Part shown: positions 1 to 64,000 of the stretch, piece by piece | Numbering within the stretch: position 1 is the first letter of the stretch | How the letters are laid out: each line of letters begins with the position of its first letter | Assembly: GCA_963665235.2 (NCBI GenBank) | Contig: CAXXLX010000001.1 | Location: 672,001 to 736,000 of the forward strand | Reading direction: 5' to 3' | Source of the DNA: Candidatus Poribacteria bacterium | Lineage (GTDB): Bacteria > Poribacteria > WGA-4E > WGA-3G | Length of the DNA stretch: 64,000 bases | Made by a program: the position numbers and the translations under genes | Notes under the pieces: generated by a model | What the model was told of the DNA's origin: nothing | What the model saw: only the letters and a program-made list of their open reading frames with translations | Database searches by the model: none

Positions 1-21
1 CGCCTGTCTGAGTATGGGAGT

Positions 22-37
22 TGGCACGAAATTTGCT
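22..37 (+). promoter_or_regulatory. sigma-54 (-24/-12) promoter
   Basis: TGGCAC-gaaat-TTGCT matches the TGGCAC-N5-TTGC consensus, upstream of CDS 202. Confidence 0.7.
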
Positions 38-201
38 ACTAATATCTAAAGTAGCAACCCGCTCCGGTTTTAGTGGGTTGTAGGAGGATGTTTGAAATCT
101 ACGCGATATCAAAGATGTTTCTCAAGAGATAGTCCTTGTGATTGCGAAACATTTTCACAAGCTCACCCTGTGAAACATCTGAAAACGAAAGAGGTTCTAA
201 A

Positions 202-978
202 ATGTTACGCGAATATTTTACAAATAGGTGGACTATAGGTGGTTTCTTATTGCTTCTGCTTTTCGCGGTGTTTTGCCATCTCTGGCTTCGGCAGGAGACT
301 GCGAAACTCCAAAAACAGGAGGCGGAAAACGCAGAGGGACACCGCCAATTGATAGATTCCGAAAAAGTGGATACTAACAGCAAGGTGGAACAACAAGCAG
401 GCGATGCTCCCGTAGAAAGCATCACGTCCCCCTCGGGGAAAACAGCCGAAAGAATCGAGGCCGTATCGGAAACCGGCACTACCCCCAACGCGGCAGAGGA
501 TACCGTTTCCACAGTCACATCGGAAACGGAAAACACAACTGGCCGGGTTTCCCCCTACGGATTCGGGCCCTACCCTGAAATTCCACCCGGCTATCCAGAC
601 CCGAATATCTTTGATAAACCGAGGTCCTCTATAACGTACGAATTAATGATGCGCGTTGATGTTAAGTTATGGCAACAAGGTATACGCACCGAGGGCATAG
701 GGATTAGTTATAAAACCGGACTAGTTTATCCGACCATCCCAGGGACTATTTATGTCACTTGGACAGATTTCCGCATGCCGAATGGCAGTGTGACACGAGT
801 CGCTGGAAGTATAAGCGGACATTCAGACACGGTGGATGCCTTACCTCGGCGTGGTTTACCCGGAATTCCTTCGAGTCCCTCAAACTTTGTATTTGAAAGT
901 GATATTCCATCACATATCAGAATTCTAGAAGACTCTGAGGGCATAGACCCTTACGAGTTCCTAAACTTAAAGGAGTAA
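202..978 (+). CDS. hypothetical N-terminally membrane-anchored protein
   Basis: ORF 142..978; ATG at 202 after GAGG; one TM helix (IGGFLLLLLFAVFCHLW), low-complexity linker, C-terminal 'VSPYGFGPYPEIP' domain. Confidence 0.75.
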   Translation: MLREYFTNRWTIGGFLLLLLFAVFCHLWLRQETAKLQKQEAENAEGHRQLIDSEKVDTNSKVEQQAGDAPVESITSPSGKTAERIEAVSETGTTPNAAEDTVSTVTSETENTTGRVSPYGFGPYPEIPPGYPDPNIFDKPRSSITYELMMRVDVKLWQQGIRTEGIGISYKTGLVYPTIPGTIYVTWTDFRMPNGSVTRVAGSISGHSDTVDALPRRGLPGIPSSPSNFVFESDIPSHIRILEDSEGIDPYEFLNLKE

Positions 979-983
979 CCAAA

Positions 984-1185
984 GTAAAGATCACCCTGCT
1001 AAAGCATGGGTGCTTTGACATAGCGTAACCACACGTTCCCTGTCAAAGATTAAGTTCTTCACTACAGTAATATATCGGTATATCTGTGGTGGTGCACAAA
1101 GGTGTTTCGGATGCTCCCCAAGTCCGATGTAAACGCTGATATACCGATCTGGATGGGGAAATACAAACTCTACGGAGAATTACAA
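984..1185 (+). ncRNA. omegaRNA (HEARO-like) scaffold of IsrB; guide would be the 5' flank (~964-983)
   Basis: Non-coding ~200 nt upstream of isrB with stems CACCC/GGGTG, CTTTGACA/TGTCAAAG, TCGGA/TCCGA and loop TCCCCA complementary to TGGGGA; motifs shared with the 8877-9345 element. Confidence 0.8.
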
Positions 1186-1188
1186 ACT

Positions 1189-2217
1189 ATGTTTGTTCCT
1201 GTCGTTGACAAAAACCAAAATCCACTGATGCCGACAAAGCCTTCGCGGGCAAGGAAGTGGATACGAGACAAGAAAGCCACACCGTTTTGGAAGAATGGCG
1301 TTTTTTGTGTGCGCCTTAACGCCGACCCTTCGGATAGATACTTCCAACAGATATGCGTAGGCGTAGACCCCGGCAGTAAGAAGGAAGGCTTTACCGTCAA
1401 GAGCGAGGCACATACCTACCTAAATGTGCAAGCAGACGCTCACAACAAGGTTGGAAAGAAAATCGAGAAGCGTCGGACGTTGCGGAGAAGCAGACGCACA
1501 CGGAAATGCCCGAATCGAAAAAAGAAGCAGCACAACCTGTCGAACCGGAAGCGTATCCCTGCAGGCACACGTGCAAGATGGGATTGGAAACTTCGCATAT
1601 TAGATTGGTTGTCTAAACTCTATCCTGTTACACACGTCTGTGTTGAGGATATTAAGGCGCGGACAAAACAGTATCAAAAGCAGTGGAATCAGGCCTTCAG
1701 TCCTTTGGAAGTGGGCAAGCATTGGTTCTATTCAGAGGTAGAAAAGCGATGGGAACTCCTGACGATACAAGGGTTTGAAACCAAAGAGATACGCGAGCGG
1801 CTTGGTCTCAACAAGTCGTCAAAGAAGTTAGCTGAAACCTTTGAGGCACATTGCGTTGATAGTTGGTGCTTGGCCTATCACACCGTTGGCGGTTTAGAGA
1901 TACCCGACAATACCGATATATTCTGTATCTCACCGATACCGATACGCAGGCGAGAACTCCACAGACAAAATCCGCAGAAAGGTGGCAATCGCCCGCGATA
2001 TGGTGGCACCTTATTAGGCGATGGACTTGTTAAAAACACATTAATAAAGCACAACAAATACGGATTAACACGCCTTGCGGGTGTTAATGCTAAAGGACTA
2101 TTCTCTGTCTATTCAAAAGATGGACACCGATTAACAACGGGGGCAAAACGCACGGATTTTCAAGTGCTAACACGCTTGAACTTCAACTATAAAGGCGGAT
2201 TTTCCTCCCCCGCATAA
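1189..2217 (+). CDS. isrB: IsrB RNA-guided nickase (RRXRR/PLMP domain, split RuvC, no HNH)
   Basis: 342 aa from ATG 1189; PLMP motif (NPLMPT), RuvC-I VGVDPG, Arg-rich bridge helix RRTLRRSRR, RuvC-II VEDI, RuvC-III HCVDS; no HNH motif between II and III. Confidence 0.88.
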   Translation: MFVPVVDKNQNPLMPTKPSRARKWIRDKKATPFWKNGVFCVRLNADPSDRYFQQICVGVDPGSKKEGFTVKSEAHTYLNVQADAHNKVGKKIEKRRTLRRSRRTRKCPNRKKKQHNLSNRKRIPAGTRARWDWKLRILDWLSKLYPVTHVCVEDIKARTKQYQKQWNQAFSPLEVGKHWFYSEVEKRWELLTIQGFETKEIRERLGLNKSSKKLAETFEAHCVDSWCLAYHTVGGLEIPDNTDIFCISPIPIRRRELHRQNPQKGGNRPRYGGTLLGDGLVKNTLIKHNKYGLTRLAGVNAKGLFSVYSKDGHRLTTGAKRTDFQVLTRLNFNYKGGFSSPA

Positions 2218-2247
2218 ATGCTGGGGGTTTCCAATCCGAAGATTTTG

Positions 2248-2850
2248 ATGAAAAAGTTTTCTGTTTTATTAATCATCGCGATGACTTTTAGCATCACCCT
2301 AATCGGTTTTTCTAAGCGTGGTCCAGTTAATGGAAAATGGTACAACCGCGATAAAGATGTAGAAAAACGATGGACTGACCGTGAAACCGCTGACCCCGAG
2401 ATACCCGATTTCTATATAACGATTACAAGGGAAGGTGAAGATTCTGACGGGCCGGCGTTTAGTGAGAGTTATGCATCGGCTGATCAGCATCTGCTATATG
2501 CCTGGACATATATAGGTGCAAGAGGCTCTGCACCGCACGATGTATGGGAGTGGCGGGGGTCCGCATTCTTAGCTCATGATTGGGTTACAACGACCCCGGG
2601 ACCAAATCCTCATGCCGATTCAGGCGCTATTAAAGGGGACTTTACAAAAGAATTCAATGTGTATTTGAGAGAATTCGGTCACCTCCCACCTGAGGGCACT
2701 ATCTCTGATTGTCAGTCAGATGGTTGGGTAGCGTCAGACATAGCAAAGATCTCTCCCGAGGAACGTCATAGCACGTTAAGCCGAACGGATGATAACCATA
2801 GAGATATCTACATCAACGGGAAAAAACAGCAACCAGAGGATAACCCGTGA
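2248..2850 (+). CDS. hypothetical secreted protein
   Basis: Signal-peptide-like MKKFSVLLIIAMTFSITLIGFS; its ATG directly follows the IsrB element end. Confidence 0.7.
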   Translation: MKKFSVLLIIAMTFSITLIGFSKRGPVNGKWYNRDKDVEKRWTDRETADPEIPDFYITITREGEDSDGPAFSESYASADQHLLYAWTYIGARGSAPHDVWEWRGSAFLAHDWVTTTPGPNPHADSGAIKGDFTKEFNVYLREFGHLPPEGTISDCQSDGWVASDIAKISPEERHSTLSRTDDNHRDIYINGKKQQPEDNP

Positions 2851-2874
2851 TGCAATCCAATTGACTGTAACGTT

Positions 2875-3049
2875 TGTATGCGCGCTTTGATGAAGTTTAA
2901 ATAAAATTTCGGTAATCGACAAGCAATAAATTGCCGGACTACAAACAAACGCGTTCAGTATTCGGGCAAGCAGCCCGCTCCTCTGGGCGATTTATTACCC
3001 GTTCCGAAAGGACCGAATTTAAAAATTAATCTTCATAAGCGCGCATACA
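2875..3049. repeat. MITE-like element with long imperfect terminal inverted repeats enclosing REP-like hairpins
   Basis: tgtatgcgcgctttgatgaag...atttcggt / accgaattt...cttcataagcgcgcataca; internal cagtattcgggcaa.cagcccgctc also occurs twice at 36165-36270. Confidence 0.6.
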
Positions 3050-3133
3050 TATTGGATTAAGACGTCAGATCCCTCCGTTCTATCACCTTCCATAACCGCT
3101 TCTCCTGCTGGCACTGGCGAGAGAAATAGGGGC

Positions 3134-3922
3134 TTAATTGAATTCAATCATTCCGCCTGTGCCTTTGAGTATGATATCAGGCTTCAGCATAATCTGATCT
3201 TCGTCGGCCCGTATAGCTCCGGTTTGATTGGTTCCGTTTTTATCGAGCAGATATGCAATTCGGCGTGGTAAGAGTCTGCCCAAATCGGCCTCCATTTCAA
3301 CCGGTTCCTTGAAAATGATTTGTCCACTCTGCTGTGTTTGATAAGCGAACCAATATTTCAGGTATTTTCGAATGGGGTTGCTATAAAGGAGCTCACCAGA
3401 TGCCGCCTCAATAACTTTGATACGAACTTTGCCTAATGCGGTTTGACGGCTTCGGAGATAAAAAGTTCCCCCTCTCGCAGCTGTGGATTGTCGGCCGTGT
3501 CGGATGAGACGTTCGTCAAAATCCTTTTTATCCAATTTAGCTTTAGAGACGCCTCCCAAAATGATCATGTCCGCTTCAAAAGCCTGTCCGACTTTAGCGG
3601 CTAACGCTGCATCTTCATAAATATCGCTTAGCGTTAATCCAAGCTCTTCAAGTTTAGCACTTACCGGGCGAACCTTGTCGGATTCATCATGAATCCATTC
3701 CATCTCCTTCTCATAAAGAAGTTTAAGATGATTGGCTAAATTGATACTAAGATTTTTACTCAGTGCTCCCGCTTCTTCTACCTCAGGGAGGAATGGTGCT
3801 ACGACAACCCGTTTGGCTTCGACAATAGGGGGTGGCGTGTCAATATTAATCTCCCCGCCCCCAAAGCATCCGGGCATTGTCATGAGGAAAATAGGTATTA
3901 ATAGAAAACTAAAAAAACGCAT
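3134..3922 (-). CDS. hypothetical lipoprotein (possibly CsgG/TolB-N-like fold)
   Basis: AGGAGG RBS before ATG 3922; lipobox-like MPGC; 'VVVAPF...ADMIILGGV' pattern. Confidence 0.65.
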   Translation of the reverse strand: MRFFSFLLIPIFLMTMPGCFGGGEINIDTPPPIVEAKRVVVAPFLPEVEEAGALSKNLSINLANHLKLLYEKEMEWIHDESDKVRPVSAKLEELGLTLSDIYEDAALAAKVGQAFEADMIILGGVSKAKLDKKDFDERLIRHGRQSTAARGGTFYLRSRQTALGKVRIKVIEAASGELLYSNPIRKYLKYWFAYQTQQSGQIIFKEPVEMEADLGRLLPRRIAYLLDKNGTNQTGAIRADEDQIMLKPDIILKGTGGMIEFN

Positions 3923-4290
3923 AATAGAGATATGCCTCCTCAAATTAAATTTTTGAATCATGGGGCCTCTGCTCCATGTCCGCCTGCTGCAGGCGAAATC
4001 AACGCCATAAGCGCGTGTGACATTCGGTTTCCCAAATCAATGCAAACGTGCATGTGGCATTTGTCGGGTTTGTTATTAAGTTAGCTCAAGATTTTAATAG
4101 GGACGTTGATATATTCCTTGCACATTCCACCCATTCCAAAAAGTTTATCATAAATTAGAAAAAAGGTCAAGAAACAATTGCAGGTTGTGATTCGCTACTG
4201 AACATAGTGCAGCACGCCAATGCCTATTTGTAAACGCGCTGCATGTTCAGGAAACGCGATAAATCAGGCTGCTGATTGCCATCCGCTATT

Positions 4291-5265
4291 TTATGCAACC
4301 GCTAAAGCTCGGACTTCCCCGAATTCATGTGCTAACTTCTGCCAAGACTCCCCATTATCTTCACTAAGGAAAAGTTGCCCACTAACGCTACACGCTATCA
4401 GTACACCATCAATCCGTGGATTATAGCCGAAACACCAAATTGTGCTATTCGCTGTGCATCCAATATCTGAGCGAGCCCACTGAATTGCTGTAGCGTTCTG
4501 TGCTGCATCTTCCATATAAAAGATACCGCCCTGGTCGCCGGGAGGTCCGTTGCCTGCCCCGATAAAGACTTTGGCAGTGTCGCCATTCAAATAGAACGCT
4601 GCGCGGCAGTAGGGCCATGGAAAGTGTTCGCGTACCTTTAAAGGTGTCCAATTGTGCATGTCCGTGGTAATACAGACATCGTTATTTGTGGCAGCAACGA
4701 GGGTTTTTTGGGTACCGGGGACTACCGTCAGTCCATGTATATCCAAGCTGCTCAACCCTTCGCTTCGGTTGTCCCATGTTTTTCCGCCATCGGTGCTAAG
4801 CCGCATTCCATCAATTTCAATTCCAGCATAGACAGTTTCAGGGTCTTCAGGGTCAATAACGATAGTTGTTACACGTGGAATGATGGGAATACCTTCGCAT
4901 TCTTGTGCAAGTTCTGCGGCGAGTTGTGTCCAGGTTTTCCCCCCATCGGTTGATTTGAAAAAAGCAGATGGACACGTTCCGGCATAGAGGGTTTCCGGTG
5001 CAGTCGGATGAATTGCAAGTGCCCAGACTTCGAGGTTATCCAATTCACTATGCAAATGTTGCCAGGTATCGCCACCATTTGTGGTTTTGACAACGCCTTT
5101 TTCAGTCCCAGCATAGAGCGTTTTTGCATCTGTTGGATGTACAACGATTGCGCGGATATCGGCTTCAGGAAAAATACCGTCACTGGCGCGATGCCAGGTT
5201 TTACCGACATCGGTGCTTCGCCAGATGCTCTGTCCAATTGTTCCGGCATAAAGTGTATTTGGCAT
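4291..5265 (-). CDS. BNR/Asp-box beta-propeller protein (sialidase/glycosyl hydrolase-like)
   Basis: Repeated S-x-D-G-G-K-T-W Asp-boxes. Confidence 0.85.
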   Translation of the reverse strand: MPNTLYAGTIGQSIWRSTDVGKTWHRASDGIFPEADIRAIVVHPTDAKTLYAGTEKGVVKTTNGGDTWQHLHSELDNLEVWALAIHPTAPETLYAGTCPSAFFKSTDGGKTWTQLAAELAQECEGIPIIPRVTTIVIDPEDPETVYAGIEIDGMRLSTDGGKTWDNRSEGLSSLDIHGLTVVPGTQKTLVAATNNDVCITTDMHNWTPLKVREHFPWPYCRAAFYLNGDTAKVFIGAGNGPPGDQGGIFYMEDAAQNATAIQWARSDIGCTANSTIWCFGYNPRIDGVLIACSVSGQLFLSEDNGESWQKLAHEFGEVRALAVA

Positions 5266-5328
5266 GTCAGCCTCCTTTTACTTCCTTATGTGCTCCCGCC
5301 ATCGGGAGGGATATAGGTGAGTTATCTA

Positions 5329-7140
5329 TCAGTTATCGGTTATCAGTTGATTGAGAACGCCTTCGTCAATAATTGTGTCCCCTCGCATGACGTGCCATTT
5401 CACAGCTTCCAAACCGACAATATCATCAGTGTCAAGATGAAATGCACAGCGATAGACAGATTTTGCCTCATTCGCAACATATATCATCGGTTTCGCATCG
5501 AGCACCTTCCGATTTTGATACGTCAACGTTAAGGTCAATGAAAGTGCCCCTACCGCTTCACTTGGCACAACAACAATTTCCCAATAGTCGCGATGAATCG
5601 GATTCGGAAGGACATAAATAGAATATGTTCCAAGGTTCCCTTCAAATGCATCATAGTTGTATGTTATAGTTTGCTGCGAAAAGCTGCGATTTTCCACCTG
5701 TAGGCTTGGCATAATCATCACACGTTGGACACTCGTTCCAAAAGTAGGAATATCGTAAGCAGTCATTCCATCGGTTTCCGTTTTAAGTGGTAAAGATTCA
5801 ACTCGGATTTCTCCCGTGTTATAGAGATATGCTGCCCTAATGTCAACTTTTGCGTTGCGCTGCGTAGAAAAATTGAAGGTTAAACCCGCCTGTCCTACAG
5901 TTGCGTCCCTCACAGTACATTCGATGGCGTGTGCAGAAAAATTGGCGAGTATTTTATTTTTGCCAGCAGTTGGGTACGTATCATGGGTGAATAAGGGTAG
6001 AATCGTCGGGGTTAGTGAGTTATACCGGAAAGATTTTTCAACAGTGCCGAACGGTCGCCACGCTGTAAGATAATTTGCCACTTTCCAATCCGAAAAGATG
6101 TCCGAAAATGTGCGCTGTATACCCTGTTTTTCCAACGTGTGCACAACCCCCGAAATGCCATCTATCGGACTTTTAACAAGGGCAGCGATAGTCTGTTGCC
6201 CCCCATAGTGTTCATGGAGATATAGCATGAAAAGGAACGCGGCACCGTAGTGTGATAGCAGATTTGCCTGATTTTTATGTTCCCAATTGGTTAGCGAAAT
6301 GTCCGGTGTTTGTTGAAAAGCCGCGATATGCTGATTGAGATTATATCCACACTGAAACGCGGCATAATCTGCACATCCCTCATCTATCCAGATTTCCTCG
6401 TTCGGAGAATGCTTATAATGAATAAGGTGTTGGAGTTCATGGGCGATAATTTTCTGAATGGCTTCAGCAGCCCCCGGCTGGTTTCTTGAGTGCACATAGA
6501 GAATATCCGCCTCGTTGCTATGAAGCGGCCCAAAGGTTGGATGGTGAAGCATGCCTCGCTCCTGATCGACCGGTAAGAAGTATCCCGCAGTGGTGTGATG
6601 GGCCGCGGCATCTCGAATGTTGAGGAGGAGCAAAATAACTTTGCCGTTTTTATCTATATCAGGCGGTGTGCCGAGGTATGCCGTTAAAGTTTCATAGATT
6701 CCGCGGCGTGGGTCGGCTGGCGTTGCTGTATCAAACGCTTTATGGAGCATTTGGACCATTTGTGCGGTGACCTTTTCCGGCCATTCTGAATCTTCAACGA
6801 AGATATAACAGTGGTGTCCACTTGCCCGTAAGGTTGCGTGAATTATATACTGCTGTTTCTTTGCGAAGTCTATAGCGAAAAAGTTCCGCTGGAAGCCAAT
6901 AGGGTGTGCCGGTGCCGCTGGATGTGCTGGAGCGGTCGGCACAGTCGTAGGCATTCTCCGAAGGTTTCTGTCCTTCACCGATAGGTGTTGCCCCGCGCCA
7001 TCCTTCTTTAGAAGGGGCACTGCACAGCGGAACGCTTCGCTGGACTGCACAGCGACGGTTAGCATCAGAAAAAAAAAGACAATTTGAATCAGGCCTAAAG
7101 TAGGCGGAGAAAAGGTCAGTACACTTTGGCGAAAACGCAT
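5329..7140 (-). CDS. secreted zinc metallopeptidase (M30/immune-inhibitor-A-like)
   Basis: Signal peptide; AHELQHLIH...WIDEG zincin motif. Confidence 0.75.
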   Translation of the reverse strand: MRFRQSVLTFSPPTLGLIQIVFFFLMLTVAVQSSEAFRCAVPLLKKDGAGQHLSVKDRNLRRMPTTVPTAPAHPAAPAHPIGFQRNFFAIDFAKKQQYIIHATLRASGHHCYIFVEDSEWPEKVTAQMVQMLHKAFDTATPADPRRGIYETLTAYLGTPPDIDKNGKVILLLLNIRDAAAHHTTAGYFLPVDQERGMLHHPTFGPLHSNEADILYVHSRNQPGAAEAIQKIIAHELQHLIHYKHSPNEEIWIDEGCADYAAFQCGYNLNQHIAAFQQTPDISLTNWEHKNQANLLSHYGAAFLFMLYLHEHYGGQQTIAALVKSPIDGISGVVHTLEKQGIQRTFSDIFSDWKVANYLTAWRPFGTVEKSFRYNSLTPTILPLFTHDTYPTAGKNKILANFSAHAIECTVRDATVGQAGLTFNFSTQRNAKVDIRAAYLYNTGEIRVESLPLKTETDGMTAYDIPTFGTSVQRVMIMPSLQVENRSFSQQTITYNYDAFEGNLGTYSIYVLPNPIHRDYWEIVVVPSEAVGALSLTLTLTYQNRKVLDAKPMIYVANEAKSVYRCAFHLDTDDIVGLEAVKWHVMRGDTIIDEGVLNQLITDN

Positions 7141-7221
7141 AGTTTCGGCTTCCTTATTACCTATAACAGCACAGCGGAGCGGGTTTCCTACTACTTTACA
7201 CTTGTCAGCAGACTATCCATC

Positions 7222-8844
7222 CTATTTGAGCCGTTCTTGGATTTGCTGGTTCTCAGGTTCAATCGTTTGTGCCTGTTCCAAGGCTTGACGTGCTTTTTGA
7301 GGCTCGTTATTTTTCCGGTATGCGTCCCCAAGGTGCATGAGAATCTCCACAGTGTTCGGTAAATGTTGATTTGCAAGTTCAAGTGTTTCAACCGCCTTAG
7401 CGAAACGTTTCTGTTTGAAGAAAACCCATCCGAGGGTATCGAGGTATGCCCCATTTGTAGGCGATTTTTCAAGGGCGCGTCGGACTAAATTTTCCGCTTC
7501 ATCCAGGTTCGTGCCCTGTTCAGCGTAGAGATATGCTAACGCATTGAGGGCGTGTGCATGGTTAGGTCTAAGTTGGAGTGTTTTTCGGAGATATTTCTCA
7601 GCTTTCTCGAATTCCCCGTGAGTTTGGTAGATAGCAGCGATGCTGTATGTTCCATCTACGTGCCGGGGGTTTCGTGAAAGTAGTTGTGTGAAGATTTTTT
7701 GTGCAGCATCGAAGTTTTCGAAACTGAGGTAAACCTGTCCGAGTGCATTGAGTGCATTGTCTATGATGTTTAGATACATTCTACGCTGGGCCCGGTTTTG
7801 TGCGTTTTCTGCACGGGCCTCCGCAGCAGTAATCGTTTTTTGGAGATAAGTTTCCGCTGCAGAAATAGATTTATCAATTTCTGCTGTGCGCTCTCCGCTT
7901 GCCGCATAAGCCCGTCTTGCAATGTCCTGATGGACGAGCCCCATACCGAATGTGCCGTTAATGTCATTAGGCATCCACTTAAGGATTTGGGTAAAGACCT
8001 GCTGTGCCTCAGTCAACTTATCGGTGGCGAGGTAGAGGTGCCCGAGCGCGGTCAATGCTCGGACATCGCGTGGGTTAATTTTGACAACGCGCTGATATGC
8101 CTCAATTGCTTCCTGTGGTTTCTGCAGCTCTCGGTAGAGTTCGGCTAATTGCTTATGGAAACTCGGTTCAAATGGCATTACCCGTGTGAGTGCTTTGAGC
8201 GCTGTTTCGGCAGTGTCATATTCTCGAAGCTGGCGTGCTAGGTTCGCAAGCATCTCCTGCGCCTGTCTGTGGTCAGGGTCTAATTTCGTGATGCGTTTCA
8301 GGACAGTGACGATATTATCAACGTCACCGCCGGTATGGTAAGCACGGTATGCAAGGATTTGGGCAAGTTGCCACATAGCGGGTATGTAGTCAGCATTTAT
8401 TTTGAGAGCTTGTCGGCTATCCTGTTCTGCCCCCCGGATATCCTGCATTCTATATCGGAGCTGTCCCCGTTTGTAAAAGATATAAGCGGACGTAGGGTGC
8501 AGCTGTATGAGTGCATCGTAAACGCCCCTTGCCTCTGACAAATTTTTATCAAAACTCTCTAAGTAAACTGCCTGCATCAGTTGTGTGTAAATCGCCTTTG
8601 CGCTCTGTGCAGCCTCAGCGAGCTGCGCAGCCTCTGCTGACGTATCAACCGAAAGTAGTGGCGGTGTCTCTTGCGCAGATAGGGGTGTTCGCAATGTGAA
8701 AAATGTGAAACAAAAGAACAGACTCAATAAAACCAGCCCTGCAACTTTTTGTAGCCCTGCTCGGTGGGAGCAAACTTCTGATTGTGAACGTTTATGCAGA
8801 CGCGCTTTGTAAGCACACCTTCTGATTGAAACATCTTTCGTCAT
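7222..8844 (-). CDS. tetratricopeptide-repeat protein
   Basis: Multiple TPRs (ALNALAYLYA, YLDTLGWVFF); N-terminal TM/signal; AGGAG RBS. Confidence 0.85.
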   Translation of the reverse strand: MTKDVSIRRCAYKARLHKRSQSEVCSHRAGLQKVAGLVLLSLFFCFTFFTLRTPLSAQETPPLLSVDTSAEAAQLAEAAQSAKAIYTQLMQAVYLESFDKNLSEARGVYDALIQLHPTSAYIFYKRGQLRYRMQDIRGAEQDSRQALKINADYIPAMWQLAQILAYRAYHTGGDVDNIVTVLKRITKLDPDHRQAQEMLANLARQLREYDTAETALKALTRVMPFEPSFHKQLAELYRELQKPQEAIEAYQRVVKINPRDVRALTALGHLYLATDKLTEAQQVFTQILKWMPNDINGTFGMGLVHQDIARRAYAASGERTAEIDKSISAAETYLQKTITAAEARAENAQNRAQRRMYLNIIDNALNALGQVYLSFENFDAAQKIFTQLLSRNPRHVDGTYSIAAIYQTHGEFEKAEKYLRKTLQLRPNHAHALNALAYLYAEQGTNLDEAENLVRRALEKSPTNGAYLDTLGWVFFKQKRFAKAVETLELANQHLPNTVEILMHLGDAYRKNNEPQKARQALEQAQTIEPENQQIQERLK

Positions 8845-8876
8845 AAAATTTCTCCTTCTTCATCGCGCTTTGTCAT

Positions 8877-9345
8877 CAAAATATTCGGTGTGGAGACCCC
8901 CAGCATTTATGCGGGGGAGGAAACACCGCTCCCATTCGTTCTATATTTCCCCCCAAAGGGGGAGTCGGGTTGTTTTTTCGCCACAAGCCCGTAGGCGTTC
9001 CTCGCAGACTGTGCTGCTTCGTTCAACAGAACTCGCACTTTCTGTTTACTTGACCTGACACGGTATCTTTGAAAAAACAGGTAAGGCCCCTTTCGGGTTC
9101 TCCGCTTACGCGGGTATATGTTTCCCCATCCAGATCACATAAGCGTAGTGGGTTAAGACTTGGGGAGCATCCTTCAGTGAAATCGTCCAACCACAGACGA
9201 CCCACCTTTTTAGATAACCATACTTTGGACTGCCATGTCCAGCCTCTGCGATATATTACTGTAGTCAACAAGTTACCCTCGTCCCTGTAATAGCCTTGGC
9301 GGGCATCAGGGACAAGCCCCCATGCTTTAGCTGGGGGTTATTGAC
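8877..9345 (-). mobile_element. non-autonomous IS200/IS605-type element carrying a stand-alone omegaRNA (no nuclease ORF)
   Basis: Minus strand starts GTCAATAACCCCCAGCTAAAGCATGGGGGCTTG and ends TTCCTCCCCCGCATAAATGCTGGGGG...TTTTG|ATGA like element 984-2247; no IsrB ORF inside. Confidence 0.85.
9070..9345 (-). ncRNA. orphan omegaRNA/HEARO-like scaffold (3' boundary approximate)
   Basis: Shares ACTACAGTAATATATCG, GGATGCTCCCCAAGTC and GATCTGGATGGGGAAA with 984-1185; stems covary. Confidence 0.8.
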
Positions 9346-9359
9346 CTGAGCGCGAATGC

Positions 9360-11825
9360 TTATGTGGATTCGCTTTGTAAGGGCAGCTCTTCGCTCAAAT
9401 CCGAGGACTGATGGTTAAGCACCCCGACATCCACAATAGTTTCGTCCGGTTGTAACGTCATGAGCCGGACCCCCTGCGTAGCTCGCCCAATGACCCGAAC
9501 GTCACTGACCGCCATGCGCGTCACGTATCCTGTTGAACTAATGAGTACGAGTTCGTCATCATCTGACACTAAGTTCGCGGAGACGACAGCACCGTTTCGG
9601 GTTGAACGTTTAATAGCGGTTACCCCAACGCCGCCGCGCTTTTGCGACCGATAGGCGGATAAGCCGGTCCGTTTACCGTAACCGTTCTCTGTAACAACGA
9701 GGAGTGACTGGGTTTCATCAGGTGCACAGACCATTTTAACAACAAAGTCGCCTTCGGCAAGTCGAATGCCCCGGACCCCGCGTGTAGGGCGTCCCATGCT
9801 GCGCACCTCAGCCTCGTTAAACCGGATAGAATTGCCGTTATGACTAACAAGGACAACATCATGATTTCCACTTGTTAGCCGCGCGCCGATGAGTAGGTCG
9901 TCCGTATCCAACTTAACCGCAATAATTCCTGTAGAGAGCGGATTCCGAAATTCCCGCAATGGAGATTTCTTGACAATACCGTGCTTTGTGGTCATCAAAA
10001 CATAGAGGTCCTCCTTAAATTCTCTGACTGGAACGAAGGCAGTAATAGTCTCGGTGTCACTCAAACGTAGCATATTTACCGCTGCGCGACCGATTGCTTG
10101 ACGGGTGCCCTCAGGTATTTCAAAAACCTTCATGACATAACACTTGCCAAGGTTTGTAAAAAAGAGCAGAGATTGATGCGCCGTTGCAATAATCAGATGC
10201 TCCAAGAAATCGCCATCTTTAGTGGGACCGCCTTTGATGCCGACCCCTCCACGATTTTGGCGGCGATACGTGTCCATCGGAATCCGCTTAATGTATCCAG
10301 AATGCGTCAACGTGACAACCATCTCCTCATCGGCGATAAGGTCCTCCATTTCAAAACTTTTGACCTCCGAAACGATGTTAGTGATTCGTTCATCTCCATG
10401 TTCCTCCCTCAATGCGTCTAATTCCTCCCGGATGATGTTGGTGATAAGTTCTTCATCTGATAGGATAGCGCGAAGTTCAGCGATACGTTCAAGGAGGTCG
10501 CCGTATTCATCGTTAACGTTTTGCCGTTCCAATCCTGTCAACTGGCGTAAGGTTAGAGATAACACTTCGCGTGCCTGAATATCAGAGAATTCATACTGCG
10601 CCTGTAGGAATTCTCTGGCAGCCTGTGGGGTTTCAGCTGTCTGCACAACCTCAATGACCTCTTCTATATTTTCTAATGCAATACGGTACCCCTCTAAGAT
10701 GTGTGCGCGGCGTTCACACCGTGCCAACTCAAATTCGGTTCGCCGTCGGACAACATCCCGCCGATGGGATAGATAGTGATGCAAAATTTCAGTGAGGGTT
10801 AATATTTGGGGCAGGCCATCTACAAGACAAAGCAGATTCGCAGCGAAATAATCCTGCATCTTTGTATGTTTATACAGCTGATTTAAGATAACTTGCGGCA
10901 CCTCGCCTCGCTTGAGTTCTATTACGATACGGATTTCCTTATCGGATTCGTCCCGGATATCTGAAATCCCTGTAATCGTTTTCAAGTTCACACAATCGAC
11001 AATCCGCTCAAGTAGGTGATTTTTCTTAATCTGATACGGAATTTCGGTGACAACAATTTGTTCTCGGTCACCCCGAGTTTTGCTGTTCGTTATCGGTTCA
11101 ATTTCTACCCTCGCACGCAGTGTAATACTGCCTTTGCCGGTAGCATACATATCCTTGATACCCTTTTTACCGACGATAATTCCGCCTGTGGGAAAATCAG
11201 GGCCAGGTATAAATTCAAGCAGCTCTTCAACAGATGCATCCGGAAAATCAAGTATATGCAACAGGGCATCCACAACCTCTACGAGGTTATGTGGTGGGAT
11301 GCATGTTGAATAACCGACCCCGATACCGGTAGTGCCGTTGACAAGAAGGTTCGGGAGCAATCCAGGCAGGACGGTGGGCTCCTCCATAGAATCCTTATAG
11401 TTGGGTTGAAAATCAACTGTATCTTTACCAATATCCCGGAGGAGGGTCTCAGCAATCTTTGCAAGCCGACACTCGGTGTAACGCATTGCCCCGGGGGGGT
11501 CATCGTCAATAGACCCAAAATTGCCTTGTCCATCAATTAAGGGGTAGCGCGTGCTGAATTCCTGCACGAGTCGGACAAGCGTCCCGTAAATCGGGCCATC
11601 GCCGTGCGGGTGAAAGTTCTTCATAACCTCACCGACAACCGCAGCACACTTATCGTACGGACGCTCATTCGTCAAATTGAGTGAGCCCATGGCATAGATG
11701 ATTCGGCGTGCACTCGGTTTCAAACCATCCCGTACATCAGGGAGTGCTCTATTGGTATTAACACTCATGGCATAGGTGAGGTATGATGTTTGCAGTTCCG
11801 CTTCTATTGAACGTTTTTGAATCAT
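9360..11825 (-). CDS. gyrA: DNA gyrase subunit A
   Basis: RALPDVRDGLKP, HPHGD, AMRYTE catalytic Tyr, GyrA-box QNRGGVG, C-terminal pinwheel repeats. Confidence 0.97.
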   Translation of the reverse strand: MIQKRSIEAELQTSYLTYAMSVNTNRALPDVRDGLKPSARRIIYAMGSLNLTNERPYDKCAAVVGEVMKNFHPHGDGPIYGTLVRLVQEFSTRYPLIDGQGNFGSIDDDPPGAMRYTECRLAKIAETLLRDIGKDTVDFQPNYKDSMEEPTVLPGLLPNLLVNGTTGIGVGYSTCIPPHNLVEVVDALLHILDFPDASVEELLEFIPGPDFPTGGIIVGKKGIKDMYATGKGSITLRARVEIEPITNSKTRGDREQIVVTEIPYQIKKNHLLERIVDCVNLKTITGISDIRDESDKEIRIVIELKRGEVPQVILNQLYKHTKMQDYFAANLLCLVDGLPQILTLTEILHHYLSHRRDVVRRRTEFELARCERRAHILEGYRIALENIEEVIEVVQTAETPQAAREFLQAQYEFSDIQAREVLSLTLRQLTGLERQNVNDEYGDLLERIAELRAILSDEELITNIIREELDALREEHGDERITNIVSEVKSFEMEDLIADEEMVVTLTHSGYIKRIPMDTYRRQNRGGVGIKGGPTKDGDFLEHLIIATAHQSLLFFTNLGKCYVMKVFEIPEGTRQAIGRAAVNMLRLSDTETITAFVPVREFKEDLYVLMTTKHGIVKKSPLREFRNPLSTGIIAVKLDTDDLLIGARLTSGNHDVVLVSHNGNSIRFNEAEVRSMGRPTRGVRGIRLAEGDFVVKMVCAPDETQSLLVVTENGYGKRTGLSAYRSQKRGGVGVTAIKRSTRNGAVVSANLVSDDDELVLISSTGYVTRMAVSDVRVIGRATQGVRLMTLQPDETIVDVGVLNHQSSDLSEELPLQSEST

Positions 11826-11843
11826 GGGGTCTCCGTTTCCTTT

Positions 11844-11958
11844 TGGCTGTTAGCAATTAGCAGCAATTAGCAAGATGTTGTGATTATCAGCAGGTTTCTG
11901 ACGCGCATCACATCCCTCTTGCTCTTGCCAATCGCCATTAGCCATTAGCCAACAGCCA
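11844..11958. repeat. heptamer-repeat hairpin element between gyrB and gyrA
   Basis: tggctgtt...aacagcca ends; ttagcaa/attagcc 7-mer repeats on the two arms. Confidence 0.5.
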
Positions 11959-11966
11959 TTCTAACC

Positions 11967-14621
<2,655 letters not shown>

Positions 14622-14646
14622 CTAATTCAAATCTGAAAACCAATTA

Positions 14647-15177
14647 TCAATTACGTTTTGCAAGGCACTTTGTCTCAAAAAGTGACTGAAGCGCGGCCCG
14701 GAGTTCCACATCACGGACCTCAGCCACCGCTGCTTCAATCTTCTGGATATCGTCCGGGCTCAGCGATGTGACCTCGGAATCAGACTGTGTTTCTGATGCG
14801 TCCGATAGTCTTTGTTCAACATGCTTTTTGTTAGTTTTCATGCAGTTCGGATTGTAGTGAAATCGGATGTCAACGACAACGTTCTCACGTTCGAGCAGTT
14901 CAGATAGTTTTTGCAAAAGCATCGGTTTCATCATAGATAACTCGTTGCTATAAACAGCATGTGCGACTTCAACCCGCAATACCCCGGTCGATGATAAAGA
15001 CACCGGAACGGTTTGCTTAGCAATAGCATCGCCGACGACAGTTGGCCAATGTCCGAAAACGCGCCATTCTTCATACTTGTAGCTTTGTCCTTGCTCGCGC
15101 AGGGTACTTTTAATTATAGCTTCTACTTCCTGCAAACCTTCTTGGTTTACGTGATGTCGTTTCTTTCTAAATCTCAT
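14647..15177 (-). CDS. dciA: DciA/DUF721 helicase loader
   Basis: WPTVVGDAIAKQTVPVSL..GVLRVEV..ELSM pattern; position between recF and gyrB. Confidence 0.8.
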   Translation of the reverse strand: MRFRKKRHHVNQEGLQEVEAIIKSTLREQGQSYKYEEWRVFGHWPTVVGDAIAKQTVPVSLSSTGVLRVEVAHAVYSNELSMMKPMLLQKLSELLERENVVVDIRFHYNPNCMKTNKKHVEQRLSDASETQSDSEVTSLSPDDIQKIEAAVAEVRDVELRAALQSLFETKCLAKRN

Positions 15178-15190
15178 AATATTTCCACCC

Positions 15191-16420
15191 CTATGAACGG
15201 TCCCGCGCGGTTTCCTCAATGATAACCCCCTCCTCCACTCTTAACAGATGGACCCCCGAAAGTTGGCCAGCTATGGCATCGCTATCCGTTGCGGTTATCA
15301 CCGTTTGGGCAGCGACGTTCTCAAGATATGTGAGGAGGTAGGCTCGCCTTTTGACATCAAGTTCAGACAGGACATCATCCAACAAAAACAGGGGTGCGGT
15401 GCCTGTTTTCTCCCGAATGAATTCCAATTCCGCCAGTTTCAAAGCGAGAGCTATTGTTCGGTGTTGTCCTTGAGAGGCATAGATACGCGCTGTTTCACGC
15501 AGCGGTCCTTGGTTCCCATGGTACGTCTCCAAAGCGAGGGTAACATCGTCGCGATGGGGCCCTACCAACGTGATTCCTCTACGAATTTCAGCACTGCGTT
15601 CAGTTAGCAAGGCTTTTCGAAATCGTTTTTCAAGTATCTCAATGGATTCATGCATCGGTTGTGCTTCACCTACCAACGTGTTATCAGAAAAACTTTGGTT
15701 TTTATCATTTTTCTGATGCGCCAAAACGTTTGGAATATAACACAATACAAGCCGTTCAATCCCGCCGGTTAGGGCAAGATGGGTCGCTTCAGCGACAACG
15801 CTTAAACGCGCCAAGGCTACATACCGTGCAGCAGCAAGTGCACTTCCATATTTAACGAGCAGTCCATCCCACACGGTGAGTTCCTCAACCTTTGCCTCTC
15901 CCAAAGCCAACCGCTTGAGCAACGCATTCCGATGCTGCAAGACATGTCTATAACGTTGAAGTTCCACTATATACTGCCGATTCAGTTGTGATAAAAGCAA
16001 ATCCAACCAACGTCTTCGGGCTGACGGGGCCCCTTTTACTAATTCCAAAGATTCTGGTGAAAACACAACAACGTTGAACTGACCTATCCAGTCGGAGCGT
16101 CGCTGTTGGAGCACGCCATCGGTTTTCAGTCGAAATGCGCCTTGACGGGGCTTGACAGCATCCAGTCGGCGAATCGTTTCTTGGATGCCATCGCAACGCA
16201 AATACCCAGTAACAGCGAACCCTTCCGCAGTATGCCGTATTAATTCTACAGCAGATGTCCCACGATGGGATTCTCCAGTGCAGAGAAAATAGAGAGCCTC
16301 AAGCAGGCTAGTTTTCCCCATCGCATTCCTACCAACCACTAATGTGACCGGGGCAGGAAAACTGACATCACATTCCGTATAGTTCCGAAAATTCCGAAGA
16401 CAGACGCGCATTAGATGCAT
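15191..16420 (-). CDS. recF: DNA replication/repair protein RecF
   Basis: GRNAMGKTSLLEA Walker A, GPHRDD, SQGQHR, LLDDVLSELD. Confidence 0.95.
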   Translation of the reverse strand: MHLMRVCLRNFRNYTECDVSFPAPVTLVVGRNAMGKTSLLEALYFLCTGESHRGTSAVELIRHTAEGFAVTGYLRCDGIQETIRRLDAVKPRQGAFRLKTDGVLQQRRSDWIGQFNVVVFSPESLELVKGAPSARRRWLDLLLSQLNRQYIVELQRYRHVLQHRNALLKRLALGEAKVEELTVWDGLLVKYGSALAAARYVALARLSVVAEATHLALTGGIERLVLCYIPNVLAHQKNDKNQSFSDNTLVGEAQPMHESIEILEKRFRKALLTERSAEIRRGITLVGPHRDDVTLALETYHGNQGPLRETARIYASQGQHRTIALALKLAELEFIREKTGTAPLFLLDDVLSELDVKRRAYLLTYLENVAAQTVITATDSDAIAGQLSGVHLLRVEEGVIIEETARDRS

Positions 16421-16542
16421 CTCTAAACCTGTCCCTTCGCACAAGAAAAAACATATCAGGTTTTATACAAATAGTATAACACAAAAGTTAAATCTTATGC
16501 AAGAAAATATATATTTCGTTGTTCTGCTCCGCCGGGCTCGTA

Positions 16543-17700
16543 TTAAGGGTCAACCTGCTTGTAGAACAGTTTTTCGCCGTTTTTAATAGTGAAAATGACA
16601 GCACTTTTGATGGGGTGTCTGTTTGCGTCATAAGCCATAACCCGAGTTGCCCCAATGTAGTTTTCCGTGGCAGCAAGTTGCTGTCGTATTTCATCAGAGT
16701 CAAGACTACCTGCCCGCGCAATTGCTTCAAGAAGCAATTTGACTGCATCGTAACTGACAGCGACACCCCCAGAAGGTGTAGCTTCATAGGTAGCTTCGTA
16801 AGTGTCAACGAATGCGCGCGCTGTCGGTGCATCTGTATCTGGTGAAAAATGTCCGCTGAAGAAACTGCCTTCTATTTCGGCATCTTCGTTATAGAGCAAG
16901 AGTTGACTGTCCCATGAATCTGCCCCTAGAAAAATCGTAGGGTCCCCATTTGCATTTTGCAACGGAATAGCTCTTGCTTGCTGCGTTATGAATGCCAATT
17001 CTTGCACAAAGCCAGCGATAAAAAGCGCATCAGGTTTCGCAGCTGCTATGGCAGATAATTGTGCTGTGAAATCTGAAGTACCCACCTCATAGAATTCGTT
17101 GGAAACAATGTCTCCACCGAGTTCCCTAAAATTGGATATAAAAATTTCAGAAATACCTTCGGTATAGAGCGCACCGCTTTGCGTAAGAACAGCGGCGGTA
17201 GTTATACCAAGGTCTACTTTTGTAAACTTTGCCATGACTGCCCCTTGGAAATTATCCGTGAAAGATGCCATGAAGACGAAATCACCGGCACTTGTTACGT
17301 TTGGATTGGTTGCGGTTGTTGTAATCATCGGTATTCTATGCCTCTGTGCAACCGCTCCCACCCCAACGGCATGGGAAGACCTATTGGGTCCAATGAGTGC
17401 TATAATTTTGTCATCGACGATGAGTGTTTCGGCAAGTTGGGCAGAGACCTCGGGCACCGCCTCTTTGTTAATGTGCCCAATCAGTTCGACTGGCATTCCA
17501 AGGAGCCCACCGTTTTTGTTAATTTCCGTTACAGCCAGTTCAGCCCCGTATGGATAGGTGATATTTGCTCCGGCAACGACGAAACCGAGCTTAAGGGTTT
17601 CTGGTTCTTGGGTGTCGGTAATAATCCTTTCAACGTTGGTACACCCGAAAATTGTCGTTATGAACATGAGCAGACTTAATGTTGCCAATAATTTGGACAT
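16543..17700 (-). CDS. ABC transporter substrate-binding lipoprotein, LivJ/LivK (branched-chain amino acid) type
   Basis: Likely start ATG 17700 (MSKLL..IFGC lipobox); EINKNGGLLG, DFTAQLSAI, YDAVKLL motifs. Confidence 0.85.
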   Translation of the reverse strand: MSKLLATLSLLMFITTIFGCTNVERIITDTQEPETLKLGFVVAGANITYPYGAELAVTEINKNGGLLGMPVELIGHINKEAVPEVSAQLAETLIVDDKIIALIGPNRSSHAVGVGAVAQRHRIPMITTTATNPNVTSAGDFVFMASFTDNFQGAVMAKFTKVDLGITTAAVLTQSGALYTEGISEIFISNFRELGGDIVSNEFYEVGTSDFTAQLSAIAAAKPDALFIAGFVQELAFITQQARAIPLQNANGDPTIFLGADSWDSQLLLYNEDAEIEGSFFSGHFSPDTDAPTARAFVDTYEATYEATPSGGVAVSYDAVKLLLEAIARAGSLDSDEIRQQLAATENYIGATRVMAYDANRHPIKSAVIFTIKNGEKLFYKQVDP

Positions 17701-17776
17701 AAGAAAAAAATCCTTTCTGTGTATTTTTCTTCTCTTAAATTTTGAATTATCCGCATCCCCTAGTACTGTTACTAGA

Positions 17777-18020
17777 ATACTATATATATATAAATTGTAC
17801 CTAGTAGTAGTAGTAGGGGCTGTCGATATGTGCATAACTCACCTAAACCCTTATGTACATTGAATTTATCCCTGTTGATAACATGTCGATAACTTTCCGA
17901 GTTATCGACATGTTATCAACAACGACAATAAAAATGTAAGTTATGCACAAGTTATGCACAAGTTATGCACAATGAATTAGTGAGTTATCAACAGGAATTG
18001 TGGATAACATGTGCATAACT
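17777..18020. other. oriC: DnaA-box cluster, DnaA-trios and AT-rich unwinding element
   Basis: Perfect TGTGGATAA at 17999; about 10 near-consensus boxes (TTATGCACA x3, TTATCAACA, TTATCGACA); (TAG)5 at 17802-17816; TATATA tract 17777-17797; directly downstream of dnaA. Confidence 0.9.
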
Positions 18021-18094
18021 TTTTAGCGAAAATTTCTGGTTACGATAAGTTTTAGTTGCTATAAGTTAATATATGCCTTCCCGTTTTTCCGAAT

Positions 18095-19444
18095 CTATTT
18101 CAGATTTTCAATCAAATTTCTGATGATCTCCTTTGTTGCTTCATCGTCTTCAATCAGTTTTTCAACTTGTGCATGTGCATACATAATAGTGGTATGGTTT
18201 TGTCGTTGAAAAGCTTCTGCGATGTCAATGAAAGAGAGCTGTGTCATTTCTCGGCAAAGGTACATTGCGATTTGCCGTGGAAGGACAACGGCTTTTGTCC
18301 GTTTCGCCGAGGTCAAATCTTCTATATCCAAATTGAAGTAGTCCGCCACGATTTTTTTTATCGCTGCTGCAGTTGTAATCGTTCTGTGTGGCGGCCTAAT
18401 TGATTGGGACACGTCGTTTAGGACTCTGCGTGCAAAATCAATATCCAAAGGTTCACCGAGTATTGAGGCTGTTCCGATAAGTCTTACCAAAAGGCCTTCC
18501 AATTCACGTATGTTTGTTTGCACCATTTCAGCGATATAGGCAAGGACTTCATCCGGAATTTCTTCCTGCCCGTGGTCTTGGCATTTTTGGTGTAAAATTG
18601 CAAGCCGTGTTTCATATTGGGGTTTTGCGATTTCTGCTACCATTCCCCATTCGAGCCGGGAGAGCAACCGTTCTTCCAAATTCTGAAGCGTATAAGGTGC
18701 GCGGTCGCTGCTCATCACGATTTGGTTCGATCTGAGGTATAGGGTATTGAAGGTGTTAAAGAATTCCTCTTGTGTACCCTCTTTTCGTTGTAAGAATTGG
18801 ATGTCGTCAATCAATAGCAGGTCTATTTCTCGATATTTCGTGCGAAATCCTGGGGCAGTGTCTTTGCCAAATCCAACGATAGATTCTATATAATCGTTCA
18901 TAAACGTTTCGGATGTAACGTAAAGCACTTTTCGCTCGGGTTTGATACTCCGAGCGCGATTACCTATAGCGTGGAGCAGATGTGTTTTCCCTAGACCTAC
19001 CCCCCCATAGATAAACAGTGGATTATATTCACCCCCCGGGTTCTCCGAAACGGAGAGGGCAGTTGCATGACAAATCATGTTGCTGCGGCCCACAACGAAC
19101 CGGTCGAATATGTAGCTCGGGTTCAAACCGGTTGTTTCAGAGATTCCTTGTTGGTCAGGGGACGTTTGCGCTGTTTGTTCAACCTCACTCTCTTTGGCGA
19201 GCTCTGGTGCTACCGTAATCTTCAAAGTGCAATGTGGACCGATAAGATGTGAGAGTGCTTGCTGAATCTCCTTCTGAAACCGTTGCGCAATTTCTATTTG
19301 TGTGTAGCTGGAAGGTACAGCGATGTGCAAAACCTCATCGGTAAGCGAACATGGAATGGCTTGACGCAAAAAGATATCGTCGCGAGCGTCTGAGTCAAGT
19401 TCCGATAATATTTCTAACCAGAGCGCATCAGGGGTTTGCTGCAT
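18095..19444 (-). CDS. dnaA: chromosomal replication initiator DnaA
   Basis: NPLFIYGGVGLGKTHL, LLIDDIQF, RELEG, PRQIAMYL. Confidence 0.98.
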   Translation of the reverse strand: MQQTPDALWLEILSELDSDARDDIFLRQAIPCSLTDEVLHIAVPSSYTQIEIAQRFQKEIQQALSHLIGPHCTLKITVAPELAKESEVEQTAQTSPDQQGISETTGLNPSYIFDRFVVGRSNMICHATALSVSENPGGEYNPLFIYGGVGLGKTHLLHAIGNRARSIKPERKVLYVTSETFMNDYIESIVGFGKDTAPGFRTKYREIDLLLIDDIQFLQRKEGTQEEFFNTFNTLYLRSNQIVMSSDRAPYTLQNLEERLLSRLEWGMVAEIAKPQYETRLAILHQKCQDHGQEEIPDEVLAYIAEMVQTNIRELEGLLVRLIGTASILGEPLDIDFARRVLNDVSQSIRPPHRTITTAAAIKKIVADYFNLDIEDLTSAKRTKAVVLPRQIAMYLCREMTQLSFIDIAEAFQRQNHTTIMYAHAQVEKLIEDDEATKEIIRNLIENLK

Positions 19445-19644
19445 GTGAATCTTCCTAACCGGACACGGACTACAAGATTCCTAAAAATTCAGGGAAATGT
19501 GTTCCTGTTGTTTGTCCGGAGTCTTCGTGTTCAACCTTAATCAAAATTCCAACTATTTTTTTTATAATGCAAATTTAAGTATACCATTTTTTCATTTTTA
19601 TAGCAACTTAAATTTTTAAATTTCAGGAATTGTTTACAGCACCC

Positions 19645-19673
19645 ATTTTGCACAAAAACCGGAATTTTGTCAA
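19645..19673 (-). promoter_or_regulatory. sigma-70 promoter for dnaA
   Basis: TTGACA-17-CAAAAT with TG extension on minus strand. Confidence 0.5.
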
Positions 19674-19802
19674 GAACCGGACGCTGTGTGTGCTCCGGTA
19701 AGGCGGGGGTAACGCATGCCCGGACAGCCTGCTGTATCAACGAACGGATGATTCGCTACGATTTTGTGGGGATTTTCTATAAGTCCGCATTGTTTTCCTG
19801 TT

Positions 19803-19883
19803 GCATTGCTCCCAATACCATTTGGTTTCTTTCGGTAGAGACCGCCTCAAGGGAGGCGGATGGTATTCTCTACCGAACAATGC
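19803..19883 (-). ncRNA. candidate structured RNA / dnaA distal leader
   Basis: Stems gcattg/caatgc, ttcggtagaga/tctctaccgaa, ccgcctc/gaggcgg plus aataccat/atggtatt; begins just after a TTGACT-17-TATCAT promoter (19891-19919). Confidence 0.45.
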
Positions 19884-19956
19884 TATAAACATGATACAAT
19901 AAAAACCGGCAAAAGTCAAATTTTTTTTTATCCCTATCAGATAAATGTAGAAAAAT

Positions 19957-19985
19957 TTGACAAAAGCAAAAAAATAGGGTATCCT
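19957..19985 (+). promoter_or_regulatory. sigma-70 promoter for rpmH
   Basis: TTGACA-17-TATCCT. Confidence 0.6.
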
Positions 19986-20024
19986 TTTTAAGGAATTTGT
20001 AATTTCATGTAGAAAGGAAAAGTT

Positions 20025-20159
20025 ATGAAACGGACATATCAACCGCATAGACGGAAACGAAAAAACAAATTGGGCTTCCGTAAACGGATGTCCACCCGGC
20101 ACGGCAGAAAAACTATCTCGCGCAGACGGGCAAAAGGACGAAAAGTCTTGAGTGCTTAA
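20025..20159 (+). CDS. rpmH: 50S ribosomal protein L34 (absent from the ORF track)
   Basis: Hand translation [44 protein letters not shown]; AAGGA RBS; divergent from dnaA. Confidence 0.97.
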
Positions 20160-20162
20160 CAC

Positions 20163-21185
20163 ATGAATTTGCCTGTTGGAAAACTGAAACACGACTTTTT
20201 GGAGCAGCTCCTCCCAAACTGTGAGAAAACGGATAGTGTTGTTGTCGGCCCACAAATTGGTGAGGATGCTGCTGTCCTCGCGGTAGGCGATACTTATCTC
20301 GTGGCAACATCCGATCCGATTACCTTTGCGACTGACGAAATCGGATGGTATGTCGTCTGTGTCAATAGCAACGATATTGCAGCGATGGGAGCAATACCTA
20401 AATGGTTGATTGTAACCCTACTTTTACCCGAAGACACAACGACAGCTGCAACAGTTCAAGACATTATGACGCAACTCACACAGGCATGTGAAAGGTTTGA
20501 CATCGCACTTTGTGGCGGACATACTGAAGTTACGCCAGCTGTCACACAACCCGTTGTTGTTGGACAAATGATGGGCGTTGTTGGTAAAAATGCCTTAATC
20601 ACTTCAGCCGGAGCTTGTGCAGGAGACGCGTTAATCCTTACAAAAGGCATCGGTATTGAGGCGACTGCAATTATCGCTCGCGAATGCACAGCACGGCTAA
20701 TAGGAAAATGTGATGCCCTCTTTTTGGAGCAGGCGAAAAATTATCTCACCTCTCCAGGAATCTCTGTGATGGCAGATGCACAAATTGCTGTTGCCACAGG
20801 CGGCGTACACGCTATGCACGATGTCACTGAGGGCGGCGTTGCAACCGCAATACATGAGTTGGCAACCGCAGCCGATGTCGGAGCAGCTATCTATTCAGAT
20901 AAACTCCTTGATTCACCGCTATTGTATAGTGATGTCACCCGGACATTATGTGACATTTTGGAGCTCAATCCGCTGGGGGTCATTTCATCGGGCACCCTAT
21001 TGATTGCTTCAGCCCCTGAAAAAGCGAAAACGATTTGCGATGCACTTCACACTGCCGACATCAGGGCTGATATCATCGGAACTTTCTTGCCGCCTGAGCA
21101 CGGAATACATCTTGTGGATGCCATCGGCACAAAACGACCTCTTCCTATTTTTGAGACAGACGAAATCGCTAAACTCTTCATTTGA
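20163..21185 (+). CDS. AIR synthase-related / HypE-like protein
   Basis: GEDAAV, SDPIT, NSNDIAAMGA, GGHTEVT, AMHDVTEGG. Confidence 0.88.
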   Translation: MNLPVGKLKHDFLEQLLPNCEKTDSVVVGPQIGEDAAVLAVGDTYLVATSDPITFATDEIGWYVVCVNSNDIAAMGAIPKWLIVTLLLPEDTTTAATVQDIMTQLTQACERFDIALCGGHTEVTPAVTQPVVVGQMMGVVGKNALITSAGACAGDALILTKGIGIEATAIIARECTARLIGKCDALFLEQAKNYLTSPGISVMADAQIAVATGGVHAMHDVTEGGVATAIHELATAADVGAAIYSDKLLDSPLLYSDVTRTLCDILELNPLGVISSGTLLIASAPEKAKTICDALHTADIRADIIGTFLPPEHGIHLVDAIGTKRPLPIFETDEIAKLFI

Positions 21186-21191
21186 CATGTA

Positions 21192-22112
21192 TTGGAGAAA
21201 ATCATGGATACTATCAACGACTTCGATGCCAAACGCAGAAAGTATATGCCAACCTTTCCAATGGCAACGGGAAAACCGACCGTTTACATCGAAGGATACC
21301 CTTGTGAGGACGATGAACCTATGGGCGCAACCGCAATTCACATTGTGCAGATGGCTATACTCTTCGATCAGTTCATACGCTTTTACGAAAACGAACCGCA
21401 TGTATACATAGGGATGGACAACTTCGTCTACTACCGGAAAGGTACAGAGATAAGGTCCGTTGTCCCGGATATCTTCATTGTCTTTGGGGTGAGTAAGACC
21501 CCCCTCCGGGATAGTTTTTATACTTGGGAGGAAGGTGCGCCTCCTGTCGCCGTGTTTGAGTTTCTCTCTTATAGCACAGCGGATAGGGACCGTGAGGAGA
21601 AGCGTCACATCTATCTTTCCGATATGGGTGTTAAGGAATACTTCATCCATCAACCGGATTTGGTGCAACCTGCGGAGTTTCGTGGGTGGCATCGAACGGT
21701 TTCGGGTGCTATAGAGGAGCTCACGCCAAATGTGGATGGTGATTTGTTCAGTGAGTCGCTGAATCTTCTTTTGGGTTGGGAGGAGCGTTCTGATGGTATA
21801 AGGCTTTTACGAGCGTATCTTCCGGATGGCACTCCTCTAACGACTTCTCGGGAAGAAGCACGGCTCAGGATACGTGCGGAGGCAATAGCTGAAGAAGCAA
21901 AAGCAACGGCTGTAGAAGAAGCACGCCGCAGGCGAGACGCGGAAGCAACGGCTGTAGAAGAAGCACGCCGCAGGCGAGACGCGGAAGCAACGGCTGTAGA
22001 AGAAGCACGCCGCAGGCGAGACGCGGAAGCAACTGCCGAGGAAGAAGCACGCCGCAGGCAGGAACTTGAAGTTGAATTAGAAAAACTTCGAACACAACGC
22101 AATAATCCATAA
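21192..22112 (+). CDS. Uma2 (DUF820) PD-(D/E)XK family protein with coiled-coil repeat tail
   Basis: VPDIFIVFGV, VFEFLSYST, GVKEYF; 14-aa AEATAVEEARRRRD repeats. Confidence 0.88.
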   Translation: MEKIMDTINDFDAKRRKYMPTFPMATGKPTVYIEGYPCEDDEPMGATAIHIVQMAILFDQFIRFYENEPHVYIGMDNFVYYRKGTEIRSVVPDIFIVFGVSKTPLRDSFYTWEEGAPPVAVFEFLSYSTADRDREEKRHIYLSDMGVKEYFIHQPDLVQPAEFRGWHRTVSGAIEELTPNVDGDLFSESLNLLLGWEERSDGIRLLRAYLPDGTPLTTSREEARLRIRAEAIAEEAKATAVEEARRRRDAEATAVEEARRRRDAEATAVEEARRRRDAEATAEEEARRRQELEVELEKLRTQRNNP

Positions 22113-22205
22113 AGAGATGTGAAAACCTACCTCTATAAGTGTCAAATTGACACATAAGGGGTGAGGCGAGGAAAACCCAACAAACTAGCTACAGAGGCTA
22201 TTGAA

Positions 22206-23441
22206 ATGCCGCGAACCTTTAATCTCCCTCACTTTTATCAGAGTCCTATTATCTCCGTTGTCAAAAACGCGCGTCGCCAGATTGACGCTCGGAAACGGGA
22301 CCTTACGCCATCCATATTAGATTTCGGGCCCGTCCGTTTTAAAATTGCGCGCCACTTCGGATTCTGTTACGGCGTTGAAAATGCTGTTGAGATAGCGTAT
22401 CGTGCCCTTGCCGAGAATCCGGATAAGCGAATTTTCCTATTATCCGAAATTATTCACAATCCGCGCGTCAATGAAAACCTAAGGCACAACGGCGTGCAAT
22501 TTCTCTCCGATACGGCCGGCAAAGCGTTGCTCCCTTTCGATGTACTGACACCTGATGACGTTGTTATCGTGCCTGCGTTCGGCACAACGTTAGAGGTTGA
22601 AAAAGAACTCAACGCTCGGGGTGTTACGCTCTCCTCCTACAATACAACCTGCCCCTTCGTTGAAAAGGTCTGGAAGCGGAGCCAAGATATAGGAAAACAG
22701 AATTACACCGTCGTTGTCCACGGCAAGCGGTACCATGAGGAAACACGCGCCACCTTTTCTCATGCACAAGCGGAAGCCCCTGTCGTAGTCGTTCGCGATT
22801 TGGCAGAAGCGGAAAACCTCGCAAAGGTAATACGCGCCGAAGCGAATGCAGATTTCTTCTTTCAAAAATTCGTCGACCGGTACACCGAAGGATTCCATCC
22901 AGATATCCATCTCAAGCGAATCGGGGTTGTCAATCAGACCACAATGCTTGCAACAGAGACGCAAGCTATCGCCGATTTATTACGACAGGCTATTGTCGAA
23001 AGGTATGGGGAAGAAAATCTTTCCAAACATTTTGCGGACACAAAGGATACGCTCTGCTACGCTACAAAGGAGAATCAGGATGCAACGCTTGCACTTATTG
23101 CTGAAGGCGGAGATGTCGCTGTTGTCGTCGGCGGATACAACTCTTCTAACACCAGTCACCTTGTAGAACTTTGTGAACAGCAGCTACCGACCTATTTTAT
23201 CCGAGACGCTGAAGAATTGCTCTCTCCAACACAGATTCGACATCTAATGCTTGAGACAAAAGATGTACAAATCACAGAGGATTGGTTGCCAACTGAACAC
23301 TCCGATGGTAGCCCGGTTGACATTGTTTTGACAGCGGGGGCTTCCTGTCCAGATATTCTCCTAGATGAGGTGTTACGGAAAATTGTTGGATGGTTTTCGG
23401 GTACACGCTCAGTGGAAAATGTCCTTGCGCCGTATCAGTAG
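22206..23441 (+). CDS. ispH: 4-hydroxy-3-methylbut-2-enyl diphosphate reductase
   Basis: GFCYGVENA, IIHNP, TTCPFV, NQTT, TLCYAT, GGYNSSNT, TAGASCP. Confidence 0.95.
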   Translation: MPRTFNLPHFYQSPIISVVKNARRQIDARKRDLTPSILDFGPVRFKIARHFGFCYGVENAVEIAYRALAENPDKRIFLLSEIIHNPRVNENLRHNGVQFLSDTAGKALLPFDVLTPDDVVIVPAFGTTLEVEKELNARGVTLSSYNTTCPFVEKVWKRSQDIGKQNYTVVVHGKRYHEETRATFSHAQAEAPVVVVRDLAEAENLAKVIRAEANADFFFQKFVDRYTEGFHPDIHLKRIGVVNQTTMLATETQAIADLLRQAIVERYGEENLSKHFADTKDTLCYATKENQDATLALIAEGGDVAVVVGGYNSSNTSHLVELCEQQLPTYFIRDAEELLSPTQIRHLMLETKDVQITEDWLPTEHSDGSPVDIVLTAGASCPDILLDEVLRKIVGWFSGTRSVENVLAPYQ

Positions 23442-23488
23442 GATGTCCGCTTTGGCGATACCCTTAAGAATTTGGAGAGAACGTGCTT

Positions 23489-24172
23489 ATGAGTGACCAG
23501 TATAAATATGTTGGGAAAAACCTCACGCCTGGTATAGCTGAAGAGCTTATTCAGGAACTCTTTGCGGGACAGACTGTTCAAATACAGAAAATCATGCGGA
23601 CTGTGGATGAAACACATCTTGAGCGTGGTGGGCTGCCCTCGACAACTAAAGGTCATCCTCCTGTCAGGAATGCACTGTCAAAGATGAAACGGAAAGGACT
23701 TGCTGAAAATCCTAGGCATCGTTATTGGTCTATCCTTTCAAGCACTCAGAGTGACGACAGTGTAGATTCTGAACCTAACGATGTGAAACCTGAAAAAACC
23801 ATCGGTTCCGGTAAACAGTCAGTCTACCTCTACTATTACCCAACTTACCGACGTTTAGCAGAATCGCAGGGTGAAGTGGTATGGGCCTGCAAGATTGGCA
23901 AAGCTAGTTTTGATGCTATCCACAGAATCGGGACGCAAACACGGACAGCGTTACCAGAATACCCAAAGGTCGGTCTCATTATTAAAACAGACGCGCACGA
24001 CTTAATGGAAAGGACGATACAGAATATTCTGAAACTCCGAGGTAAGCAAAAGCGGGATGCACCGGGAACCGAATGGTTCATTACTTCCCCCAGTGAAGTT
24101 GAGCAGGTGTACGAAAAAATCTTAGGAATTCACAATAAAAAGGAGGATAATTATGTTCATCGTGACGGATGA
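23489..24172 (+). CDS. T5orf172/GIY-YIG-like domain protein with N-terminal HTH-like region
   Basis: VYLYYY...CKIG...RI..Q..T..PE...E..I...GTEWF. Confidence 0.7.
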   Translation: MSDQYKYVGKNLTPGIAEELIQELFAGQTVQIQKIMRTVDETHLERGGLPSTTKGHPPVRNALSKMKRKGLAENPRHRYWSILSSTQSDDSVDSEPNDVKPEKTIGSGKQSVYLYYYPTYRRLAESQGEVVWACKIGKASFDAIHRIGTQTRTALPEYPKVGLIIKTDAHDLMERTIQNILKLRGKQKRDAPGTEWFITSPSEVEQVYEKILGIHNKKEDNYVHRDG

Positions 24173-24374
24173 CTTGGAAATTATAAACTTCAATCACTAC
24201 CAAAAATTAGCGGTGGCAGGCGAAGGCCCCAGTCAAATCGTCCTAACAGCGCAGGATGGTTCCGAGCGCGTCATCGCTGAATTTGCTGAGTTTGACGAGG
24301 CATACAATCGCTTTGCGGACATCCGAGATGCTCTCACAGCAGGAGAGACGTGCTATAGTCTAGAAGAATACTAA
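24153..24374 (+). CDS. hypothetical protein
   Basis: AGGAGG RBS; 73 aa; coupled to the next gene (TAATG). Confidence 0.65.
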
Positions 24375-25477
24375 TGAAAGTTCGCACTATTAACGCTTAT
24401 CAAGTTGACCTTCCACTTTACGAAGGCAGCTATAACTGGTCCGGTGGTAAATCTGTATCTGTTTTTGACAGCACTATAGTCGCTGTTGAAACGGATCAAG
24501 GTATTACTGGTTATGGTGAGGTGTGCCCGCTAGGCCCGTTCTATCTGCCCGCCTACGCTGAAGGCACTCGCACCGGCATTGCGGAACTTGCGCCGCACCT
24601 CATCGGTGAAGACCCGACACAACTGCTCCCACTTAATCAACGCATGGATATTGCACTCAAGGGGCATCCCTACGTGAAATCCGCAATTGACATCGCGTGT
24701 TGGGATATTATAGGCAAAGTTTCAGAGCAATCTGTGTGTACCCTGCTCGGCGGCAGATATGGTCCAGATTTTATGCTCTACCGGGCAATTTCTCAGCAAT
24801 CTCCCGATGAGATGGCAGAAAAGGTCGCTACGTATCGCGCGGAGGGGTATCGTAAATTCCAATTGAAAGTCGGCGGTGACCCAAATACGGATATTGAACG
24901 TATCCACGCTGTTGCCGAATTGATGCAGCCTGGAGACGTGCTCATTGCGGATGCAAATACTGGATGGTTGATGCACCAAGCGACCCGCGTTGTCCGAGGC
25001 GTGCACAATGTAGATGTCTATATTGAGCAGCCCTGCCTCTCATACCAAGAATGCCTCGCCATCCGAGAACGGACAAACCACCCCTTTGTTCTTGATGAGA
25101 CAATTGATAGCATCCACACGTTGCTACGCGGCCATGCCGACCGAGCGATGGATGTTGTCAATATTAAAATCAGCAAATTTGGGGGGTTGACGAAAGCGAA
25201 ACTTGCAAGAGACCTCTGCGTTGAACTCGGCATAGCGATGACAATTGAAGACAGCTGGGGAGGGGATATCACAACCGCTGCGATTGCCCATCTCGCCCAT
25301 AGCACCCCGCCAGAATTTCTTTTCACAGCAACCGATTTCAACAGCTATGTGACTGTCAGCACCGCGGAGGGCGCGCCGCAACGGGTCAACGGTAAAATGG
25401 CAGCTGCAACGCAACCGGGGCTCGGAATCATACCGAATATGGATGTGTTGGGTGAAGCAGTAGTTCGCGTGGAGTGA
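24374..25477 (+). CDS. enolase-superfamily enzyme, cis-3-hydroxy-L-proline dehydratase-like
   Basis: VDLPL.EG.Y.WSGG..V.VFDST, EVCPLG..YLP.YA, QLKVG, DAN, EQP, DE, EDSWGG. Confidence 0.75.
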
Positions 25478-25481
25478 TAGC

Positions 25482-26447
25482 ATGCCCATTAGAATCCTAT
25501 CCGCATCTGATGTCCGTGCAGCCTTACCGATGCCTAAAGCCATAGATGCGATGCGGCACGCCTACGGGCAGCTGTCCGCAGGCAAGGCGACAGCACCCCC
25601 ACGACAACATATCGCCACCGACAAAGGCGTTACGCTCTTCATGCCCGCCTATCTGCATCAGAGCGGCGAGCTAGGCATTAAAGTGGTCTCGGTTTATGAC
25701 GATAATCCGAACCACAACCTGCCCCGCATCACCGCAACGGTTTTAGTCCTGGACCCCGCCACAGGTGTCCCGAAAGCGTTCATGGACGGTAGCAGTCTCA
25801 CCGCTATCCGGACAGGTGCAGGGGGCGGTTTAGCTGCAGACCTACTCGCTCGCCAGAACGCAAAAACGGTTGGTCTCTTCGGCGCAGGCGTGCAAGCAAG
25901 AGCACAGTTGCAGGCGGTCAGGGTGGTGAGAAACATTACGCAGGTCAATCTCATCAGTCGGACAGCAGCTTCGGCACAACAGCTCGCCGCCGAGATTTCG
26001 GGCTGGCAAGAGGCACCTCAAGTCAATATCGTCCCCACACCGCGTGAGGTAGTAGCAGATGCTGATATTGTTTTATGTGCAACGACATCGGCAACGCCAC
26101 TTTTCAATGGCAACACGCTAAAAGCGGGAACACACATCACAGCCGTTGGAACGTTTGTACCTGAAAAACGGGAAGTTGATACCACAACAATCAGACGCGC
26201 GAACCGAATTGTCGTAGATTCTCGGGAAGCCTGCTTAGAGGAAGCGGGTGACCTAATCATTCCGAACGCGCACATCCATGCTGAAATAGGTGAAATCGTC
26301 AACGGCAGCAAACAGGGGCGACAGGCTGATGACGAAATCACGTTTTTCAAATCGGTAGGTGTATCGGTGCAAGATGCAGTCGCTGCATCAGCAGTACTGA
26401 CAGAAGCGGAGGCAAAAGGATTGGGCACCCTCATTGAAATCGGATGA
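25482..26447 (+). CDS. ornithine cyclodeaminase/mu-crystallin family (possible pyrroline-2-carboxylate reductase)
   Basis: LTAIRTGA, GAGVQA, FKSVGVSVQD. Confidence 0.88.
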   Translation: MPIRILSASDVRAALPMPKAIDAMRHAYGQLSAGKATAPPRQHIATDKGVTLFMPAYLHQSGELGIKVVSVYDDNPNHNLPRITATVLVLDPATGVPKAFMDGSSLTAIRTGAGGGLAADLLARQNAKTVGLFGAGVQARAQLQAVRVVRNITQVNLISRTAASAQQLAAEISGWQEAPQVNIVPTPREVVADADIVLCATTSATPLFNGNTLKAGTHITAVGTFVPEKREVDTTTIRRANRIVVDSREACLEEAGDLIIPNAHIHAEIGEIVNGSKQGRQADDEITFFKSVGVSVQDAVAASAVLTEAEAKGLGTLIEIG

Positions 26448-26454
26448 CGAGAAT

Positions 26455-27171
26455 TTATTGGCGGTGTTCACTAACCTTACGCATCGCTGGCAAATGCCAC
26501 CACGGAACGCCCGGATACTCGTGATGTTCCCAATGATACCCAAAGTGATAACAGGTAATAAATGACCAGAAGGTCGAATATGCATTGCTCTGAGCACAGT
26601 GCGGGTTGTCATATCCACCCGCTGGCGTTCGGTGCGGCAGATATGTCCCAAAATAAAAAAGTTGTAACGTACTAAGCAATGCCGGAGAAACCCAAAATAG
26701 GAGCAGGTTGAGAGTAGGGATGTCCAAAACGTACTCCATAATCTGAAAGACAACTGCCATGCCGACGAGCTGCTTCCAACTGAGGTATTCCTTCATAAAA
26801 CGGAGATACCACGCCAAGAAACCACTGTGTTCTCCATCGTGAAAATCCGGATCGGTTCCGCTGGCAGGTGTTCTGTGGTGCGCCCAATGCTTCTCTAATA
26901 ATTTGCGATATGAAAACAACGCATATAATCTGACAGTGATTGTACCGATTACATTGTTGAGGCGTGGATATGTCGGACACACCGACCCGTGCATGGCATC
27001 GTGCGCTGTGATGAACAGACCGGTATAGAGAAATATCTGCCAAAGTATGCCCAATGGGATTAGCACAATGCCAATTTGAACGACATCGAGTGTAAGGAAA
27101 ATTGAGAGACTCAATCCCCACAGACCGATAATCGCTAACGCAATGAATAAACCCTTGTTTGTCGATTTCAT
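26455..27171 (-). CDS. crtW: beta-carotene ketolase
   Basis: TGLFITAHDAMHG, KHWAHH, DPDFH, QLFYFGTYLPH, CYHFGYHWEHH. Confidence 0.92.
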   Translation of the reverse strand: MKSTNKGLFIALAIIGLWGLSLSIFLTLDVVQIGIVLIPLGILWQIFLYTGLFITAHDAMHGSVCPTYPRLNNVIGTITVRLYALFSYRKLLEKHWAHHRTPASGTDPDFHDGEHSGFLAWYLRFMKEYLSWKQLVGMAVVFQIMEYVLDIPTLNLLLFWVSPALLSTLQLFYFGTYLPHRTPAGGYDNPHCAQSNAYSTFWSFITCYHFGYHWEHHEYPGVPWWHLPAMRKVSEHRQ

Positions 27172-29000
27172 AGGCACTTCAAATCCACGAGTCCAAAATA
27201 AATGAGTTGTGCAAAATAGAAATGAAACGCAATTCTAGGCAGGGGTACCAAACCTTTACTGGGAAGGGACGGTTGGGAAAACAGGCCCAATTTTATACCG
27301 AGCATCGCAAAAACGAAACTCAATCCGAACCACGCCAGATAGTTTTGCAGCGGAATACGGTTATCTGCCCATACCCAATAGTCTAATATTCCCGCCGCGG
27401 GTTCCATAAACAGGTCGAAACAGACCATTAACGATGCCACACACAACGCCAATTTGATGCAACTCGTAACTATTGATTTCGGTGCGATTCTTTGAACAAC
27501 AGCAACCGAGGCAACAAGCATTACAAACCAAGCACACCCAATACAGATGGGGATACCATCAATCGACGGACGCAGTGTCTCCCTGTAGGTATACGCGCCG
27601 AAAATTTGACCTGTCCGAACACCGAGCCATTCAATTCCGAAACTCCCTATAACAACGCATACACTCCAGAGAACAAATTTCCATCTTTCTTCTTGTGGGC
27701 AGCTCCGCCAGCATTCCCAAAACAGCCAAACCGCTAAACCAAACATCATGGGCGCAGCGAGGCTTCGCATGACTCCTTGAAAAACACCGAGTACATGCCA
27801 CAACCCCCCTGCTCCTAAAAGTAGATAAAGCACGCCTATCTTTAGTAGGGGTTGGGTTACCCAACCCCTACCGTTTACCTGCATGTCAATTTGCCGCCCT
27901 TTCCACTCCAAGCGACCCCGTTTGACTTGATAGAATGAATTGATGCCAATCAACAGAGTTGCCAAAACACCCAGCGGATGCAAAACCACACTTGTAAAGA
28001 AGGGGTGTTTGTATTTAAGTGCCAGTACAGCCCGCATAACCATGTTCATAAGGATAGCAACGAGCGATAGCTTCGTAAATGCCGAGAACCAGACAGTGAT
28101 ATAAGGGAGGACGCACATTGTAAACAGGATAAGCACTAGAACAAAAAATGGGAGTGTTTTGTAGCGGACCAGCCCAAAAAGGTTTTTGGAAAATCCACTC
28201 CATACCTCACTAAACGAATGATACATTCTACAACGTACCACACGGGTGCCAGCCGAGGTTAATATTCGGATACCTCTCTTTTTTGCCAATCGGCTTAGTT
28301 CAACGTCCTCAACAATTTGATTTGATACGGCTTGATGTCCATCAATCTGTTGATATGCCTCGCGGGTAAATGCCATCCATAAACCGCTCGCGGCGGCAAG
28401 CGATGGAAAACGACTGAAATATGTCAGCCATAACGGAAGCCCGGCATAAACGAACATGTCAATCACCGGTACCACCAATTTTTCGGCTAAAGTGCCTGTC
28501 ACTTTCTCTGGAAACGCCGACAACAACCCAAGTTCAAATTTCTGCATGTAGGCGACAGTATTCGCAATCGCGTCCGGTGCAGGTTGGTTATCCGCATCGG
28601 TGAAAATGAGTATATCCCCATCTGCCTGCTGGCTGAGTTGATGGCACGCCCAATTTTTCCCTAACCATCCAGCGGGTAATGGTTTACCACGGACCGCCTG
28701 AACTTCAGGATACTTTTCGCTGAACTTTTCAATGATTGTGCCCGTGCCATCTGTTGACTGATCATCAAGTACGCGAATCTCAAAATTATCGTAGTTTTGA
28801 GCCAGGAATCCTTCAATGCAAGCACCGATATTGGTTTCCTCGTTTCGGGCAGGAATCAGCACCGAAATGCGTGGACGGTCCCGGCACTCGCCTGCTTTTT
28901 TCAGCATCGGTGCCGTCGCAGCGTTGAACAGTGTAACCGTCAAAATAACCCCTAGCAACCCGATGGCGATAAACATCAATACAAACACTATTATTACCAA
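27168..29000 (-). CDS. GT2 carotenoid glycosyltransferase fused to a CruF-type carotenoid 1',2'-hydratase
   Basis: N-half IPARNEE, GWLGKNWAC, FTDAD, VEDVEL; C-half EWLGVRTGQIFGAYTY, DLFMEP, IPLQNYLAWF. Confidence 0.85.
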   Translation of the reverse strand: MVIIVFVLMFIAIGLLGVILTVTLFNAATAPMLKKAGECRDRPRISVLIPARNEETNIGACIEGFLAQNYDNFEIRVLDDQSTDGTGTIIEKFSEKYPEVQAVRGKPLPAGWLGKNWACHQLSQQADGDILIFTDADNQPAPDAIANTVAYMQKFELGLLSAFPEKVTGTLAEKLVVPVIDMFVYAGLPLWLTYFSRFPSLAAASGLWMAFTREAYQQIDGHQAVSNQIVEDVELSRLAKKRGIRILTSAGTRVVRCRMYHSFSEVWSGFSKNLFGLVRYKTLPFFVLVLILFTMCVLPYITVWFSAFTKLSLVAILMNMVMRAVLALKYKHPFFTSVVLHPLGVLATLLIGINSFYQVKRGRLEWKGRQIDMQVNGRGWVTQPLLKIGVLYLLLGAGGLWHVLGVFQGVMRSLAAPMMFGLAVWLFWECWRSCPQEERWKFVLWSVCVVIGSFGIEWLGVRTGQIFGAYTYRETLRPSIDGIPICIGCAWFVMLVASVAVVQRIAPKSIVTSCIKLALCVASLMVCFDLFMEPAAGILDYWVWADNRIPLQNYLAWFGLSFVFAMLGIKLGLFSQPSLPSKGLVPLPRIAFHFYFAQLIYFGLVDLKCL

Positions 29001-29003
29001 CCC

Positions 29004-29660
29004 CTAAAGCAAATTCTGCCCTTTTTCTTCACTAAGTATTCGCAACGTCAAATCATCCAGCAAATCCATCTCAGTTTTTTCGAGCCAGTCCATCCCATGA
29101 AACGTATTCATGTCGAACGAATGTACCTCCCCAAAAAGGAAAAACACCTCAGGACGTTTTTCGCCCAGAAACTCGGTACGAATTGCCAAAGGAAGCACAG
29201 TAACGGGTTTTCCATATTCCCGTAAAATCCATTCAACACCGCGCTTATAGTCAAGCGGACGTGTATGCCACGGCACTAATTGGCCTTGCGGAAAAATCGT
29301 GACCAGCGGTGTTCCTTGATGCAGCAGCTCGACGGTGTATTCCAGTGATTCAAGGATACCTTGCCGATGCTTCGGTTCGATCGAATAGGCTCCTATTTTC
29401 GCAAAAAACCTATATTTAGAGAGTTGCTCCTCCAGCATCATCAGATAGGCAGTTCGCCGAAAAATCCGTTTGTTGAGCAGATAAACGAAAAATCCATCCC
29501 ACCAGGTACTGTGGTTAGGCAGCAACAGCAATGGCAGATGAGATGGAATTTCCGGCAGTGCGCCCAAAAGGTGGATTGCGTGAAAATGCCGCTTGAACGT
29601 CCACGTAAGATACGGTTGAAAAATGAGGTCTGCCCAAAGGCGATGCTGTGCACGAATCAT
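29004..29660 (-). CDS. PlsC-type acyltransferase (carotenoid glycoside acyltransferase candidate)
   Basis: NHSTWWD, IFPQG; position in the crt operon. Confidence 0.85.
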   Translation of the reverse strand: MIRAQHRLWADLIFQPYLTWTFKRHFHAIHLLGALPEIPSHLPLLLLPNHSTWWDGFFVYLLNKRIFRRTAYLMMLEEQLSKYRFFAKIGAYSIEPKHRQGILESLEYTVELLHQGTPLVTIFPQGQLVPWHTRPLDYKRGVEWILREYGKPVTVLPLAIRTEFLGEKRPEVFFLFGEVHSFDMNTFHGMDWLEKTEMDLLDDLTLRILSEEKGQNLL

Positions 29661-30586
29661 TTATGTGTTATTCCGGAGTGCGCTGAGAATAGTTTCTCCT
29701 GCGCCGATAGAACTTTCGTCCGGAGACCCTCGTGTAGTAAAATTTTTATTTTCTGGATTGATGGCACAAAGACCCGACTTAGAAACGGGTTGTAGTCACA
29801 CTCTTCTATTTTTCTTAAGATACCACGGTAAATTTTAGCTGCTGAATAGATTGCATATTGCGATTCCGTTTTCAGTAACGGGATACCGGGCATCGCTTCA
29901 GTATAGTATCCATCAGCACGTTCAACTTGGAACTTCATAAGTGCCCGCAATTGCGGTGTCATTTTCTCGTTGAAGATATCTTGTTCCGTTACGCCGAACT
30001 CTGCCAAATCTGTTTGTGGTATATAGAGGCGTCCCATCTCTTTGTCCTCTTTTACATCCCGCAGAATATTGGTCAGTTGCATAGCGATACCGAGTTGCTT
30101 TGCGTAATCGAAGGCGCGTTCGTCCTTATAGCCGAGGACAGATGTCATCATCAGACCCACAACGGCAGCAACGCGATAACAGAAAAGCGAGAGTTCATCG
30201 AATGTTTTATACCGCGTCTGCTGGACATCCATGGTAACGCCTTTGAGCAGATCAAGGGGATAGGCAATCGGAATGCCGTACGCCTTGGCAACGAGAATAA
30301 ACGCACGAATAATTGGATGTTGAGATTCACCTGTATTGTAAGCGACTTGTAGTTCTTCTGTCAAGAGTTGAATCTCTCTGAGGATTTCTGCTTCAGTCCG
30401 TTGCCGCGGCGTATCAATCAGATTGTCGCAGTGTCGACAGAAACCGTATAGCGCGTAAGTCGCCCAACGCTGTTCTCTGGGCAGCATCCTTGCTGAGAGA
30501 TAAAAACTTTTTGAATAGTGGGAGGTTACCCTGCGAGCATACTCAAATGCATCTCGATTCTCTGCTGCTTTCCATAATTTCTTCAT
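29657..30586 (-). CDS. crtB: phytoene synthase
   Basis: SKSFY, YGFCRHCDNLID, CYRVA, LGIAMQLTNILRDV.ED. Confidence 0.95.
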   Translation of the reverse strand: MKKLWKAAENRDAFEYARRVTSHYSKSFYLSARMLPREQRWATYALYGFCRHCDNLIDTPRQRTEAEILREIQLLTEELQVAYNTGESQHPIIRAFILVAKAYGIPIAYPLDLLKGVTMDVQQTRYKTFDELSLFCYRVAAVVGLMMTSVLGYKDERAFDYAKQLGIAMQLTNILRDVKEDKEMGRLYIPQTDLAEFGVTEQDIFNEKMTPQLRALMKFQVERADGYYTEAMPGIPLLKTESQYAIYSAAKIYRGILRKIEECDYNPFLSRVFVPSIQKIKILLHEGLRTKVLSAQEKLFSAHSGITHK

Positions 30587-32109
30587 GATAAATCCTCCCC
30601 CATCAAATCCTTGGTGACAAGCTTTACCGTCGTTTCTGCTGTCAGCAGCACCCCCGGTACGCCTGCCCCCGGATGTGTATTTGCCCCGACGAAGTATAGT
30701 CTTTGTATATCTTCACTTCGGTTATGCGGTCGAAAATACGCTGTCTGTGTCAGTTTTGGCTCAACGCCCCATGGGCTACCGAGATGGTTGTTCCGTTCAC
30801 GTCTAAAATCCGAAGGTGTGAATGTTTCAAGGACTTCAATTGAATGTTTTAAGTCTGTCAGTCCAAAGTCGTCTTCCAGGAACGTCAGCACTCTGTCCGT
30901 ATACGCTGCCTTCGTTTTCTCCCAGTTGACACCGCTCTCCAAATTCGGCACCGGAATTAGGACGTACATACTCTCACACCCCACCGGTGCCATTGATGCA
31001 TCGGTTTGGGATGGAATATGGAGATACATTGAAAAATCGTCTGGAAGCACCTTATTGTCGAAAATATCATCTATTAACCCTTTATATCTCTCAGAGAGGA
31101 TGAGCGTATGATGCTTTAGTTGCGGATATTTTTTACGAACGCCGAGATAGAGTAGAAATGCGCTCATCGAATAGTGCGTTTTTCTGAGTTTCTTGTCGGA
31201 CCATTTCCTACGATGTTCGAGATTAATAAGTTCGCCGTAGGTGTGTGCCAGATCGGCGTTGGAAATAACGCCATCTGCCTCGTAAAATTTTAACCCAGAA
31301 CGCGGGTTTCCGTTATCATGTATATCCGATGCAAAAACCCCCTTTGCACACCGATTTTCAACGACGAGCTGTTCAACTTCCGTATCGGTTTCGACGACAC
31401 CGCCGAGTTGCTTGAACACATCTTCTAACGCGCGCACGAGGTTATACATGCCCCCCTTGCAGAACCAGACTCCGCTAGTCTTTTCAAGATAGGGAATCAT
31501 GAGGTAAACCGCCGGTGCTCGGAACGGATTGCCCCCGATAAACAGCGGATGAAATGAGAAGGTGAAACGGTGGCGTGGGTCGTCGAAATACCTTCTAACG
31601 AAGTCGTAAGCGGGCATCAATGCCTGAAGTCGTAAAGCACGCGGCAGAAAGCGGAGCATCGTCTGCAAATCAAAAGCCGTTGCACCTAATCCATCTGTGA
31701 TGACAGCGTCGTAGAGTTGACGCGTGTGTGCCATGAAGCGAGCATAGTTATCAGCATCCTTTGCACTGAATCTCGCCATCTGTCGTTTCATCTGTTCGCC
31801 ATTGTCCGTGTAATCGAGAGATGAACCGTCATGAAAGTAGATACGATAAAATGGGTCGAGTTTTACCAAATCAAGGTAATCTTCCATCCGCATGCCAGCA
31901 CATTCAAATACACGTTGAATCAGGTCAGGTGCGGTGATAATTGAGGGGCCCATATCGAAAGTGTAGCCGTTCTTAACGAGTTGATAGGCCTGTCCCCCAA
32001 CTTTCGAATTCTTCTCCAGAAGTGTGACTTGCATGCCTTTCGCTTGCAGTCGAATTGCTGCTGCGAGTCCGCCAAAACCTGAACCGATGATGACAATTTT
32101 CTTTTTCAT
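30583..32109 (-). CDS. crtI: phytoene desaturase
   Basis: GSGFGG, FDMGPS, FSFHPLFIGGNPF, GANTHPGAGVPGV. Confidence 0.92.
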   Translation of the reverse strand: MKKKIVIIGSGFGGLAAAIRLQAKGMQVTLLEKNSKVGGQAYQLVKNGYTFDMGPSIITAPDLIQRVFECAGMRMEDYLDLVKLDPFYRIYFHDGSSLDYTDNGEQMKRQMARFSAKDADNYARFMAHTRQLYDAVITDGLGATAFDLQTMLRFLPRALRLQALMPAYDFVRRYFDDPRHRFTFSFHPLFIGGNPFRAPAVYLMIPYLEKTSGVWFCKGGMYNLVRALEDVFKQLGGVVETDTEVEQLVVENRCAKGVFASDIHDNGNPRSGLKFYEADGVISNADLAHTYGELINLEHRRKWSDKKLRKTHYSMSAFLLYLGVRKKYPQLKHHTLILSERYKGLIDDIFDNKVLPDDFSMYLHIPSQTDASMAPVGCESMYVLIPVPNLESGVNWEKTKAAYTDRVLTFLEDDFGLTDLKHSIEVLETFTPSDFRRERNNHLGSPWGVEPKLTQTAYFRPHNRSEDIQRLYFVGANTHPGAGVPGVLLTAETTVKLVTKDLMGEDLS

Positions 32110-32120
32110 ATCTCTTCCCT

Positions 32121-33611
32121 TTAAATCTTCGATGCATAATCTTCCGCGATCAAAGTTGCCGCCATTTTTCCAGACAATATCACCAATGGAATCCCGCCGC
32201 CGGGGTGCACCGAACCCCCTGCGAAGTAAAGTCCTTTCAGGACACGACTTCGATTGGGTAGCCGTTTGAATGCAGTGGTTCTGCTATTCGACGATACGCC
32301 GTAGATGCTCCCTTGATTGCTGGCATAAAGTTCAGAGAAATCCTCCGGTGTATAGCTCTGCTCCACCTCAATCTGATTGGCGATATCGAAACCGAGCTGC
32401 TTTAATCTATCCAAAACAACCGTTCGCATCCGAACCTTCTCCTTTTCCCACATCTGTCCGGGTGCCAAATACGGCATGTTTAACAACACGAACCAATTCT
32501 CGGCATCAACCGGTGCGTGTTCCGTATCTGTTTTACTGGTTATAGCGATATAGATAGTCGGCTCATCTGGTACTCGCTGCTGTTTAAAAATCTGCTGAAA
32601 TTCCGCATCGTAGTCACTGGAGAAGATAATATTGTGATGTGCCAATGCTGGATACTTCCCCTTAATCCCCCAAAGGAATACCATTCCCGACAACGACGGT
32701 TCCAACCGATTTAGTTTCTCGGATTGATGTTGGTGCCCATCAATCAATTCATCATGCGCTATGACTGCGTCAGCCCCACACAAGACATAATCCGTTTCAA
32801 GTTTTTCACCGTTAACTTGTACACCACTGATTCGCTTACCATCGTGGCAAATTTTCTCAACCCGTGCCGATGTCCGAATCTGAATCCCTAACCTACATGC
32901 CACTGCTTCCAATGCCTCAATCAAACGATATATGCCGCCTTTGATATAGTATCCTCCCAACCCATACTCAATATAGGGAATTATATTAAGGGTTGCCGGT
33001 GCCTGAAACGGATCTGAACCGTTGTAGGTCGCGTAGCGGTCAAACAGCTGAACGAGGCGCGCATCCGAGAAAAAACGGGACACACTTTGATGCACGGTCC
33101 GAAACGGATCGATTTGATGAAGCCTAAACAGTGTCCGAAAATACCGAGGTCGCATGAGTTTCCCGAATTCATGAATCGGTGTAAACATAAAGATTTCCGC
33201 TGTTAGGTCGTGAATACGTTCGGCATACTTCAAGAATCGTGTGTATGCTTCCACATCATCAGGCGATAATGTCTCAATCGCAGATTTCATCTTTGCGTTG
33301 TCGGCACTGGCATCCATCATGGAACCATCCGAAAAAAAGTATCGGCATATCGGGTCAATTGGCACAAAATCGAGATAATCTGACCGCTTAAAACCAGCAA
33401 AATCGAACAGTTCATCAATCACAAAAGGCATCGTTAGCAGAGATGCCCCTGTATCAAATCGGTAGTCCTCCAAAATTACTTCGTTGACCTTCCCACCAAT
33501 TTTCGGATTTTTCTCAAATAATTGGACAGAGAAGCCTAACCGCGCGAGCCGAATCGCGCCGCTTAATGCCCCAAGTCCACCCCCGATAATTGCCACTTCT
33601 TTATTTTCCAT
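32121..33611 (-). CDS. crtD: CrtI-family desaturase, probably 1-hydroxycarotenoid 3,4-desaturase
   Basis: RYATYNGSDP, GGSVHPGGGIP; second desaturase in an operon with cruF. Confidence 0.75.
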   Translation of the reverse strand: MENKEVAIIGGGLGALSGAIRLARLGFSVQLFEKNPKIGGKVNEVILEDYRFDTGASLLTMPFVIDELFDFAGFKRSDYLDFVPIDPICRYFFSDGSMMDASADNAKMKSAIETLSPDDVEAYTRFLKYAERIHDLTAEIFMFTPIHEFGKLMRPRYFRTLFRLHQIDPFRTVHQSVSRFFSDARLVQLFDRYATYNGSDPFQAPATLNIIPYIEYGLGGYYIKGGIYRLIEALEAVACRLGIQIRTSARVEKICHDGKRISGVQVNGEKLETDYVLCGADAVIAHDELIDGHQHQSEKLNRLEPSLSGMVFLWGIKGKYPALAHHNIIFSSDYDAEFQQIFKQQRVPDEPTIYIAITSKTDTEHAPVDAENWFVLLNMPYLAPGQMWEKEKVRMRTVVLDRLKQLGFDIANQIEVEQSYTPEDFSELYASNQGSIYGVSSNSRTTAFKRLPNRSRVLKGLYFAGGSVHPGGGIPLVILSGKMAATLIAEDYASKI

Positions 33612-34284
33612 GCCAAGCTGCCTTCAATTTTTCGTAAAGCATAGCGTTAAAAAGCATTAGCGTAAAGCCATACCCGAAATCCTCAATAGGGATTGTCAGA
33701 ATTCGGTAGCCGCTCTGATACGCCTCACCATACAGAACAACCGGTCGCGCCGTGAGGTAACCGTTGAACACCAAAATCAAACCGGACACAATTCCGAGAT
33801 AGAGATAGGTCTTCGGTTGTAGAAGCAGATTAAGGTTCAATAACATATCTGCCAACCCGACGAGTCCAAAACAAATTAGGACCAGTCCCGTATATTGCTT
33901 ACCTGTCCTAAAAATCCATACACCGAGCGGTAGTGCAGCATATAAAACCGGTCTGATGTACCGAAGGAATTTCAACTGGACTAACCAACTATCGGCCTGC
34001 GGTAGCGTCTCCCATACCAACAAACATCCAAATGGAACGGTAAGAAAAAAGAGCCACTCCCCGATTGGCAAACCTAACACTCGAAAATCGACCGTATACG
34101 CCTCGTTGAACCACCAATGCGAACCAGCCACAATGGCATCCCATATAATATACGGAATCATGACAATTCCAATCACGAGCAGTTTCAATCGCCAGTGTGA
34201 AACGTGTCTAATCTGACGACTGAATTGGGATACAACAGGACCGACAATAATAACAAGATTAAACAGAAGATATTCAAATTTCAT
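33601..34284 (-). CDS. membrane lycopene cyclase (fused CrtYc/d type)
   Basis: Two cyclase repeats: IWD...GLPIGEWLFF and FNGYLT...IPIEDFGYG. Confidence 0.85.
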   Translation of the reverse strand: MKFEYLLFNLVIIVGPVVSQFSRQIRHVSHWRLKLLVIGIVMIPYIIWDAIVAGSHWWFNEAYTVDFRVLGLPIGEWLFFLTVPFGCLLVWETLPQADSWLVQLKFLRYIRPVLYAALPLGVWIFRTGKQYTGLVLICFGLVGLADMLLNLNLLLQPKTYLYLGIVSGLILVFNGYLTARPVVLYGEAYQSGYRILTIPIEDFGYGFTLMLFNAMLYEKLKAAWHGK

Positions 34285-34877
34285 TTCTGTCCGCCTGAAC
34301 GTTCAGATTCCAATTTGTCTTTAAGTGTCCGGAGATGGACTTTCTCAGCATCTGTTAGTTTCGCCTTCTCAAGCAAGAACGTAATGATATGTACAACTAA
34401 TTCGGGGGGATATGTATGCATCTGTGAAGGCATCAGTTTGATAATTTTCTTGAAATCGCCTTGGGCATCGTCACCACGGCGGAAAAAGAACGGAAGATGG
34501 TAACAGACTGCCCCGTGAATGAAAATCGCCTCAATGTCTTCTGGCATTTTCTTTAAACCCTTATCCATGATTGCTAAACCGCGCTTTGTCCACTTAAGTT
34601 TGGTATGCGGAAAAAACGCGTGCTTCCCTTTGAGAGTAAAAAGAGCCCCCGTGTAGACCGCTGCGCGGTCAGCGTGCTTCGGTTCCTCTTTTGCAATCTG
34701 TTCAAAAAGTTTGAGTGCCGGTTCAATTTGCTTTTTGTCTTCGAGGGAGGCATGAAATTTTTCTCGTGCACGTTTCAGCAATTCCTCCACCGATTCATCC
34801 GCAGCGATACCGATGAAACACAAGAAAAAAAGTAGGACCCATATCAAGTTTAAATGGATAAATTTATTAAGTTTCAT
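34281..34877 (-). CDS. hypothetical secreted helical (TPR-like) protein in the crt operon
   Basis: Signal peptide; overlaps both neighbours. Confidence 0.7.
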   Translation of the reverse strand: MKLNKFIHLNLIWVLLFFLCFIGIAADESVEELLKRAREKFHASLEDKKQIEPALKLFEQIAKEEPKHADRAAVYTGALFTLKGKHAFFPHTKLKWTKRGLAIMDKGLKKMPEDIEAIFIHGAVCYHLPFFFRRGDDAQGDFKKIIKLMPSQMHTYPPELVVHIITFLLEKAKLTDAEKVHLRTLKDKLESERSGGQK

Positions 34878-35406
34878 GGCAAAATTTGAGTGTTCGGGTT
34901 TGTGTAACAACACGCTCGAGCGTCAGTTTGAACCAGTAAGTATAATTTTTAGGGTTTTCTTGAACATCCTGTTTTAGCGCGTTTATATTCATCCACTTCC
35001 AATCATCAACTTCGTCCGGATTCGGCACAGGCTGGCCGTTATAGTGTCCAACAAAGACGTGGTCGAGTTCGTGCTCAAATAGGCTATTCTCGAGTTGGAC
35101 GTGATAAATAAAACTAAAAAGCCCGGTCAATTCACAATCGAAACCCATCTCCTCATTGAGTCGTCGTCTTGCTGCGCGATAATAGCTTTCGCCGGGCCGT
35201 GGATGACTACAGCAGGTATTCGTCCACAGTCCACCGGAGTGGTATTTTGTCGATGCCCGTTTCTGAAGCAATAATTCACCTACGGCGTTAAAGACAAAAA
35301 TGGAAAATGCACTGTGTAATTTACCCTCACGATGTGCTTGCAGCTTTTCTTGGGTGCCGATTTCTCTGCCCCTGCGATCGACGAGTATTACATGCTCTTG
35401 TAGCAT
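34867..35406 (-). CDS. idi: isopentenyl-diphosphate isomerase type 1
   Basis: LHSAFSIFVF, WTNTCCSHP, RRLNEEMG, EHELDHV. Confidence 0.95.
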   Translation of the reverse strand: MLQEHVILVDRRGREIGTQEKLQAHREGKLHSAFSIFVFNAVGELLLQKRASTKYHSGGLWTNTCCSHPRPGESYYRAARRRLNEEMGFDCELTGLFSFIYHVQLENSLFEHELDHVFVGHYNGQPVPNPDEVDDWKWMNINALKQDVQENPKNYTYWFKLTLERVVTQTRTLKFCHET

Positions 35407-35468
35407 TGATATTTGTTTCCTTCGATAATCTTTCAAGTTAAATTAAGGCGTAAATCTCTACGTACATT

Positions 35469-35500
35469 ATTATTACATATTTGTCTATATTTTGTCAAGA
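35469..35500 (-). promoter_or_regulatory. crt operon promoter with CarH-type operator repeats
   Basis: TTGACA-17-TAATAA; TnnACA repeats 11 bp apart (TTGACA, TAGACA) overlapping the -35. Confidence 0.6.
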
Positions 35501-35578
35501 AATAATTTAGACAATTTTATCGTACATCAATTTTGTATAGAAATTATGTAGGGCAATAGGACAAAATTACGCAACTAA

Positions 35579-36080
35579 TACCATTTCTAATTGAAAATGT
35601 CTCTTTCTTGTAGCCTAAACTTCCAGTTTGTGCTTTGTAGTAGCCTAAACTTCCAGTTTGTGCTTTGTAGTAGCCTAAACTTCCAGTTTGTGCTTTGTAG
35701 TAGCCTAAACTTCCAGTTTGTGCTTTGTAGTAGCCTAAACTTCCAGTTTGTGCTTTGTAGTAGCCTAAACTTCCAGTTTGTGCTTTGTAGTAGCCTAAAC
35801 TTCCAGTTTGTGCTTTGTAGTAGCCTAAACTTCCAGTTTGTGCTTTGTAGTAGCCTAAACTTCCAGTTTGTGCTTTGTAGTAGCCTAAACTTCCAGTTTG
35901 TGCTTTGTAGTAGCCTAAACTTCCAGTTTGTGCTTTGTAGTAGCCTAAACTTCCAGTTTGTGCTTTGTTGTAGCCTAAACTTCCAGTTTGTGCGTTCTTG
36001 TAGCCTAAACTTCCAGTTTGTGCGTTCTTGTAGCCTAAACTTTTAGTTTGGGTCCTCCGTTAAAGGGAATTAATAAAATT
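35579..36080 (+). repeat. MITE copy A with 30-bp tandem array (14 full units + 1 degenerate); right TIR missing
   Basis: TAA|TACCATTTCTAATTGAAAATGTCTC start; unit tagcctaaacttccagtttgtgctttgtag from 35611. Confidence 0.9.
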
Positions 36081-36084
36081 TAGA

Positions 36085-36364
36085 TGGGTGTGTAAAGTTT
36101 TTGTACAAGTAGGACTTACGCATTCCCCTCCGCTCCTCTACTAGCGGGATATCGGTATTAGTCCCAGTATTCGGGCAAACAGCCCGCTCTTCAAGGACGA
36201 TATCTTTATAGAAGCACAAAACGCCCACCCCCTCTTAGTCCCAGTATTCGGGCAACCAGCCCGCTCCTCATACTAGGGGAAAACTTTTCAAACTCACGTT
36301 ATACGACACGCCGGGCGATGAATCGCCCTACTACAAACGGGTGTACAAAAACTTTACACACCCA
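36085..36364. mobile_element. MITE with 23-bp perfect TIR containing REP-like hairpins
   Basis: tgggtgtgtaaagtttttgtaca / tgtacaaaaactttacacaccca; flanking direct repeat aatttaga. Confidence 0.75.
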
Positions 36365-36379
36365 ATTTAGACAAAATTA

Positions 36380-36408
36380 TTGACAGATAGCATATATAAT
36401 GTTATACT
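36380..36408 (+). promoter_or_regulatory. sigma-70 promoter of carH
   Basis: TTGACA-17-TATACT with TG extension; TAGACA just upstream. Confidence 0.7.
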
Positions 36409-36448
36409 TGTAAAATAACAAGCGGAAAAACGAAAAAGGAAAAGGCTG

Positions 36449-37399
36449 ATGACAGCTCAACATAAACACGGTATTAAAACTGTCGCTGTTCGGACAGGAT
36501 TAACACAACTTATCATTCGGACATGGGAAAAGCGATACAACGTGGTCACACCGATGCGAACCGAAACGAATCGCAGACTCTATTCCGATGCGGATATATC
36601 ACGACTCACATTGCTTCGTCTAGCGACTGAGACAGGACATAGTATTGGACGAATAGCAAACCTATCGACTGAAGAGCTTCTGAAACTCATTGGAACAGAT
36701 GGGACGGTTATGCAGGCCGCTGCAATTGCTAAAGAGGATGTCTCACAGGAAACATCCCTTCATTTTTACATCGCTTCGTGCATCGCAGCGGTTAAGAGAT
36801 TTGAAATGCAAGTGCTTGAATCAACACTCTTCGCTGCATCAGTTGCATTTAGCCAACCCGTTTTCCTTGAAAAGTTGATTGCCCCGCTAATGCGGGAAAT
36901 TGGTGAACAGTGGAGAGCAGGCACTTTACGCATTGCACATGAACATCTTGCCACCGCAGTTGTCCGGACGCTGTTGGGCAGCATCTCTCAGGGAGCTGAT
37001 GTCCCTGCTGCAACGCCAAATTTAGTGATAGCGACACCGCGGGGCCAACACCACGAAATTGGGGCGTTAATTGCTGGAAAGACTGCAGCGGCACAGGGGT
37101 GGCAAGTTACCTACCTCGGTACCGACCTACCCGCTGAAGAGATTGTAGGGTGTGCAGCGCAAAATGGGGCAAAGGCAATCGGGTTGAGTATCATCTACCC
37201 GACAGATGACCCACATATCGCAAATGAATTACGGAAAATTCGACGCGGAATTCAAAAAGATGTTGTTCTATTTGTCGGAGGGGCGGGGGCAATCGCTTAC
37301 GAGTCTGTCATTAGTGCTATCGGTGCAGTGAGAATCAATGATATGCCGACTTTTTGCACCGAACTTGAAAATCTGCGTGCTCAGCTTATTTTAACCTAA
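36449..37399 (+). CDS. carH: CarH/LitR MerR-family adenosylcobalamin photoreceptor repressor
   Basis: MerR HTH (IRTWEKRY..P.RT..NRRLYS), W-x9-EH, HEIG B12-binding motif; divergent from the crt operon. Confidence 0.92.
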   Translation: MTAQHKHGIKTVAVRTGLTQLIIRTWEKRYNVVTPMRTETNRRLYSDADISRLTLLRLATETGHSIGRIANLSTEELLKLIGTDGTVMQAAAIAKEDVSQETSLHFYIASCIAAVKRFEMQVLESTLFAASVAFSQPVFLEKLIAPLMREIGEQWRAGTLRIAHEHLATAVVRTLLGSISQGADVPAATPNLVIATPRGQHHEIGALIAGKTAAAQGWQVTYLGTDLPAEEIVGCAAQNGAKAIGLSIIYPTDDPHIANELRKIRRGIQKDVVLFVGGAGAIAYESVISAIGAVRINDMPTFCTELENLRAQLILT

Positions 37400-37544
37400 G
37401 TTGCCACATAGTAGCATAATCTTCCAGATTGTGCATATTTGTGTGCGAATTGGAAGGGAACGGGACAAATATTAGCTAATTATCAGCATATTTTCATTAA
37501 AGACGGTGTTTCCAGGTCTAAAAACTTATAAGTAGCAACTTGCG

Positions 37545-38882
37545 TTATTTTACAATAATCCGCTTAACCTGTCCATTGAGCCCCCCCACAGCAAGACTCC
37601 CATCGGTAGGATGGACAATCAAAGCATAAATCCAGCCATCAAGCGCGTCAATCTCATCTATAACCGCTACCGTATCCGGTTCGATGATACGGATACGCCC
37701 ATCAACACAGGTTGCAACGATTTTTGAACCCTCGTTTAACCAAGCAACGTTCAACGTCGCTGCGTCCAGTCTAGCGAACTTGACCATGCGGCCGATAGTT
37801 GGCTGCCAGAGCCGAACTGTCCGGTCATCGCTAGCGGAGGCAATCAGAGGCATCCCTGTATTGCCAGGACGCAGTGCCAGAGCATGCACAGGCATCGTAT
37901 GATTGTTCAGGCTTCTAAGCAGCTCACCAGTTGTCACGTTCCAGACGCGAACATTCCGATCGACTCCTGTACTCACGAGCGTTTCGGCATCTTGCAGGAA
38001 ACAGAGGGACGACACGCCGCGTGAATGCCCTTTCAGGTCTTGAGTCGGGGTACCGGTGCGTAGGTCCCAAAGAATGATGCGTCTGTCCAAACTTGCGGAT
38101 GCAAGTGATACCGTATTCCGCCAAGCCACCGCCATGACAGAATCGCGATGTCCCCGCAGTACACGGAGCGATTTTCCTTCCGGCCATGAAAAAATCTCTA
38201 CAGTGCCTTCAGTTGCTGGATTGCCACCACCAACCGCCACCCGGTCACCACTCGGTGAAAACGCTAGATGATGAACGTTACGCGCTTTTACCTTGATAAT
38301 TCGCTGTAGATTGAGCGTTGGCCAGTCGTAAACGTGCAATCCCGCCTGCGAAGATGCCACAACAGATTTGCCATCAGGAGAAAACGCGAGAGACGTAATC
38401 GGCGGCATAGTAGGAGGTAGGCTCTGCTGGGTCTTCCTAGCCTGCTTTTCAACAAGACTGCCCTGAATTCCCTTCCAATTCCCGTAGTCTGCTCCCGCTT
38501 CAATCCATTTTCGGATGAGGTCGGTTTGCGCTTTCGCTAAAGGCGCGCCTTCCTCTGATGGGGGCATGATACCGGTCTCACCTTCCGCTAAGGTAATACG
38601 CTGGTAAAGCAGGGAATCATCGGGCTCACTTGGGACAATAACCTCTCCGTGCAGGCTCTCCTCAATACCCTTTACGCTATCCAATTGGACACCGCCCTTC
38701 GGTTTCGTCATGGTGCCATTGGCATCCACCTTCGGCGCGCTATGACACCGGAAGCAGCTATTCTGGAGGATAGGCAAAACCTCTGTCTCAAAATCGATGT
38801 CGGTTTTGGAATCTGCTGAGATAACAGGCACAGCAAACATCAGGATAAATACAAAGCAAAATATACAATCTGCTAAATTCAT
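37545..38882 (-). CDS. planctomycete-type cytochrome c domain + WD40 repeats
   Basis: DFETEVLPILQNSCFRCH...IMPP...WIEAGA; WD40 repeats. Confidence 0.88.
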   Translation of the reverse strand: MNLADCIFCFVFILMFAVPVISADSKTDIDFETEVLPILQNSCFRCHSAPKVDANGTMTKPKGGVQLDSVKGIEESLHGEVIVPSEPDDSLLYQRITLAEGETGIMPPSEEGAPLAKAQTDLIRKWIEAGADYGNWKGIQGSLVEKQARKTQQSLPPTMPPITSLAFSPDGKSVVASSQAGLHVYDWPTLNLQRIIKVKARNVHHLAFSPSGDRVAVGGGNPATEGTVEIFSWPEGKSLRVLRGHRDSVMAVAWRNTVSLASASLDRRIILWDLRTGTPTQDLKGHSRGVSSLCFLQDAETLVSTGVDRNVRVWNVTTGELLRSLNNHTMPVHALALRPGNTGMPLIASASDDRTVRLWQPTIGRMVKFARLDAATLNVAWLNEGSKIVATCVDGRIRIIEPDTVAVIDEIDALDGWIYALIVHPTDGSLAVGGLNGQVKRIIVK

Positions 38883-38904
38883 CAGCCTTTTAATTTCCTT
38901 CTAA

Positions 38905-39560
38905 TACCATTTCTAATTGAAAATGTCTCTTTCTTGTAGCCTAAACTTCCAGTTTGTGCACTTTCTTGTAGCCTAAACTTCCAGTTTGTGCACTTTCTTG
39001 TAGCCTAAACTTCCAGTTTGTGCACTTTCTTGTAGCCTAAACTTCCAGTTTGTGCACTTTCTTGTAGCCTAAACTTCCAGTTTGTGCACTTTCTTGTAGC
39101 CTAAACTTCCAGTTTGTGCACTTTCTTGTAGCCTAAACTTCCAGTTTGTGCACTTTCTTGTAGCCTAAACTTCCAGTTTGTGCACTTTCTTGTAGCCTAA
39201 ACTTCCAGTTTGTGCACTTTCTTGTAGCCTAAACTTCCAGTTTGTGCACTTTCTTGTAGCCTAAACTTCCAGTTTGTGCACTTTCTTGTAGCCTAAACTT
39301 CCAGTTTGTGCACTTTCTTGTAGCCTAAACTTCCAGTTTGTGCACTTTCTTGTAGCCTAAACTTCCAGTTTGTGCACTTTCTTGTAGCCTAAACTTCCAG
39401 TTTGTGCACTTTCTTGTAGCCTAAACTTCCAGTTTGTGCACTTTCTTGTAGCCTAAACTTCCAGTTTGTGCACTTTCTTGTAGCCTAAACTTCCAGTTTG
39501 TGCCGTTCTTTGTTTCATTTCTAACAACCGGTAATGATAGAATAATTAATAAAAATGGTA
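38905..39560 (+). repeat. MITE copy B (complete) with 32-bp tandem array (18 cores)
   Basis: TAA|TACCATTT ... AAATGGTA|TAA; unit tagcctaaacttccagtttgtgcactttcttg 38937-39503. Confidence 0.92.
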
Positions 39561-39563
39561 TAA

Positions 39564-41744
39564 CTAATTATTGTTCACAAATTCGTTGCAGGTTAGCAGA
39601 CTCCACACCATGTCCTCAAGGACCGGGCGTTGCGAATTGGCGGATAGGCTGTCGTCAATATGCTCTTTCCAAAACTGCTGTTCCGTATCCGTTGGATTTC
39701 GGCTGAGCGCTGCGAGATAGAACGCGTTCACAATCTCCATCGGTGATTTTCCGCTTGCTATCAATCTGTCAAGGCGACTCTCCGGAACACCGATGCGAGC
39801 GTTGAGCAGGTCACCGTTGAAGAGATGGAGTTTCCGCTGAAGGCCGCCGGTTGTACCGGTTGAATTTTCGCACGACGTTTCACGGTTGCATCTACCGAGG
39901 ATATCAAGTGCATCCGATTGAATATTCGGATTGGATAATGAGACAGCACGTGTGCCTATCGGTTCGTTGCCGTACACACTCGGTACACCGAGGACATCGG
40001 AAATTGCATCCGCTAGCACCTCCGGTTCAAGCGGTTTTCGGAGTGCATGCGAATAGAAACGTTCATCTGTCCTGTTTTGCGGGAGCGTATTTGCGCTGCG
40101 TGCATAGGTCTCGCTAAGTGCGATACGTCTGAGCATATTCCGTAGGTCGTAACCGTTCGCCACAAAATCGGCTGCAAGTTCCGTTAGTAATTCGGGGTGT
40201 GTAGCCGGATTAGTGGCACGGAAATCATCAACAGGTTCCACAAGGCCGCGTCCCATCATCGCTTTCCACAATCGGTTGACGATGGCTTTGGCGAAATAGG
40301 GGTTGTCTGCCCCTGTTAACCAGTCTACAAGTGCTATTCTGCCATCTGCAACATCGGCAGACAAAAATTGAGTCCCAGGAATTCGCGGTATCGCCTTTTC
40401 GCCAGTTGCTGGATGGATAACCTCACCTGACGGTTTTACCTTAACCACCTGTTCACCCTCTATTTTGGCAAAGATTGCGGCTAACCCGTGATAATCGTCC
40501 TGTGTCCATTTGTCAAGCGGGTGATTATGACAATTAGCGCATCGGAGCCGGGCCCCCATGAAAAGTTCACTCATGAATTCTGCCTGCTCACGTGGACCAT
40601 TGACGGTGCGGTAAAAATTCGCTGGCCCAATGTCGTGGGAATCCCCGGTTGCAAGAATAATAGAACGTGCCATTTCATCATATCCAACCCTGTCGCGTAC
40701 CTGTTCGGAAAGCCATTGGTGATAAACAGCCGCGCCTTGTGTATCGTTATTTTGGGGACGAATCCGTAGCAGTTTCGCCCACTGCAATGTCCAGTACGTG
40801 CTAAACGCATCCGACTGCAGCAAGACATCAACAACCTTTTCCCGTTTATCTCTATCTGTATCTGCAAGAAACGTAGTGACAGCCGCTGGGGTAGGAATTC
40901 GTCCTGTCAAATCGAGTGTCACCCTGCGTAGGAAGGTGGCATCATCAGCAGGCGGAGACACAGGTAAGCGTAACCTTGCAAGCAATTTAAGAATTTCCCC
41001 ATCTATGTTTTCTGTCCTTTTACGGGTATCCTGCGGTATGGGTGTGTCGTTCAAGGGGGCGATGAACTCAAGCGGGACAACCTCTGTAAGATAACGCGCG
41101 ATGATAATGTGTCGCCCGTGGCGATGCACTTTGGCAACGGCATTGACTGCGTCAATCTCAACAGCTGAAGTATCCTCTGGTGTGAAAACAGACCATCGCG
41201 TTACATCTGCTGCGGTCCCGTCTGCAAAATGAGCCGTTGCTCGGAGTTGAATAGGCGTGCCAAGATGCGTTATCACCTGTTTTTTCGGGGATATTTCGAT
41301 ACGTTCCAAACGGCGCAACGTTTCATAACGTGCCCCTTGCTGAATCCAGTTTCGGAGTAATTGCGCGCCTTCGCTATTCTCGTCTAGGACGTGCCCCCCG
41401 CCATGTCTGGTTTGGGCGGTCGGTTTTAGAACAATCAGGCTATCTTCCGGATACATCAGGTTGATGCGTCTTCCAGCAAGCTGCCGAACAATTGCTACAT
41501 AATCCGCTTGTGGATTACCGCCGAAGAGGGATAGTTTAAACTCGCCTCTCCCCGCGGCTGAACCGTGGCATGCCCCTGCATTACATCCAAACTTGGTAAA
41601 AATTGGTATCAAATCGTTTTCAAAGTCAACGCGGGCGATGTTTTGTTCCGATTCAGGATTGCTGTTTGCAAAGGTTGTATTTTCACACAAGAAAAGCGTG
41701 GCTACTAATGTTAATGCTATGAGAACTAGCTGATTTACTTTCAT
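39564..41744 (-). CDS. DUF1549/DUF1553 protein with Ig-like domain
   Basis: GCNAGACHG, FLRRVTLDLTGRIPT, CANCHNHP, NRLWKAMMGRGLVEPVDD, HPELL. Confidence 0.9.
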   Translation of the reverse strand: MKVNQLVLIALTLVATLFLCENTTFANSNPESEQNIARVDFENDLIPIFTKFGCNAGACHGSAAGRGEFKLSLFGGNPQADYVAIVRQLAGRRINLMYPEDSLIVLKPTAQTRHGGGHVLDENSEGAQLLRNWIQQGARYETLRRLERIEISPKKQVITHLGTPIQLRATAHFADGTAADVTRWSVFTPEDTSAVEIDAVNAVAKVHRHGRHIIIARYLTEVVPLEFIAPLNDTPIPQDTRKRTENIDGEILKLLARLRLPVSPPADDATFLRRVTLDLTGRIPTPAAVTTFLADTDRDKREKVVDVLLQSDAFSTYWTLQWAKLLRIRPQNNDTQGAAVYHQWLSEQVRDRVGYDEMARSIILATGDSHDIGPANFYRTVNGPREQAEFMSELFMGARLRCANCHNHPLDKWTQDDYHGLAAIFAKIEGEQVVKVKPSGEVIHPATGEKAIPRIPGTQFLSADVADGRIALVDWLTGADNPYFAKAIVNRLWKAMMGRGLVEPVDDFRATNPATHPELLTELAADFVANGYDLRNMLRRIALSETYARSANTLPQNRTDERFYSHALRKPLEPEVLADAISDVLGVPSVYGNEPIGTRAVSLSNPNIQSDALDILGRCNRETSCENSTGTTGGLQRKLHLFNGDLLNARIGVPESRLDRLIASGKSPMEIVNAFYLAALSRNPTDTEQQFWKEHIDDSLSANSQRPVLEDMVWSLLTCNEFVNNN

Positions 41745-43110
41745 TTGCTTTGTCCTTGTTTTCGTTCTTTCCCAATCTCGGATGGGTTCGTTTCCTCAAT
41801 ACAATATAGATGCGTAAGCGAACGGAGATATGAGCGCATTGTCTGCAGACGGCACCAGATGCGATAAACCCATCATCAAACTCATTCCGGGCGATTAATT
41901 TAAATTCACGCGCCGCACGGATAACGGACACGCGTCCTTCCATGCTGAAAAAGTAGATGTTGCCGCCTGCATATAAGGGGGATGCCCAATGATTTCCGCC
42001 GATACGACCTCTCCATACTGGGTTTCCGTTTTTTGCCTCCACACAAGAAGCCACACCACCCTCGTTAACCATAAACATCAAATCATCTATGATGAGTGGC
42101 GATGGTATTTCAGGGGCCCCTTTGCGATTGCGCCAAACGATATGTGTATCCGTAACATCGCCTGTCCCAGAGGGATTAACCGCTAACAGTAGTTTTTCTA
42201 CGCCGGTTGTAAAGTAGACGAGATTATGTGCAAAAATCGGTCGGCATGCAACGTTCCAACCCCATCCTTCATGTTGAACTCGCCAGAGTTCATCGCCTGT
42301 TTTCGGGTTATAAGAGATTGTGACTTCTGCTGCAGGACTAATCAATTGTTTCCTTCCCTGATAAGTGATGATTGTCGGCGTTGCGTAGGATTTCCTGTTA
42401 TCATTAGGTTTCTCTTTTTTGGTTTTTTCGGTATCGGTAATGCCCTTCGCTCTGAGAACAGCCTCGAAATCTGAGTCAACTTTTCGATGTTCTAACCACA
42501 AAGTGTCGCCCGTATTTTTGTCAAGTGCTGCAACAAACTGTACATCGACACCATCAAAAGTCAGAAATAGTGCGTCTTCATCAATAATTGGCGAAGAAGC
42601 GGGACGCACCCGGTGGTCACAGTTGAGATTTCTCCGTTCCCAAAGTGTATCGCCAGTTTTCGTGTCCAAACAGGCGGTGCCATAAGTGCCGTAATGAACG
42701 TAGATGCGTCCATCCTCTATAACAGGCGTAGGTGATGCATGACTGTTAAGCTCCGCATGTTCGAGTTGCGGCTCTGTTACATCGAACACTTTTATATCGT
42801 GCAAAATATCGCCGCTTTCTAAGTCTACACAGACAGCAAAAAGTTCGCGCCCATCTTCACGCGCGGTTGTTACCCAAATCTGATTCCCCCAAACGACTGG
42901 TGATGAATATCCCTTGTCGTGAATAGGCGTTTTCCAACGGACGTTTTCCGTTTCACTAAATTCGATAGGAAGGTCAGTCGTACTTATCGTGCCATCTCCG
43001 TTTGGGCCACGGAACTGATGCCAATAGTCCTCACCGGTGCAGCTCTGTGGATTCAAACAGGTAAAAGAGAAAACTACCAGCATCAAAACAGTTAAACCAA
43101 ATCTATACAT
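41741..43110 (-). CDS. PQQ-like beta-propeller (BamB-like) protein; 3' end apparently frameshifted
   Basis: WHQFRGPNGDG, SSPVVWG, ASPTPV; expected tail ADNALI-LRSLTHLYCI recovered by removing two single bases at ~41830 and ~41847. Confidence 0.8.
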
Positions 43111-43136
43111 GTCCTCACCTCGTCCGTTATTGTATA

Positions 43137-44228
43137 CTATTCACTTGTGAGTTCCGCCACACAGCGGAAGCCAACCCCAATACTATTGCTCAGATTCGGG
43201 TTCCTCTGCTGTCCGGGTTCAGGTCTTTCCGCGTCCGCATTTAGCCACGGTGGCCCTTGTCCTTGTGGGGGCCCTTGCCCCCGCGGTGGCCTTTGTCCTT
43301 GTGGGGGCCTTTGCCTATTCTCCAATTCTGCGAATTCCACTATAGGGGAGAAACCGGGCGCGGTCGGTTCCAGTTTTAGACGACGTGCAAGCCGTAGGTT
43401 TGCTGGATAGCTGGACCATCCACCGCCTCTTAAGACGCGTTCTGTTCCTATTTCCGGTCCCTTTGGGTTTTCAAGGGCTGAACTGCTGTAATAGTTTTCA
43501 CTGTACCAATCGCTACACCATTCCCAGGCGTTGCCTGTCATATCCCGTAAACCGTAGCCGTTAGCGGGGTATTTCCCAACGGGAGCGGTGTAGGAATAAC
43601 CGTCCTCAGCCCGCTGGCTTGGATTAACCCCAGAAAAGTTGCAGTCCGCCGCTTCAGGTGCCCGATTGCCCCAGGCGTGCCGTTTCCCGGTTAAACCGCC
43701 CCGGGCGGCATATTCCCATTCAGCCTCGGTTGGTAGCCGTTTACCTGCCCATTCGGCGTAGGCCTGGGCATCACTGAAAGTGATACCTACAACGGGATGT
43801 TTATCGGTGGGCGGCGTGAAACCTGCCCCCTGCTGCCCGCGCCTGTCTACCACAACGTCCGCTCTTTCTGCTCTTTCCGCTATCCAATCAGGAACTTGGG
43901 GAGGTAAGGTGCCGTGGTCCGTTTCACTTAAAAACTGCTTATATTGCCCAATTGTCACCTCATACCGGTCCATATAAAAAGCGTCCAATGTCACCTCATG
44001 GACAGGGAGTTCATCTGTCTTTCCTTCCGCAAAAGGGTCGCCCATTTTAAAAGTGCCGGCAGGGACCAACACCATAACCGCGTTGTCCTTCTCCCAGGTA
44101 ATAACCCTGAGCGGTGTATTATCATCGACTTCGGGTTGTGAGGTTTTCGGTTGGTCTGTAATCGTGTCATCCGCGCCACAACCCGCTAAAACAATCGCAA
44201 TTAACACCCCGCACACTAATTTTCTCAT
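43137..44228 (-). CDS. formylglycine-generating enzyme (FGE-sulfatase) domain lipoprotein
   Basis: LAGC lipobox; RLPTEAEWEYAARGG, NGYGLRDMTGNAWEW, GFRC. Confidence 0.9.
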   Translation of the reverse strand: MRKLVCGVLIAIVLAGCGADDTITDQPKTSQPEVDDNTPLRVITWEKDNAVMVLVPAGTFKMGDPFAEGKTDELPVHEVTLDAFYMDRYEVTIGQYKQFLSETDHGTLPPQVPDWIAERAERADVVVDRRGQQGAGFTPPTDKHPVVGITFSDAQAYAEWAGKRLPTEAEWEYAARGGLTGKRHAWGNRAPEAADCNFSGVNPSQRAEDGYSYTAPVGKYPANGYGLRDMTGNAWEWCSDWYSENYYSSSALENPKGPEIGTERVLRGGGWSSYPANLRLARRLKLEPTAPGFSPIVEFAELENRQRPPQGQRPPRGQGPPQGQGPPWLNADAERPEPGQQRNPNLSNSIGVGFRCVAELTSE

Positions 44229-44247
44229 ATTCACTTTCCTTTTCCTT

Positions 44248-45642
44248 TTAGGCAACCAATTCCGAAACGACTTTGGCACCGTCAGGGGCGATACGTACCG
44301 GTCTTCCATCAGGCGTATGTAATTCTAGGTGTGGTTCAATGCCGAGTAGCGTATAGATTGTGGCAGCGAGGTCCGAGGGTGTCACCGGATGTTCCTTCGG
44401 AAATTCGCCGAGAGCGTCGCTGCTGCCGATAATCTGCCCGCCTTGCACGCCTCCGCCCGCCAGTACAACACTGAACACGTTAGGCCAGTGGTCACGTCCG
44501 CCTTGTGAGTTAATCTTCGGTGTGCGTCCAAATTCCCCCATAACTACCACGAGCGTCTCCTCCAGCATGCTGCGGTCAGTCAGGTCCTGAATTAACGCGC
44601 TAAAAGCCTTATCAAGGGAGGGCAGATGTGCATGCCGGTCGGTTGGATAACGTTCCTTCAGTGTAAAGATATTCTGATGCGTATCCCAGCCGGTGTGGTT
44701 GACCGTCACGAAGGGCACCCCGCGTTCGACTAACCGCCGTGCAAGTAAACAGCTCAGCCCGATTCCGTTGACCCCACCCATGCCGTATCGCTCGCGGACT
44801 TCTCTGGGTTCACCGGATAGGGTGAATGCTGCCTTCGCTTCAGGCGATGTAATCAGATTATAGGCACGTTCCAGCTCCGGGTCCGGAATTGTTGGCGCGC
44901 CACCGTCTTTAGCATCACTAAATGCATTGAGGGCATCGACGAACTCTCTCCGCCGTGAAAGCCGTTCCAAATCCAATCCCTGATAGAAATCCAGGTCTCT
45001 GACTGTGAAGCTGGACCGCTCTTTAGACTTCCCCGCGCCGCTGCTGACCGAAAATGGACTTGTCGATATAGGCAAATATCCGTTACCGAGTGCCGCGGTC
45101 AAGCCCAAATTGAAATTGGGAATTGCGATGTTAGGCGGTAGACTTGCGGCAAGCGGGTGCTCACCCTCACTGTTTTGAGCGCGGACATGTGCCACAGTAG
45201 CCCCATAAGTCGGATAATCCAACGCTGGAGTTGGTTTATAGCCGGTCATCAAATATTGTGCGGCTAGATTGTGTTCCCCAAGCGGAGAGGTCATAGAGCG
45301 GATAATAGCAAGTTTATCCATCATCCCTGCTGTCCGTTCCATGCATTCGCTGAAACGTATACCCGTGACGTTCGTGGGAATAGTGCCCAGGGGTCCGCGA
45401 ACCTCTTGCGGCGCATCCGGTTTCGGGTCGAAGGTTTCGAGATGACTAGGTCCGCCATCGAGCCATATTAGGATACAGGATTTTGTTTTTGCTGTTGTGT
45501 AGGAGCGAGGTGACCTCGCCCCTACGGCAAAGGCGCGTTGTAGGTGAAAAAAGTCGCCTAGTCCGAGGCCCAATGCTGTCAATCCGCCGACGCGTAGGAA
45601 ATCGCGGCGGTGCATTCCGTCACATCGTTTTGTCGTGTTCAT
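44248..45642 (-). CDS. DUF1501 protein (Tat signal)
   Basis: RRDFL, GGPSHLETFDPKP, ARRLVERGV, GWDTH, GEFGRTP, GRDHW. Confidence 0.92.
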   Translation of the reverse strand: MNTTKRCDGMHRRDFLRVGGLTALGLGLGDFFHLQRAFAVGARSPRSYTTAKTKSCILIWLDGGPSHLETFDPKPDAPQEVRGPLGTIPTNVTGIRFSECMERTAGMMDKLAIIRSMTSPLGEHNLAAQYLMTGYKPTPALDYPTYGATVAHVRAQNSEGEHPLAASLPPNIAIPNFNLGLTAALGNGYLPISTSPFSVSSGAGKSKERSSFTVRDLDFYQGLDLERLSRRREFVDALNAFSDAKDGGAPTIPDPELERAYNLITSPEAKAAFTLSGEPREVRERYGMGGVNGIGLSCLLARRLVERGVPFVTVNHTGWDTHQNIFTLKERYPTDRHAHLPSLDKAFSALIQDLTDRSMLEETLVVVMGEFGRTPKINSQGGRDHWPNVFSVVLAGGGVQGGQIIGSSDALGEFPKEHPVTPSDLAATIYTLLGIEPHLELHTPDGRPVRIAPDGAKVVSELVA

Positions 45643-45654
45643 TTTCCTCTCCTT

Positions 45655-48600
45655 TTAACGGTCTTCACGTTCACGCTCGGTATCCTTGTCACGGCGCATC
45701 TTTTCTTTGCTGCTCACTGGATTTTTACCTTCAGCTGAAGCAATTGCGAATGCAATTTGAGCAATACCTACCTCTTTTGCTATATCCATTACTTTGACAA
45801 TCTGTTCATGAAGTACATCTCGTTCAGATTCGATAATAAGCGTGGATTTTTGTTCTTCAGGCAATTTGCGGAGGAGTGAAGACATTTCGTCAAACCCTAC
45901 AACGGTTCCATTTAGGAGCATTTTACCCATTTTTCCCTTCTCGGTAGGGTTTTTAATTTCGATTATAGGGTTTTTCTCGTTCAACCATTTTTGTAGGGTA
46001 GCAGGTTTTTCGCCGATTAGGGCACCGACGGCACCGAGGACGTAAGGGTCAGGCTGCAGCATCGGCTGCGCGAGAGCAAAGTTATAAAGCACTTTCCCCT
46101 CTTTAACGATAAGAACTGTTTGTGCTACGTTACGATTCAACCCGTAGCTGCCAGGGCCTTCACGACCATCAGGAGAAATACCGAGTAAAACATCGCGTGG
46201 TATATGCGGTACAATCTTGCTACCATGTTCCGCCAAAGTATCCGGTGTGTTTCCCAAAAACACAACACCGATATGGAATTTCTTTTTAGATTTTTGGGCA
46301 ATTTGAGCGAGCAACCGTGAAACGCCGACCAATCCGCGTAAACCGAGGCGGCTTTCGTCCTGCAAGAAGAGCACGAGCGGTTGTCCATTTGCCTTGGCGA
46401 TGACATCGAACGTTTTTCCCTTTGCTTTACCGTTGATAATCATAGCCTTCAGAGGCGGAAGCTTCTCACCGGGTTGCGGTCCGGAGAAAAGTGCTTTGTT
46501 CTGCACCCGCTTGAATTCAGCTGGATTTTTCACCTGAACGTTCAGTCTACGGGCGCGGTTTTGCCCCTCCGGATTTGCAAGGGCACGGCGGGCTGCCATA
46601 CCTTCTGCATCGTTCAATTTGCCGTCGCCATCTTTGTCAAACCGCTTAATCATTTCTTCACGAGACAAATTCATGAGCTCCTCACGTGATGGAGCCCTTT
46701 CGCGTTCTTTATCTCGTGTGCCTTCGCGGTCTTGTAGCCGTTTCAAGCGTGCCTCTGGTGAGCGTGTGCCTTCCCGTTCTCTATCTTGGTTGCCTTCAGG
46801 GTCCCGTAGTCGCTTCAAGCGTGATTCTGGCGAACGTGCCCCTTCCCGTTCCTTATCTCGTGTGCCTTCCCGTTCTTGCTGCTGCTTCAAACGCGCTTCC
46901 GGTGAAAGTGTGCCTTCACGTTCCTTCATCTGCTTCAAGCGTGCCTCCGGTGAACGCTCCTTTTCGCCTTTGTCGCGCTCCATCTGTTTATCTTCAGCAG
47001 AGCCCATCTTCTGAGAGGTTTCTGCTGTCTTCTTAAGAAGTTTTTCGCCTTCCTCCCAGGTGATACCCATCTCCTCAAGCCATTCGGTTGCCTCTGCTCT
47101 GGAGACTTTTCCACTTTTAACTGCTTCGCGAATTCCAGCAAATTTTTTCGCAATGAGCAACTTATCGTCCAAATCCGTTTCTTTGTATCGCTTCGCCGAT
47201 TCTTCATTTAGCAATTTCTCGAACGTAGTAGTCTCTACATCAATAGCTTGTGCGATGGCACCGAGGAGATGTGGGTCGGTATAAATCATAGGTTGTGCAA
47301 ACGCAAAGTTGTGGAGGACTTTCCCATCTTTAGCGATAATAACTGTCTGTGCCACATTGCGATTCAGTCCATACACGCCAGGCCCTTCACGTCCATCTTG
47401 AGATAGACTGAACTGAAAACGTGTGGCAAATGGACTCACTTCCTTCTTAAAATATTCAGGAAGTTTCACCTTGTCCTCGCTGAGAAATAGGACTGCGATT
47501 TGTAATTGCGCCTCCACCTTATCTAGAATGGGTGCGACCGTATCGGTAAAAATATAGAGTCCCTTAATCCCGACCTCACTGTTGTCTTGCAAGAAAAGCA
47601 GAAGCGGTTTGTCTTCCACAGCAGCAATGATATCGTATGTTTTTTCATCAAAATCACCACCGATGCCGGTCCCTTTCAACGGCGGAAGGTTTTCGCCCGG
47701 CTGCGGGCCAGAAAACACCCGGTTTTCTGGAGACGTATCAAACGTGCTTGGATCTAACACTCTGATGGTTTCTCCCTCTTTGTATTCCTTCTCGCTCTTC
47801 ATTTTCTGCTTTTCAACATTATCAGCCGGTTTTTCCGATTTACCGAAAACCGCCTGTGAGAAAAATGGGAGTTGAACCGTTCGCAGCGGAGCGAGCTGTG
47901 CCATTGCAAGCAGGGGTAGCCCGGTTAAAAGAAGGGTGAGTGTCACAACAAGCAAGCGATGTCGATTTTGACAGTCGAGGCGGCGATTGTTTTTCAGGAT
48001 AGCACTAATCCGAGATTCCAATTGTGAGGGTTGATTTATGCCCAAAGCAAGCGGTATCGCGCGTTCCTTGTGGCGAACTAGGTCCAGCAAACACTGTGCA
48101 TAGCTCTTTCGCGCGCCTGTCAATTGGATAACCCAATCATCACAAATCTGTTCCCGTAAATAGGTGAGTTTTCGGTTAAGTAGATGATAAATCGGATGGA
48201 AAAAGAAGATAGCCCCAACTACGTGTGAAAAGAGATTCGTCAACCAGTCCAGCCGATGTACGTGTGCTAATTCATGGGCGGCAACTAATTCGAACTGCTC
48301 TAGAGCAAGCGTTTCTGGTATCAGGACGCTCGGAGATAGCCACCCGAACGAAATAGGCGACACAATCTGCGCGGAGGTGTAAACGGTCACTTTCCGTTTA
48401 ATATTTAGCTGCTGCGCCAATCGTCGGCACGCTGCCTGATATGCATCACCAGCGATTGAGGCTGTTCGGCGCAGTTGATGGATACGGTACAAGCCAACGC
48501 CTATCCGTCCCAACATGATGAGTGTCCCGATTGCCCATGCACATAGCAGCACATCAATCCATTTCCAATTGGATAGGAAAAAACCGGTTGTCACTGCTTC

Positions 48601-48903
48601 GCTTTCCACAGCCCCTGGCTTTCAACGGCCGCGAGACCAATTGGAGGATTCAACGGGTTGGATTGCGGGCAACACAGCGGATTCTGCCGACATCACTATC
48701 GGCTGAACCGTTCCGAACGAGATAGCTGGCACAGCCTGATTTAACGCAAATAGGATAGGAAGGCTGATTAAAGAAAACAACCATAGCAGATGAACAGTCG
48801 TGTTCGAACGGCGGAAACGGCTGGTAACCCCCCAAATCAAAACACCTAATAGCATCCACTGCCATGAACAGTTGAGTAATGAAAAAAGGATTTGCTTAGT
48901 CAT
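45655..48903 (-). pseudogene. BlaR1-like M56 peptidase with long C-terminal extension, interrupted by an in-frame TGA at 48622-48624
   Basis: ORFs 48622..48963 and 45655..48609 are in the same frame; HELAH..R.D, FFFHP, REQICDD; start 48903 overlaps the blaI stop. Confidence 0.75.
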
Positions 48904-49312
48904 TAGTCTCTCCTTGCAAGGGTTGAGGGACGGATATACCTGCCACCTCCGGTTGATAATCATTAATTAGTTTTTGTAGCCGGTTGAGTTCTACGGGGCT
49001 AGTCTGTCGCACCTCAAGTAACGTGTTCACCAATTTTTCTGCCGAATTGTCAAACAGACGTTCCAGTAAATCGGTGAGCATAGAGTGCGTAATTTCTGTC
49101 TCTTTCACCAAAGGTTGATAAACGAACGTTCGCCCATCAACTTGATGCGACAAAAAACCTTTCTTTTCGAGGCTTTTCATCGTTGTAGCGACGGTGGTAT
49201 ACGCGAGTTTTCGGTCGATGTTATCAAGCACATCGTTGACTGTGGCACGCGTCAGTTTCCACACCACTTTCATCACTTCAAGTTCCAAATGGTGTAATTT
49301 TCGGGGCTTCAT
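48896..49312 (-). CDS. BlaI/MecI/CopY family repressor
   Basis: LELEVMKVVW, AYTTVAT..LEKKG, GRTFVY.P. Confidence 0.93.
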   Translation of the reverse strand: MKPRKLHHLELEVMKVVWKLTRATVNDVLDNIDRKLAYTTVATTMKSLEKKGFLSHQVDGRTFVYQPLVKETEITHSMLTDLLERLFDNSAEKLVNTLLEVRQTSPVELNRLQKLINDYQPEVAGISVPQPLQGETND

Positions 49313-49375
49313 CGTGAGTTCCTCCTCGTTTGTTTTACTACTATAAAATACTATTTGTCAATACGGAGTAATAGT

Positions 49376-49404
49376 ATTATACACCCTAGAGAGGCGTTTG
49401 TCAA
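49376..49404 (-). promoter_or_regulatory. consensus sigma-70 promoter of the blaI operon
   Basis: TTGACA-17-TATAAT; TACTATT/AATAGTA inverted repeat (49349-49376) just downstream as candidate operator. Confidence 0.75.
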
Positions 49405-49554
49405 GTTAATTTTGCAAAAAAGTGCGGATTTTTACATTTTTTTCGGTATAATTTCGTGAAAAATGCGTAATTTTTACGTTTTTTCATAATTTCTGGTATA
49501 ATTAATTTTAATGAAACTGGAAGAGCCTACTAAAATACCTTCAGAAGAATAGGA

Positions 49555-49840
49555 GTTCTCATGAATAACCGTTTGGGAGCTCTTTTTTATGATAGCGGAC
49601 ATCTTGGATTGGATTTTCAATCTTTTTAACCAAAGAGGTGATTATAACAGCCAAAACTGCTTTCTGGGATTCTGCTTTTTCAACGATAATTTCAACCCAT
49701 TTTTGTTGCGACTCTGAGAGTTCGGTCTAGGTATTGCGCTTCGATTCTGCAAGTTGATAGGCATCTTCTAAAATTGCACGCACGTAACCAAAGAGGTGAT
49801 TATAACAGCCAAAACTGCTTTCTGGGATTCTGCTTATTCA
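49555..49840 (-). pseudogene. remnant of a type II restriction endonuclease (SacI-family-like N-terminus)
   Basis: Hand translation VRAILEDAYQLA..*..LAVIITSLVKKIENPIQDVRYHKKELPNGYS*; internal stop, truncation and ~50-bp duplication. Confidence 0.6.
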
Positions 49841-50887
49841 CTATTCCTCAAATAGACTCAGTGCTGCAAGCTGTGTATCTGAAACCCGTTGTCGCGCATA
49901 TTCACAGTATTCGGCATTGATGTCATAACCGATATAATGCCTACCTAGTTTTTTACAGGCGACTGCCGTCGAGCCGGACCCCATGAACGGGTCGAGCACG
50001 AGCGCGCCAGCAGGTGTGAGCAGGTGTAAAAACTCCTCCACAACTTCCACCGGATAGATTGCCGGATGCTTATTTCCTTTAACAGCGGCTACTGACGTTT
50101 CAATTACATCTCGCTTGAGTTTATTGCCGTGCATCCGGATAATCGTAAAACCTTTATTCTTGATTTGGAGTGTGCGTCCACCTATCTGTCCACCGAACGG
50201 TTCGGCATGAATACCGCGAATTTTCATCCGAAAACTGTGTGTCTCCCCTCGATGTACCTCTTGGATAACTTTTGTAAGTTCACGTCGTGCGTTGGTTTTC
50301 TCCGCTTCAGATAGTTCAGATTCCGCAATGAGCTCAAAATAGCGCTGCCCGACCTTTGCGCTCGCCTTTTTACGGAACTGCTTCGGTGTTTGCGGCTCCG
50401 CTAAGAAGGCATCAAGGTCATAGAAATAGTCGTCTGACTTTGCAAAGTGGAAGAAAGGCTCCGTGCTACTGACAAGTCGCCGGCGAAACTGACGCGGGGT
50501 CGGATTCCTTTTGACCCAGGTAATCTCGTTGACTAGTTTAACCAAACCTGTTTCTGTCGCTGCAAGGGCAAAACGGTAGGGGACAAGCAACAGATTGCTT
50601 TTCTGATACTTGTCGCCTATGTTGAACACAAGACTGCCATCATCTTTCACAACACGGACACACTCGCGAAAGAGCTCAAGGAGTATACCAATGTATTCAT
50701 TGACATCGGTTTCGTTACCCATACCGCCGCCATAATCGCGCTGTTGAAAATAGGGCGGTGAGGTAATGACCAAGTGAACGCTGCAATCCGGCAACTTCTG
50801 AATGAGTTCAAGATTGTTTCCACAGAGAATTTGGTCAATCGGGAGCGATTTATCAGTATTCTGAAGATTTTCGGATGTGGACAGCAT
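49841..50887 (-). CDS. beta-class N4-C/N6-A DNA methyltransferase
   Basis: TSPPY before DPFMGSGST; HPAIYP. Confidence 0.92.
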   Translation of the reverse strand: MLSTSENLQNTDKSLPIDQILCGNNLELIQKLPDCSVHLVITSPPYFQQRDYGGGMGNETDVNEYIGILLELFRECVRVVKDDGSLVFNIGDKYQKSNLLLVPYRFALAATETGLVKLVNEITWVKRNPTPRQFRRRLVSSTEPFFHFAKSDDYFYDLDAFLAEPQTPKQFRKKASAKVGQRYFELIAESELSEAEKTNARRELTKVIQEVHRGETHSFRMKIRGIHAEPFGGQIGGRTLQIKNKGFTIIRMHGNKLKRDVIETSVAAVKGNKHPAIYPVEVVEEFLHLLTPAGALVLDPFMGSGSTAVACKKLGRHYIGYDINAEYCEYARQRVSDTQLAALSLFEE

Positions 50888-51075
50888 TCTTTAGTTCCTA
50901 ATATTCACGACACTTTGACCAATTTTAGTGCCAGCTTTATGCAACTTAACATTAAATAGTCTAACCGAAATTCCGGTAAATGTCAAGTTTTTTAAGATTT
51001 CTCCAAAAACCCGCGTCATGCCATTTGCCATTAAGCCAAAAAACTTTACGATGGACAGAACACGCAGCACACCCC

Positions 51076-53328
51076 TCAATCAATTGAAATCTCCTCAGTT
51101 GAATGCACAAACAACACGTCATTCACACCTTCATACCGGAGGAGTATGTCCCTTAACTTGTCGGAACGGAGGTCTTCCTGTGTTAATCCGAGGATGATGA
51201 GGTCGGCTTGGGCGGAGCGGTATATCACCTCCTGCTCTAAATCTTCCGCGTCTTCATAAGAGATAGAGGTGACATTTTGTGCTGAAATCGGCAGGCGTCC
51301 CTCTTTGATTAAGGTTGCTAGCTCGTCTTCTGCCTCCCGTTCAGTATCGGTGGCACTGGTGCATGCGAAAAGTTGAATTTTAGCGCGTTTCCACTGTGGG
51401 TGGCCGACAATAATATATGCAAGCAATAACATCATCGGTGTGTTTGCTAAGTTCTCCTCTGTTACCCAGATATGAATTGAGGAGTGGTAGCCGAATCGGT
51501 ATTTCGTTGAGCGCAGGATAAGGAGATTGAACAGGGACTCTACGGTGAGGCGAGCTCCCAGCTCAATTTCGCTAATCTCCTCCGGTTCAGCCTCGTCGAA
51601 TTCAAGGAGGATACAATTGTTGGCGAGCCCGGAGATTCCTGGCATTTGCAATACTTGCGTCAAAGCCCCTTGGAAGGTCGGACTAATAAGCGAATCGACA
51701 AAAACGCCTGCTCCGCTGACCTCTGTCTGCTGGACCAGTTCTTCAACGGAGATGCGCGCTTCAATTTCGCTAAGAAAAGAGTATTCCCCCTGGAAGAGTT
51801 GGATGAATTGTCCGAACCCGTGCCTATGACAGAGAAACCGGAGCAGGTCGAAGTGTCCGAGCCGGCGTTCACCGAATCGGTTTACAGCGACAATCGAGGG
51901 GCGCCATCCCGCTTCGGATAGGTTCGCTCGACTTTTCTGTGAGGTAATATGTAGCCACCGGGTGAGTTGGAACATCGTGCCTTGGAATATCGCCGCTAAA
52001 CCGCGCTGTTCCTTGTGCGTCCGCCGAAGTCCGAGATAAATACTCCCCATTAGAAAGATGGCGATGGATGCGTAGAGGACGCTTATTTGAATCATCATAA
52101 AACCGCACATCACGGCACCTAACAGCGACACGTACCAGCGGGAGTGAAAGGTCGGACGGTAAGAGGGGCTGCCGGCGAAATGCTCAAGGAACGAGACAAG
52201 ACAGAGCGCACCATAGGTCACTATGAAAAACATCGTGAGGATTTGTGCAATTAAATCCAGTTCTCCGATGGCGACGAAAACTAACGCAATCGCACCGGAT
52301 AGACAGGTCGCATTTACCGGTTCTTTCCGTTTCCCGGTACCTTTTGCCATTAAACGGTTCAGCGGCGGAAACGGCATCACCTTATCACGTGCAAGGGCTT
52401 GAAGCGTTCTAGGTGCCACCATAATTGAACCGATGGCGGAGGAGAGGGAGGCCGCGCCCAATCCGATGTAAATTGCGGGCCCCCATAGGGCGATTTTTGT
52501 CATGATAAAATTATCCTCGGCGAGGTCTGTGGGGATTGCACTCCGGTCAAGTTTAATAGCAACCAAGATGTATACAATCATGCCCGTGACAGTTGCAACG
52601 ATGGTGCCGAGCGGAATACTTCTTTGCGGATTCTTCAAATCCCCCGACAATCCTAGCCCGGCGGTCATGCCGGTAAAGGCGGGAAAACACGTTGCGAAAA
52701 TTATGCCGAAAGCATCAGGGTTTTCAATCGGGGTCAAGGCATTGGTAGCATCCGGGTCTATTGTGGTTTTGCCGAATAGGAAGGTGATAATCGACAACCC
52801 AAGTATCATACTTACTGCCCACAGCACCCCTACGCCGAGGTCAGCACCTTTTGTTAGCATCAGAACGAGGAGCAGCAGGATACAAGGAATGCTTATATAG
52901 CGAGAGTCAATTTCCAATTGATGTGTGGTTTCAAGCCAACTATAGAGCGGTTGAAAAGCTTCCGAGAAGGCGACTATATAAAATGCAACAGAGATGGCTT
53001 CCGAAAGATATAGCGCAATTCCGATTGCACCACCGATGCTTGTCCCGAACGAACGGCTCACAATATAGTAGGCACCGCCACCTGCCACCCGACGGTTCGT
53101 GGCTATCTCAGCCACTGCCAATGCTGTGGGAATTGTCACCAGATGACCGAGCCCGATAATCGCAAGGCTCCCCCAAAGCCCAGCGTGCCCGACTGCATAA
53201 CCGAAACGCAAAAACAGGATGGCACCGAGAATAGTGTTAATTGCGGCTAAAAAGACAGGCGCGGTGCCAAACCCGTGCTCCTGTTCATGAGAATCCGCAG
53301 CGCGGTTTCCGTTGGACTTTGAGGACAT
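51076..53328 (-). CDS. APC-family cation-chloride cotransporter-like permease
   Basis: ILGAILFLR, GGGAYYIVSRSFG, FPAFTG..AG...SGDLKNP. Confidence 0.88.
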   Translation of the reverse strand: MSSKSNGNRAADSHEQEHGFGTAPVFLAAINTILGAILFLRFGYAVGHAGLWGSLAIIGLGHLVTIPTALAVAEIATNRRVAGGGAYYIVSRSFGTSIGGAIGIALYLSEAISVAFYIVAFSEAFQPLYSWLETTHQLEIDSRYISIPCILLLLVLMLTKGADLGVGVLWAVSMILGLSIITFLFGKTTIDPDATNALTPIENPDAFGIIFATCFPAFTGMTAGLGLSGDLKNPQRSIPLGTIVATVTGMIVYILVAIKLDRSAIPTDLAEDNFIMTKIALWGPAIYIGLGAASLSSAIGSIMVAPRTLQALARDKVMPFPPLNRLMAKGTGKRKEPVNATCLSGAIALVFVAIGELDLIAQILTMFFIVTYGALCLVSFLEHFAGSPSYRPTFHSRWYVSLLGAVMCGFMMIQISVLYASIAIFLMGSIYLGLRRTHKEQRGLAAIFQGTMFQLTRWLHITSQKSRANLSEAGWRPSIVAVNRFGERRLGHFDLLRFLCHRHGFGQFIQLFQGEYSFLSEIEARISVEELVQQTEVSGAGVFVDSLISPTFQGALTQVLQMPGISGLANNCILLEFDEAEPEEISEIELGARLTVESLFNLLILRSTKYRFGYHSSIHIWVTEENLANTPMMLLLAYIIVGHPQWKRAKIQLFACTSATDTEREAEDELATLIKEGRLPISAQNVTSISYEDAEDLEQEVIYRSAQADLIILGLTQEDLRSDKLRDILLRYEGVNDVLFVHSTEEISID

Positions 53329-53351
53329 AATGAATACCCCTTTTCATAGTT

Positions 53352-55331
53352 TTAGAATTTTCCAAAAACGCGTACGAAAATTTCCATAAAATTCTGGTCA
53401 TTGACTTCGCCCACTGCACGCTGATCGATGTACCGTGCCCCGATGTGTAGAAAAAGTTGTTTCCGATAGGCGAGGAAACTTTTTTCCATTTCAGCTAGTA
53501 GGGCTTGACGCACAAAATCGTTATCGTTTACTAACATATCATTGAATAAGAGAATCTGTCCGCCCCCAGTAAGTTTGATAGTCTTCGTGAACTGATAGAC
53601 AACTTTCAGAATGAATGCGGAAGCCATATCGCGCACATAAGCCCTTTCAATCTGGCGTAATCGGAGGCGGCGTGAAATGAATTCGCCATCAATTTCTGCA
53701 GCAAAAGCTAGGTCTACAAGGCGGTCCTCCGCCATCCTGAAACCGTTGCGCACAGTATATTTGAACATCGGGCTAATTTCCAATGACTTGGAGGGCCGCA
53801 GGCGGTACAAGGTTTTGAAAATACCGACTTCGTAATGTTCATTATCCCTATCAAAATCGATGTCGTATTGCAGCTTAGCGCGGGCGGTTGTGATCATTCG
53901 GTCAATCCCGTGATATTCCCAAGTGATTTTAGCAGTGTTAATTAGGTCGTTTTGCATCAGTAGCGGGTCTTTACGGCGTTTTTCTACTTCGGTGCCCCCC
54001 TCAACCCCGAAGAATTGCAGGTCTCCCGCTGCTTCCATTTGTTGAATTTCCGGGTCAGAACGATAGAGACGTTCATTTTGTCTGCCCAGAAATCCAGCAA
54101 AATACCATGTTTCATCAGGGATGCTATCCTTAACGAGTTTGAGTTCGTTCTCGAAAATAAGTGAGGAGGCTCTTTCGAGGCGGCGTTTGTAAACCGTGTT
54201 AACGAACCCCTTTTTTGAAGATGGAGTATCTCGGAATCTTAGGTTTTTTTCGACCTGTAGACCGATGTCCAGATCGAGGGTTCCCGTATCCCGTTTCATC
54301 TTACGGTTCATCAAAAGGCGTATACCTTTCAATCCGATGTCAAATTCGTAATTCGGTTCCTTATCATTTTCTTCCTCGTCCCTGATGCCGTTGTTGTTCC
54401 GGTCGCTTTCATCTAGGAAATCCTCATCGACATCAAAGAGCAGGATGTCGTCTTCATAATCGAAGGTACCGTTGTTATTCTTATCCAGGTCCCCTGGAAT
54501 AATCAGAGAAGGCGGGTCAGCAAACGTGTTATCGGTGTATCTGTCCTGGTCATCGTTATCGCCGACTGCGTGGTCAGCATCGAATCGGGGTCCAACGCGG
54601 AACGCCTCTGCTTGAAAGAGCGTGTCGCCGACAGTTCGGAACGCCTTGAAGACGGTTGTTGTTGCATCAAAACGTGCACGTGCATTTTTTCCCAACGCGC
54701 TTTTAGGCGTTACCGCAACCTCCGCTTTCACCCCGTAGTTGGTGAAATTGGTTTCCATATCCACTGACCATACGGGGGTTCCCCGGAAATACCAGGAGAG
54801 CCCTAACTGTGACTTACCAAACTTCGTGACTTGACGTAAACCGATGCCCGACCCCTCTGTTTGTGATTCTTGACCGTTCAGACGGTTGAGGGTGCCTGGA
54901 ACCATGAGAATTGTCCAATCGGTGCGGTTAGAACGCACCTCCCAACGGATACCGTCCAAATCGATTCGATCGAAGGTGAACTTCGTGAAAGTGGTCGGGA
55001 CTTCACCAAGGCTGAGGATATTTTTGACACCGCCGGCGGTTTCCTCTATCACCATAACGCTATGAAAACCGCGGCGAAAGAGCCGGTCAAAATCAAAATT
55101 GTCTTTCCGTATACGTTCCTCCTCTGTGTCAGCGAGGAAGTTGCGTCTATTTGTGAAATCGTATTCAACACGTCCGGACAAAAACAATTTGCCGAATAGA
55201 CTGTAGACATCCTCTGCTTCACTCCAGCTGGCGAAAAAACAGCAGAGCCCGACGAGCATAGACACTAGAAAACATTTAACGTAAGAACGGCGAGGACTCA
55301 ACCGTTTTAAAGGGGCTGTTTTTGTGTCCAT
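53352..55331 (-). CDS. hypothetical exported protein, probable outer-membrane beta-barrel with Ca-binding loops
   Basis: Signal peptide; DNDDQD, DKNNNG, DRNNNG motifs; C-terminal amphipathic strand ending in F. Confidence 0.65.
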   Translation of the reverse strand: MDTKTAPLKRLSPRRSYVKCFLVSMLVGLCCFFASWSEAEDVYSLFGKLFLSGRVEYDFTNRRNFLADTEEERIRKDNFDFDRLFRRGFHSVMVIEETAGGVKNILSLGEVPTTFTKFTFDRIDLDGIRWEVRSNRTDWTILMVPGTLNRLNGQESQTEGSGIGLRQVTKFGKSQLGLSWYFRGTPVWSVDMETNFTNYGVKAEVAVTPKSALGKNARARFDATTTVFKAFRTVGDTLFQAEAFRVGPRFDADHAVGDNDDQDRYTDNTFADPPSLIIPGDLDKNNNGTFDYEDDILLFDVDEDFLDESDRNNNGIRDEEENDKEPNYEFDIGLKGIRLLMNRKMKRDTGTLDLDIGLQVEKNLRFRDTPSSKKGFVNTVYKRRLERASSLIFENELKLVKDSIPDETWYFAGFLGRQNERLYRSDPEIQQMEAAGDLQFFGVEGGTEVEKRRKDPLLMQNDLINTAKITWEYHGIDRMITTARAKLQYDIDFDRDNEHYEVGIFKTLYRLRPSKSLEISPMFKYTVRNGFRMAEDRLVDLAFAAEIDGEFISRRLRLRQIERAYVRDMASAFILKVVYQFTKTIKLTGGGQILLFNDMLVNDNDFVRQALLAEMEKSFLAYRKQLFLHIGARYIDQRAVGEVNDQNFMEIFVRVFGKF

Positions 55332-55380
55332 ATTTTATCATTTTCCCAGAAAATCTTTTAGCGAAACCGATCTCCGGGGT

Positions 55381-58300
55381 TTACCTTAAAATATCCTCTG
55401 GTCCGTAAGATTCAGTGAAAGTCGTCCAAATTCCGGTGCGTTTATCGAGGCGGCTCAAGCCGCGATAGGTGCCGAACCAGACATACGTGCTGCCAATATC
55501 CATGGAAAGTATACCGTTATGGGCTAATCCCTCTTCGCGCGTGTAAGTTGTCCAGGTATTCGTCAACTGGTTGAACCTGCTGACACCTGCATTATAGGTG
55601 CCAATCCACACGTCTGTGCCATCAACCCCGATAGTGGTAACCTTGTTGCTTGCGAGTCCATCGTCTGTCGTATAGGTTTGCCAAACGTCCGAGGTCCCAC
55701 CGAGGACATCCTTAGTCTTTTCATTATAAAGCGTTACCCCTCGGTTGCTGCCAAACCAGACACGATTGCCATCAATTGCGATACAACTGACTTCATTGCT
55801 CACGAGTCCATCTTCGGTTTTGAGCGTTTTCCAGATGTCACGCCCGATATCATATCTGCTGACCCCGCGGCGCGTTCCGACCCAGACATGTTTCTGGCTC
55901 GCCGTGATACACCAAATTTCATCGGTAACTAATGATTCCGCGAACTCTTTGGATACAGCCGATGGTTGAATTGCAGAACCGGACGTATAAGCAATCCAAG
56001 CATTGAGGTCATCTGAAGTTCGCGGATATTTACCGAGCCCAGAATTCGTGCCTACCCAGATATTATTACCGTCAGTGCTAACAGATGTGACATTATTCGC
56101 GGGCAATCCGTGTTCAGTTTTGTATTGAGTCCAGCGAAGTGCAAGCTTATCAAAACGGTTTGCACCGTCTCGGGTGCCAACCCAAACATATTGCTGGTCA
56201 ACAACAATAGAGCTAACAGCGTTATCGGAGAGCATACCGCGTGATTTGGGGCGATGCCGATGCCAGTGCCCATTGTGTGTTGCTATCTCTTCTGCCCCCC
56301 CTGTCTGCTTATAGTTTTTCCATGTTCCTAAGACCATGTCGTACCGAGACAAACCGCTGTCTGTTCCGACCCATACAAAACGTTCGTCTGTATCCACAGT
56401 GCGGATGGTCCGTCCAGAAAGCGTTGGCAACGGTGGAAAAGGTGTCCAAGATTCTTTCTGTTTGTCATAACGGGAGAGCCCCCGTATCGTTCCAACCCAC
56501 ACATAGTTTTCGTCAACTGCCAGCGCGTATTCTCCTACATGATTATGCAGCAGCCCTTTGATGTCTTTAAACGTTGTCCATGTACCGGAGGCGAAATGAA
56601 AACGCCTGAGTCCATCGTTCGGTGCGGCTAACCAGAGCGAGTCACCGTCTGCAGCTAACTCAAGCGTCCCACGCCCTGACGTGATTGTCGTCCACTCCTT
56701 ATTGTGTCTGTCGTATCGGGTGACCACATTATCCCAAGGTCTGTATTGTATCCAAACATCGTTCTCTGTTGCGATGATGCGTCTAATGGTTTTGGCAGCG
56801 AGCACGTCATTGGTTGAAAACGTGGCCCATCTCTTTTCCTTTTTATCGTATCTTGACAACGGCCGGTTGCTGCCTCTATCGTGTTCGGAGCGGGCCACCC
56901 AAATGAAATCTTCATCAATCGTAATCCATTCGGTACCTCTCCCTGCTAACCCATCTCTCGGTGTGAATTCCTTCCATTCCTTCGTATCTTCATTGTACCG
57001 CGTGAGACTATGTCCGGACCCGAACCATACCTCCGGCCCATCAACAGCGAGTCCCCTTAGTCTTTCATGTTCCTCTCTCCTATCCGGTTGGGTGACAATC
57101 TCCCATGTGCCGGTTGCTTTATCATAACGGTTTAGAGCCATCCCAACCATCGGTATAATCCAGACGCTCTTTTCACTGACAGCAATTTTGTCGAGGTCGT
57201 CTACAGAGAGTCCATCTTTCATTGTAAAATGTTGCCACGTATCCAAGGCTTTATCATAGCGGAGGGCACCGAAGTCTGTTGTGAACCACACTGCGTCTTT
57301 ATCTACATACGTCCAGCGCAACGTTGTCATAGTTTTTTTCAGGGTAGAGTGGAAAATATCCAGACGTGTGAAACGTTGCCAGGTTTTTGTCGGCCGGTGA
57401 AACCGTAAAATACCCCCGTTCCGCGAAGTGCGCCAGTTGGAAAACCATACATAATCCCCATCGAATTTGATATGTGAAGTGCGGGTTTCAAGTAAGGGTT
57501 CGCGCACGGGTCGGGAGAGATGCGCCACCTCTTCGCCATTTTTCACAGCATATTCAATGAGCCCGGTAGCGGTCGCTAACCACAGTTTTCCGTTGTTATC
57601 ACAAACGATATCGCGAATGTTATACTGTTTTCCGAGGGAGTTCCATTTTCTAGTTGCAATCGTGTAACTTCGCATCCCCTGCGGTGTACCGACCCAAAGG
57701 ACACCCTCCCGATAAGCAAGGGCTGTGATATTAGCCGTAGTTAACTGTTCCTTAGCAGTGGGTTCTAAAGGTATAGGTATCCAACGCTGCTGCGTGCTGT
57801 CATATTTTGCGAGTCCTCCCTGTGTCCCTGCCCAAAGCGTCCTCTCCACGGAAAGCAGAACATTCACGTAAGGTTTCTGAAGTCCTTCGGCAATCCGATA
57901 CATCTGCTTATCCGCGATTGAATAGGACCACACCCCCTCTACGCCACCGAACCACACATTTCCATCATGAAAAAGGACAGACAATATCAGCGGGTTTTTG
58001 GGGGTATCGGGCAGTGGAAGGGACATCCATTTTTGGATTTTTGTGTCATACATCGCCGGGCCCGAGTTGGTGCCAAGATAGAGCTGTTCTTGAACGTTTG
58101 AATCCTGCTGCGCGGCAGCTACTGCTGTTACAAAGGCTTCGCCTTGTGTGGGAAAGTGAAAAGTCCACTGTCCGCCTGGGTATGTGCACGAACCGAGTCC
58201 TCGCGCTGTCCCAATCCAGATTTGCCTCGGGTTGGGTAACCCAACCCCTACACTCGTATGCGTGGCAACTTCACTGAAGTCGTTCTGTTGCAATTCGCTT

Positions 58301-59607
58301 GTGTGTGCTGCGACATGTACGGACATGACGTACGGGGTTGGCAGCCCATCCTCTTTAGAGATGACCTCCCAAGTCCGCGTGTGGGGGGTGTAAATTGAGA
58401 TACCAGCGACTGTCGCCATATAGAGGTTCCCATCAGCATCGTGCGTTATACCTCGGACATCGTTATCCGCCAAAAAATCTGCTTGTTTGTAACGTGTCCA
58501 GGCACCGGTAACCTTATCAAAGCGGCTGACTCCATCCTCTTTACTTGCAAACCAGACATTATCCCCCTGTGTCGTAATCCAACTGACATGATTACTAGAC
58601 AAACCATCTGCCTTTGTGTAATGCACCCAGGTATTGACCGGTTTGATGAAACGGTGCACACCTGCATTAGCAGTTCCGAACCAGACCTGAAACCCATCCG
58701 AGCGGATAGAGGTGATAAAATCGCTTTTCAACAGATCGGTTTTGGTATACGTTTTGATGAACGTCTGGTCGACCTGATTATATTGACTGACTCCCCTGTA
58801 TTGTGTACCGAACCAAACGCTGTTCTCATCTACAGCAATAGTGGCAATTTCGTTATCTATCAACCCATCCGATTTTGTGTAGTTATTCCAGGAGTCTGTA
58901 TCTCGGTGGTATCGACTAACGCCACCCTTGCTGAATCTCGGATCATCGTCCCATCCATGCGGGTCCGGATTTATTTCCCTATCCGTACCGACCCATACGT
59001 ACTCCGGTTCCACGGCGATAGTTGTAACCACTCTGCTAATTAAGCCATCTTTGCGGGTACGAACTGCCCAGCTGTCTATCGTTTTGTCGTACCGGTTCAA
59101 GCCGTTAGATGTGCCGAACCAGACATAGTTTCCATCCACAGCAATAGAGGACACCTGATCGCTTGCGAGCCCATCGGTACTCCGGAAGGTTGAAAAAGTA
59201 TCGGTATCGGTGTTATAGCGGCTCACACCTTCATCTGTAGCGAACCAGACCCATTTACCATCAACTGCAACGGCGTTCACGGTATCATTTGCCAATCCAT
59301 TTTCCATTGTGTAGTGGTGCCATGTGTTTTGGAGACGTTTCCAGCGCGAGACCCCTTTCTCCGTTGCCACCCATACGTTATCTGAATCCGCTGCAATACA
59401 GTTGACTTCGTTGCTGATAAGCGTCCGTTCTACAGGCCACGTCTTTTTGGGTTTTGAATTTGCAGGCGTTTCGGATTGCGGATCGGTGATTCCAAGGGGA
59501 CCACACCCTATAAGTAAAAGGAGGTATATTAGCAATAGTAGTGGCGATACAACTGAACGTTGGAATCGTTCAATACAGAAATCGTTTTCTTGTGCTTGTT
59601 TTATCAC
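55381..59607 (-). CDS. large multi-beta-propeller lipoprotein (Reg_prop-like repeats)
   Basis: LLIGC lipobox; many 'DGL..N.V..I..DG..VWFGT..GVSRYD' repeats. Confidence 0.85.
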   Translation of the reverse strand: MIKQAQENDFCIERFQRSVVSPLLLLIYLLLLIGCGPLGITDPQSETPANSKPKKTWPVERTLISNEVNCIAADSDNVWVATEKGVSRWKRLQNTWHHYTMENGLANDTVNAVAVDGKWVWFATDEGVSRYNTDTDTFSTFRSTDGLASDQVSSIAVDGNYVWFGTSNGLNRYDKTIDSWAVRTRKDGLISRVVTTIAVEPEYVWVGTDREINPDPHGWDDDPRFSKGGVSRYHRDTDSWNNYTKSDGLIDNEIATIAVDENSVWFGTQYRGVSQYNQVDQTFIKTYTKTDLLKSDFITSIRSDGFQVWFGTANAGVHRFIKPVNTWVHYTKADGLSSNHVSWITTQGDNVWFASKEDGVSRFDKVTGAWTRYKQADFLADNDVRGITHDADGNLYMATVAGISIYTPHTRTWEVISKEDGLPTPYVMSVHVAAHTSELQQNDFSEVATHTSVGVGLPNPRQIWIGTARGLGSCTYPGGQWTFHFPTQGEAFVTAVAAAQQDSNVQEQLYLGTNSGPAMYDTKIQKWMSLPLPDTPKNPLILSVLFHDGNVWFGGVEGVWSYSIADKQMYRIAEGLQKPYVNVLLSVERTLWAGTQGGLAKYDSTQQRWIPIPLEPTAKEQLTTANITALAYREGVLWVGTPQGMRSYTIATRKWNSLGKQYNIRDIVCDNNGKLWLATATGLIEYAVKNGEEVAHLSRPVREPLLETRTSHIKFDGDYVWFSNWRTSRNGGILRFHRPTKTWQRFTRLDIFHSTLKKTMTTLRWTYVDKDAVWFTTDFGALRYDKALDTWQHFTMKDGLSVDDLDKIAVSEKSVWIIPMVGMALNRYDKATGTWEIVTQPDRREEHERLRGLAVDGPEVWFGSGHSLTRYNEDTKEWKEFTPRDGLAGRGTEWITIDEDFIWVARSEHDRGSNRPLSRYDKKEKRWATFSTNDVLAAKTIRRIIATENDVWIQYRPWDNVVTRYDRHNKEWTTITSGRGTLELAADGDSLWLAAPNDGLRRFHFASGTWTTFKDIKGLLHNHVGEYALAVDENYVWVGTIRGLSRYDKQKESWTPFPPLPTLSGRTIRTVDTDERFVWVGTDSGLSRYDMVLGTWKNYKQTGGAEEIATHNGHWHRHRPKSRGMLSDNAVSSIVVDQQYVWVGTRDGANRFDKLALRWTQYKTEHGLPANNVTSVSTDGNNIWVGTNSGLGKYPRTSDDLNAWIAYTSGSAIQPSAVSKEFAESLVTDEIWCITASQKHVWVGTRRGVSRYDIGRDIWKTLKTEDGLVSNEVSCIAIDGNRVWFGSNRGVTLYNEKTKDVLGGTSDVWQTYTTDDGLASNKVTTIGVDGTDVWIGTYNAGVSRFNQLTNTWTTYTREEGLAHNGILSMDIGSTYVWFGTYRGLSRLDKRTGIWTTFTESYGPEDILR

Positions 59608-59631
59608 TTCTCCCTTTTCCTTTATAGGTTA

Positions 59632-59843
59632 TACCATTTTTATTAATTATTCTATCATTACCGATTGTTAGAAATGAAACGGAGAACGACCCAAACTGGA
59701 AGTTTATGCTACAATAAAGAGGCACAAACTGGAAGTTTATGCTACAATAAAGAGGCACAAACTGGAAGTTTATGCTACAATAAAGAGGCACAAACTGGAA
59801 GTTTATGCTACAATAAAGAGACATTTTCAATTTAGAAATGGTA
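59632..59843 (-). repeat. MITE copy C (complete) with 33-bp tandem array (4 cores)
   Basis: Same ends as copy B, TAA TSD; unit tagcataaacttccagtttgtgcctctttattg. Confidence 0.9.
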
Positions 59844-59853
59844 TTATATTATA

Positions 59854-60205
59854 CTATAGTTTGGACAATATCTGTCCGGTGGATCCCCGATTTTCAAAGC
59901 ATTTCTGATTTTTCTCAAAGTTGCTCACACACGGGCAACTTGTAGAAAATAGACTCGAATGCTCGGAAGCGCAGCCCCAGCGGGGCGGTATCTTTATAGA
60001 AAACCCAACCACACCACAACCTAGCCCCAGCGGGGCGGTATCTTTATAGATTTTACCCAAACCCCTCTTCTTTCCGCGTCCTCTGCGGCCTCTGTGCCTT
60101 CCGTGATTCAGACAACACAAGCAAACTCCACCCTTCCACCCTTCCACCCTTCCACCTATCCCTTTGACAATAACGTTACGCCCCCTAAAATTGTCCAAAG
60201 TTTAG
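59854..60205. mobile_element. MITE with 16-bp imperfect TIR and 9-bp TSD
   Basis: CTATAGTTTGGACAAT / ATTGTCCAAAGTTTAG; TATATTATA at 59845-59853 and 60206-60214. Confidence 0.75.
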
Positions 60206-60255
60206 TATATTATACCATGAAAAAAAACCGTACGAAAATTTCCATCAATGTCGCT

Positions 60256-60510
60256 CTATCCCACTTGAATCAGTTTGAACTTTGCGTTTGCCTCTTCTGC
60301 ACCGACGAAACGACTATAAATTGCAACATGGCTGAGCGTGCCTTCCCAATTCCTGCCGCCGCTTGCCTCATCGCCGAAAAGGAACGGATATAATGTCCAA
60401 TTGCTGAAGTCCCCCTGAATTCCGCTGCCGGTGTAGACCTGTTCTCCATCAATATAGCAGTAGATGTTCCCCGAAAAATAGCTGACGATGACGTGCATCG
60501 GTTTACCTGC
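60256..60510 (-). pseudogene. 3' fragment (LamG domain end) of the IS-interrupted gene
   Basis: AGKPMHVIVSY..YIDG..GDEASGGRNWEG.LSHVAIYSR joins in frame with ...GKIE at 62505. Confidence 0.85.
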
Positions 60511-60544
60511 GTGATACTCACAACGCCTAAAGGCGTGTGCTTCT

Positions 60545-61795
60545 TTACCGCCTCTTGGACGGTTTACTTGATATGAGTCCCGAAAACGGTGACCACGAAT
60601 CAAGTCTACATAGGTTCGGATTATACCTGATACCTACGGGGGATACCACCACCCCGACTACAGGGTTAAAAAGGTAACCCTGATACGCTGTGAGAATATT
60701 ACTCGCACCCACTACATCTCTATGACCGTGCCACCCGCATTTGGGGCATTTATATTTTCGTTTGACTGGTTTTTTGCGATTACCGCAACTTGGGCAGGTT
60801 TGAGAGGTATAGGCTTCGTTTTGGGTATCAACTTTGATACCAAGTGCTTTTGCTTTGTAGGTAATCATCTCTCTAAACTGAGAGAATGCCCACTGGTGTA
60901 ACTTCTCATTGGTTTTTCTACCGTAGTTTATGGATTGTCGGATATGCTTAATATCACCAATAACAATCGTTTCTATCTTTCGCTCTCGGCAAGTAGAAAC
61001 AAAACGTGATGTGATTTTGTGTCGCATGTCACGTAACTGCGACGCTATTTTTGCCAGGAGTTTATCTTTAGCGCGCTTAAGTTTTTTCCAACGCCGACTG
61101 CCTCGCTTGCATCTTGAGAGTTTACGGTTGAGACCCCCTTTGGACTTCTCGCGATACCGCACTTTACTGCGGTGTTCTCGTCCGTTGTAGATTTCGGCAG
61201 TGATACCGTCGAAAGCAGTGATTGGGTGTATTTCACCCATATCGACTGCAACGGCTGTCCCGTGTTTTATCTTTGGCTGTTTCGGTTGTGTTTGGTACGT
61301 TGCATGGAACTCATACGCTTTTGTTATTTTGTTGTAGACAAGGGATACTTCGGTTGGCACAATCTTATGGAATTTCTTGTCAAGCTTGATATAGAGGGCT
61401 TCCCGTCCTTGACCCATAGACAATCGGAGTCTGCCATGTTTATAGGTGATACCCGTTGCACGCCAGGTGAAAGTGTGGAATTTATATGTCCGTTTCGGCG
61501 GCTTTGCCTTGGGATTAGATTGTTTATTCGAAAAGAAAGAACGCCTCGCACCGCAATAGTCGTCTATAACTGCCTGAACAGAATGGGCATGGCAGGGATA
61601 CCGCTTAAACTTAAGATATTTCTTGAGGCCAGCGTCCGACAACCAAAAACCCTTTTTGTTGTATGTTCTAAACGCAAGTGATACCGTTTTGGAATAGATT
61701 CGCCCACCGAGACGATTTATCGCGTCTAATTCCGCTGTCGGTTTTGCTGTTGCTATAATGTAGGTTCGAAACGTTTTGGTATCCTTTTTAGACAT
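60545..61795 (-). CDS. tnpB: TnpB RNA-guided nuclease
   Basis: AVDMGE, VIGD, NEAYTSQTCPSC..CPKC, HRDVVGA; ATG 61795 overlaps the tnpA end. Confidence 0.93.
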   Translation of the reverse strand: MSKKDTKTFRTYIIATAKPTAELDAINRLGGRIYSKTVSLAFRTYNKKGFWLSDAGLKKYLKFKRYPCHAHSVQAVIDDYCGARRSFFSNKQSNPKAKPPKRTYKFHTFTWRATGITYKHGRLRLSMGQGREALYIKLDKKFHKIVPTEVSLVYNKITKAYEFHATYQTQPKQPKIKHGTAVAVDMGEIHPITAFDGITAEIYNGREHRSKVRYREKSKGGLNRKLSRCKRGSRRWKKLKRAKDKLLAKIASQLRDMRHKITSRFVSTCRERKIETIVIGDIKHIRQSINYGRKTNEKLHQWAFSQFREMITYKAKALGIKVDTQNEAYTSQTCPSCGNRKKPVKRKYKCPKCGWHGHRDVVGASNILTAYQGYLFNPVVGVVVSPVGIRYNPNLCRLDSWSPFSGLISSKPSKRR

Positions 61796-62201
61796 GCTTT
61801 TGGTCCTCAATATACTTTTTGACAACTTCTAAGGAGGTGCTACCTACAGATGATATAAATTTAGAACGCGTCCACAAACAAGGCAAGCGAGATTTTAGGA
61901 ATGCCAACTCCTCACGTAACACCCTAGAGGTAAACCCTTTTATCAGCCCAACCGTCCGTGTAACTGGCACTTTTGGGGTGTTTTCTATTATCATAAGCAC
62001 GGGGTCTTCCATAACCTCGCTGGCACACACCTTAAAATCTAACTCGGTTTGTTTAGAACAGATTAGATGGTGCAAGCGTTTTTGTATCGGTTCGGTTAAA
62101 ACTTGGTGCCGATACTTCGGACACCAGACGACATGATACTGACAACTGTAAACAAGGTTTGTCTCGGAGGACCAATGCTTTTCTCCATTCTTAATAAACA
62201 T
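61788..62201 (-). CDS. tnpA: IS200-type Y1 transposase TnpA (HUH motif degenerate)
   Basis: YHVVWCPKYR, KGFTSR, LWTRS, KYIEDQ; DPVL where DHVH is expected. Confidence 0.88.
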   Translation of the reverse strand: MFIKNGEKHWSSETNLVYSCQYHVVWCPKYRHQVLTEPIQKRLHHLICSKQTELDFKVCASEVMEDPVLMIIENTPKVPVTRTVGLIKGFTSRVLREELAFLKSRLPCLWTRSKFISSVGSTSLEVVKKYIEDQKHV

Positions 62202-62243
62202 TAGACGTTATAATGATTTAATCAGAATACGCCTGTGAACCTT

Positions 62244-62309
62244 GTAGGGGTGAGGTCCCCTCGCCCTATAAACATGATTTCAAATCGGGCGGGGAAACCC
62301 CGCCCCTAC
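62244..62309. repeat. inverted pair of GTAG-family REP palindromes
   Basis: GTAGGGGTGAGGTCCCCTCGCCC ... GGGCGGGGAAACCCCGCCCCTAC. Confidence 0.75.
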
Positions 62310-62504
62310 GCCCCGCACCTGCTAACGAAACAGAGGACTACAATTAAACCGGCATAATGTCTATTATACTATATCCCTTATCTGTTAGTTTCTATAATAG
62401 AGTATAACACATTTCCCATAAAAAGTCAAACGATTTGATTACAGATGCACGAGAGACGCGGGTTGGCCCCAAGTCTAAAGACTTGGGATTGTTAAGGGAG
62501 TCCC

Positions 62505-64000
62505 TTCAATTTTGCCGAAAGAAAATTCGCCACCGAGGCCGTTTTCTCCAGTGCGGGGTGTCCGGAGACGCATCGCAAAACGGTTGCCATCCTGTCCCAA
62601 AGTGAAGTTTCGATGGGTGATATCGCTGGAAAACGAGATAATCCGTGCCGGGCCGCTCTGATTCAAATTATCTGTTGTAACGACGCATTCAAGCGTTAGC
62701 TGATTGTGCCGTTGGCACGCTGCGAGGAGCGTCTCGTTTACACTCTTAGCGAGAAATGCCCCATCGGTTAGGTTCAGCTGCCCATCCTCAATTGATGCGT
62801 TGTCACGGGGTTCAATTTCATTCTGTCCTTTGCGCGTTATGCCAGGAAAACACAAGTCCATCGCGTGAGCAGGGGAATTCTGTGTGTGTTCCAATATCAG
62901 CTGGTGTTGCTGGTAACACATCAATAGTAAGAGCAGTTGTTGATGTTGTGCCTTCCGCGTCGGTGACGTGGAGCGTGGCGGTGTATTGTCCAAGGCTTTC
63001 GTAGACGTGCGTGGGATTGGATTTATCGGATGTTGTGCCATCTCCGAAATCCCAGTGTTGTGTCAAATCCCCCGTAGCGGAGAAGTTCACCGTGAGCGGG
63101 GCACTGCCTTGAACGACATCAGTCGACACTTTCGCCTCAGGACGCAGTTTTTCGCCCGGTGCATAAGGTGTAAAGCGGTATGCAAAATCGCTGGACGGCG
63201 AAGTAAACGTATATTCCCCTGGTTGCGCTGTCCCAATAGGCAATATTTTCATATTCCATGTATCCACGGCATCAATTTTATAGGGTCGGTCCCCGTGGAG
63301 GTCCACTGTGATTGTTTGCGGTTCAGTCGTGTAAACTAGATAATATTCACCCTGCTTGGCAAGGATGTATCGTCCTGCATCATCACCAATCGGTTCAAGC
63401 GTATCAAACGGTGGGGCATCCGCCATGAAATCTTTGAGGAATGCGATGCGTGGCGGACTTTCACCGCGAAGCATTCCGCCCTTTGCCCACCATAGTAGGT
63501 CTTCAGGGTGTTTGTACGTTTCGCCGTGGCCGACGTAGCATCCCGACACGGTGCCTGCCCAAAAGTGTTGGACCATCTGTTGTGCCGTGATATTTCCCCA
63601 ACCGTGTGGAATATCCCCCTCATAGCGGCATTCATCGTAGATAACCGGTTTTCCGTATTGGCCGCGATAGCGGATACCGTGCGCCATGTTTGATGTTTGG
63701 ATACTCGTGTGTGTCACCCACGGTTTGCTGTGGTCATACCAACGCCTACAGTTGTGAATTCCGCGTAATCGCTGGTATGGGTCATGGTCCCGGATGATTT
63801 GGAAAAAGCGGTCCCAGTCGGGTTCCGATTTTGCGGGCATGATGTCATACTCATTAGCAAGCGACCACCAGACGTTTCGGAAGGCAGCTAATCGTGCGAC
63901 GGCATATCGGATGTAGCGGTCATCACTTTCGGCATCCATGTTTTCAAAATTCCATCGGTCATAGGTGTGAAAAAGGATAATGTCGGCTTCAATACCGAGG
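62505..64000 (-). pseudogene. DUF4038/DUF5605-type glycoside-hydrolase-like protein with PKD and LamG domains; starts beyond the window, frameshifted at ~62830 and IS-interrupted
   Basis: NVWWSLANEYD, YDECRYEG, GHGET; PKD WDFGDG; LamG PARIISFS..RNFTLGQ in the next frame. Confidence 0.8.

Follow-up and report, generated by a model that had tools for sequence, protein, structure and literature searches.

The closest described relatives of the element analysed here are the ISC1 and ISC2 elements, including ISC1-1_MA (Kapitonov, Makarova and Koonin 2016, PMC4810608). As presented in the text of that paper, these are non-autonomous elements of ~1.3 kb that encode an HNH-less IscB1 protein (= IsrB), start with a 5′-GT terminus, carry subterminal imperfect hairpins and are inserted directly upstream of ATGA without target duplication; N|ATGA is the target given for ISC1 elements. 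In their partner IS605 elements, tnpB is on the opposite strand, and one end is common to both. The phrase 'start codon' does not occur in the main text of the paper.

For the IsrB protein and its RNA, the best-described system is DtIsrB of Desulfovirgula thermocuniculi (Hirano 2022, PMC9581776, PDB 8DMB), in which a structured RNA of ~200 nt precedes the gene and contains the isrB SD at its 3′ end. The IsrB TAM is NTGA, with DtIsrB using NTGA/TTGA and being active on ATGA. In the IscB/TnpB insertion sequences of Geobacillus stearothermophilus (Meers 2023, 10.1101/2023.03.14.532601), the guide lies outside the element, host transcription is needed, upstream genes are co-oriented, the TAM is the transposase target, excision is scarless and a donor-joint homing model is given. 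The Geobacillus TAM, in contrast to the motif described below, is AT-rich and contains no start codon, and IsrB differs from the Geobacillus enzymes in being a nickase. Nearly all of the interpretation offered here is thus already in print in these three papers.

Anatomy of an ISC1-type IsrB element

The window (the whole 64,000-nt stretch of DNA that was analysed) contains on its plus strand, at 984 to 2247, a 1,264-bp element that has all of the ISC1/ISC2 properties listed above. It belongs to the ISC1 (IsrB) type of the IS200/IS605 superfamily, is non-autonomous and is one of many copies; a left hairpin and omegaRNA scaffold are followed by an isrB gene for a 342-aa protein without HNH and then by a right hairpin. 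On reading the sequence, the element starts at 984 with GTAAAGATCACCC and ends at 2247 with ...CCGAAGATTTTG. These boundaries are base-exact, being set by 31 paired copies in the genome and by the joint of an empty site. Similarity stopped exactly at 984 and just past the ATGA in 7 near-identical copies (94-100% identity) and likewise in 20 diverse ones, and comparison of the copies revealed unrelated flanks without target-site duplication. The element has no terminal inverted repeats. Instead, it carries subterminal imperfect hairpins, each with a TAAA loop and a bulged T, at 992-1012 (CACCCTGC-TAAA-GCATGGGTG, inside the omegaRNA scaffold) and at 2207-2227 (CCCCCGCA-TAAA-TGCTGGGGG, followed by a 20-nt tail up to the element end), both on the plus strand.

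The isrB gene (1189 to 2217, plus strand) encodes 342 aa plus a stop, TAA at 2215-2217, which sits in the right-hairpin loop. Identity as IsrB is supported by a match to the RRXRR/PLMP domain PF14239 (1.4e-32, residues 3-164, with the PLMP motif at residues 12-15), the sole family match of this protein, and by a match to the DtIsrB structure 8dmb (9.6e-38; 2.2e-44 over residues 3-329 with a profile). The split RuvC residues D60, E153, H221 and D224 aligned to those of 8dmb and were invariant across 11 sequences. No HNH family was matched in the 342 aa at E values up to 0.01, and the alignment to DtIsrB was continuous. Domain order, RuvC residues and the G-reading Arg are those of DtIsrB (PMC9581776), R314 being invariant and aligned to R323; the family differs in that Thr is aligned to Q326, the reader of the fourth TAM base, residue numbers having been placed on the tagged PDB chain by means of the R-x-x-Q spacing. 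Though significant, the alignment is a distant one, and its TI-domain part is of only moderate confidence. RNA-guided nicking would be expected of the protein by homology.

As in the DtIsrB system, a structured RNA some 200 nt long is predicted in front of the gene, with the isrB SD at its 3′ end. This HEARO-like scaffold (984 to 1188, plus strand) gave a weak match to RF02033 (HEARO) at 984-1164 of 25.8 bits (E 0.006), far below the gathering score of 83, and a scan of the whole window at Rfam gathering thresholds returned no matches. A conserved structure was detected in 13 sequences, with compensatory changes in 24 of 47 consensus pairs. On the model of the IscB/IsrB omegaRNAs described in the literature, the guide is predicted to be the 20 nt of host flank at 964-983 (plus strand), including the SD of the downstream gene; a HEARO-like match starting exactly at 984 is consistent with this assignment.

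Searching the genome with IsrB by tblastn gave 31 matches. Overall, there are ~30 element copies, as against 4 for ISC1-1_MA (PMC4810608), and these fall into several subfamilies with eight isrB-less short derivatives. One derivative lies in the window, on the minus strand at 8877 to 9345 (469 bp), and retains an omegaRNA-like left part and a right end. Its ATGA (8873-8876, read on its own strand) is in an intercistronic spacer, 32 nt upstream of the SD and ATG of the next gene, and is not a start codon because that gene has its own. The genome also has 13 matches to Y1_Tnp (PF01797) and 44 to TnpB domains. Co-resident tnpA-tnpB IS605 copies have near-identical hairpins, including the right-hairpin type, and a similar end, but are flanked by ATAA rather than ATGA, a further difference from ISC1-1_MA and its partners. 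Comparison with these copies suggests that a change to A of the G located 4 nt before the hairpin foot could shift the target from TCAT to TTAT. One tnpA-tnpB IS605 is present in the window itself (about 60,510-62,203, minus strand), and its ends differ from those of the IsrB element. GC skew was too weak in this genome to locate the origin and terminus.

Insertion site, empty allele and target motif

The element lies between two co-oriented genes. The upstream gene (202 to 978, plus strand) starts with ATG at 202, or alternatively with TTG at 142, and the downstream gene (2248 to 2850, plus strand) encodes a 200-aa product whose N-terminus, MKKFSVLLIIAMTFSITLIGFS, resembles a signal peptide; neither product matched a family. 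An SD, AAGGAG, is located at 970-975 and is followed by a spacer, TAACCAAA, at 976-983, which also contains the TAA stop of the upstream gene (976-978), while ATGAAAAAG starts at 2248. Deletion of 984-2247 in silico restored AAGGAG-N8-ATG. A sequence-only reading of this DNA had proposed that an IsrB element was inserted exactly between an RBS and its start codon, and the base-exact boundaries agreed with that proposal. The same reading had taken the RBS region as the native guide, which follows from the published architecture, and had noted ATGA after both OMEGA elements of the window. At this site the ATGA (2248-2251, plus strand) comprises the start codon of the host gene and the first base of codon 2, and would be both the TnpA target and the IsrB TAM.

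An empty site was detected in a Logan contig from run X1 (3,042 nt), in which position 983 is joined directly to 2248-2277, skipping 1264 nt. This contig had one mismatch over window positions 1-983 and retained the ATGA at the joint without ambiguity. The shorter side of the joint is 30 letters, one below the bridging bar of 31; the contig may share a sampling campaign with the genome; and positions 2355-2782 are uncovered in run X1 and carry no evidential weight. The proposal that excision would reverse the insertion was matched by an allele with exactly this joint. In 40 related genomes (41 genomes were searched, with no other member of the source genome's genus among them) the host gene lacks a close homologue, the best match of its product being 39% identical over 75 aa, and for this reason none of them provided an empty site. 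Two scans of metagenome contigs, one with the protein of gene 2248 and the other with an exact 26-nt upstream flank, likewise yielded no empty site; near-identical records may be omitted from such scans. RNA-library contigs of run X7 aligned to 284-952, 984-1078, 1561-2099 and 2248-2615, with a likeness of about 90-95%, and, therefore, come from a relative; as assembled contigs they carry no starts, strands or levels and have no bearing on transcription or the candidate sigma-54 site considered below.

In order to define the flanking motif, right ends were located by a profile with a cut-off of at least 35 bits, and 31 of the 35 ends obtained were paired with left ends. ATGA directly followed 32 of the 35, compared with about 1 in 256 expected by chance, and the three exceptions were AGGA, ATAC and ATTG. 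The base after the ATGA was mostly A (ATGAA). Relatives in other genomes provided 27 loci, for which 21 boundaries were called (16 ATGA, 4 GTGA and 1 ATGG), the pattern used for calling having demanded [AG]TG[AG] and hence being no independent test of the target. HEARO RNAs, as described in a 2009 paper, were reportedly found inserted next to ATGA or GTGA. Together with the published NTGA TAM, which the flank fits (PMC9581776), and the published ISC1 target (PMC4810608), the right-end counts support ATGA as the probable target and TAM of this element, as had been suggested from the two elements of the window.

A sigma-54-type promoter consensus, TGGCAC-N5-TTGC, was also pointed out by the earlier reading at 22-37 (plus strand; motif TGGCACgaaatTTGC), and is present as a good match. 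The site has the GG-N10-GC core in this context and lies in the divergent intergenic stretch that precedes the co-oriented gene 202-978. The genome contains rpoN and 52 exact copies of the motif, where about 9 would be expected; of these, 19 fall within the ~16% of the genome left non-coding by a crude gene map. Another exact motif begins 55 nt upstream of a different element copy, C1:3598792. No sigma-70-like site was found on the plus strand between gene 202-978 and the element. With promoters of this kind in use in the genome, 22-37 is a plausible candidate sigma-54 promoter, which might drive production of the guide.

Accumulation of copies at start codons

The earlier reading had argued that a preference for ATGA would bias insertion towards start codons. 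A start-like ATG was present at 19 of the 30 ATGA-flanked paired copies, in comparison to 7.3% of 39,549 genomic ATGA sites (P 6e-15). With a conservative null restricted to sites at which insertion breaks no ORF (2,149 start-like versus 4,926 intergenic, or 30%), the excess persisted (P 2e-4); both null fractions are approximate owing to the crude gene map. An SD was detected at -18 to -4 in 12 of the 30 copies but in only 3.0% of the background, and the same start-codon pattern recurred in related elements from other genomes. The bias in this genome is, therefore, real and strong, although the remaining 11 copies occupy intergenic ATGA sites that are not start codons.

Genes downstream of the start-codon copies encode a mixture of proteins, some housekeeping, some secreted and some unknown, that share no functional theme. 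Profile matches start at the ATG for leuC, murJ, argJ, MTHFS and a two-anchor domain protein, and the first four of these, which were checked, are all single copy. A co-oriented gene was found upstream of 26 of 31 copies, as in the Geobacillus system (10.1101/2023.03.14.532601), and downstream of 30 of 31. The element in the window interrupts no ORF. Our literature searches turned up no statement of a start-codon bias for IsrB or IscB elements, no genome-wide count and no report of such insertions before single-copy housekeeping genes.

Origin of the bias and translation of the host genes

Our preferred explanation combines the identity of the element, mobilisation in trans, guide-dependent retention and the accumulation at start codons, and as a whole is given a probability of about 0.85. 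The Y1 transposase (TnpA) of co-resident tnpA-tnpB IS605 copies would move the element in trans as single-stranded DNA, cross-mobilisation being an assumption in view of the ATAA flanks of those copies. Insertion would occur directly 5′ of ATGA on the isrB strand, equivalent to 3′ of TCAT on the active strand of the transposase, without target duplication and with seamless excision. The element would have no outward promoter of its own for the guide, which would be supplied by host read-through from the upstream gene, possibly from the sigma-54 site at 22-37. This transcript would yield an omegaRNA whose 5′ 20 nt (964-983, the SD region) act as guide. IsrB and omegaRNA would then recognise an empty site by guide match and ATGA TAM and nick it, favouring re-copying of the element from the sister chromosome. 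As the target contains ATG, as copies that break an ORF would be lost and as copies without sense transcription would make no guide, surviving copies would pile up between SD and ATG. The anatomy, boundaries, target motif, copy number, bias, empty allele and TnpA genes were directly observed; the transposition chemistry, guide usage, nicking and retention would follow by analogy with the published systems.

The bias could alternatively arise at integration, through a preference of the transposase, or of single-strand availability, for translation-initiation regions (an extended target or transcribed open DNA) rather than through later loss. We consider this unlikely, although the youngest copies were already biased, with all 3 of those at 99.6-100% identity and 6 of the 7 at 94-100% located on start codons; the A after ATGA in most copies and the excess over the conservative, selection-only null point in the same direction. 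However, IS200/IS605 transposases read a target of only 4-5 nt, by DNA-DNA pairing, the upstream flank lacks any conserved motif except SD-like runs at variable distance, and 11 copies are located at non-start intergenic ATGA sites. Moreover, excision is frequent in the Geobacillus system (Meers 2023, 10.1101/2023.03.14.532601), so purging can be fast.

Retention of start-codon copies for a benefit to the host, as reversible translation switches or attenuators that are off when inserted and restored by seamless excision, is a less probable reading than biased integration. Insertion does part the SD from the start codon, the predicted accessibility of the start region was lower with the element (0.43) than after in-silico joining of the flanks (0.54; Wilcoxon P 0.009, n = 19), and an empty allele of the window's site exists in a public run. 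Against this, the absence of a functional theme among host genes and the heavy IS200/IS605 load (the 44 TnpB-domain and 13 TnpA matches) fit selfish spread. The last possibility, that the ATGA is the element's own final four bases and brings a start codon fused to the downstream sequence, is hardly credible: the ATGA is as conserved in the alignment as the element end, and copies alone cannot set the boundary, but the empty-site contig retains it at an unambiguous joint, the leuC, murJ and argJ profile matches begin at that Met, and published empty sites read as the N-ATGA junction (PMC4810608).

Host genes might still be translated behind the element. Ribosomes terminating on isrB may re-initiate at the host ATG, with coupling taking the place of the displaced SD; we regard this translational transparency as a doubtful suggestion. 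In 28 of 31 paired copies, the stop in the right-hairpin loop, which is the isrB stop where isrB is intact, precedes the host ATG by exactly 33 nt and shares its frame, and one end variant has TAA-ATG followed by 10 open codons into the host ATG. An RBS supplied by the 3′ end of the element is not supported, as the last 18 nt contain no GGAG, GAGG, AGGA or AAGG and the start is predicted to be less accessible with the element. If coupling occurs, it would account for the tolerance of single-copy murJ, leuC and argJ to an insert of 1.3 kb between SD and ATG, and the SD-ATG gap would be a safe harbour that also supplies transcription of the guide.

Tool builders may find in this genome several diverged pairs of IsrB and omegaRNA for which ATGA is the inferred TAM, as well as natural derivatives that have only the omegaRNA and lack isrB. 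It also constitutes a natural data set on site choice and retention by OMEGA elements, with ~30 independent insertions of which most part a gene from its SD, and raises the question of how essential single-copy genes are translated behind a 1.3-kb insert. It presents a concrete case in which an ATG-containing TAM and the need for a host read-through guide would funnel an RNA-guided transposon into translation starts.

The IsrB element and its limits

The ORF from the ATG at 1189 to the stop codon at 2215-2217 on the + strand encodes a 342-aa product whose sole Pfam match was RRXRR (PF14239, 1.4e-32), with no HNH family among its matches. This protein was aligned with the DtIsrB structure of Desulfovirgula thermocuniculi (PDB 8dmb) at 9.6e-38, and an 11-member family profile matched the same structure at 2.2e-44 over residues 3-329. 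The RuvC residues D60 (VDPG), E153 (VED), H221 (HCVD) and D224 (HCVD) were invariant in the 11 sequences, and a PLMP motif was found; these features, together with the lack of an HNH match, identify the predicted product as IsrB. An Rfam scan of the whole window at gathering thresholds gave no match; a weak HEARO (RF02033) match of 25.8 bits (E of 0.006, against a gathering score of 83) was detected in the 205 nt from 984 to the isrB ATG and started exactly at 984. A common fold of this stretch, derived from 13 diverged versions in the source genome and its relatives, contained 47 pairs, 24 of them with compensatory changes. Imperfect hairpins were located at 992-1012 on the left and 2207-2227 on the right, both having TAAA as the loop and a bulged T; such end hairpins are a hallmark of IS200/IS605 elements.

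A search of the source genome (G000; 5.3 Mb, four contigs) detected 31 tblastn matches to the window IsrB and seven full-length 1,264-bp copies at 94-100% identity. Similarity among these seven ended exactly before GTAAAG and after ATGA, and identical boundaries emerged when 20 copies drawn from several subfamilies were aligned. In the window sequence, the junctions read ...TTAAAGGAGTAACCAAA|GTAAAGATCACCC... at 983|984 and ...CCGAAGATTTTG|ATGAAAAAG... at 2247|2248. Profiles of both element ends found 35 right ends scoring at least 35 bits, 31 of which were paired with a left end, and a full or nearly full isrB was present in about 20 of the copies found in this way. ATGA directly followed 32 of the 35 right ends, the three exceptions being flanked by AGGA, ATAC and ATTG, and no conserved motif was detected in the left flanks across copies.

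Logan contigs of four public sequencing runs were compared with window positions 1-3200. A 3,042-nt contig from one run (X1) had a single difference over 1-983 and then ran into 2248-2277, skipping 1264 nt with zero ambiguous letters and retaining ATGA. The shorter side of this joint, at 30 letters, fell one short of the 31 that the tool asks for; such an overhang in a 31-mer graph would still need junction-spanning reads. As the joint keeps ATGA, the motif belongs to the host and the element spans 984-2247, so that the limits proposed in the sequence-only reading proved right to the base in both the copy alignments and this joint, and the empty allele had the predicted 983-to-2248 form (one X1 contig). 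Because X1 may belong to the same campaign as the genome assembly, the joint represents polymorphism within that population and not an independent lineage. No further empty sites were obtained from 40 related genomes or two metagenome contig scans, and gene 2248 (2248-2850), downstream of the element, had no close homologue in those genomes. A repeat of ~170 bp at window 62198-62368, beginning ...ATGATTTAATCAGA, has another genomic copy with an IsrB copy (C1:3828785-3830050) inserted at its ATGA, which would give an internal empty-site comparison.

Eight isrB-less derivatives of 450-652 bp retained the right end together with a left part resembling omegaRNA. One lies at window 8877-9345 on the - strand, within an intercistronic spacer, where the following gene has its own Shine-Dalgarno (SD) sequence and ATG 32 nt further on; the others are at C1:19462-19938, 337433-337901, 504553-505002, 532866-533432, 1154421-1154878, 1512440-1513091 and 1888074-1888563. 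These derivatives look like omegaRNA-only passengers dependent on IsrB and TnpA in trans. Among other repeats in the window, a 28-nt GC-rich palindromic (REP-like) sequence follows gene 2248 at 2956-2983. It has more than 100 genomic copies, and IsrB copy C1:3020110 carries a related sequence as an insertion within its left part. Short sequences within 59620-60215 recur at hundreds of genomic sites, with hit offsets of ~32-33 nt (59692-59823) and ~50 nt (59973-60050) that suggest tandem sub-repeats.

Insertion at start codons

An ATGA preference had been proposed to bias insertion to start codons, and a bias of this kind is seen among the copies. An ATG was classed as start-like when it opened an ORF of 100 codons or more and was preceded by no more than 60 in-frame codons. 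Among paired copies with an ATGA flank, 19 of 30 had a start-like ATG versus 7.3% of all 39,549 genomic ATGA sites (binomial P of 6e-15), and 12 of 30 also had an SD 4-mer at -18 to -4 versus 3.0% of all sites (P of 3e-11). The remaining 11 copies, including 8877-9345, were in intergenic DNA or repeats, and five of the eight short derivatives were exactly at start codons. A stricter null assumed that only ORF-sparing insertions survive; with a crude map of 4,026 genes (84% coding), there were 2,149 start-like and 4,926 intergenic ATGA sites, giving an expectation of 30% and a probability of 2e-4 for at least 19 of 30. This test is conservative because the start-like class is over-counted in the null.

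Protein comparisons argue that the ATGs behind the start-like copies are real starts. For five host proteins, NCBIfam profiles matched from model position 1-2 onward, starting in the first 1-10 residues; these were LeuC (1-465 on 1-466 of 466), MurJ, ArgJ, 5-formyltetrahydrofolate cyclo-ligase and a double-transmembrane N-terminal domain protein, the first four of which are each encoded by a single copy in the genome; several other host proteins had signal or lipoprotein peptides at their N termini. A co-oriented predicted gene was present upstream of 26 and downstream of 30 of the 31 copies.

IsrB relatives were detected in 14 of the 40 related genomes searched. For their 27 loci, the sequence beyond the conserved end core was read to the first [AG]TG[AG], which was taken as the boundary; the 21 boundaries placed (16 ATGA, 4 GTGA and 1 ATGG; six loci without a call) are therefore no independent test of the motif itself. 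As 10 of these 21 boundaries opened an ORF of at least 100 codons and SD-like runs ended many upstream flanks, the start-site pattern is not peculiar to one genome. In one relative (locus L060 of G013), the copy is followed by AGGAGATGAAT and appears to have inserted before AGGA, just upstream of an SD, and not before ATGA; this may be an off-by-one-base target.

Proposed guide, target and transposase partners

The published model fits every feature of the window element. Kapitonov 2016 (PMC4810608) defined ISC1 and ISC2 as IS200/IS605 relatives that are non-autonomous, have 5'-GT termini and insert at N|ATGA, as supported by empty-site comparisons, and described partner IS605 elements with tnpB on the opposite strand. 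For DtIsrB, Hirano 2022 (PMC9581776) gives an NTGA TAM, with activity on ATGA. For IscB, Meers 2023 (10.1101/2023.03.14.532601) places the omegaRNA scaffold at the transposon end and the guide beyond the boundary, so that guide production needs outside transcription; upstream genes are co-oriented, one motif is read by TnpA and nuclease alike, and the nuclease target is the scarless donor joint. By analogy, positions 964-983, which hold the SD, would act as the guide here, with 2248-2251 as the TAM. The sequence-only interpretation was sound, but it restates published knowledge; in the literature searched, no paper was found that quantifies the bias across ~30 copies in one genome or notes that it reaches essential single-copy genes, and the phrase "start codon" was absent from Kapitonov 2016.

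The pile-up at start codons probably arises because ATGA includes an ATG, insertions that break ORFs are lost, and guide can be made only by copies transcribed in sense. Less probably, integration itself also favours start sites; the youngest copies are already biased, with six of seven, and all three copies at 99.6-100% identity, at start codons.

A sigma-54-type motif (TGGCACgaaatTTGC) at 22-37 falls between two divergent genes and precedes the ATG of the upstream gene (202-978) by 165 nt. The genome encodes RpoN and has 52 exact motifs, compared with ~9 expected from composition; 19 are within the non-coding 16%, mostly upstream of co-oriented genes. Within C1:3598737-3598792, a second exact motif starts 55 nt upstream of IsrB copy C1:3598792, an insertion that separates the SD TAGGAG from the start ATG of a gene encoding 501 aa. 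No sigma-70-like site was found on the + strand between gene 202-978 and the element. A promoter at 22-37 is a reasonable reading of these sequences, and it may feed the guide.

Thirteen Y1 transposase and 44 TnpB-domain matches were detected in the genome. Several tnpA-tnpB IS605 copies (C1:31461-33244, C2:338531-340321 and C1:3153067-3154820) carry an almost identical hairpin and resemble the IsrB elements at the end (...GGAAGACTTG), with an ATAA and not an ATGA flank; ATAA also flanks tnpB-only copies of ~1.4 kb (e.g., C1:63530-64927). The hairpin common to the IsrB elements and both IS605 types is CCCCCAGCTAAAGCATGGGGG. On the transposase strand, the targets are TCAT for IsrB elements versus TTAT for IS605 copies, a one-base difference that tracks a G versus an A four bases before the hairpin foot. 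Such covariation would be predicted by DNA-guided target choice in the superfamily. The window also contains a complete tnpA-tnpB IS605 on the - strand at ~60510-62203 (TnpA, 61800-62153; TnpB zinc ribbon, 60695-60886), whose end hairpin differs and which shares 96% identity with a copy at C2:794063-795756.

Translation behind the insert

No SD-like 4-mer was present in the last 18 nt of the element, and predicted start-region accessibility was 0.43 with the element versus 0.54 with the flanks joined in silico (n = 19, P of 0.009). An SD was found at 1,095 of the 2,149 start-like sites in the genome, about half being without one. For 28 of the 31 paired copies, a distance of 33 nt separates the host ATG from an in-frame stop codon in the right-hairpin loop; wherever isrB is intact, this is the isrB stop. 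One end variant has TAA followed immediately by ATG and ten open codons. Termination of isrB followed by re-initiation might carry ribosomes to the host gene, but we consider this unlikely; nor is it an obvious fit for the short copies without isrB that sit at start codons. A 1.3-kb insert between the SD and the ATG should cripple initiation, yet the single-copy genes murJ, leuC and argJ carry one.

Follow-up and report, generated by a model that had tools for sequence, protein, structure and literature searches.

The window analysed here is a stretch of 64,000 nucleotides from a Candidatus Poribacteria genome. On its minus strand, downstream of gyrA and co-oriented with it (9360–11825, minus strand; Pfam DNA_topoisoIV, E=2.8e-152, and DNA_gyraseA_C), lies an ORF-less mini-element of 469 bp (8877–9345, minus strand; GTCAAT...ATTTTG). 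Read directly from the sequence, it starts with GTCAATAACCCCCAGCTAAAGCATGGGGG at 9345 and ends with ...TTTCCTCCCCCGCATAAATGCTGGGGGTCTCCACACCGAATATTTTG at 8877, and the same limits are given by full copies elsewhere in the genome and by a DNA contig (X5) discussed below. The element is followed by ATGA (8873–8876, minus strand), which on the opposite strand reads TCAT, the target of TnpA. This ATGA lies 29 nt before the ATG of a TPR gene, and the window copy is thus not at a start codon. For the sole open frame of at least 80 codons (9023–9271, 82 aa, TTG start), Pfam gave no match, and the copies differ by non-triplet indels; a small-protein reading was rejected on these grounds. The element thus carries no protein-coding gene, as is the rule for PATEs, and the claim of the initial annotation that it encodes no nuclease is borne out; what it does carry is an IsrB-type omegaRNA scaffold.

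The ends are those of an IS200/IS605 element, as defined by imperfect subterminal hairpins on one strand and no terminal inverted repeats. The hairpins CCCCCAGCTAAAGCATGGGGG and CCCCCGCATAAATGCTGGGGG are both subterminal, both on the minus strand, and conserved and covarying across copies. The left one (9317–9337, minus strand) is likely recognized by TnpA and at the same time forms one of the stem-loops of the RNA (helix 2, with compensatory change in 5/7 pairs). The right end (8877–8933, minus strand; HMM match, E=9e-18) consists of an SD-like GGGAG, an outer stem CGGTG/CACCG that encloses CCCCCGCATAAATGCTGGGGG, and a 9-nt tail, AATATTTTG. The outer stem (helix 19) shows compensatory change in 4/5 pairs.

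A full-length IsrB element is present in the same window at 984–2247 (plus strand), with the left end and omegaRNA at 984–1188, the IsrB ORF at 1189–2217 and the right end reaching 2247. It starts with GTAAAGATCACCCTGCTAAAGCATGGGTG at 984 and ends with ...GATTTTG at 2247, followed by ATGA at 2248–2251. The initial annotation had placed the mini-element correctly and had recognized that the two share their end architecture, but its boundary for the IsrB element was one base short. The ORF matches Pfam RRXRR (E=1.4e-32), without an HNH match, and DtIsrB of PDB 8DMB (E=9.6e-38), with the DPGSK, EDI and HCVD stretches aligned. Seven further copies of this element are 94–99.7% identical to it. The genome as a whole has 23 RRXRR matches, of which 21 have a frame open over at least 210 aa, and about 20 RRXRR/IsrB ORFs are therefore available in trans; the mini RNA may use the IsrB they encode.

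The initial annotation had made the mini-element a sister of the IsrB element that lies 7 kb from it, a relationship that the data do not support. The left end of the neighbour scores 31 bits against the mini (nhmmer), compared to 124.5 bits for the C1:120253 family (88% identity over positions 1–130), and few left ends of the genome are as distant. The mini belongs instead to a lineage of its own, whose additional stem-loop and internal module (MOD) occur in no IsrB-linked element of the genome. The accompanying claim, that the mini did not arise from the neighbour by a recent deletion, stands, as do the stem differences cited for it (CCCCC/GGGGG vs. CACCC/GGGTG and GTCCCTG/CAGGGAC vs. TTTGACA/TGTCAAA), which are present in the sequence.

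The omegaRNA scaffold spans 9087–9345 (minus strand) and comprises S1, the left-end hairpin, SL2, S3 with internal stem-loops, and two 3′ hairpins. Its assignment as IsrB-type is based on a sub-threshold HEARO match, on nhmmer homology to IsrB-linked left ends and on covariation in helices 1–8, where 43/53 pairs show compensatory change. The initial annotation had proposed a search with HEARO or omegaRNA covariance models. HEARO (RF02033) does align with 9345–9081, yet at 31.1 bits (E=0.0025) it stays below the gathering score of 83, and at gathering thresholds Rfam has no match in the whole window. Sub-threshold HEARO matches are also found at 16 left ends of the RRXRR-linked kind. From the transposon end on, the scaffold is homologous to RNAs encoded directly upstream of IsrB genes, namely the left ends at C1:120253, 1404400 and 1658347 (E=8e-36) and at 1443734 (E=2e-35), all of which precede RRXRR ORFs. 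All single-stranded motifs conserved in IsrB-linked omegaRNAs are retained (e.g., GGATGCTCCCCAAG and GATCTGGATGGGG). The CTCCCC and GGGG partners of the nexus and adaptor pseudoknots are present as well, and they are nearly invariant, so that covariation is uninformative there.

In IsrB systems the guide lies directly 5′ of the scaffold, and the published IsrB TAM is NTGA (PMC9581776). By the start of the scaffold, the 20 nt of 5′ flank at 9346–9365 (minus strand), which contain the gyrA stop codon TAA, occupy the guide position, as the initial annotation had proposed, and the ATGA flank it had noted is compatible with that TAM. If transcribed together with the scaffold, 9346–9365 would be used as the guide.

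Two features set the mini RNA apart from every IsrB-linked omegaRNA of the genome. One is the extra stem-loop (9176–9207, minus strand; helix 7), in which 8/8 pairs show compensatory change and which is absent from the 15 IsrB-linked omegaRNAs compared. The other is the MOD, a conserved module of about 110 nt (8966–9076, minus strand) delimited from 24 aligned minis, over which it is conserved and its helices 9–18 covary. It forms a multi-helix junction followed by an H-type pseudoknot (CGCC/GGCG and CGGGnTTG/CAACCCG) with an invariant A-rich linker. In this genome the MOD motifs are confined to minis, save two stray matches to one motif, and a place for the module inside full-length elements was rejected since the motifs are absent from these. 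A search of 8870–9090 (MOD and right end) against Rfam at E≤10 gave matches at chance level only (best E=2.3), indicating that the MOD is no described ribozyme or riboswitch. Since the mini RNA differs by a stem-loop of ~43 nt and the MOD, its compatibility with the resident IsrBs is an assumption.

The structure of the full mini RNA is under selection. It has 88 pairs, with 92.8% of cells paired compared to 34–41% when the partners are slid, and compensatory change in 66/88 pairs compared to 21–29 in the slid controls; none of 500 shuffles attained the observed values. Conserved G-U pairs are many and are found on the mini strand only. Orthologous minis of four species are 91.5–97.7% identical over the first 400 nt, and the flanking DNA 79–98%.

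By nhmmer, left ends occur at 31 places in the genome (E down to 4e-79), of which about 21 immediately precede an RRXRR ORF, and right ends at 45 (E<1e-8). The ATGA seen initially at the two elements of the window follows all 10 listed copies. MOD-bearing copies number eight: five are full (77–100% identity), two have a left end of the neighbour type and one is 5′-truncated; three of the eight are 96–100% alike. The flanks of the full copies C1:337433–337901 (98.7%) and C1:19462–19938 (96.2%) are unrelated, and the base preceding the left end varies between copies.

An empty allele of the window locus exists. In the DNA run X5, which samples a related population, one contig joins 8874 to 9344, skipping exactly 469 nt. 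Its junction reads ...CTCAG GTGA CAAAG, which prompted consideration of a GT|GA target (with the element reading CAATAA...GAT). This was rejected, as at a different locus 12/12 orthologous empty sites read flank|ATGA; the element is present at the three occupied sites compared there. The GTGA allele most plausibly reflects an A/G difference, the strain being 1–9% diverged. The 12 empty sites confirm that insertion is at N|ATGA, without target duplication. Such presence/absence polymorphism is consistent with TnpA-catalysed excision and integration.

The genome has 13 Y1_Tnp matches. An IS605 element with TnpA and TnpB (C2:~338530–340337) has the mini-type left hairpin at both ends. Hairpins that match it closely (CCCCCAGCTAAAGC, two variable bases, GGGGG) are found in the IS605 elements at C2:339792, C1:32727 and C1:3153209, in one of them as the reverse complement, and two of these three also have a right-end-like terminus with the CGGTG/CACCG stem. 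There is thus good support for mobilization of the mini by the TnpA of an IS605 element whose hairpins match its own.

The lineage extends well beyond this genome. The MOD is present in 18 of the 81 genomes searched in the family, and all 59 matches to a strict pattern, searched in 185,579 species genomes, belong to Candidatus Poribacteria. In relatives, the right end is always within about 250 nt of the MOD, and the order IsrB-type omegaRNA scaffold, extra stem-loop, MOD and right end is kept. This layout from left end through MOD to right end, 409–611 bp long, was seen in all loci examined, in at least three genera, with identity down to 68–77%. From its sequences, then, the mini lineage is an old one, restricted to sponge-associated Poribacteria. 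A member with an adjoining IsrB gene was not seen and a full-length counterpart was not found; of scaffolds with the long spacing, 0/17 in three relatives (G053, G067 and G009) and 0/8 in this genome adjoin an RRXRR ORF. An RRXRR match is present in 15/18 MOD-bearing genomes vs. 33/63 without MOD, relatives among these not being independent. The three that have the mini without an RRXRR match (at E≤1e-25) are G011, G014 and G020, the last being 94% complete in 3 contigs.

How the element is expressed is suggested by where it inserts. Most family members are exactly between the SD and the ATG of a host gene, a placement seen in minis as well as in full-length elements. An SD-like motif at the right end is found in 20/24 minis, and the 9-nt spacer in 18/24. 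A promoter belonging to the element itself was rejected: a consensus scan of 8700–9500 gave one weak plus-strand site and no promoter-like site on the minus strand, which fits read-through without proving it. The two terminator-like sites are on the plus strand, antisense to the mini. RNA contigs cover the family. In metatranscriptome contigs of one study (X7, X8), the summed depth over 8940–9347 is up to ~2100 vs. 0–4 in the flanks, and in a DNA run of the same study the mini reaches ~1070 vs. ~34; each RNA value adds up the mean depths of contigs from many copies and organisms, and some DNA may have been carried over into the RNA libraries. One RNA contig spans the end of gyrA across the empty site. 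Parts of the stretch are without cover in X4, X7 and X8.

We favor the reading that the mini is a non-autonomous, PATE-like IS200/IS605 element of the ISC/IsrB type, which moves by TnpA in trans, is expressed as read-through RNA and uses IsrB-guided nicking of the empty site. On balance, we consider this probable. At the DNA level, a Y1 transposase (TnpA) acting in trans would excise and insert the mini as single-stranded DNA, immediately 5′ of ATGA and without target duplication. The likely donors are the IS605 copies (TnpA and TnpB) with end hairpins matching those of the mini. Transcription would most likely be by read-through from the upstream host gene, here gyrB-gyrA. With start and processing as we infer them, the product would be ~400 nt long and comprise the 5′ flank (guide), the IsrB-type scaffold with the extra stem-loop, and the MOD, to which we would ascribe a role as well. 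The RNA would then be loaded onto IsrB from full-length elements, the scaffold closest to its own being that of the C1:120470 family. After excision, the complex could nick the empty site (flank and ATGA), favoring restoration or retention of the mini.

Not all of the evidence requires IsrB. No case links the long-type scaffold with MOD to an IsrB ORF, covariation is strong in the MOD and extra stem-loop, and three of the 18 MOD-bearing genomes are without an RRXRR match. In one of these (G020), the orthologous copy is still 97–97.7% identical to those of G078 and G096. Together with the position of most members exactly between SD and ATG, and with the conserved SD-like motif in fixed geometry at the right end, these facts would suit an omegaRNA-derived RNA that has become independent of IsrB, serving in cis as a 5′-UTR module that preserves translation of the host gene behind it, or as a processing or stability element, and depending on TnpA for its spread. 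We hold this to be unlikely. Retention of all the single-stranded motifs of IsrB-linked omegaRNAs is hard to explain without a protein partner, minis are enriched where RRXRR is present (15/18 vs. 33/63), the window copy is off the start codon and the MOD resembles no known family of ribozymes or riboswitches. Another view is that the mini is a passive PATE whose RNA has no function, the TnpA hairpins alone mattering and the interior being a decaying relic of an IsrB left end. Ordinary IsrB elements shortened by deletion are indeed present in the genome (C1:1512440–1513091, 652 bp, and C2:382529–383487, 959 bp), and the window copy is intergenic, where nothing need be selected. But a relic would hardly keep its layout over at least three genera at 68–77% identity, in Poribacteria only, nor show compensatory change in three quarters of its pairs, G-U pairs conserved on one strand, and orthologous copies that evolve more slowly than flanking coding DNA. 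Layout, covariation and ortholog conservation have already largely refuted this view, and we give it very little credence.

The mini RNA might also be a competitor or hyperparasite, absorbing the IsrB of full-length elements and so gaining homing and retention to their cost, with the added RNA raising its stability or affinity. The dependence on TnpA and IsrB supplied by others is in line with this, as are the lineage-specific additions to the RNA, the high summed depth of RNA contigs over the family and the enrichment of minis where IsrB genes are present. This reading differs from the best explanation in fitness consequences alone, however, and with eight minis to ~21 full-length elements in the genome there is no sign of displacement; it appears improbable to us. 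A bolder extension, which we regard as possible but doubtful, is that the minis are an old, self-standing, nuclease-less lineage of omegaRNA-element descent, with RNA domains of its own, that parasitizes TnpA and IsrB, docks between SD and ATG, has its guide and scaffold driven by host promoters, and offers the host its right end as a replacement ribosome binding site. The site would be a split one, in which a GGAG is followed by a 5-bp stem around the TnpA hairpin and by 9 nt leading to the ATG. If true, a transposon would have solved its own expression and its tolerance by the host through RNA alone.

IscB, IsrB and TnpB are thought to act as homing devices for the elements that encode them. 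The present lineage keeps the RNA alone over long evolution, adds RNA domains to it and conserves it better than neighboring genes, which shows that the RNA itself can be the unit of selection. The lineage makes the use of IsrB in trans directly testable, and its dozens of diverged natural copies provide a ready map of covariation. Docking between ribosome binding site and ATG suggests how elements can get a flank-derived guide transcribed without their own promoter, and leads to the testable hypothesis that host-gene translation is rescued by the right end. In tool development, the extra domains may suggest how omegaRNAs supplied in trans could be stabilized. In a limited search we did not find the start-codon docking or the Poribacteria lineage in print, and the supplements of the papers cited below may hold similar elements.

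Many HEARO RNAs are without an ORF. The mini RNA resembles HEARO (RF02033) in being at the 5′ end of ISC elements and in its first helices and the CTAAAG-type hairpin, which align; since IscB-type RNAs underlie the model, the IsrB-specific and lineage-specific parts are missing from it. With ISC1 and IsrB transposons, as these are described (Kapitonov, 2016, PMC4810608; PMC9581776), the mini shares the 5′-GT start, the N|ATGA target of ISC elements, the NTGA TAM, and ends in common with IS605 elements that have tnpB on the other strand; the start of the scaffold is like that of the DtIsrB omegaRNA (Hirano et al., 2022, PMC9581776). It differs in the absence of an IsrB ORF and in an RNA of ~400 nt, the published ones being ~262–300 nt. 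The IStrons, in which IS605 is joined to a group I intron (PMC13565253), similarly combine an extra structured RNA domain with a possible location within transcription units. An intron or IStron reading of the mini was rejected, however: copies vary in the base that precedes the left end, no intron family matches, and nothing suggests splicing.

Gene-less omegaRNA elements that depend on a nuclease in trans are already in print. Standalone omegaRNAs are reported to work with IscB (Altae-Tran et al., 2021, as cited in PMC9581776) and, like the mini, are guide-RNA loci without an adjacent nuclease gene, the nucleases being elsewhere in the genome. In our case the putative partner is the nickase IsrB, and the guide-RNA locus forms an entire transposon in which neither end is missing. 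Closest are the PATEs that encode omegaRNAs in need of a nuclease in trans (Meers et al., 2023, 10.1101/2023.03.14.532601). The absence of a protein gene, the subterminal hairpins of IS200/IS605 type, the presumed mobilization by TnpA in trans and a scaffold dependent on the nuclease of another element are common to both. The PATEs described there are TnpB/IscB-related elements from Geobacillus that the authors regard as derived from full-length IS elements, whereas the mini has an IsrB-type scaffold and no full-length counterpart that we could find, belongs to an old lineage that spans at least three genera with identity down to 68%, and has added to its RNA an extra stem-loop and the MOD.

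The mini-element (window 8877-9345, minus strand) begins with GTCAATAACCCCCAGCTAAAGCATGGGGG at 9345 and finishes with TTTCCTCCCCCGCATAAATGCTGGGGGTCTCCACACCGAATATTTTG at 8877, followed by ATGA. gyrA (9360-11825), with gyrB ahead of it, lies upstream, and a TPR gene (ATG at 8844) downstream. The neighbouring IsrB element (984-2247, plus strand) begins with GTAAAGATCACCCTGCTAAAGCATGGGTG and has the same right-end core, which in the alignment closes GATTTTG|ATGA. Its ORF (1189-2217, plus strand) carries the RRXRR domain that marks IsrB (Pfam, E=1.4e-32) with no HNH match, and resembles the IsrB of the solved structure 8DMB (E=9.6e-38). No credible gene is found in the 469 bp of the mini-element, where the sole ORF (82 aa, TTG start) has no Pfam match. 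The initial annotation was right in describing an ORF-less element with ends in common with an IsrB element.

The same annotation made it a sister of the IsrB element 7 kb away, and here it fails: the neighbour's left end scores 31 bits against it (nhmmer), versus 124.5 bits for the IsrB family of C1:120253 (C1 and C2 are contigs of the window's own genome, G000), whose left ends are the closest (88% identity over positions 1-130). The closest right end belongs to the C1:3490444 family (98%). Judged by such comparisons, the mini-element is a lineage of its own and no sister of the neighbour. A stem-loop of about 43 nt (9207-9176) and an internal RNA module, MOD (9076-8966, minus strand), are both missing from the 15 IsrB-linked omegaRNAs compared. 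Within G000 the MOD motifs are confined to mini-elements, save two stray matches to one motif. Of the 81 genomes of the same family that were searched, 18 have MOD, always as left end, MOD and right end within 413-611 bp and without an ORF. A strict three-anchor pattern gave 59 matches among 185,579 species genomes, all titled Candidatus or uncultured Poribacteria; they comprise 48 different sequences, of which 47 are complete elements (409-579 bp). The long spacing diagnostic of the extra stem-loop occurs 17 times in three genomes (G053, G067 and G009), in no case with an RRXRR ORF within 500 nt downstream.

The RNA was assessed in an alignment of 24 mini-elements (A3; 68-100% identity). The structure scored has 19 helices with 88 pairs and was itself partly derived from the same 24 sequences. 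In it, 92.8% of cells hold a standard pair, versus 34-41% when partners are slid by 1-3 columns, and 66 pairs are changed on both sides, versus 21-29; none of 500 shuffles reached any of the observed values. In the extra stem-loop, 8 of 8 pairs are compensated. MOD (helices 9-18) folds as a junction closed by TTCTC/GAGAA and then an H-type pseudoknot whose A-rich linker is invariant. Many conserved G-U pairs (e.g., 191-201, 321-413 and 186-204) would be C-A mismatches on the opposite strand. Because they would fail there, the structure belongs to the omegaRNA-sense strand and is most simply RNA. The covariation argues that the mini RNA is under selection. Identity among the four orthologous copies is 91.5-97.7% in the first 400 nt, against 79-98% in flanking DNA, which may reflect either constraint above that of the neighbouring genes or renewal at the same site.

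As DNA, the mini-element is real, mobile and polymorphic. G000 (5.3 Mb, four contigs) has 23 RRXRR matches, 13 matches to the Y1 transposase (TnpA), 31 left ends and 45 strong right ends. Full-length mini copies lie at C1:337433 (98.7% identity to that of the window), C1:19462 (96.2%), C1:532866 (82%, with insertions) and C1:504553 (77%); those at C1:1154421 and C1:1888074 join a left end of the neighbour's type to the interior of the window copy, and that at C1:419334 is 5′-truncated. The flanks of all these copies are unrelated. When contigs from public runs were compared with window 8600-9600, a contig from DNA run X5 joined 8874 to 9344, skipping 469 nt, and one from RNA library X7 had the same joint; hence an empty allele of the gyrA-TPR site is present in a related population. 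Internal-deletion derivatives of IsrB elements also exist in G000 (C1:1512440-1513091, 652 bp; C2:382529-383487, 959 bp). Since they coexist with MOD-bearing mini-elements, two routes to ORF-less elements are at work in this genome.

The X5 empty allele reads GTGA at 8873-8876, where the window has ATGA. GTGA is compatible with NTGA, the target motif (TAM) of IsrB, and incompatible with the TCAT target presumed for TnpA. It also brought into consideration an alternative GT|GA target (Kapitonov et al.), which was tested at a second locus. There, a mini-element common to G020, G078 and G094 is placed at ...GGTATCTTA|GTCAATAAC...GATTG|ATGAACAACG, with the same flanks in G096, and twelve other genomes of the genus read ...GGTATCTTA|ATGAACAACG. 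These empty orthologous sites rule out GT|GA and define the element as GTCAA...TTTTG, with ATGA as part of the target. This agrees with the N|ATGA class (Kapitonov, 2016) and the NTGA TAM. At this site L044 (G020), L056 (G078), L059 (G096) and L057 (G094) are occupied, and L087-L099, in twelve other species, are empty. Flank identity to G020 is 91% for the empty G108 and 86% for the occupied G094. By this measure the occupied species are apparently not mutual nearest relatives, which suggests that the element was lost scarlessly or gained repeatedly at one site.

IsrB-type elements, full-length and mini, mostly sit exactly between the ribosome-binding site (SD) of a host gene and its ATG, in the orientation of the gene. 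Among 30 paired elements of G000 with an ATGA flank, the ATG opens an ORF of at least 95 codons in 19, versus 18% of all 39,572 genomic ATGA sites; in 9, versus 3.5%, that ATG also comes first among the starts of the reconstructed ORF (binomial p=6e-7 for this second comparison). Elsewhere in Poribacteria (loci L115-L173), 30 of 38 different mini insertions open such an ORF or reach the locus end and 17 are at first starts, often with a textbook AAGGAG 6-10 nt ahead of the insertion point. Such docking would supply a host promoter and a guide derived from the 5′-UTR. Examples in G000 are window 2248-2251, C1:337902 and C1:505003. The mechanical ORF at 2218-2850 (plus strand) starts within the right-end hairpin of the neighbouring IsrB element, ATGCTGGGGG; the likelier true start of this host gene is the in-frame ATG at 2248, in the target ATGA (MKKFSVLL...). 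The gyrA-side copy is an exception: its ATGA is 29 nt ahead of the ATG of the TPR gene, which has its own ribosome-binding site. The right end (8877-8933, minus strand; A3 columns 575-662) has a conserved order, running from an A-rich stretch through GGAG and, directly after it, a covarying 5-bp stem around the TnpA hairpin to about 9 nt and the host ATG. An SD-like motif is found in 20 of 24 mini-elements, and a 9-nt spacer from stem to ATG in 18. A testable guess is that the right end forms a "split" ribosome-binding site, which would replace the one displaced by insertion and rescue host translation.

Three IS605 copies in G000 with TnpA and TnpB (C2:339792, C1:32727 and C1:3153209) have a hairpin close to that of the mini-element (CCCCCAGCTAAAGC, two variable bases, GGGGG); the exact version in the left end of the mini-element is at C2:~338530. 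In two of the three, the terminus (...AGCGGTGT..hairpin..CACCGAAGA..GATAA) resembles the mini right end. The natural reading is that a TnpA of the C2:339792 type would move the mini-element in trans. The window's own TnpA (61800-62153, minus strand) belongs to another IS605 type (hairpin CCCAAGTCTAAAGACTTGGG, end at ...CCCTTCAA) and is probably not the mobiliser. In the former elements (C2:~338530-340337 and the C1:32727 and C1:3153209 regions) TnpA is 145 aa and TnpB, on the opposite strand, 407 aa; C1:646150-646585 is a version (about 430 bp) with no gene. Some Y1-like genes are flanked by arrays of short palindromic repeats (C1:33100-33500, C1:1178800-1179200 and C1:831300-832600), with units of ...TATAAACATACCGCCCCGATGGGGCTAGGTT... 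in one and ...CTCCTATGTAGGAGCGTGCTGTGCACGCGAT... in another; these are similar to REP/RAYT-type arrangements.

The best-supported reading is that the mini-element is a mini-transposon needing TnpA, that read-through would yield an omegaRNA-like RNA guided by the flank, and that IsrB supplied in trans would nick the empty site with this RNA. Support is good for the DNA part, and a function of the RNA is supported by its conservation. Transcription of the family has weak to moderate support: in contigs of RNA libraries X7 and X8, from one study, summed depth reaches up to ~2100 over 8940-9347 and 0-4 in the flanks, and in the DNA run of that study up to ~1070 versus ~34, all of them averages per contig that pool many copies and organisms, with DNA carry-over into the RNA libraries possible. 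One RNA contig spans the gyrA end through the empty site, compatible with read-through from gyrA; no promoter-like site was found on the minus strand of 8700-9500. The IsrB step we infer from scaffold homology, the TAM fit, the ~20 IsrB ORFs present and co-occurrence, RRXRR being found in 15 of 18 MOD-bearing genomes versus 33 of 63 others, with relatives not independent. Against an obligate link to IsrB stand the RNA additions peculiar to the mini lineage, the absence of a full-length counterpart, and three genomes (G020, 94% complete in 3 contigs; G011; G014) that have the mini-element with MOD and no RRXRR match at E≤1e-25. The initial interpretation is partly supported: the ORF-less element with an omegaRNA scaffold is kept, close kinship with the neighbour is dropped, and nicking by IsrB stays conditional.

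In the cited papers, ISC elements start with GT, target N|ATGA and have ends in common with IS605 (Kapitonov, 2016); IsrB is ~350 aa, with an omegaRNA of ~300 nt and an NTGA TAM, and standalone omegaRNAs function with IscB (Hirano, 2022); and PATEs, gene-less IS200/IS605-type elements, "often encode omegaRNAs" that require a nuclease in trans (Meers, 2023, preprint). Since these cases precede it, the concept of the initial annotation is not new. In a limited literature search we found no description of a lineage of ORF-less IsrB-type elements that has gained RNA domains, of its restriction to Poribacteria, or of SD/ATG docking. For specialists of OMEGA systems and transposons, the significance lies chiefly in the lineage-level findings and less in this single copy. 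The mini-element is a known kind of element, and the variant of it is new.

Follow-up and report, generated by a model that had tools for sequence, protein, structure and literature searches.

Three copies of one repetitive element in the window

The window analyzed here, a stretch of 64,000 nucleotides, is part of the genome of a sponge symbiont, a metagenome-assembled genome (MAG) of Candidatus Poribacteria in four contigs. A first-pass annotation had described three copies of a repetitive element in it, and all three lie where they had been placed, with the sequence described, save for the end of copy A. This copy (35579 to 36061, plus strand) starts with TACCATTTCTAATTGAAAATGTCTC at 35579, directly preceded by TAA (35576 to 35578, plus strand), and comprises a leader, 15 cores of a GTAGCC variant with a 30-bp period, and a trailer cut after ...CCGTT. 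Its end had been set at 36080, but similarity to the trailer of the family extends only to about 36061; the right flank is lost, and no trailer was detected within 3 kb. The final unit of copy A carries a TTTT loop and GGG. Copy B (38905 to 39560, plus strand) is complete, with leader, 18 cores, and a 57-bp trailer ending in AAATGGTA; it contains 17 identical 32-bp units and is bordered by the target duplication TAA at 38902 to 38904 and 39561 to 39563 (both plus strand). Copy C (59632 to 59843, minus strand) is likewise complete, its 212 bp holding four cores with the linker CCTCTTTATT. It is flanked by TTA on the plus strand both at its trailer end (59629 to 59631) and at its leader end (59844 to 59846), i.e., by TAA/TAA in the orientation of the element, so that the shared trailer and the TAA duplications claimed for copies B and C are borne out. 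The tandem arrays themselves, also as reported earlier, span positions 35603 to 36050 in copy A (plus strand, 30 bp × 14.9, 98% matches), 38929 to 39510 in copy B (plus strand, 32 bp × 18.2, 99%), and 59692 to 59820 in copy C (minus strand, 33 bp × 3.9, 100%). A sister MITE with IS982-type ends (TAACCTAAGTTGCC...GCAACTTGCGTTA) and TTT/TTT flanks is located at 37392 to 37547 (plus strand) and holds a compensatory variant of the core, GTAGCATAATCTTCCAGATTGTGC, at 37411 to 37434.

A MITE family with 3-bp target duplications

Leaders and trailers were collected across the genome by blastn-short. The search returned 154 leaders and 163 trailers forming 148 pairs, of which 140 represent distinct elements of at most 1000 bp that share both leader and trailer. 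These paired elements are found on three contigs, measure 112 to 967 bp, and contain 1 to 27 units, 121 of the 140 having at least two. The basal form of the shell, 112 to 116 bp long and devoid of genes, has the ends TACCATTT.../...AAATGGTA. Its terminal inverted repeats, TACCATTTCTAATT... and the reverse complement of ...AATAAAAATGGTA, are identical in the first 8 nt and match at 17 to 19 of 30 positions. Identical 3-bp flanks border 121 of the 140 elements (TAA, 64; TTA, 54; GTA, 2; TCA, 1); of the remaining 19, eight combine TAA with TTA, and the rest are mostly truncated or nested copies. Terminal inverted repeats, a target duplication of fixed length, small size, absence of coding sequence, and many dispersed copies together identify the shell as a MITE, and it behaves as the DDE-mobilized shell that the first-pass annotation had proposed. 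A single short module is repeated in tandem, with no unique spacers, between a leader and a tail, which makes the element a modular MITE.

A transposase bounded by the shell ends, for which the first-pass annotation had suggested a search, is absent from this genome: no such gene lies between TACCAT ends (TACCATTTCT...AGAAATGGTA) with TWA flanks, and the 22 candidate end pairs all proved to be MITEs, nested insertions, or chance occurrences. The 1.4-kb segment C1:3547208-3548602, at first a possible autonomous parent, encloses a decayed IS4-like IS whose ends are different (ACTAAAGTTTGGACAAT) and is therefore a nested insertion. The DDE_Tnp_1 elements examined also have different ends, and DDE_Tnp_4 (PF13359) had no match in the genome. 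An IS982-family transposase, which scores 154 bits on NF033520 (cutoff, 130), is the putative mobilizing enzyme, acting in trans. The IS982-family elements of the clade begin with TAAC and show equal 3-bp flanks in 7 of 14 end pairs (GTA, TCA, TTA, TTC, TAG); the MITE, which makes 3-bp duplications as well, begins with TACC. The 30 IS982-family loci from relatives have the ends TAACC or TAACG, and the agreement between the IS982 ends (TAACC...) and the MITE ends (TACCA...) is confined to a few bases.

The inner unit is a REP-like GTAG hairpin

The REP-like module consists of a T-rich tract followed by GTAGCATAAACTTCCAGTTTGTGC, which folds as a 9-bp hairpin. Specifically, the core of 24 nt is made up of a GTAG tag, the 9-bp stem, and a 3-nt loop. 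A degenerate 21-nt core pattern, GTAGCMTAAACTTYYAGTTTG, has 1044 matches in the genome versus none for the reversed control. The predicted folding energy is −5.3 kcal/mol as DNA and −8.3 kcal/mol as RNA, and none of 200 shuffles folded equally well. Full pairing is retained in variants in which A-T is replaced by T-A (100 copies) or by G-C, or AA/TT by GG/CC. The compensatory stems counted here are ATAAACT/AGTTTGT (603), ATAATCT/AGATTGT (100), and GTGAACT/AGTTCGC (7), and GTAAACT/AGTTTGC and ATAGGCT/AGCCTGT occur in relatives; selection thus acts on the hairpin stem. The arrays with a weakened stem (GTAGCC variant, copies A and B) are among the longest, so that the hairpin may or may not contribute to expansion. 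The core is constrained and the linker free, with 91 of 101 dominant cores being canonical versus 39 distinct linkers. Neighboring cores in this shell have the same orientation in all 865 pairs. In other Poribacteria, the core resides in at least four other MITE shells, and in such shells of relatives (L012, L018, L044, and L087) it is paired with an inverted, diverged partner. The tag, the compensatory changes, and these inverted doublets uphold the earlier description of the inner unit as REP-like. A CRISPR array was rejected because unique spacers are absent: the linkers comprise only 3 to 12 nt, and all units are identical in 25 of the 96 arrays with at least four units.

Such conservation might also reflect a benefit to the host. 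The arrays would then be kept and sized by selection, the units serving as protein-binding hairpins, promoter- or terminator-like elements, or RNA stabilizers, as has been proposed for BOX, BrickBuilt, and REP elements. The core is preserved across genera and in at least five shells with compensatory stem changes, which fits a host function but may equally reflect the needs of a mobile element for its own spreading. Folding is more favorable for the top strand than for the bottom strand, both as DNA (−5.3 versus −4.1 kcal/mol) and as RNA (−8.3 versus −5.0 kcal/mol). By crude gene calls, 35 of the 140 elements are situated between divergent genes, compared with 12% of all intergenic gaps, and segments of BrickBuilt are reported to have promoter activity (PMC4596501). 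Contigs bearing units occur in the metatranscriptome run X9, none of them on the unique flanks of copy C, and their source may be any copy, any organism, or DNA. On the other hand, orientation relative to the neighboring genes shows no preference (47 versus 38 for the two tandem classes), 20 of the 140 elements overlap a long open reading frame by more than 30 nt, and the number of units varies 3- to 5-fold within one lineage. Rfam contains no family for the units, the sole match (MIR834, E = 0.4) being due to chance. Altogether, we regard maintenance for a host function as improbable. Contig C1 shows a weak GC skew and no clear replichores.

The hairpin is itself a target of insertion. An IS630-family IS (NF033545, 176 bits) is located exactly in the hairpin loop in all seven full copies, with one identical base on each side in seven of eight insertions. 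The IS630 family normally duplicates TA, from which the single flanking base differs. Precise insertion into the loop of a hairpin unit is likewise a property of IS elements that target REP hairpins, such as IS1397 and ISKpn1. ISPpu9 is a further element of this kind (PMC8450116).

Arrays are transposed with the shell and change in place

According to the first-pass annotation, each locus has its own linker. Linkers are instead specific to lineages, with 39 types spread over 101 arrays and cosegregating with shell variants. The shell haplotype is the same in 58 of 182 pairs with identical linkers; shuffling gave a mean of 19.7 and a maximum of 44, and none of 2000 shuffles reached 58. Since the linker type tracks the shell lineage, the arrays were transposed together with the shell. 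The elements at C1:3840070 and C2:428789, for example, have three units each and are 99% identical in unrelated flanks. A nested insertion is common to the elements at C1:1548500 and C2:659921, which are 98% identical, and their relative at C1:2290536 has nine units instead of five. Multi-unit elements have thus been transposed whole, and consequently amplification was not simply subsequent to each insertion. The number of units also changes at a given locus. The sequence of contig C3 is approximately 99% identical to C1:999-1033 kb, and one insertion common to both has two units in C1 versus five in C3 (array lengths as assembled); a second array in this comparison has 15 versus 13 core matches. 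Of the amplification in situ proposed earlier, the change at the locus therefore stands, whereas its restriction to the time after insertion does not.

That the arrays, or their lengths, are artifacts of assembling a repeat-rich metagenome is highly improbable. Array lengths do rest on the assembly, and in runs X1, X2, and X4 the Logan contigs break off some 26 nt into copy C; yet contigs of three runs from two studies reach the edge of the element at the same site. A total of 115 arrays with 39 linker types are embedded in unique flanks with matched target duplications, their units carry defined variants in ordered blocks, and arrays are also present in further Poribacteria assemblies (L010, L020, L040, and L092). 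Moreover, the genome comprises only four contigs, which suggests that long reads were used.

Within the arrays, canonical units are found at the last position in 44 of 107 arrays, at the first in 96 of 107, and at middle positions in 529 of 636 cases. The diverged unit on the trailer side is the edge effect to be expected from unequal exchange. Taken together, we consider it probable that the family is a nonautonomous DDE-type MITE carrying a REP-like module that behaves as a minisatellite, with arrays traveling along with the shell. The module and a short linker (period, 27 to 35 bp) would be duplicated inside the MITE, and the array would then grow or shrink, presumably through slippage during replication or through unequal exchange among its units. 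Either process would homogenize the inner units and leave the trailer-side unit diverged, and transposition of the shell carries the whole array along. Because the arrays ride with the shell, the linker is a property of the MITE lineage and the unit number one of the locus. Slippage alone leaves two observations unexplained: the two bases immediately 3′ of the hairpin vary greatly (CT, CA, CG, TG, TT, CC) while the rest of the unit is fixed, and every family of GTAG hairpins in the genome, that of its RAYT included, is arranged almost exclusively head to tail.

The RAYT of the genome and its own REP

The latter observation concerns an alternative in which a REP-associated tyrosine (HUH) transposase builds the arrays in trans and the MITE shell does no more than ferry its substrate to new sites. 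The RAYT of this genome, or one since lost, would recognize the T-rich tract, GTAG, and the hairpin and copy units head to tail, e.g., through successive rounds of cutting and rejoining on single DNA strands. A single RAYT exceeds the NCBIfam cutoff (C1:831739-832152, NF047646, 136 bits versus 80), and on its flanks lie arrays in which its own, different REP, GTAGGAGCGTGCTGTGCACGCGA, is repeated head to tail. This REP is present in 431 copies, with 272 neighboring pairs in the same orientation versus 3 inverted, and forms 30 arrays with periods of 28 to 79 bp and no common shell. Both families obey one grammar, in which a tract rich in pyrimidines (CTCTTCT or CTTTATT/CTTTCTT) precedes GTAG, and a hairpin whose loop has 3 nt is followed by the variable bases. 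RAYTs of relatives (L127 and L134) similarly adjoin runs of REPs in the same orientation, and a published model derives complex REP arrays from RAYT processing (reported in PMC3733652). All of this fits an enzymatic origin of the arrays.

Several observations argue against it. The link between the core and HUH enzymes that the first-pass annotation had drawn was not recovered: the core lies beside none of the 12 Y1 loci of this genome and none of 56 loci in relatives, namely the 30 best Y1 loci from 30 relatives plus 26 RAYT-like loci. A core-like variant, GTAGCATAGGCTGTTAGTCTGTGC, does occur near another REP at one locus (L137). In the core-rich genomes G007 (63 cores) and G012 (32 cores), the RAYTs are associated with other REPs. 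The variable junction bases are hard to reconcile with the precision with which HUH enzymes cleave and rejoin DNA, and the diverged edge unit together with the 30-bp steps between near-identical contigs is the outcome expected of plain slippage. We therefore rate enzymatic formation of the arrays as unlikely. Its generalized form, that poribacterial GTAG hairpins are amplified head to tail by a dedicated enzyme, likeliest a RAYT in trans, with the core as an orphan REP, appears rather doubtful. If it were true, an orphan core lacking a RAYT of its own would survive by riding several DDE-type MITE shells and being copied locally by a foreign RAYT; this would amount to a three-layer mobile system, to which the loop-landing IS630-family element adds a fourth layer.

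Whichever process builds the arrays, how REP-type hairpins multiply and why some of them form ordered tandem clusters has been an open question since the discovery of REPs, addressed only by speculation in the relevant parts of the reports by Di Nocera et al. (PMC3733652) and Bertels and Rainey 2011 (PMC3116915). The present genome offers an unusually clean system. A single hairpin is present about 1000 times, distributed over some 115 arrays, and the linkers, as lineage markers, allow transposition to be told apart from expansion at a locus. In addition, there is a genuine RAYT with a REP of its own that has the same head-to-tail habit, and a natural comparison in the near-identical contig pair that differs by whole units. 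One hairpin module in several unrelated MITE shells, along with a loop-targeting IS630-family IS, bears on how small mobile elements exploit one another. For the genomics of sponge symbionts, the arrays are likely causes of assembly breaks and of recombination between copies, and likely markers for strain typing.

Comparison with known systems

A literature search for Poribacteria in combination with MITEs, tandem repeats, or transposases retrieved no paper on these elements. The first-pass annotation did not recognize the family as a described one, which is correct with respect to sequence alone. An architecture of leader, tandem module, and tail has been published for BOX (PMC3049150) and BrickBuilt (PMC4596501), and tandemly reiterated REPs are in print as well (PMC3733652). 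The family described here matches BOX and BrickBuilt in architecture and is unusually large and modular.

In BrickBuilt of Porphyromonas gingivalis (Klein et al. 2015, PMC4596501), 23-nt units form a spacer-less array between a leader and a tail, with small inverted-repeat ends. As with the present elements (units of 27 to 35 nt), BrickBuilt is intergenic and lacks an internal transposase; its ends resemble those of a DDE IS family, a likeness that may hold here as well. Only 4 of its 19 copies have both ends, and the target duplications are irregular (PMC4596501), in contrast to the roughly 150 copies with clean 3-bp TWA duplications found here. In the passages cited, the BrickBuilt unit is not described as a GTAG hairpin, whereas the unit here is a GTAG hairpin of REP type and is present in other shells as well. 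The likeness is one of architecture, and no sequence kinship is expected.

The boxB module is 45 nt long and, unlike the core here, is not known to carry a GTAG tag. BOX elements of Streptococcus pneumoniae and S. suis (Croucher et al. 2011, PMC3049150) nevertheless share the modular form A-B(n)-C, with a middle module in tandem and in variable number, and strains differ more in the longer arrays. Two distinct sets of end modules enclose one and the same boxB in S. suis (PMC3049150), just as one core occupies several shells in Poribacteria. BOX elements range from 67 to 637 bp, and their description as cited mentions no RAYT-type context (PMC3049150).

With GTAG-tagged REPs (PMC3733652, PMC3116915), the core has in common a GTAG at one end of a short stem-loop and a high copy number. 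REPs may be tandemly reiterated with variable flanking DNA, and in A. variabilis REP dimers are part of longer palindromic sequences (Di Nocera et al. 2013, PMC3733652). Classical REPs flank a RAYT and mostly form inverted dimers (REPINs); neither applies to the core in this genome, which is arranged almost exclusively head to tail, has an AT-rich stem, and rides in a MITE bounded by terminal inverted repeats and target duplications.

Copies in the window and distribution over the genome

The three copies (A, B, and C) that the first-pass annotation had placed in the window were confirmed at their positions. Tandem Repeats Finder resolved their arrays, with 98-100% matches across all three, as 14.9 repeats of 30 bp in copy A (window positions 35603-36050), 18.2 repeats of 32 bp in copy B (38929-39510), and 3.9 repeats of 33 bp in copy C (59692-59820). 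Copies B (38905-39560) and C (59632-59843, minus strand) are complete and carry TAA on both flanks in element orientation. Copy A, which retains its leader and has 15 cores, ceases to match the family trailer at about 36061, and the trailer is absent within 3 kb.

Other mobile elements lie nearby. Beside the truncated copy A, from 36086-36106 onward, GGGTGTGTAAAGTTTTTGTAC is followed by AGGACTTACGCA, the end of an element whose inverted repeat also bounds a DDE_Tnp_1 insertion sequence (IS; 516 aa) at C1:4356515; the trailer end is replaced by AGGACTTACGC in four further MITE copies. Copy C is abutted at 59853-59872 by ACTATAGTTTGGACAATATC, which is similar to the end (ACTAAAGTTTGGACAAT) of an IS4-like IS with an intact copy at C1:341521-342907. 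An IS200/IS605-type pair on the minus strand (60545-62201), 0.7 kb from copy C, comprises a TnpA of 137 aa (Y1_Tnp, E 5.9e-31) and a TnpB-like gene of 426 aa (OrfB_IS605 plus Cas12f1-like TNB), and its flanks are devoid of hairpin units. In contigs of the metatranscriptome run X9 corresponding to 59602-59871, word depth was 17-80 for unit sequence and 0 for the unique flanks, a signal that could stem from any copy, any organism, or DNA carry-over.

Candidatus Poribacteria are sponge symbionts. In the genome searched here (5.31 Mb, 4 contigs), of which the window covers C1:672001-736000, blastn-short detected 154 leaders and 163 trailers, yielding 148 leader-trailer pairs and 140 distinct elements of at most 1000 bp, which together account for 0.8% of the genome (42.7 kb). 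The shortest element has 112 bp and one unit, the longest 967 bp and 27 units; the median is 5 units, and 121 elements have at least two. Equal 3-bp flanks were likewise found in 121 of the 140 elements (TAA 64, TTA 54, GTA 2, and TCA 1). Among the other 19, eight combine a TAA flank with a TTA flank (e.g., C1:202861, C1:773988, and C1:3508869), the rest being mostly truncated or nested copies; such mixed flanks are the expected outcome of recombination between two copies and hint at rearrangements mediated by the MITE family. A degenerate core pattern matched 1044 times in the genome, whereas the reversed control gave 0 matches.

The hairpin core and its spread among relatives

The core, GTAGCATAAACTTCCAGTTTGTGC, folds into a hairpin whose 9-bp stem includes a T-G wobble and whose loop is 3 nt long. 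Its folding energy amounts to -5.3 kcal/mol for DNA and -8.3 kcal/mol for RNA, values equaled by none of 200 shuffles, while the opposite strand folds more weakly (-4.1 and -5.0 kcal/mol, respectively). Fully paired two-sided stem variants occur both in this genome (ATAAACT/AGTTTGT 603, ATAATCT/AGATTGT 100, and GTGAACT/AGTTCGC 7) and in relatives (GTAAACT/AGTTTGC and ATAGGCT/AGCCTGT). These paired changes on both sides indicate that the stem is under selection. Linkers vary far more than cores: the dominant core is canonical in 91 of 101 arrays, whereas dominant linkers, 4-12 nt in length, come in 39 different forms.

Within the same family, 15 of the 24 other genomes contain the core; by genus, it is present in 6 of 9 and in 9 of 9 genomes of two genera and in 0 of 6 genomes of three further ones. 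It occurs in 0 of 16 genomes from three other families of the order. The count per relative genome is 1-63, as opposed to 1044 here. When 80 loci in other Poribacteria MAGs were sorted by a rough regular expression, 21 had the shell (leader and trailer) of the studied family, 13 a TATAGTGAA shell with a second hairpin, 7 and 5 two further TATAGT shells, and 1 an IS982-type shell, with 33 unclassified. Short arrays of the core are also present in relatives (loci L010, L020, L040, and L092), where the same core is in addition found with an inverted, diverged partner. This distribution across genera and shells indicates a module older and wider than the studied shell; this genome has experienced a burst of both transposition and expansion.

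An IS630-family element of 1241 bp (NF033545, 176 bits; ends ATGAAGATTAA...) is located exactly at the tip of a GTAG hairpin; this holds for 7 of 7 full copies and four partial ones, with sites at C1:1853470-1854710, C1:737491, C1:1687073, C1:2925533, C1:3591521, C4:10439, and C2:852876-855349. For one full copy, the host site is an unrelated GTAG palindrome. In 7 of 8 cases, one identical base flanks the IS on either side instead of a TA duplication, and ends of this IS also lie beside core partners in relatives. One copy is itself split by a second IS630-like IS.

Origin and variation of the arrays

Several linker types are common to more than one locus (CTCTTTATT in 10 arrays, CGTTCTT in 8, and CGTTTTATC in 7), and linker type co-occurs with diagnostic leader and trailer substitutions. 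An exact shell haplotype was common to 58 of 182 same-linker pairs; shuffles gave a mean of 19.7 and a maximum of 44, none of 2000 reaching 58. The 3-unit elements at C1:3840070 and C2:428789 are 99% identical, each with two different linkers, and occupy unrelated sites with their own TAA duplications, which shows that multi-unit elements moved whole. A nested 290-bp insertion is found in both C1:1548500 and C2:659921 (98% identity), whose relative at C1:2290536 has 9 units versus 5. Within one linker lineage, unit number varies widely (5, 6, 12, and 27 for CTTTGTA).

The 34-kb contig C3 matches C1:999349-1032654 at about 99% identity, either as another haplotype in the population or as the product of a recent duplication. 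Within this shared stretch, one insertion, set in the same flanks in both contigs, comprises 2 units in C1 but 5 in C3, so that the two differ cleanly by 90 bp; a second array has 15 versus 13 core matches, and a single-unit copy is unchanged. The unit is canonical in 96 of 107 first, 529 of 636 middle, and 44 of 107 trailer-side positions, the last being diverged by a TTTT loop or GGG, as slippage or unequal exchange would be expected to leave at an array edge. Hence, of the proposal that amplification occurred in situ after insertion, the local setting of unit number holds (2 versus 5 units), whereas array and linker are inherited with the shell by transposition (58 of 182 pairs).

Candidate mobilizing enzyme and relation to RAYTs

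A search for a transposase between the family ends, suggested by the first-pass annotation, found none bounded by TACCAT ends in this genome; the long "elements" proved to be MITEs carrying nested ISs. In this clade, the ends of IS982-family elements (NF033520, 154 bits) read TAACCyAAGTTGC or TAACGTGAGTTTG, and 7 of 14 end pairs are flanked by the same 3 bp on both sides (GTA, TCA, TTA, TTC, and TAG). A sister MITE with about 60 matches of its leader word is represented at window 37392-37547 by a copy with TTT/TTT flanks, true IS982-type ends, and a compensatory core variant. The 3-bp duplication and TA(A/C)C start common to the studied shell and the IS982 family make an IS982-family enzyme our best guess for the candidate mobilizer.

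With its GTAG tag and selected hairpin, the core has the architecture of a REP, and the first-pass annotation had suggested looking for a RAYT flanked by it. The core flanks 0 of 12 Y1 or RAYT loci in this genome, 0 of the 30 best Y1 loci from 30 relatives, and 0 of 26 RAYT-like loci of relatives, whose RAYTs are each flanked by GC-rich GTAG hairpins of their own. An enzymatic, RAYT-driven origin of the arrays, against which these counts speak, may nevertheless apply as a rival to slippage, since head-to-tail arrays with a constant hairpin are also formed by the REP of a RAYT itself. The only RAYT of this genome above the curated cut-off (C1:831739-832152, 157-160 aa; NF047646, 136 bits versus 80) is flanked by head-to-tail arrays of its own REP, GTAGGAGCGTGCTGTGCACGCGA. 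This REP has 431 copies, with 272 same-orientation versus 3 inverted neighbor pairs, and makes up 30 arrays that lack a common shell and repeat every 28-79 bp; one array has 23.7 versus 25.7 copies, a two-unit difference, at two places with the same flanks. A constant hairpin, a locus-dependent linker, and head-to-tail order are thus general habits of this genome's GTAG hairpins, seen in 115 arrays of the studied core, 9 of the sister core, and 79 further arrays that contain GTAG.

At C1:831200-833200, about 26 head-to-tail 34-bp REP units lie on one side of the RAYT and 4-5 inverted units on the other. Units of about 50 bp (hairpin AGCCCCAGCGGGGC, then GGTATCTTTATAGAA) occur at window 59960-60060 and many genome sites, in tandem arrays of at most 20 copies; a related family (AGTCCCGTAGGGACGATATATTTATAGAA) also forms arrays of up to 20 copies.

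Comparison with known systems

The MITE family is real and well bounded, and its design is of a known kind. In P. gingivalis, BrickBuilt is described as a MITE whose leader and tail enclose a minisatellite of 23-nt units (PMC4596501). BOX elements hold a tandem boxB array between boxA and boxC; longer ones show more length variation, and S. suis has the same boxB between different end modules (PMC3049150). For REPs, head-tail dimers are described as rare in most genomes (PMC3733652), and Bertels and Rainey report tandemly repeated REPIN clusters and clusters adjoining RAYTs (PMC3116915). The literature searched yielded no account of such elements in Poribacteria. The view that this is not a described family stands for its sequence, but not for its design. 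New are the MITE family itself and its scale, a REP-type module common to several shells, an almost exclusively head-to-tail arrangement that the RAYT's own REP also shows, and a loop-targeting IS630 element.
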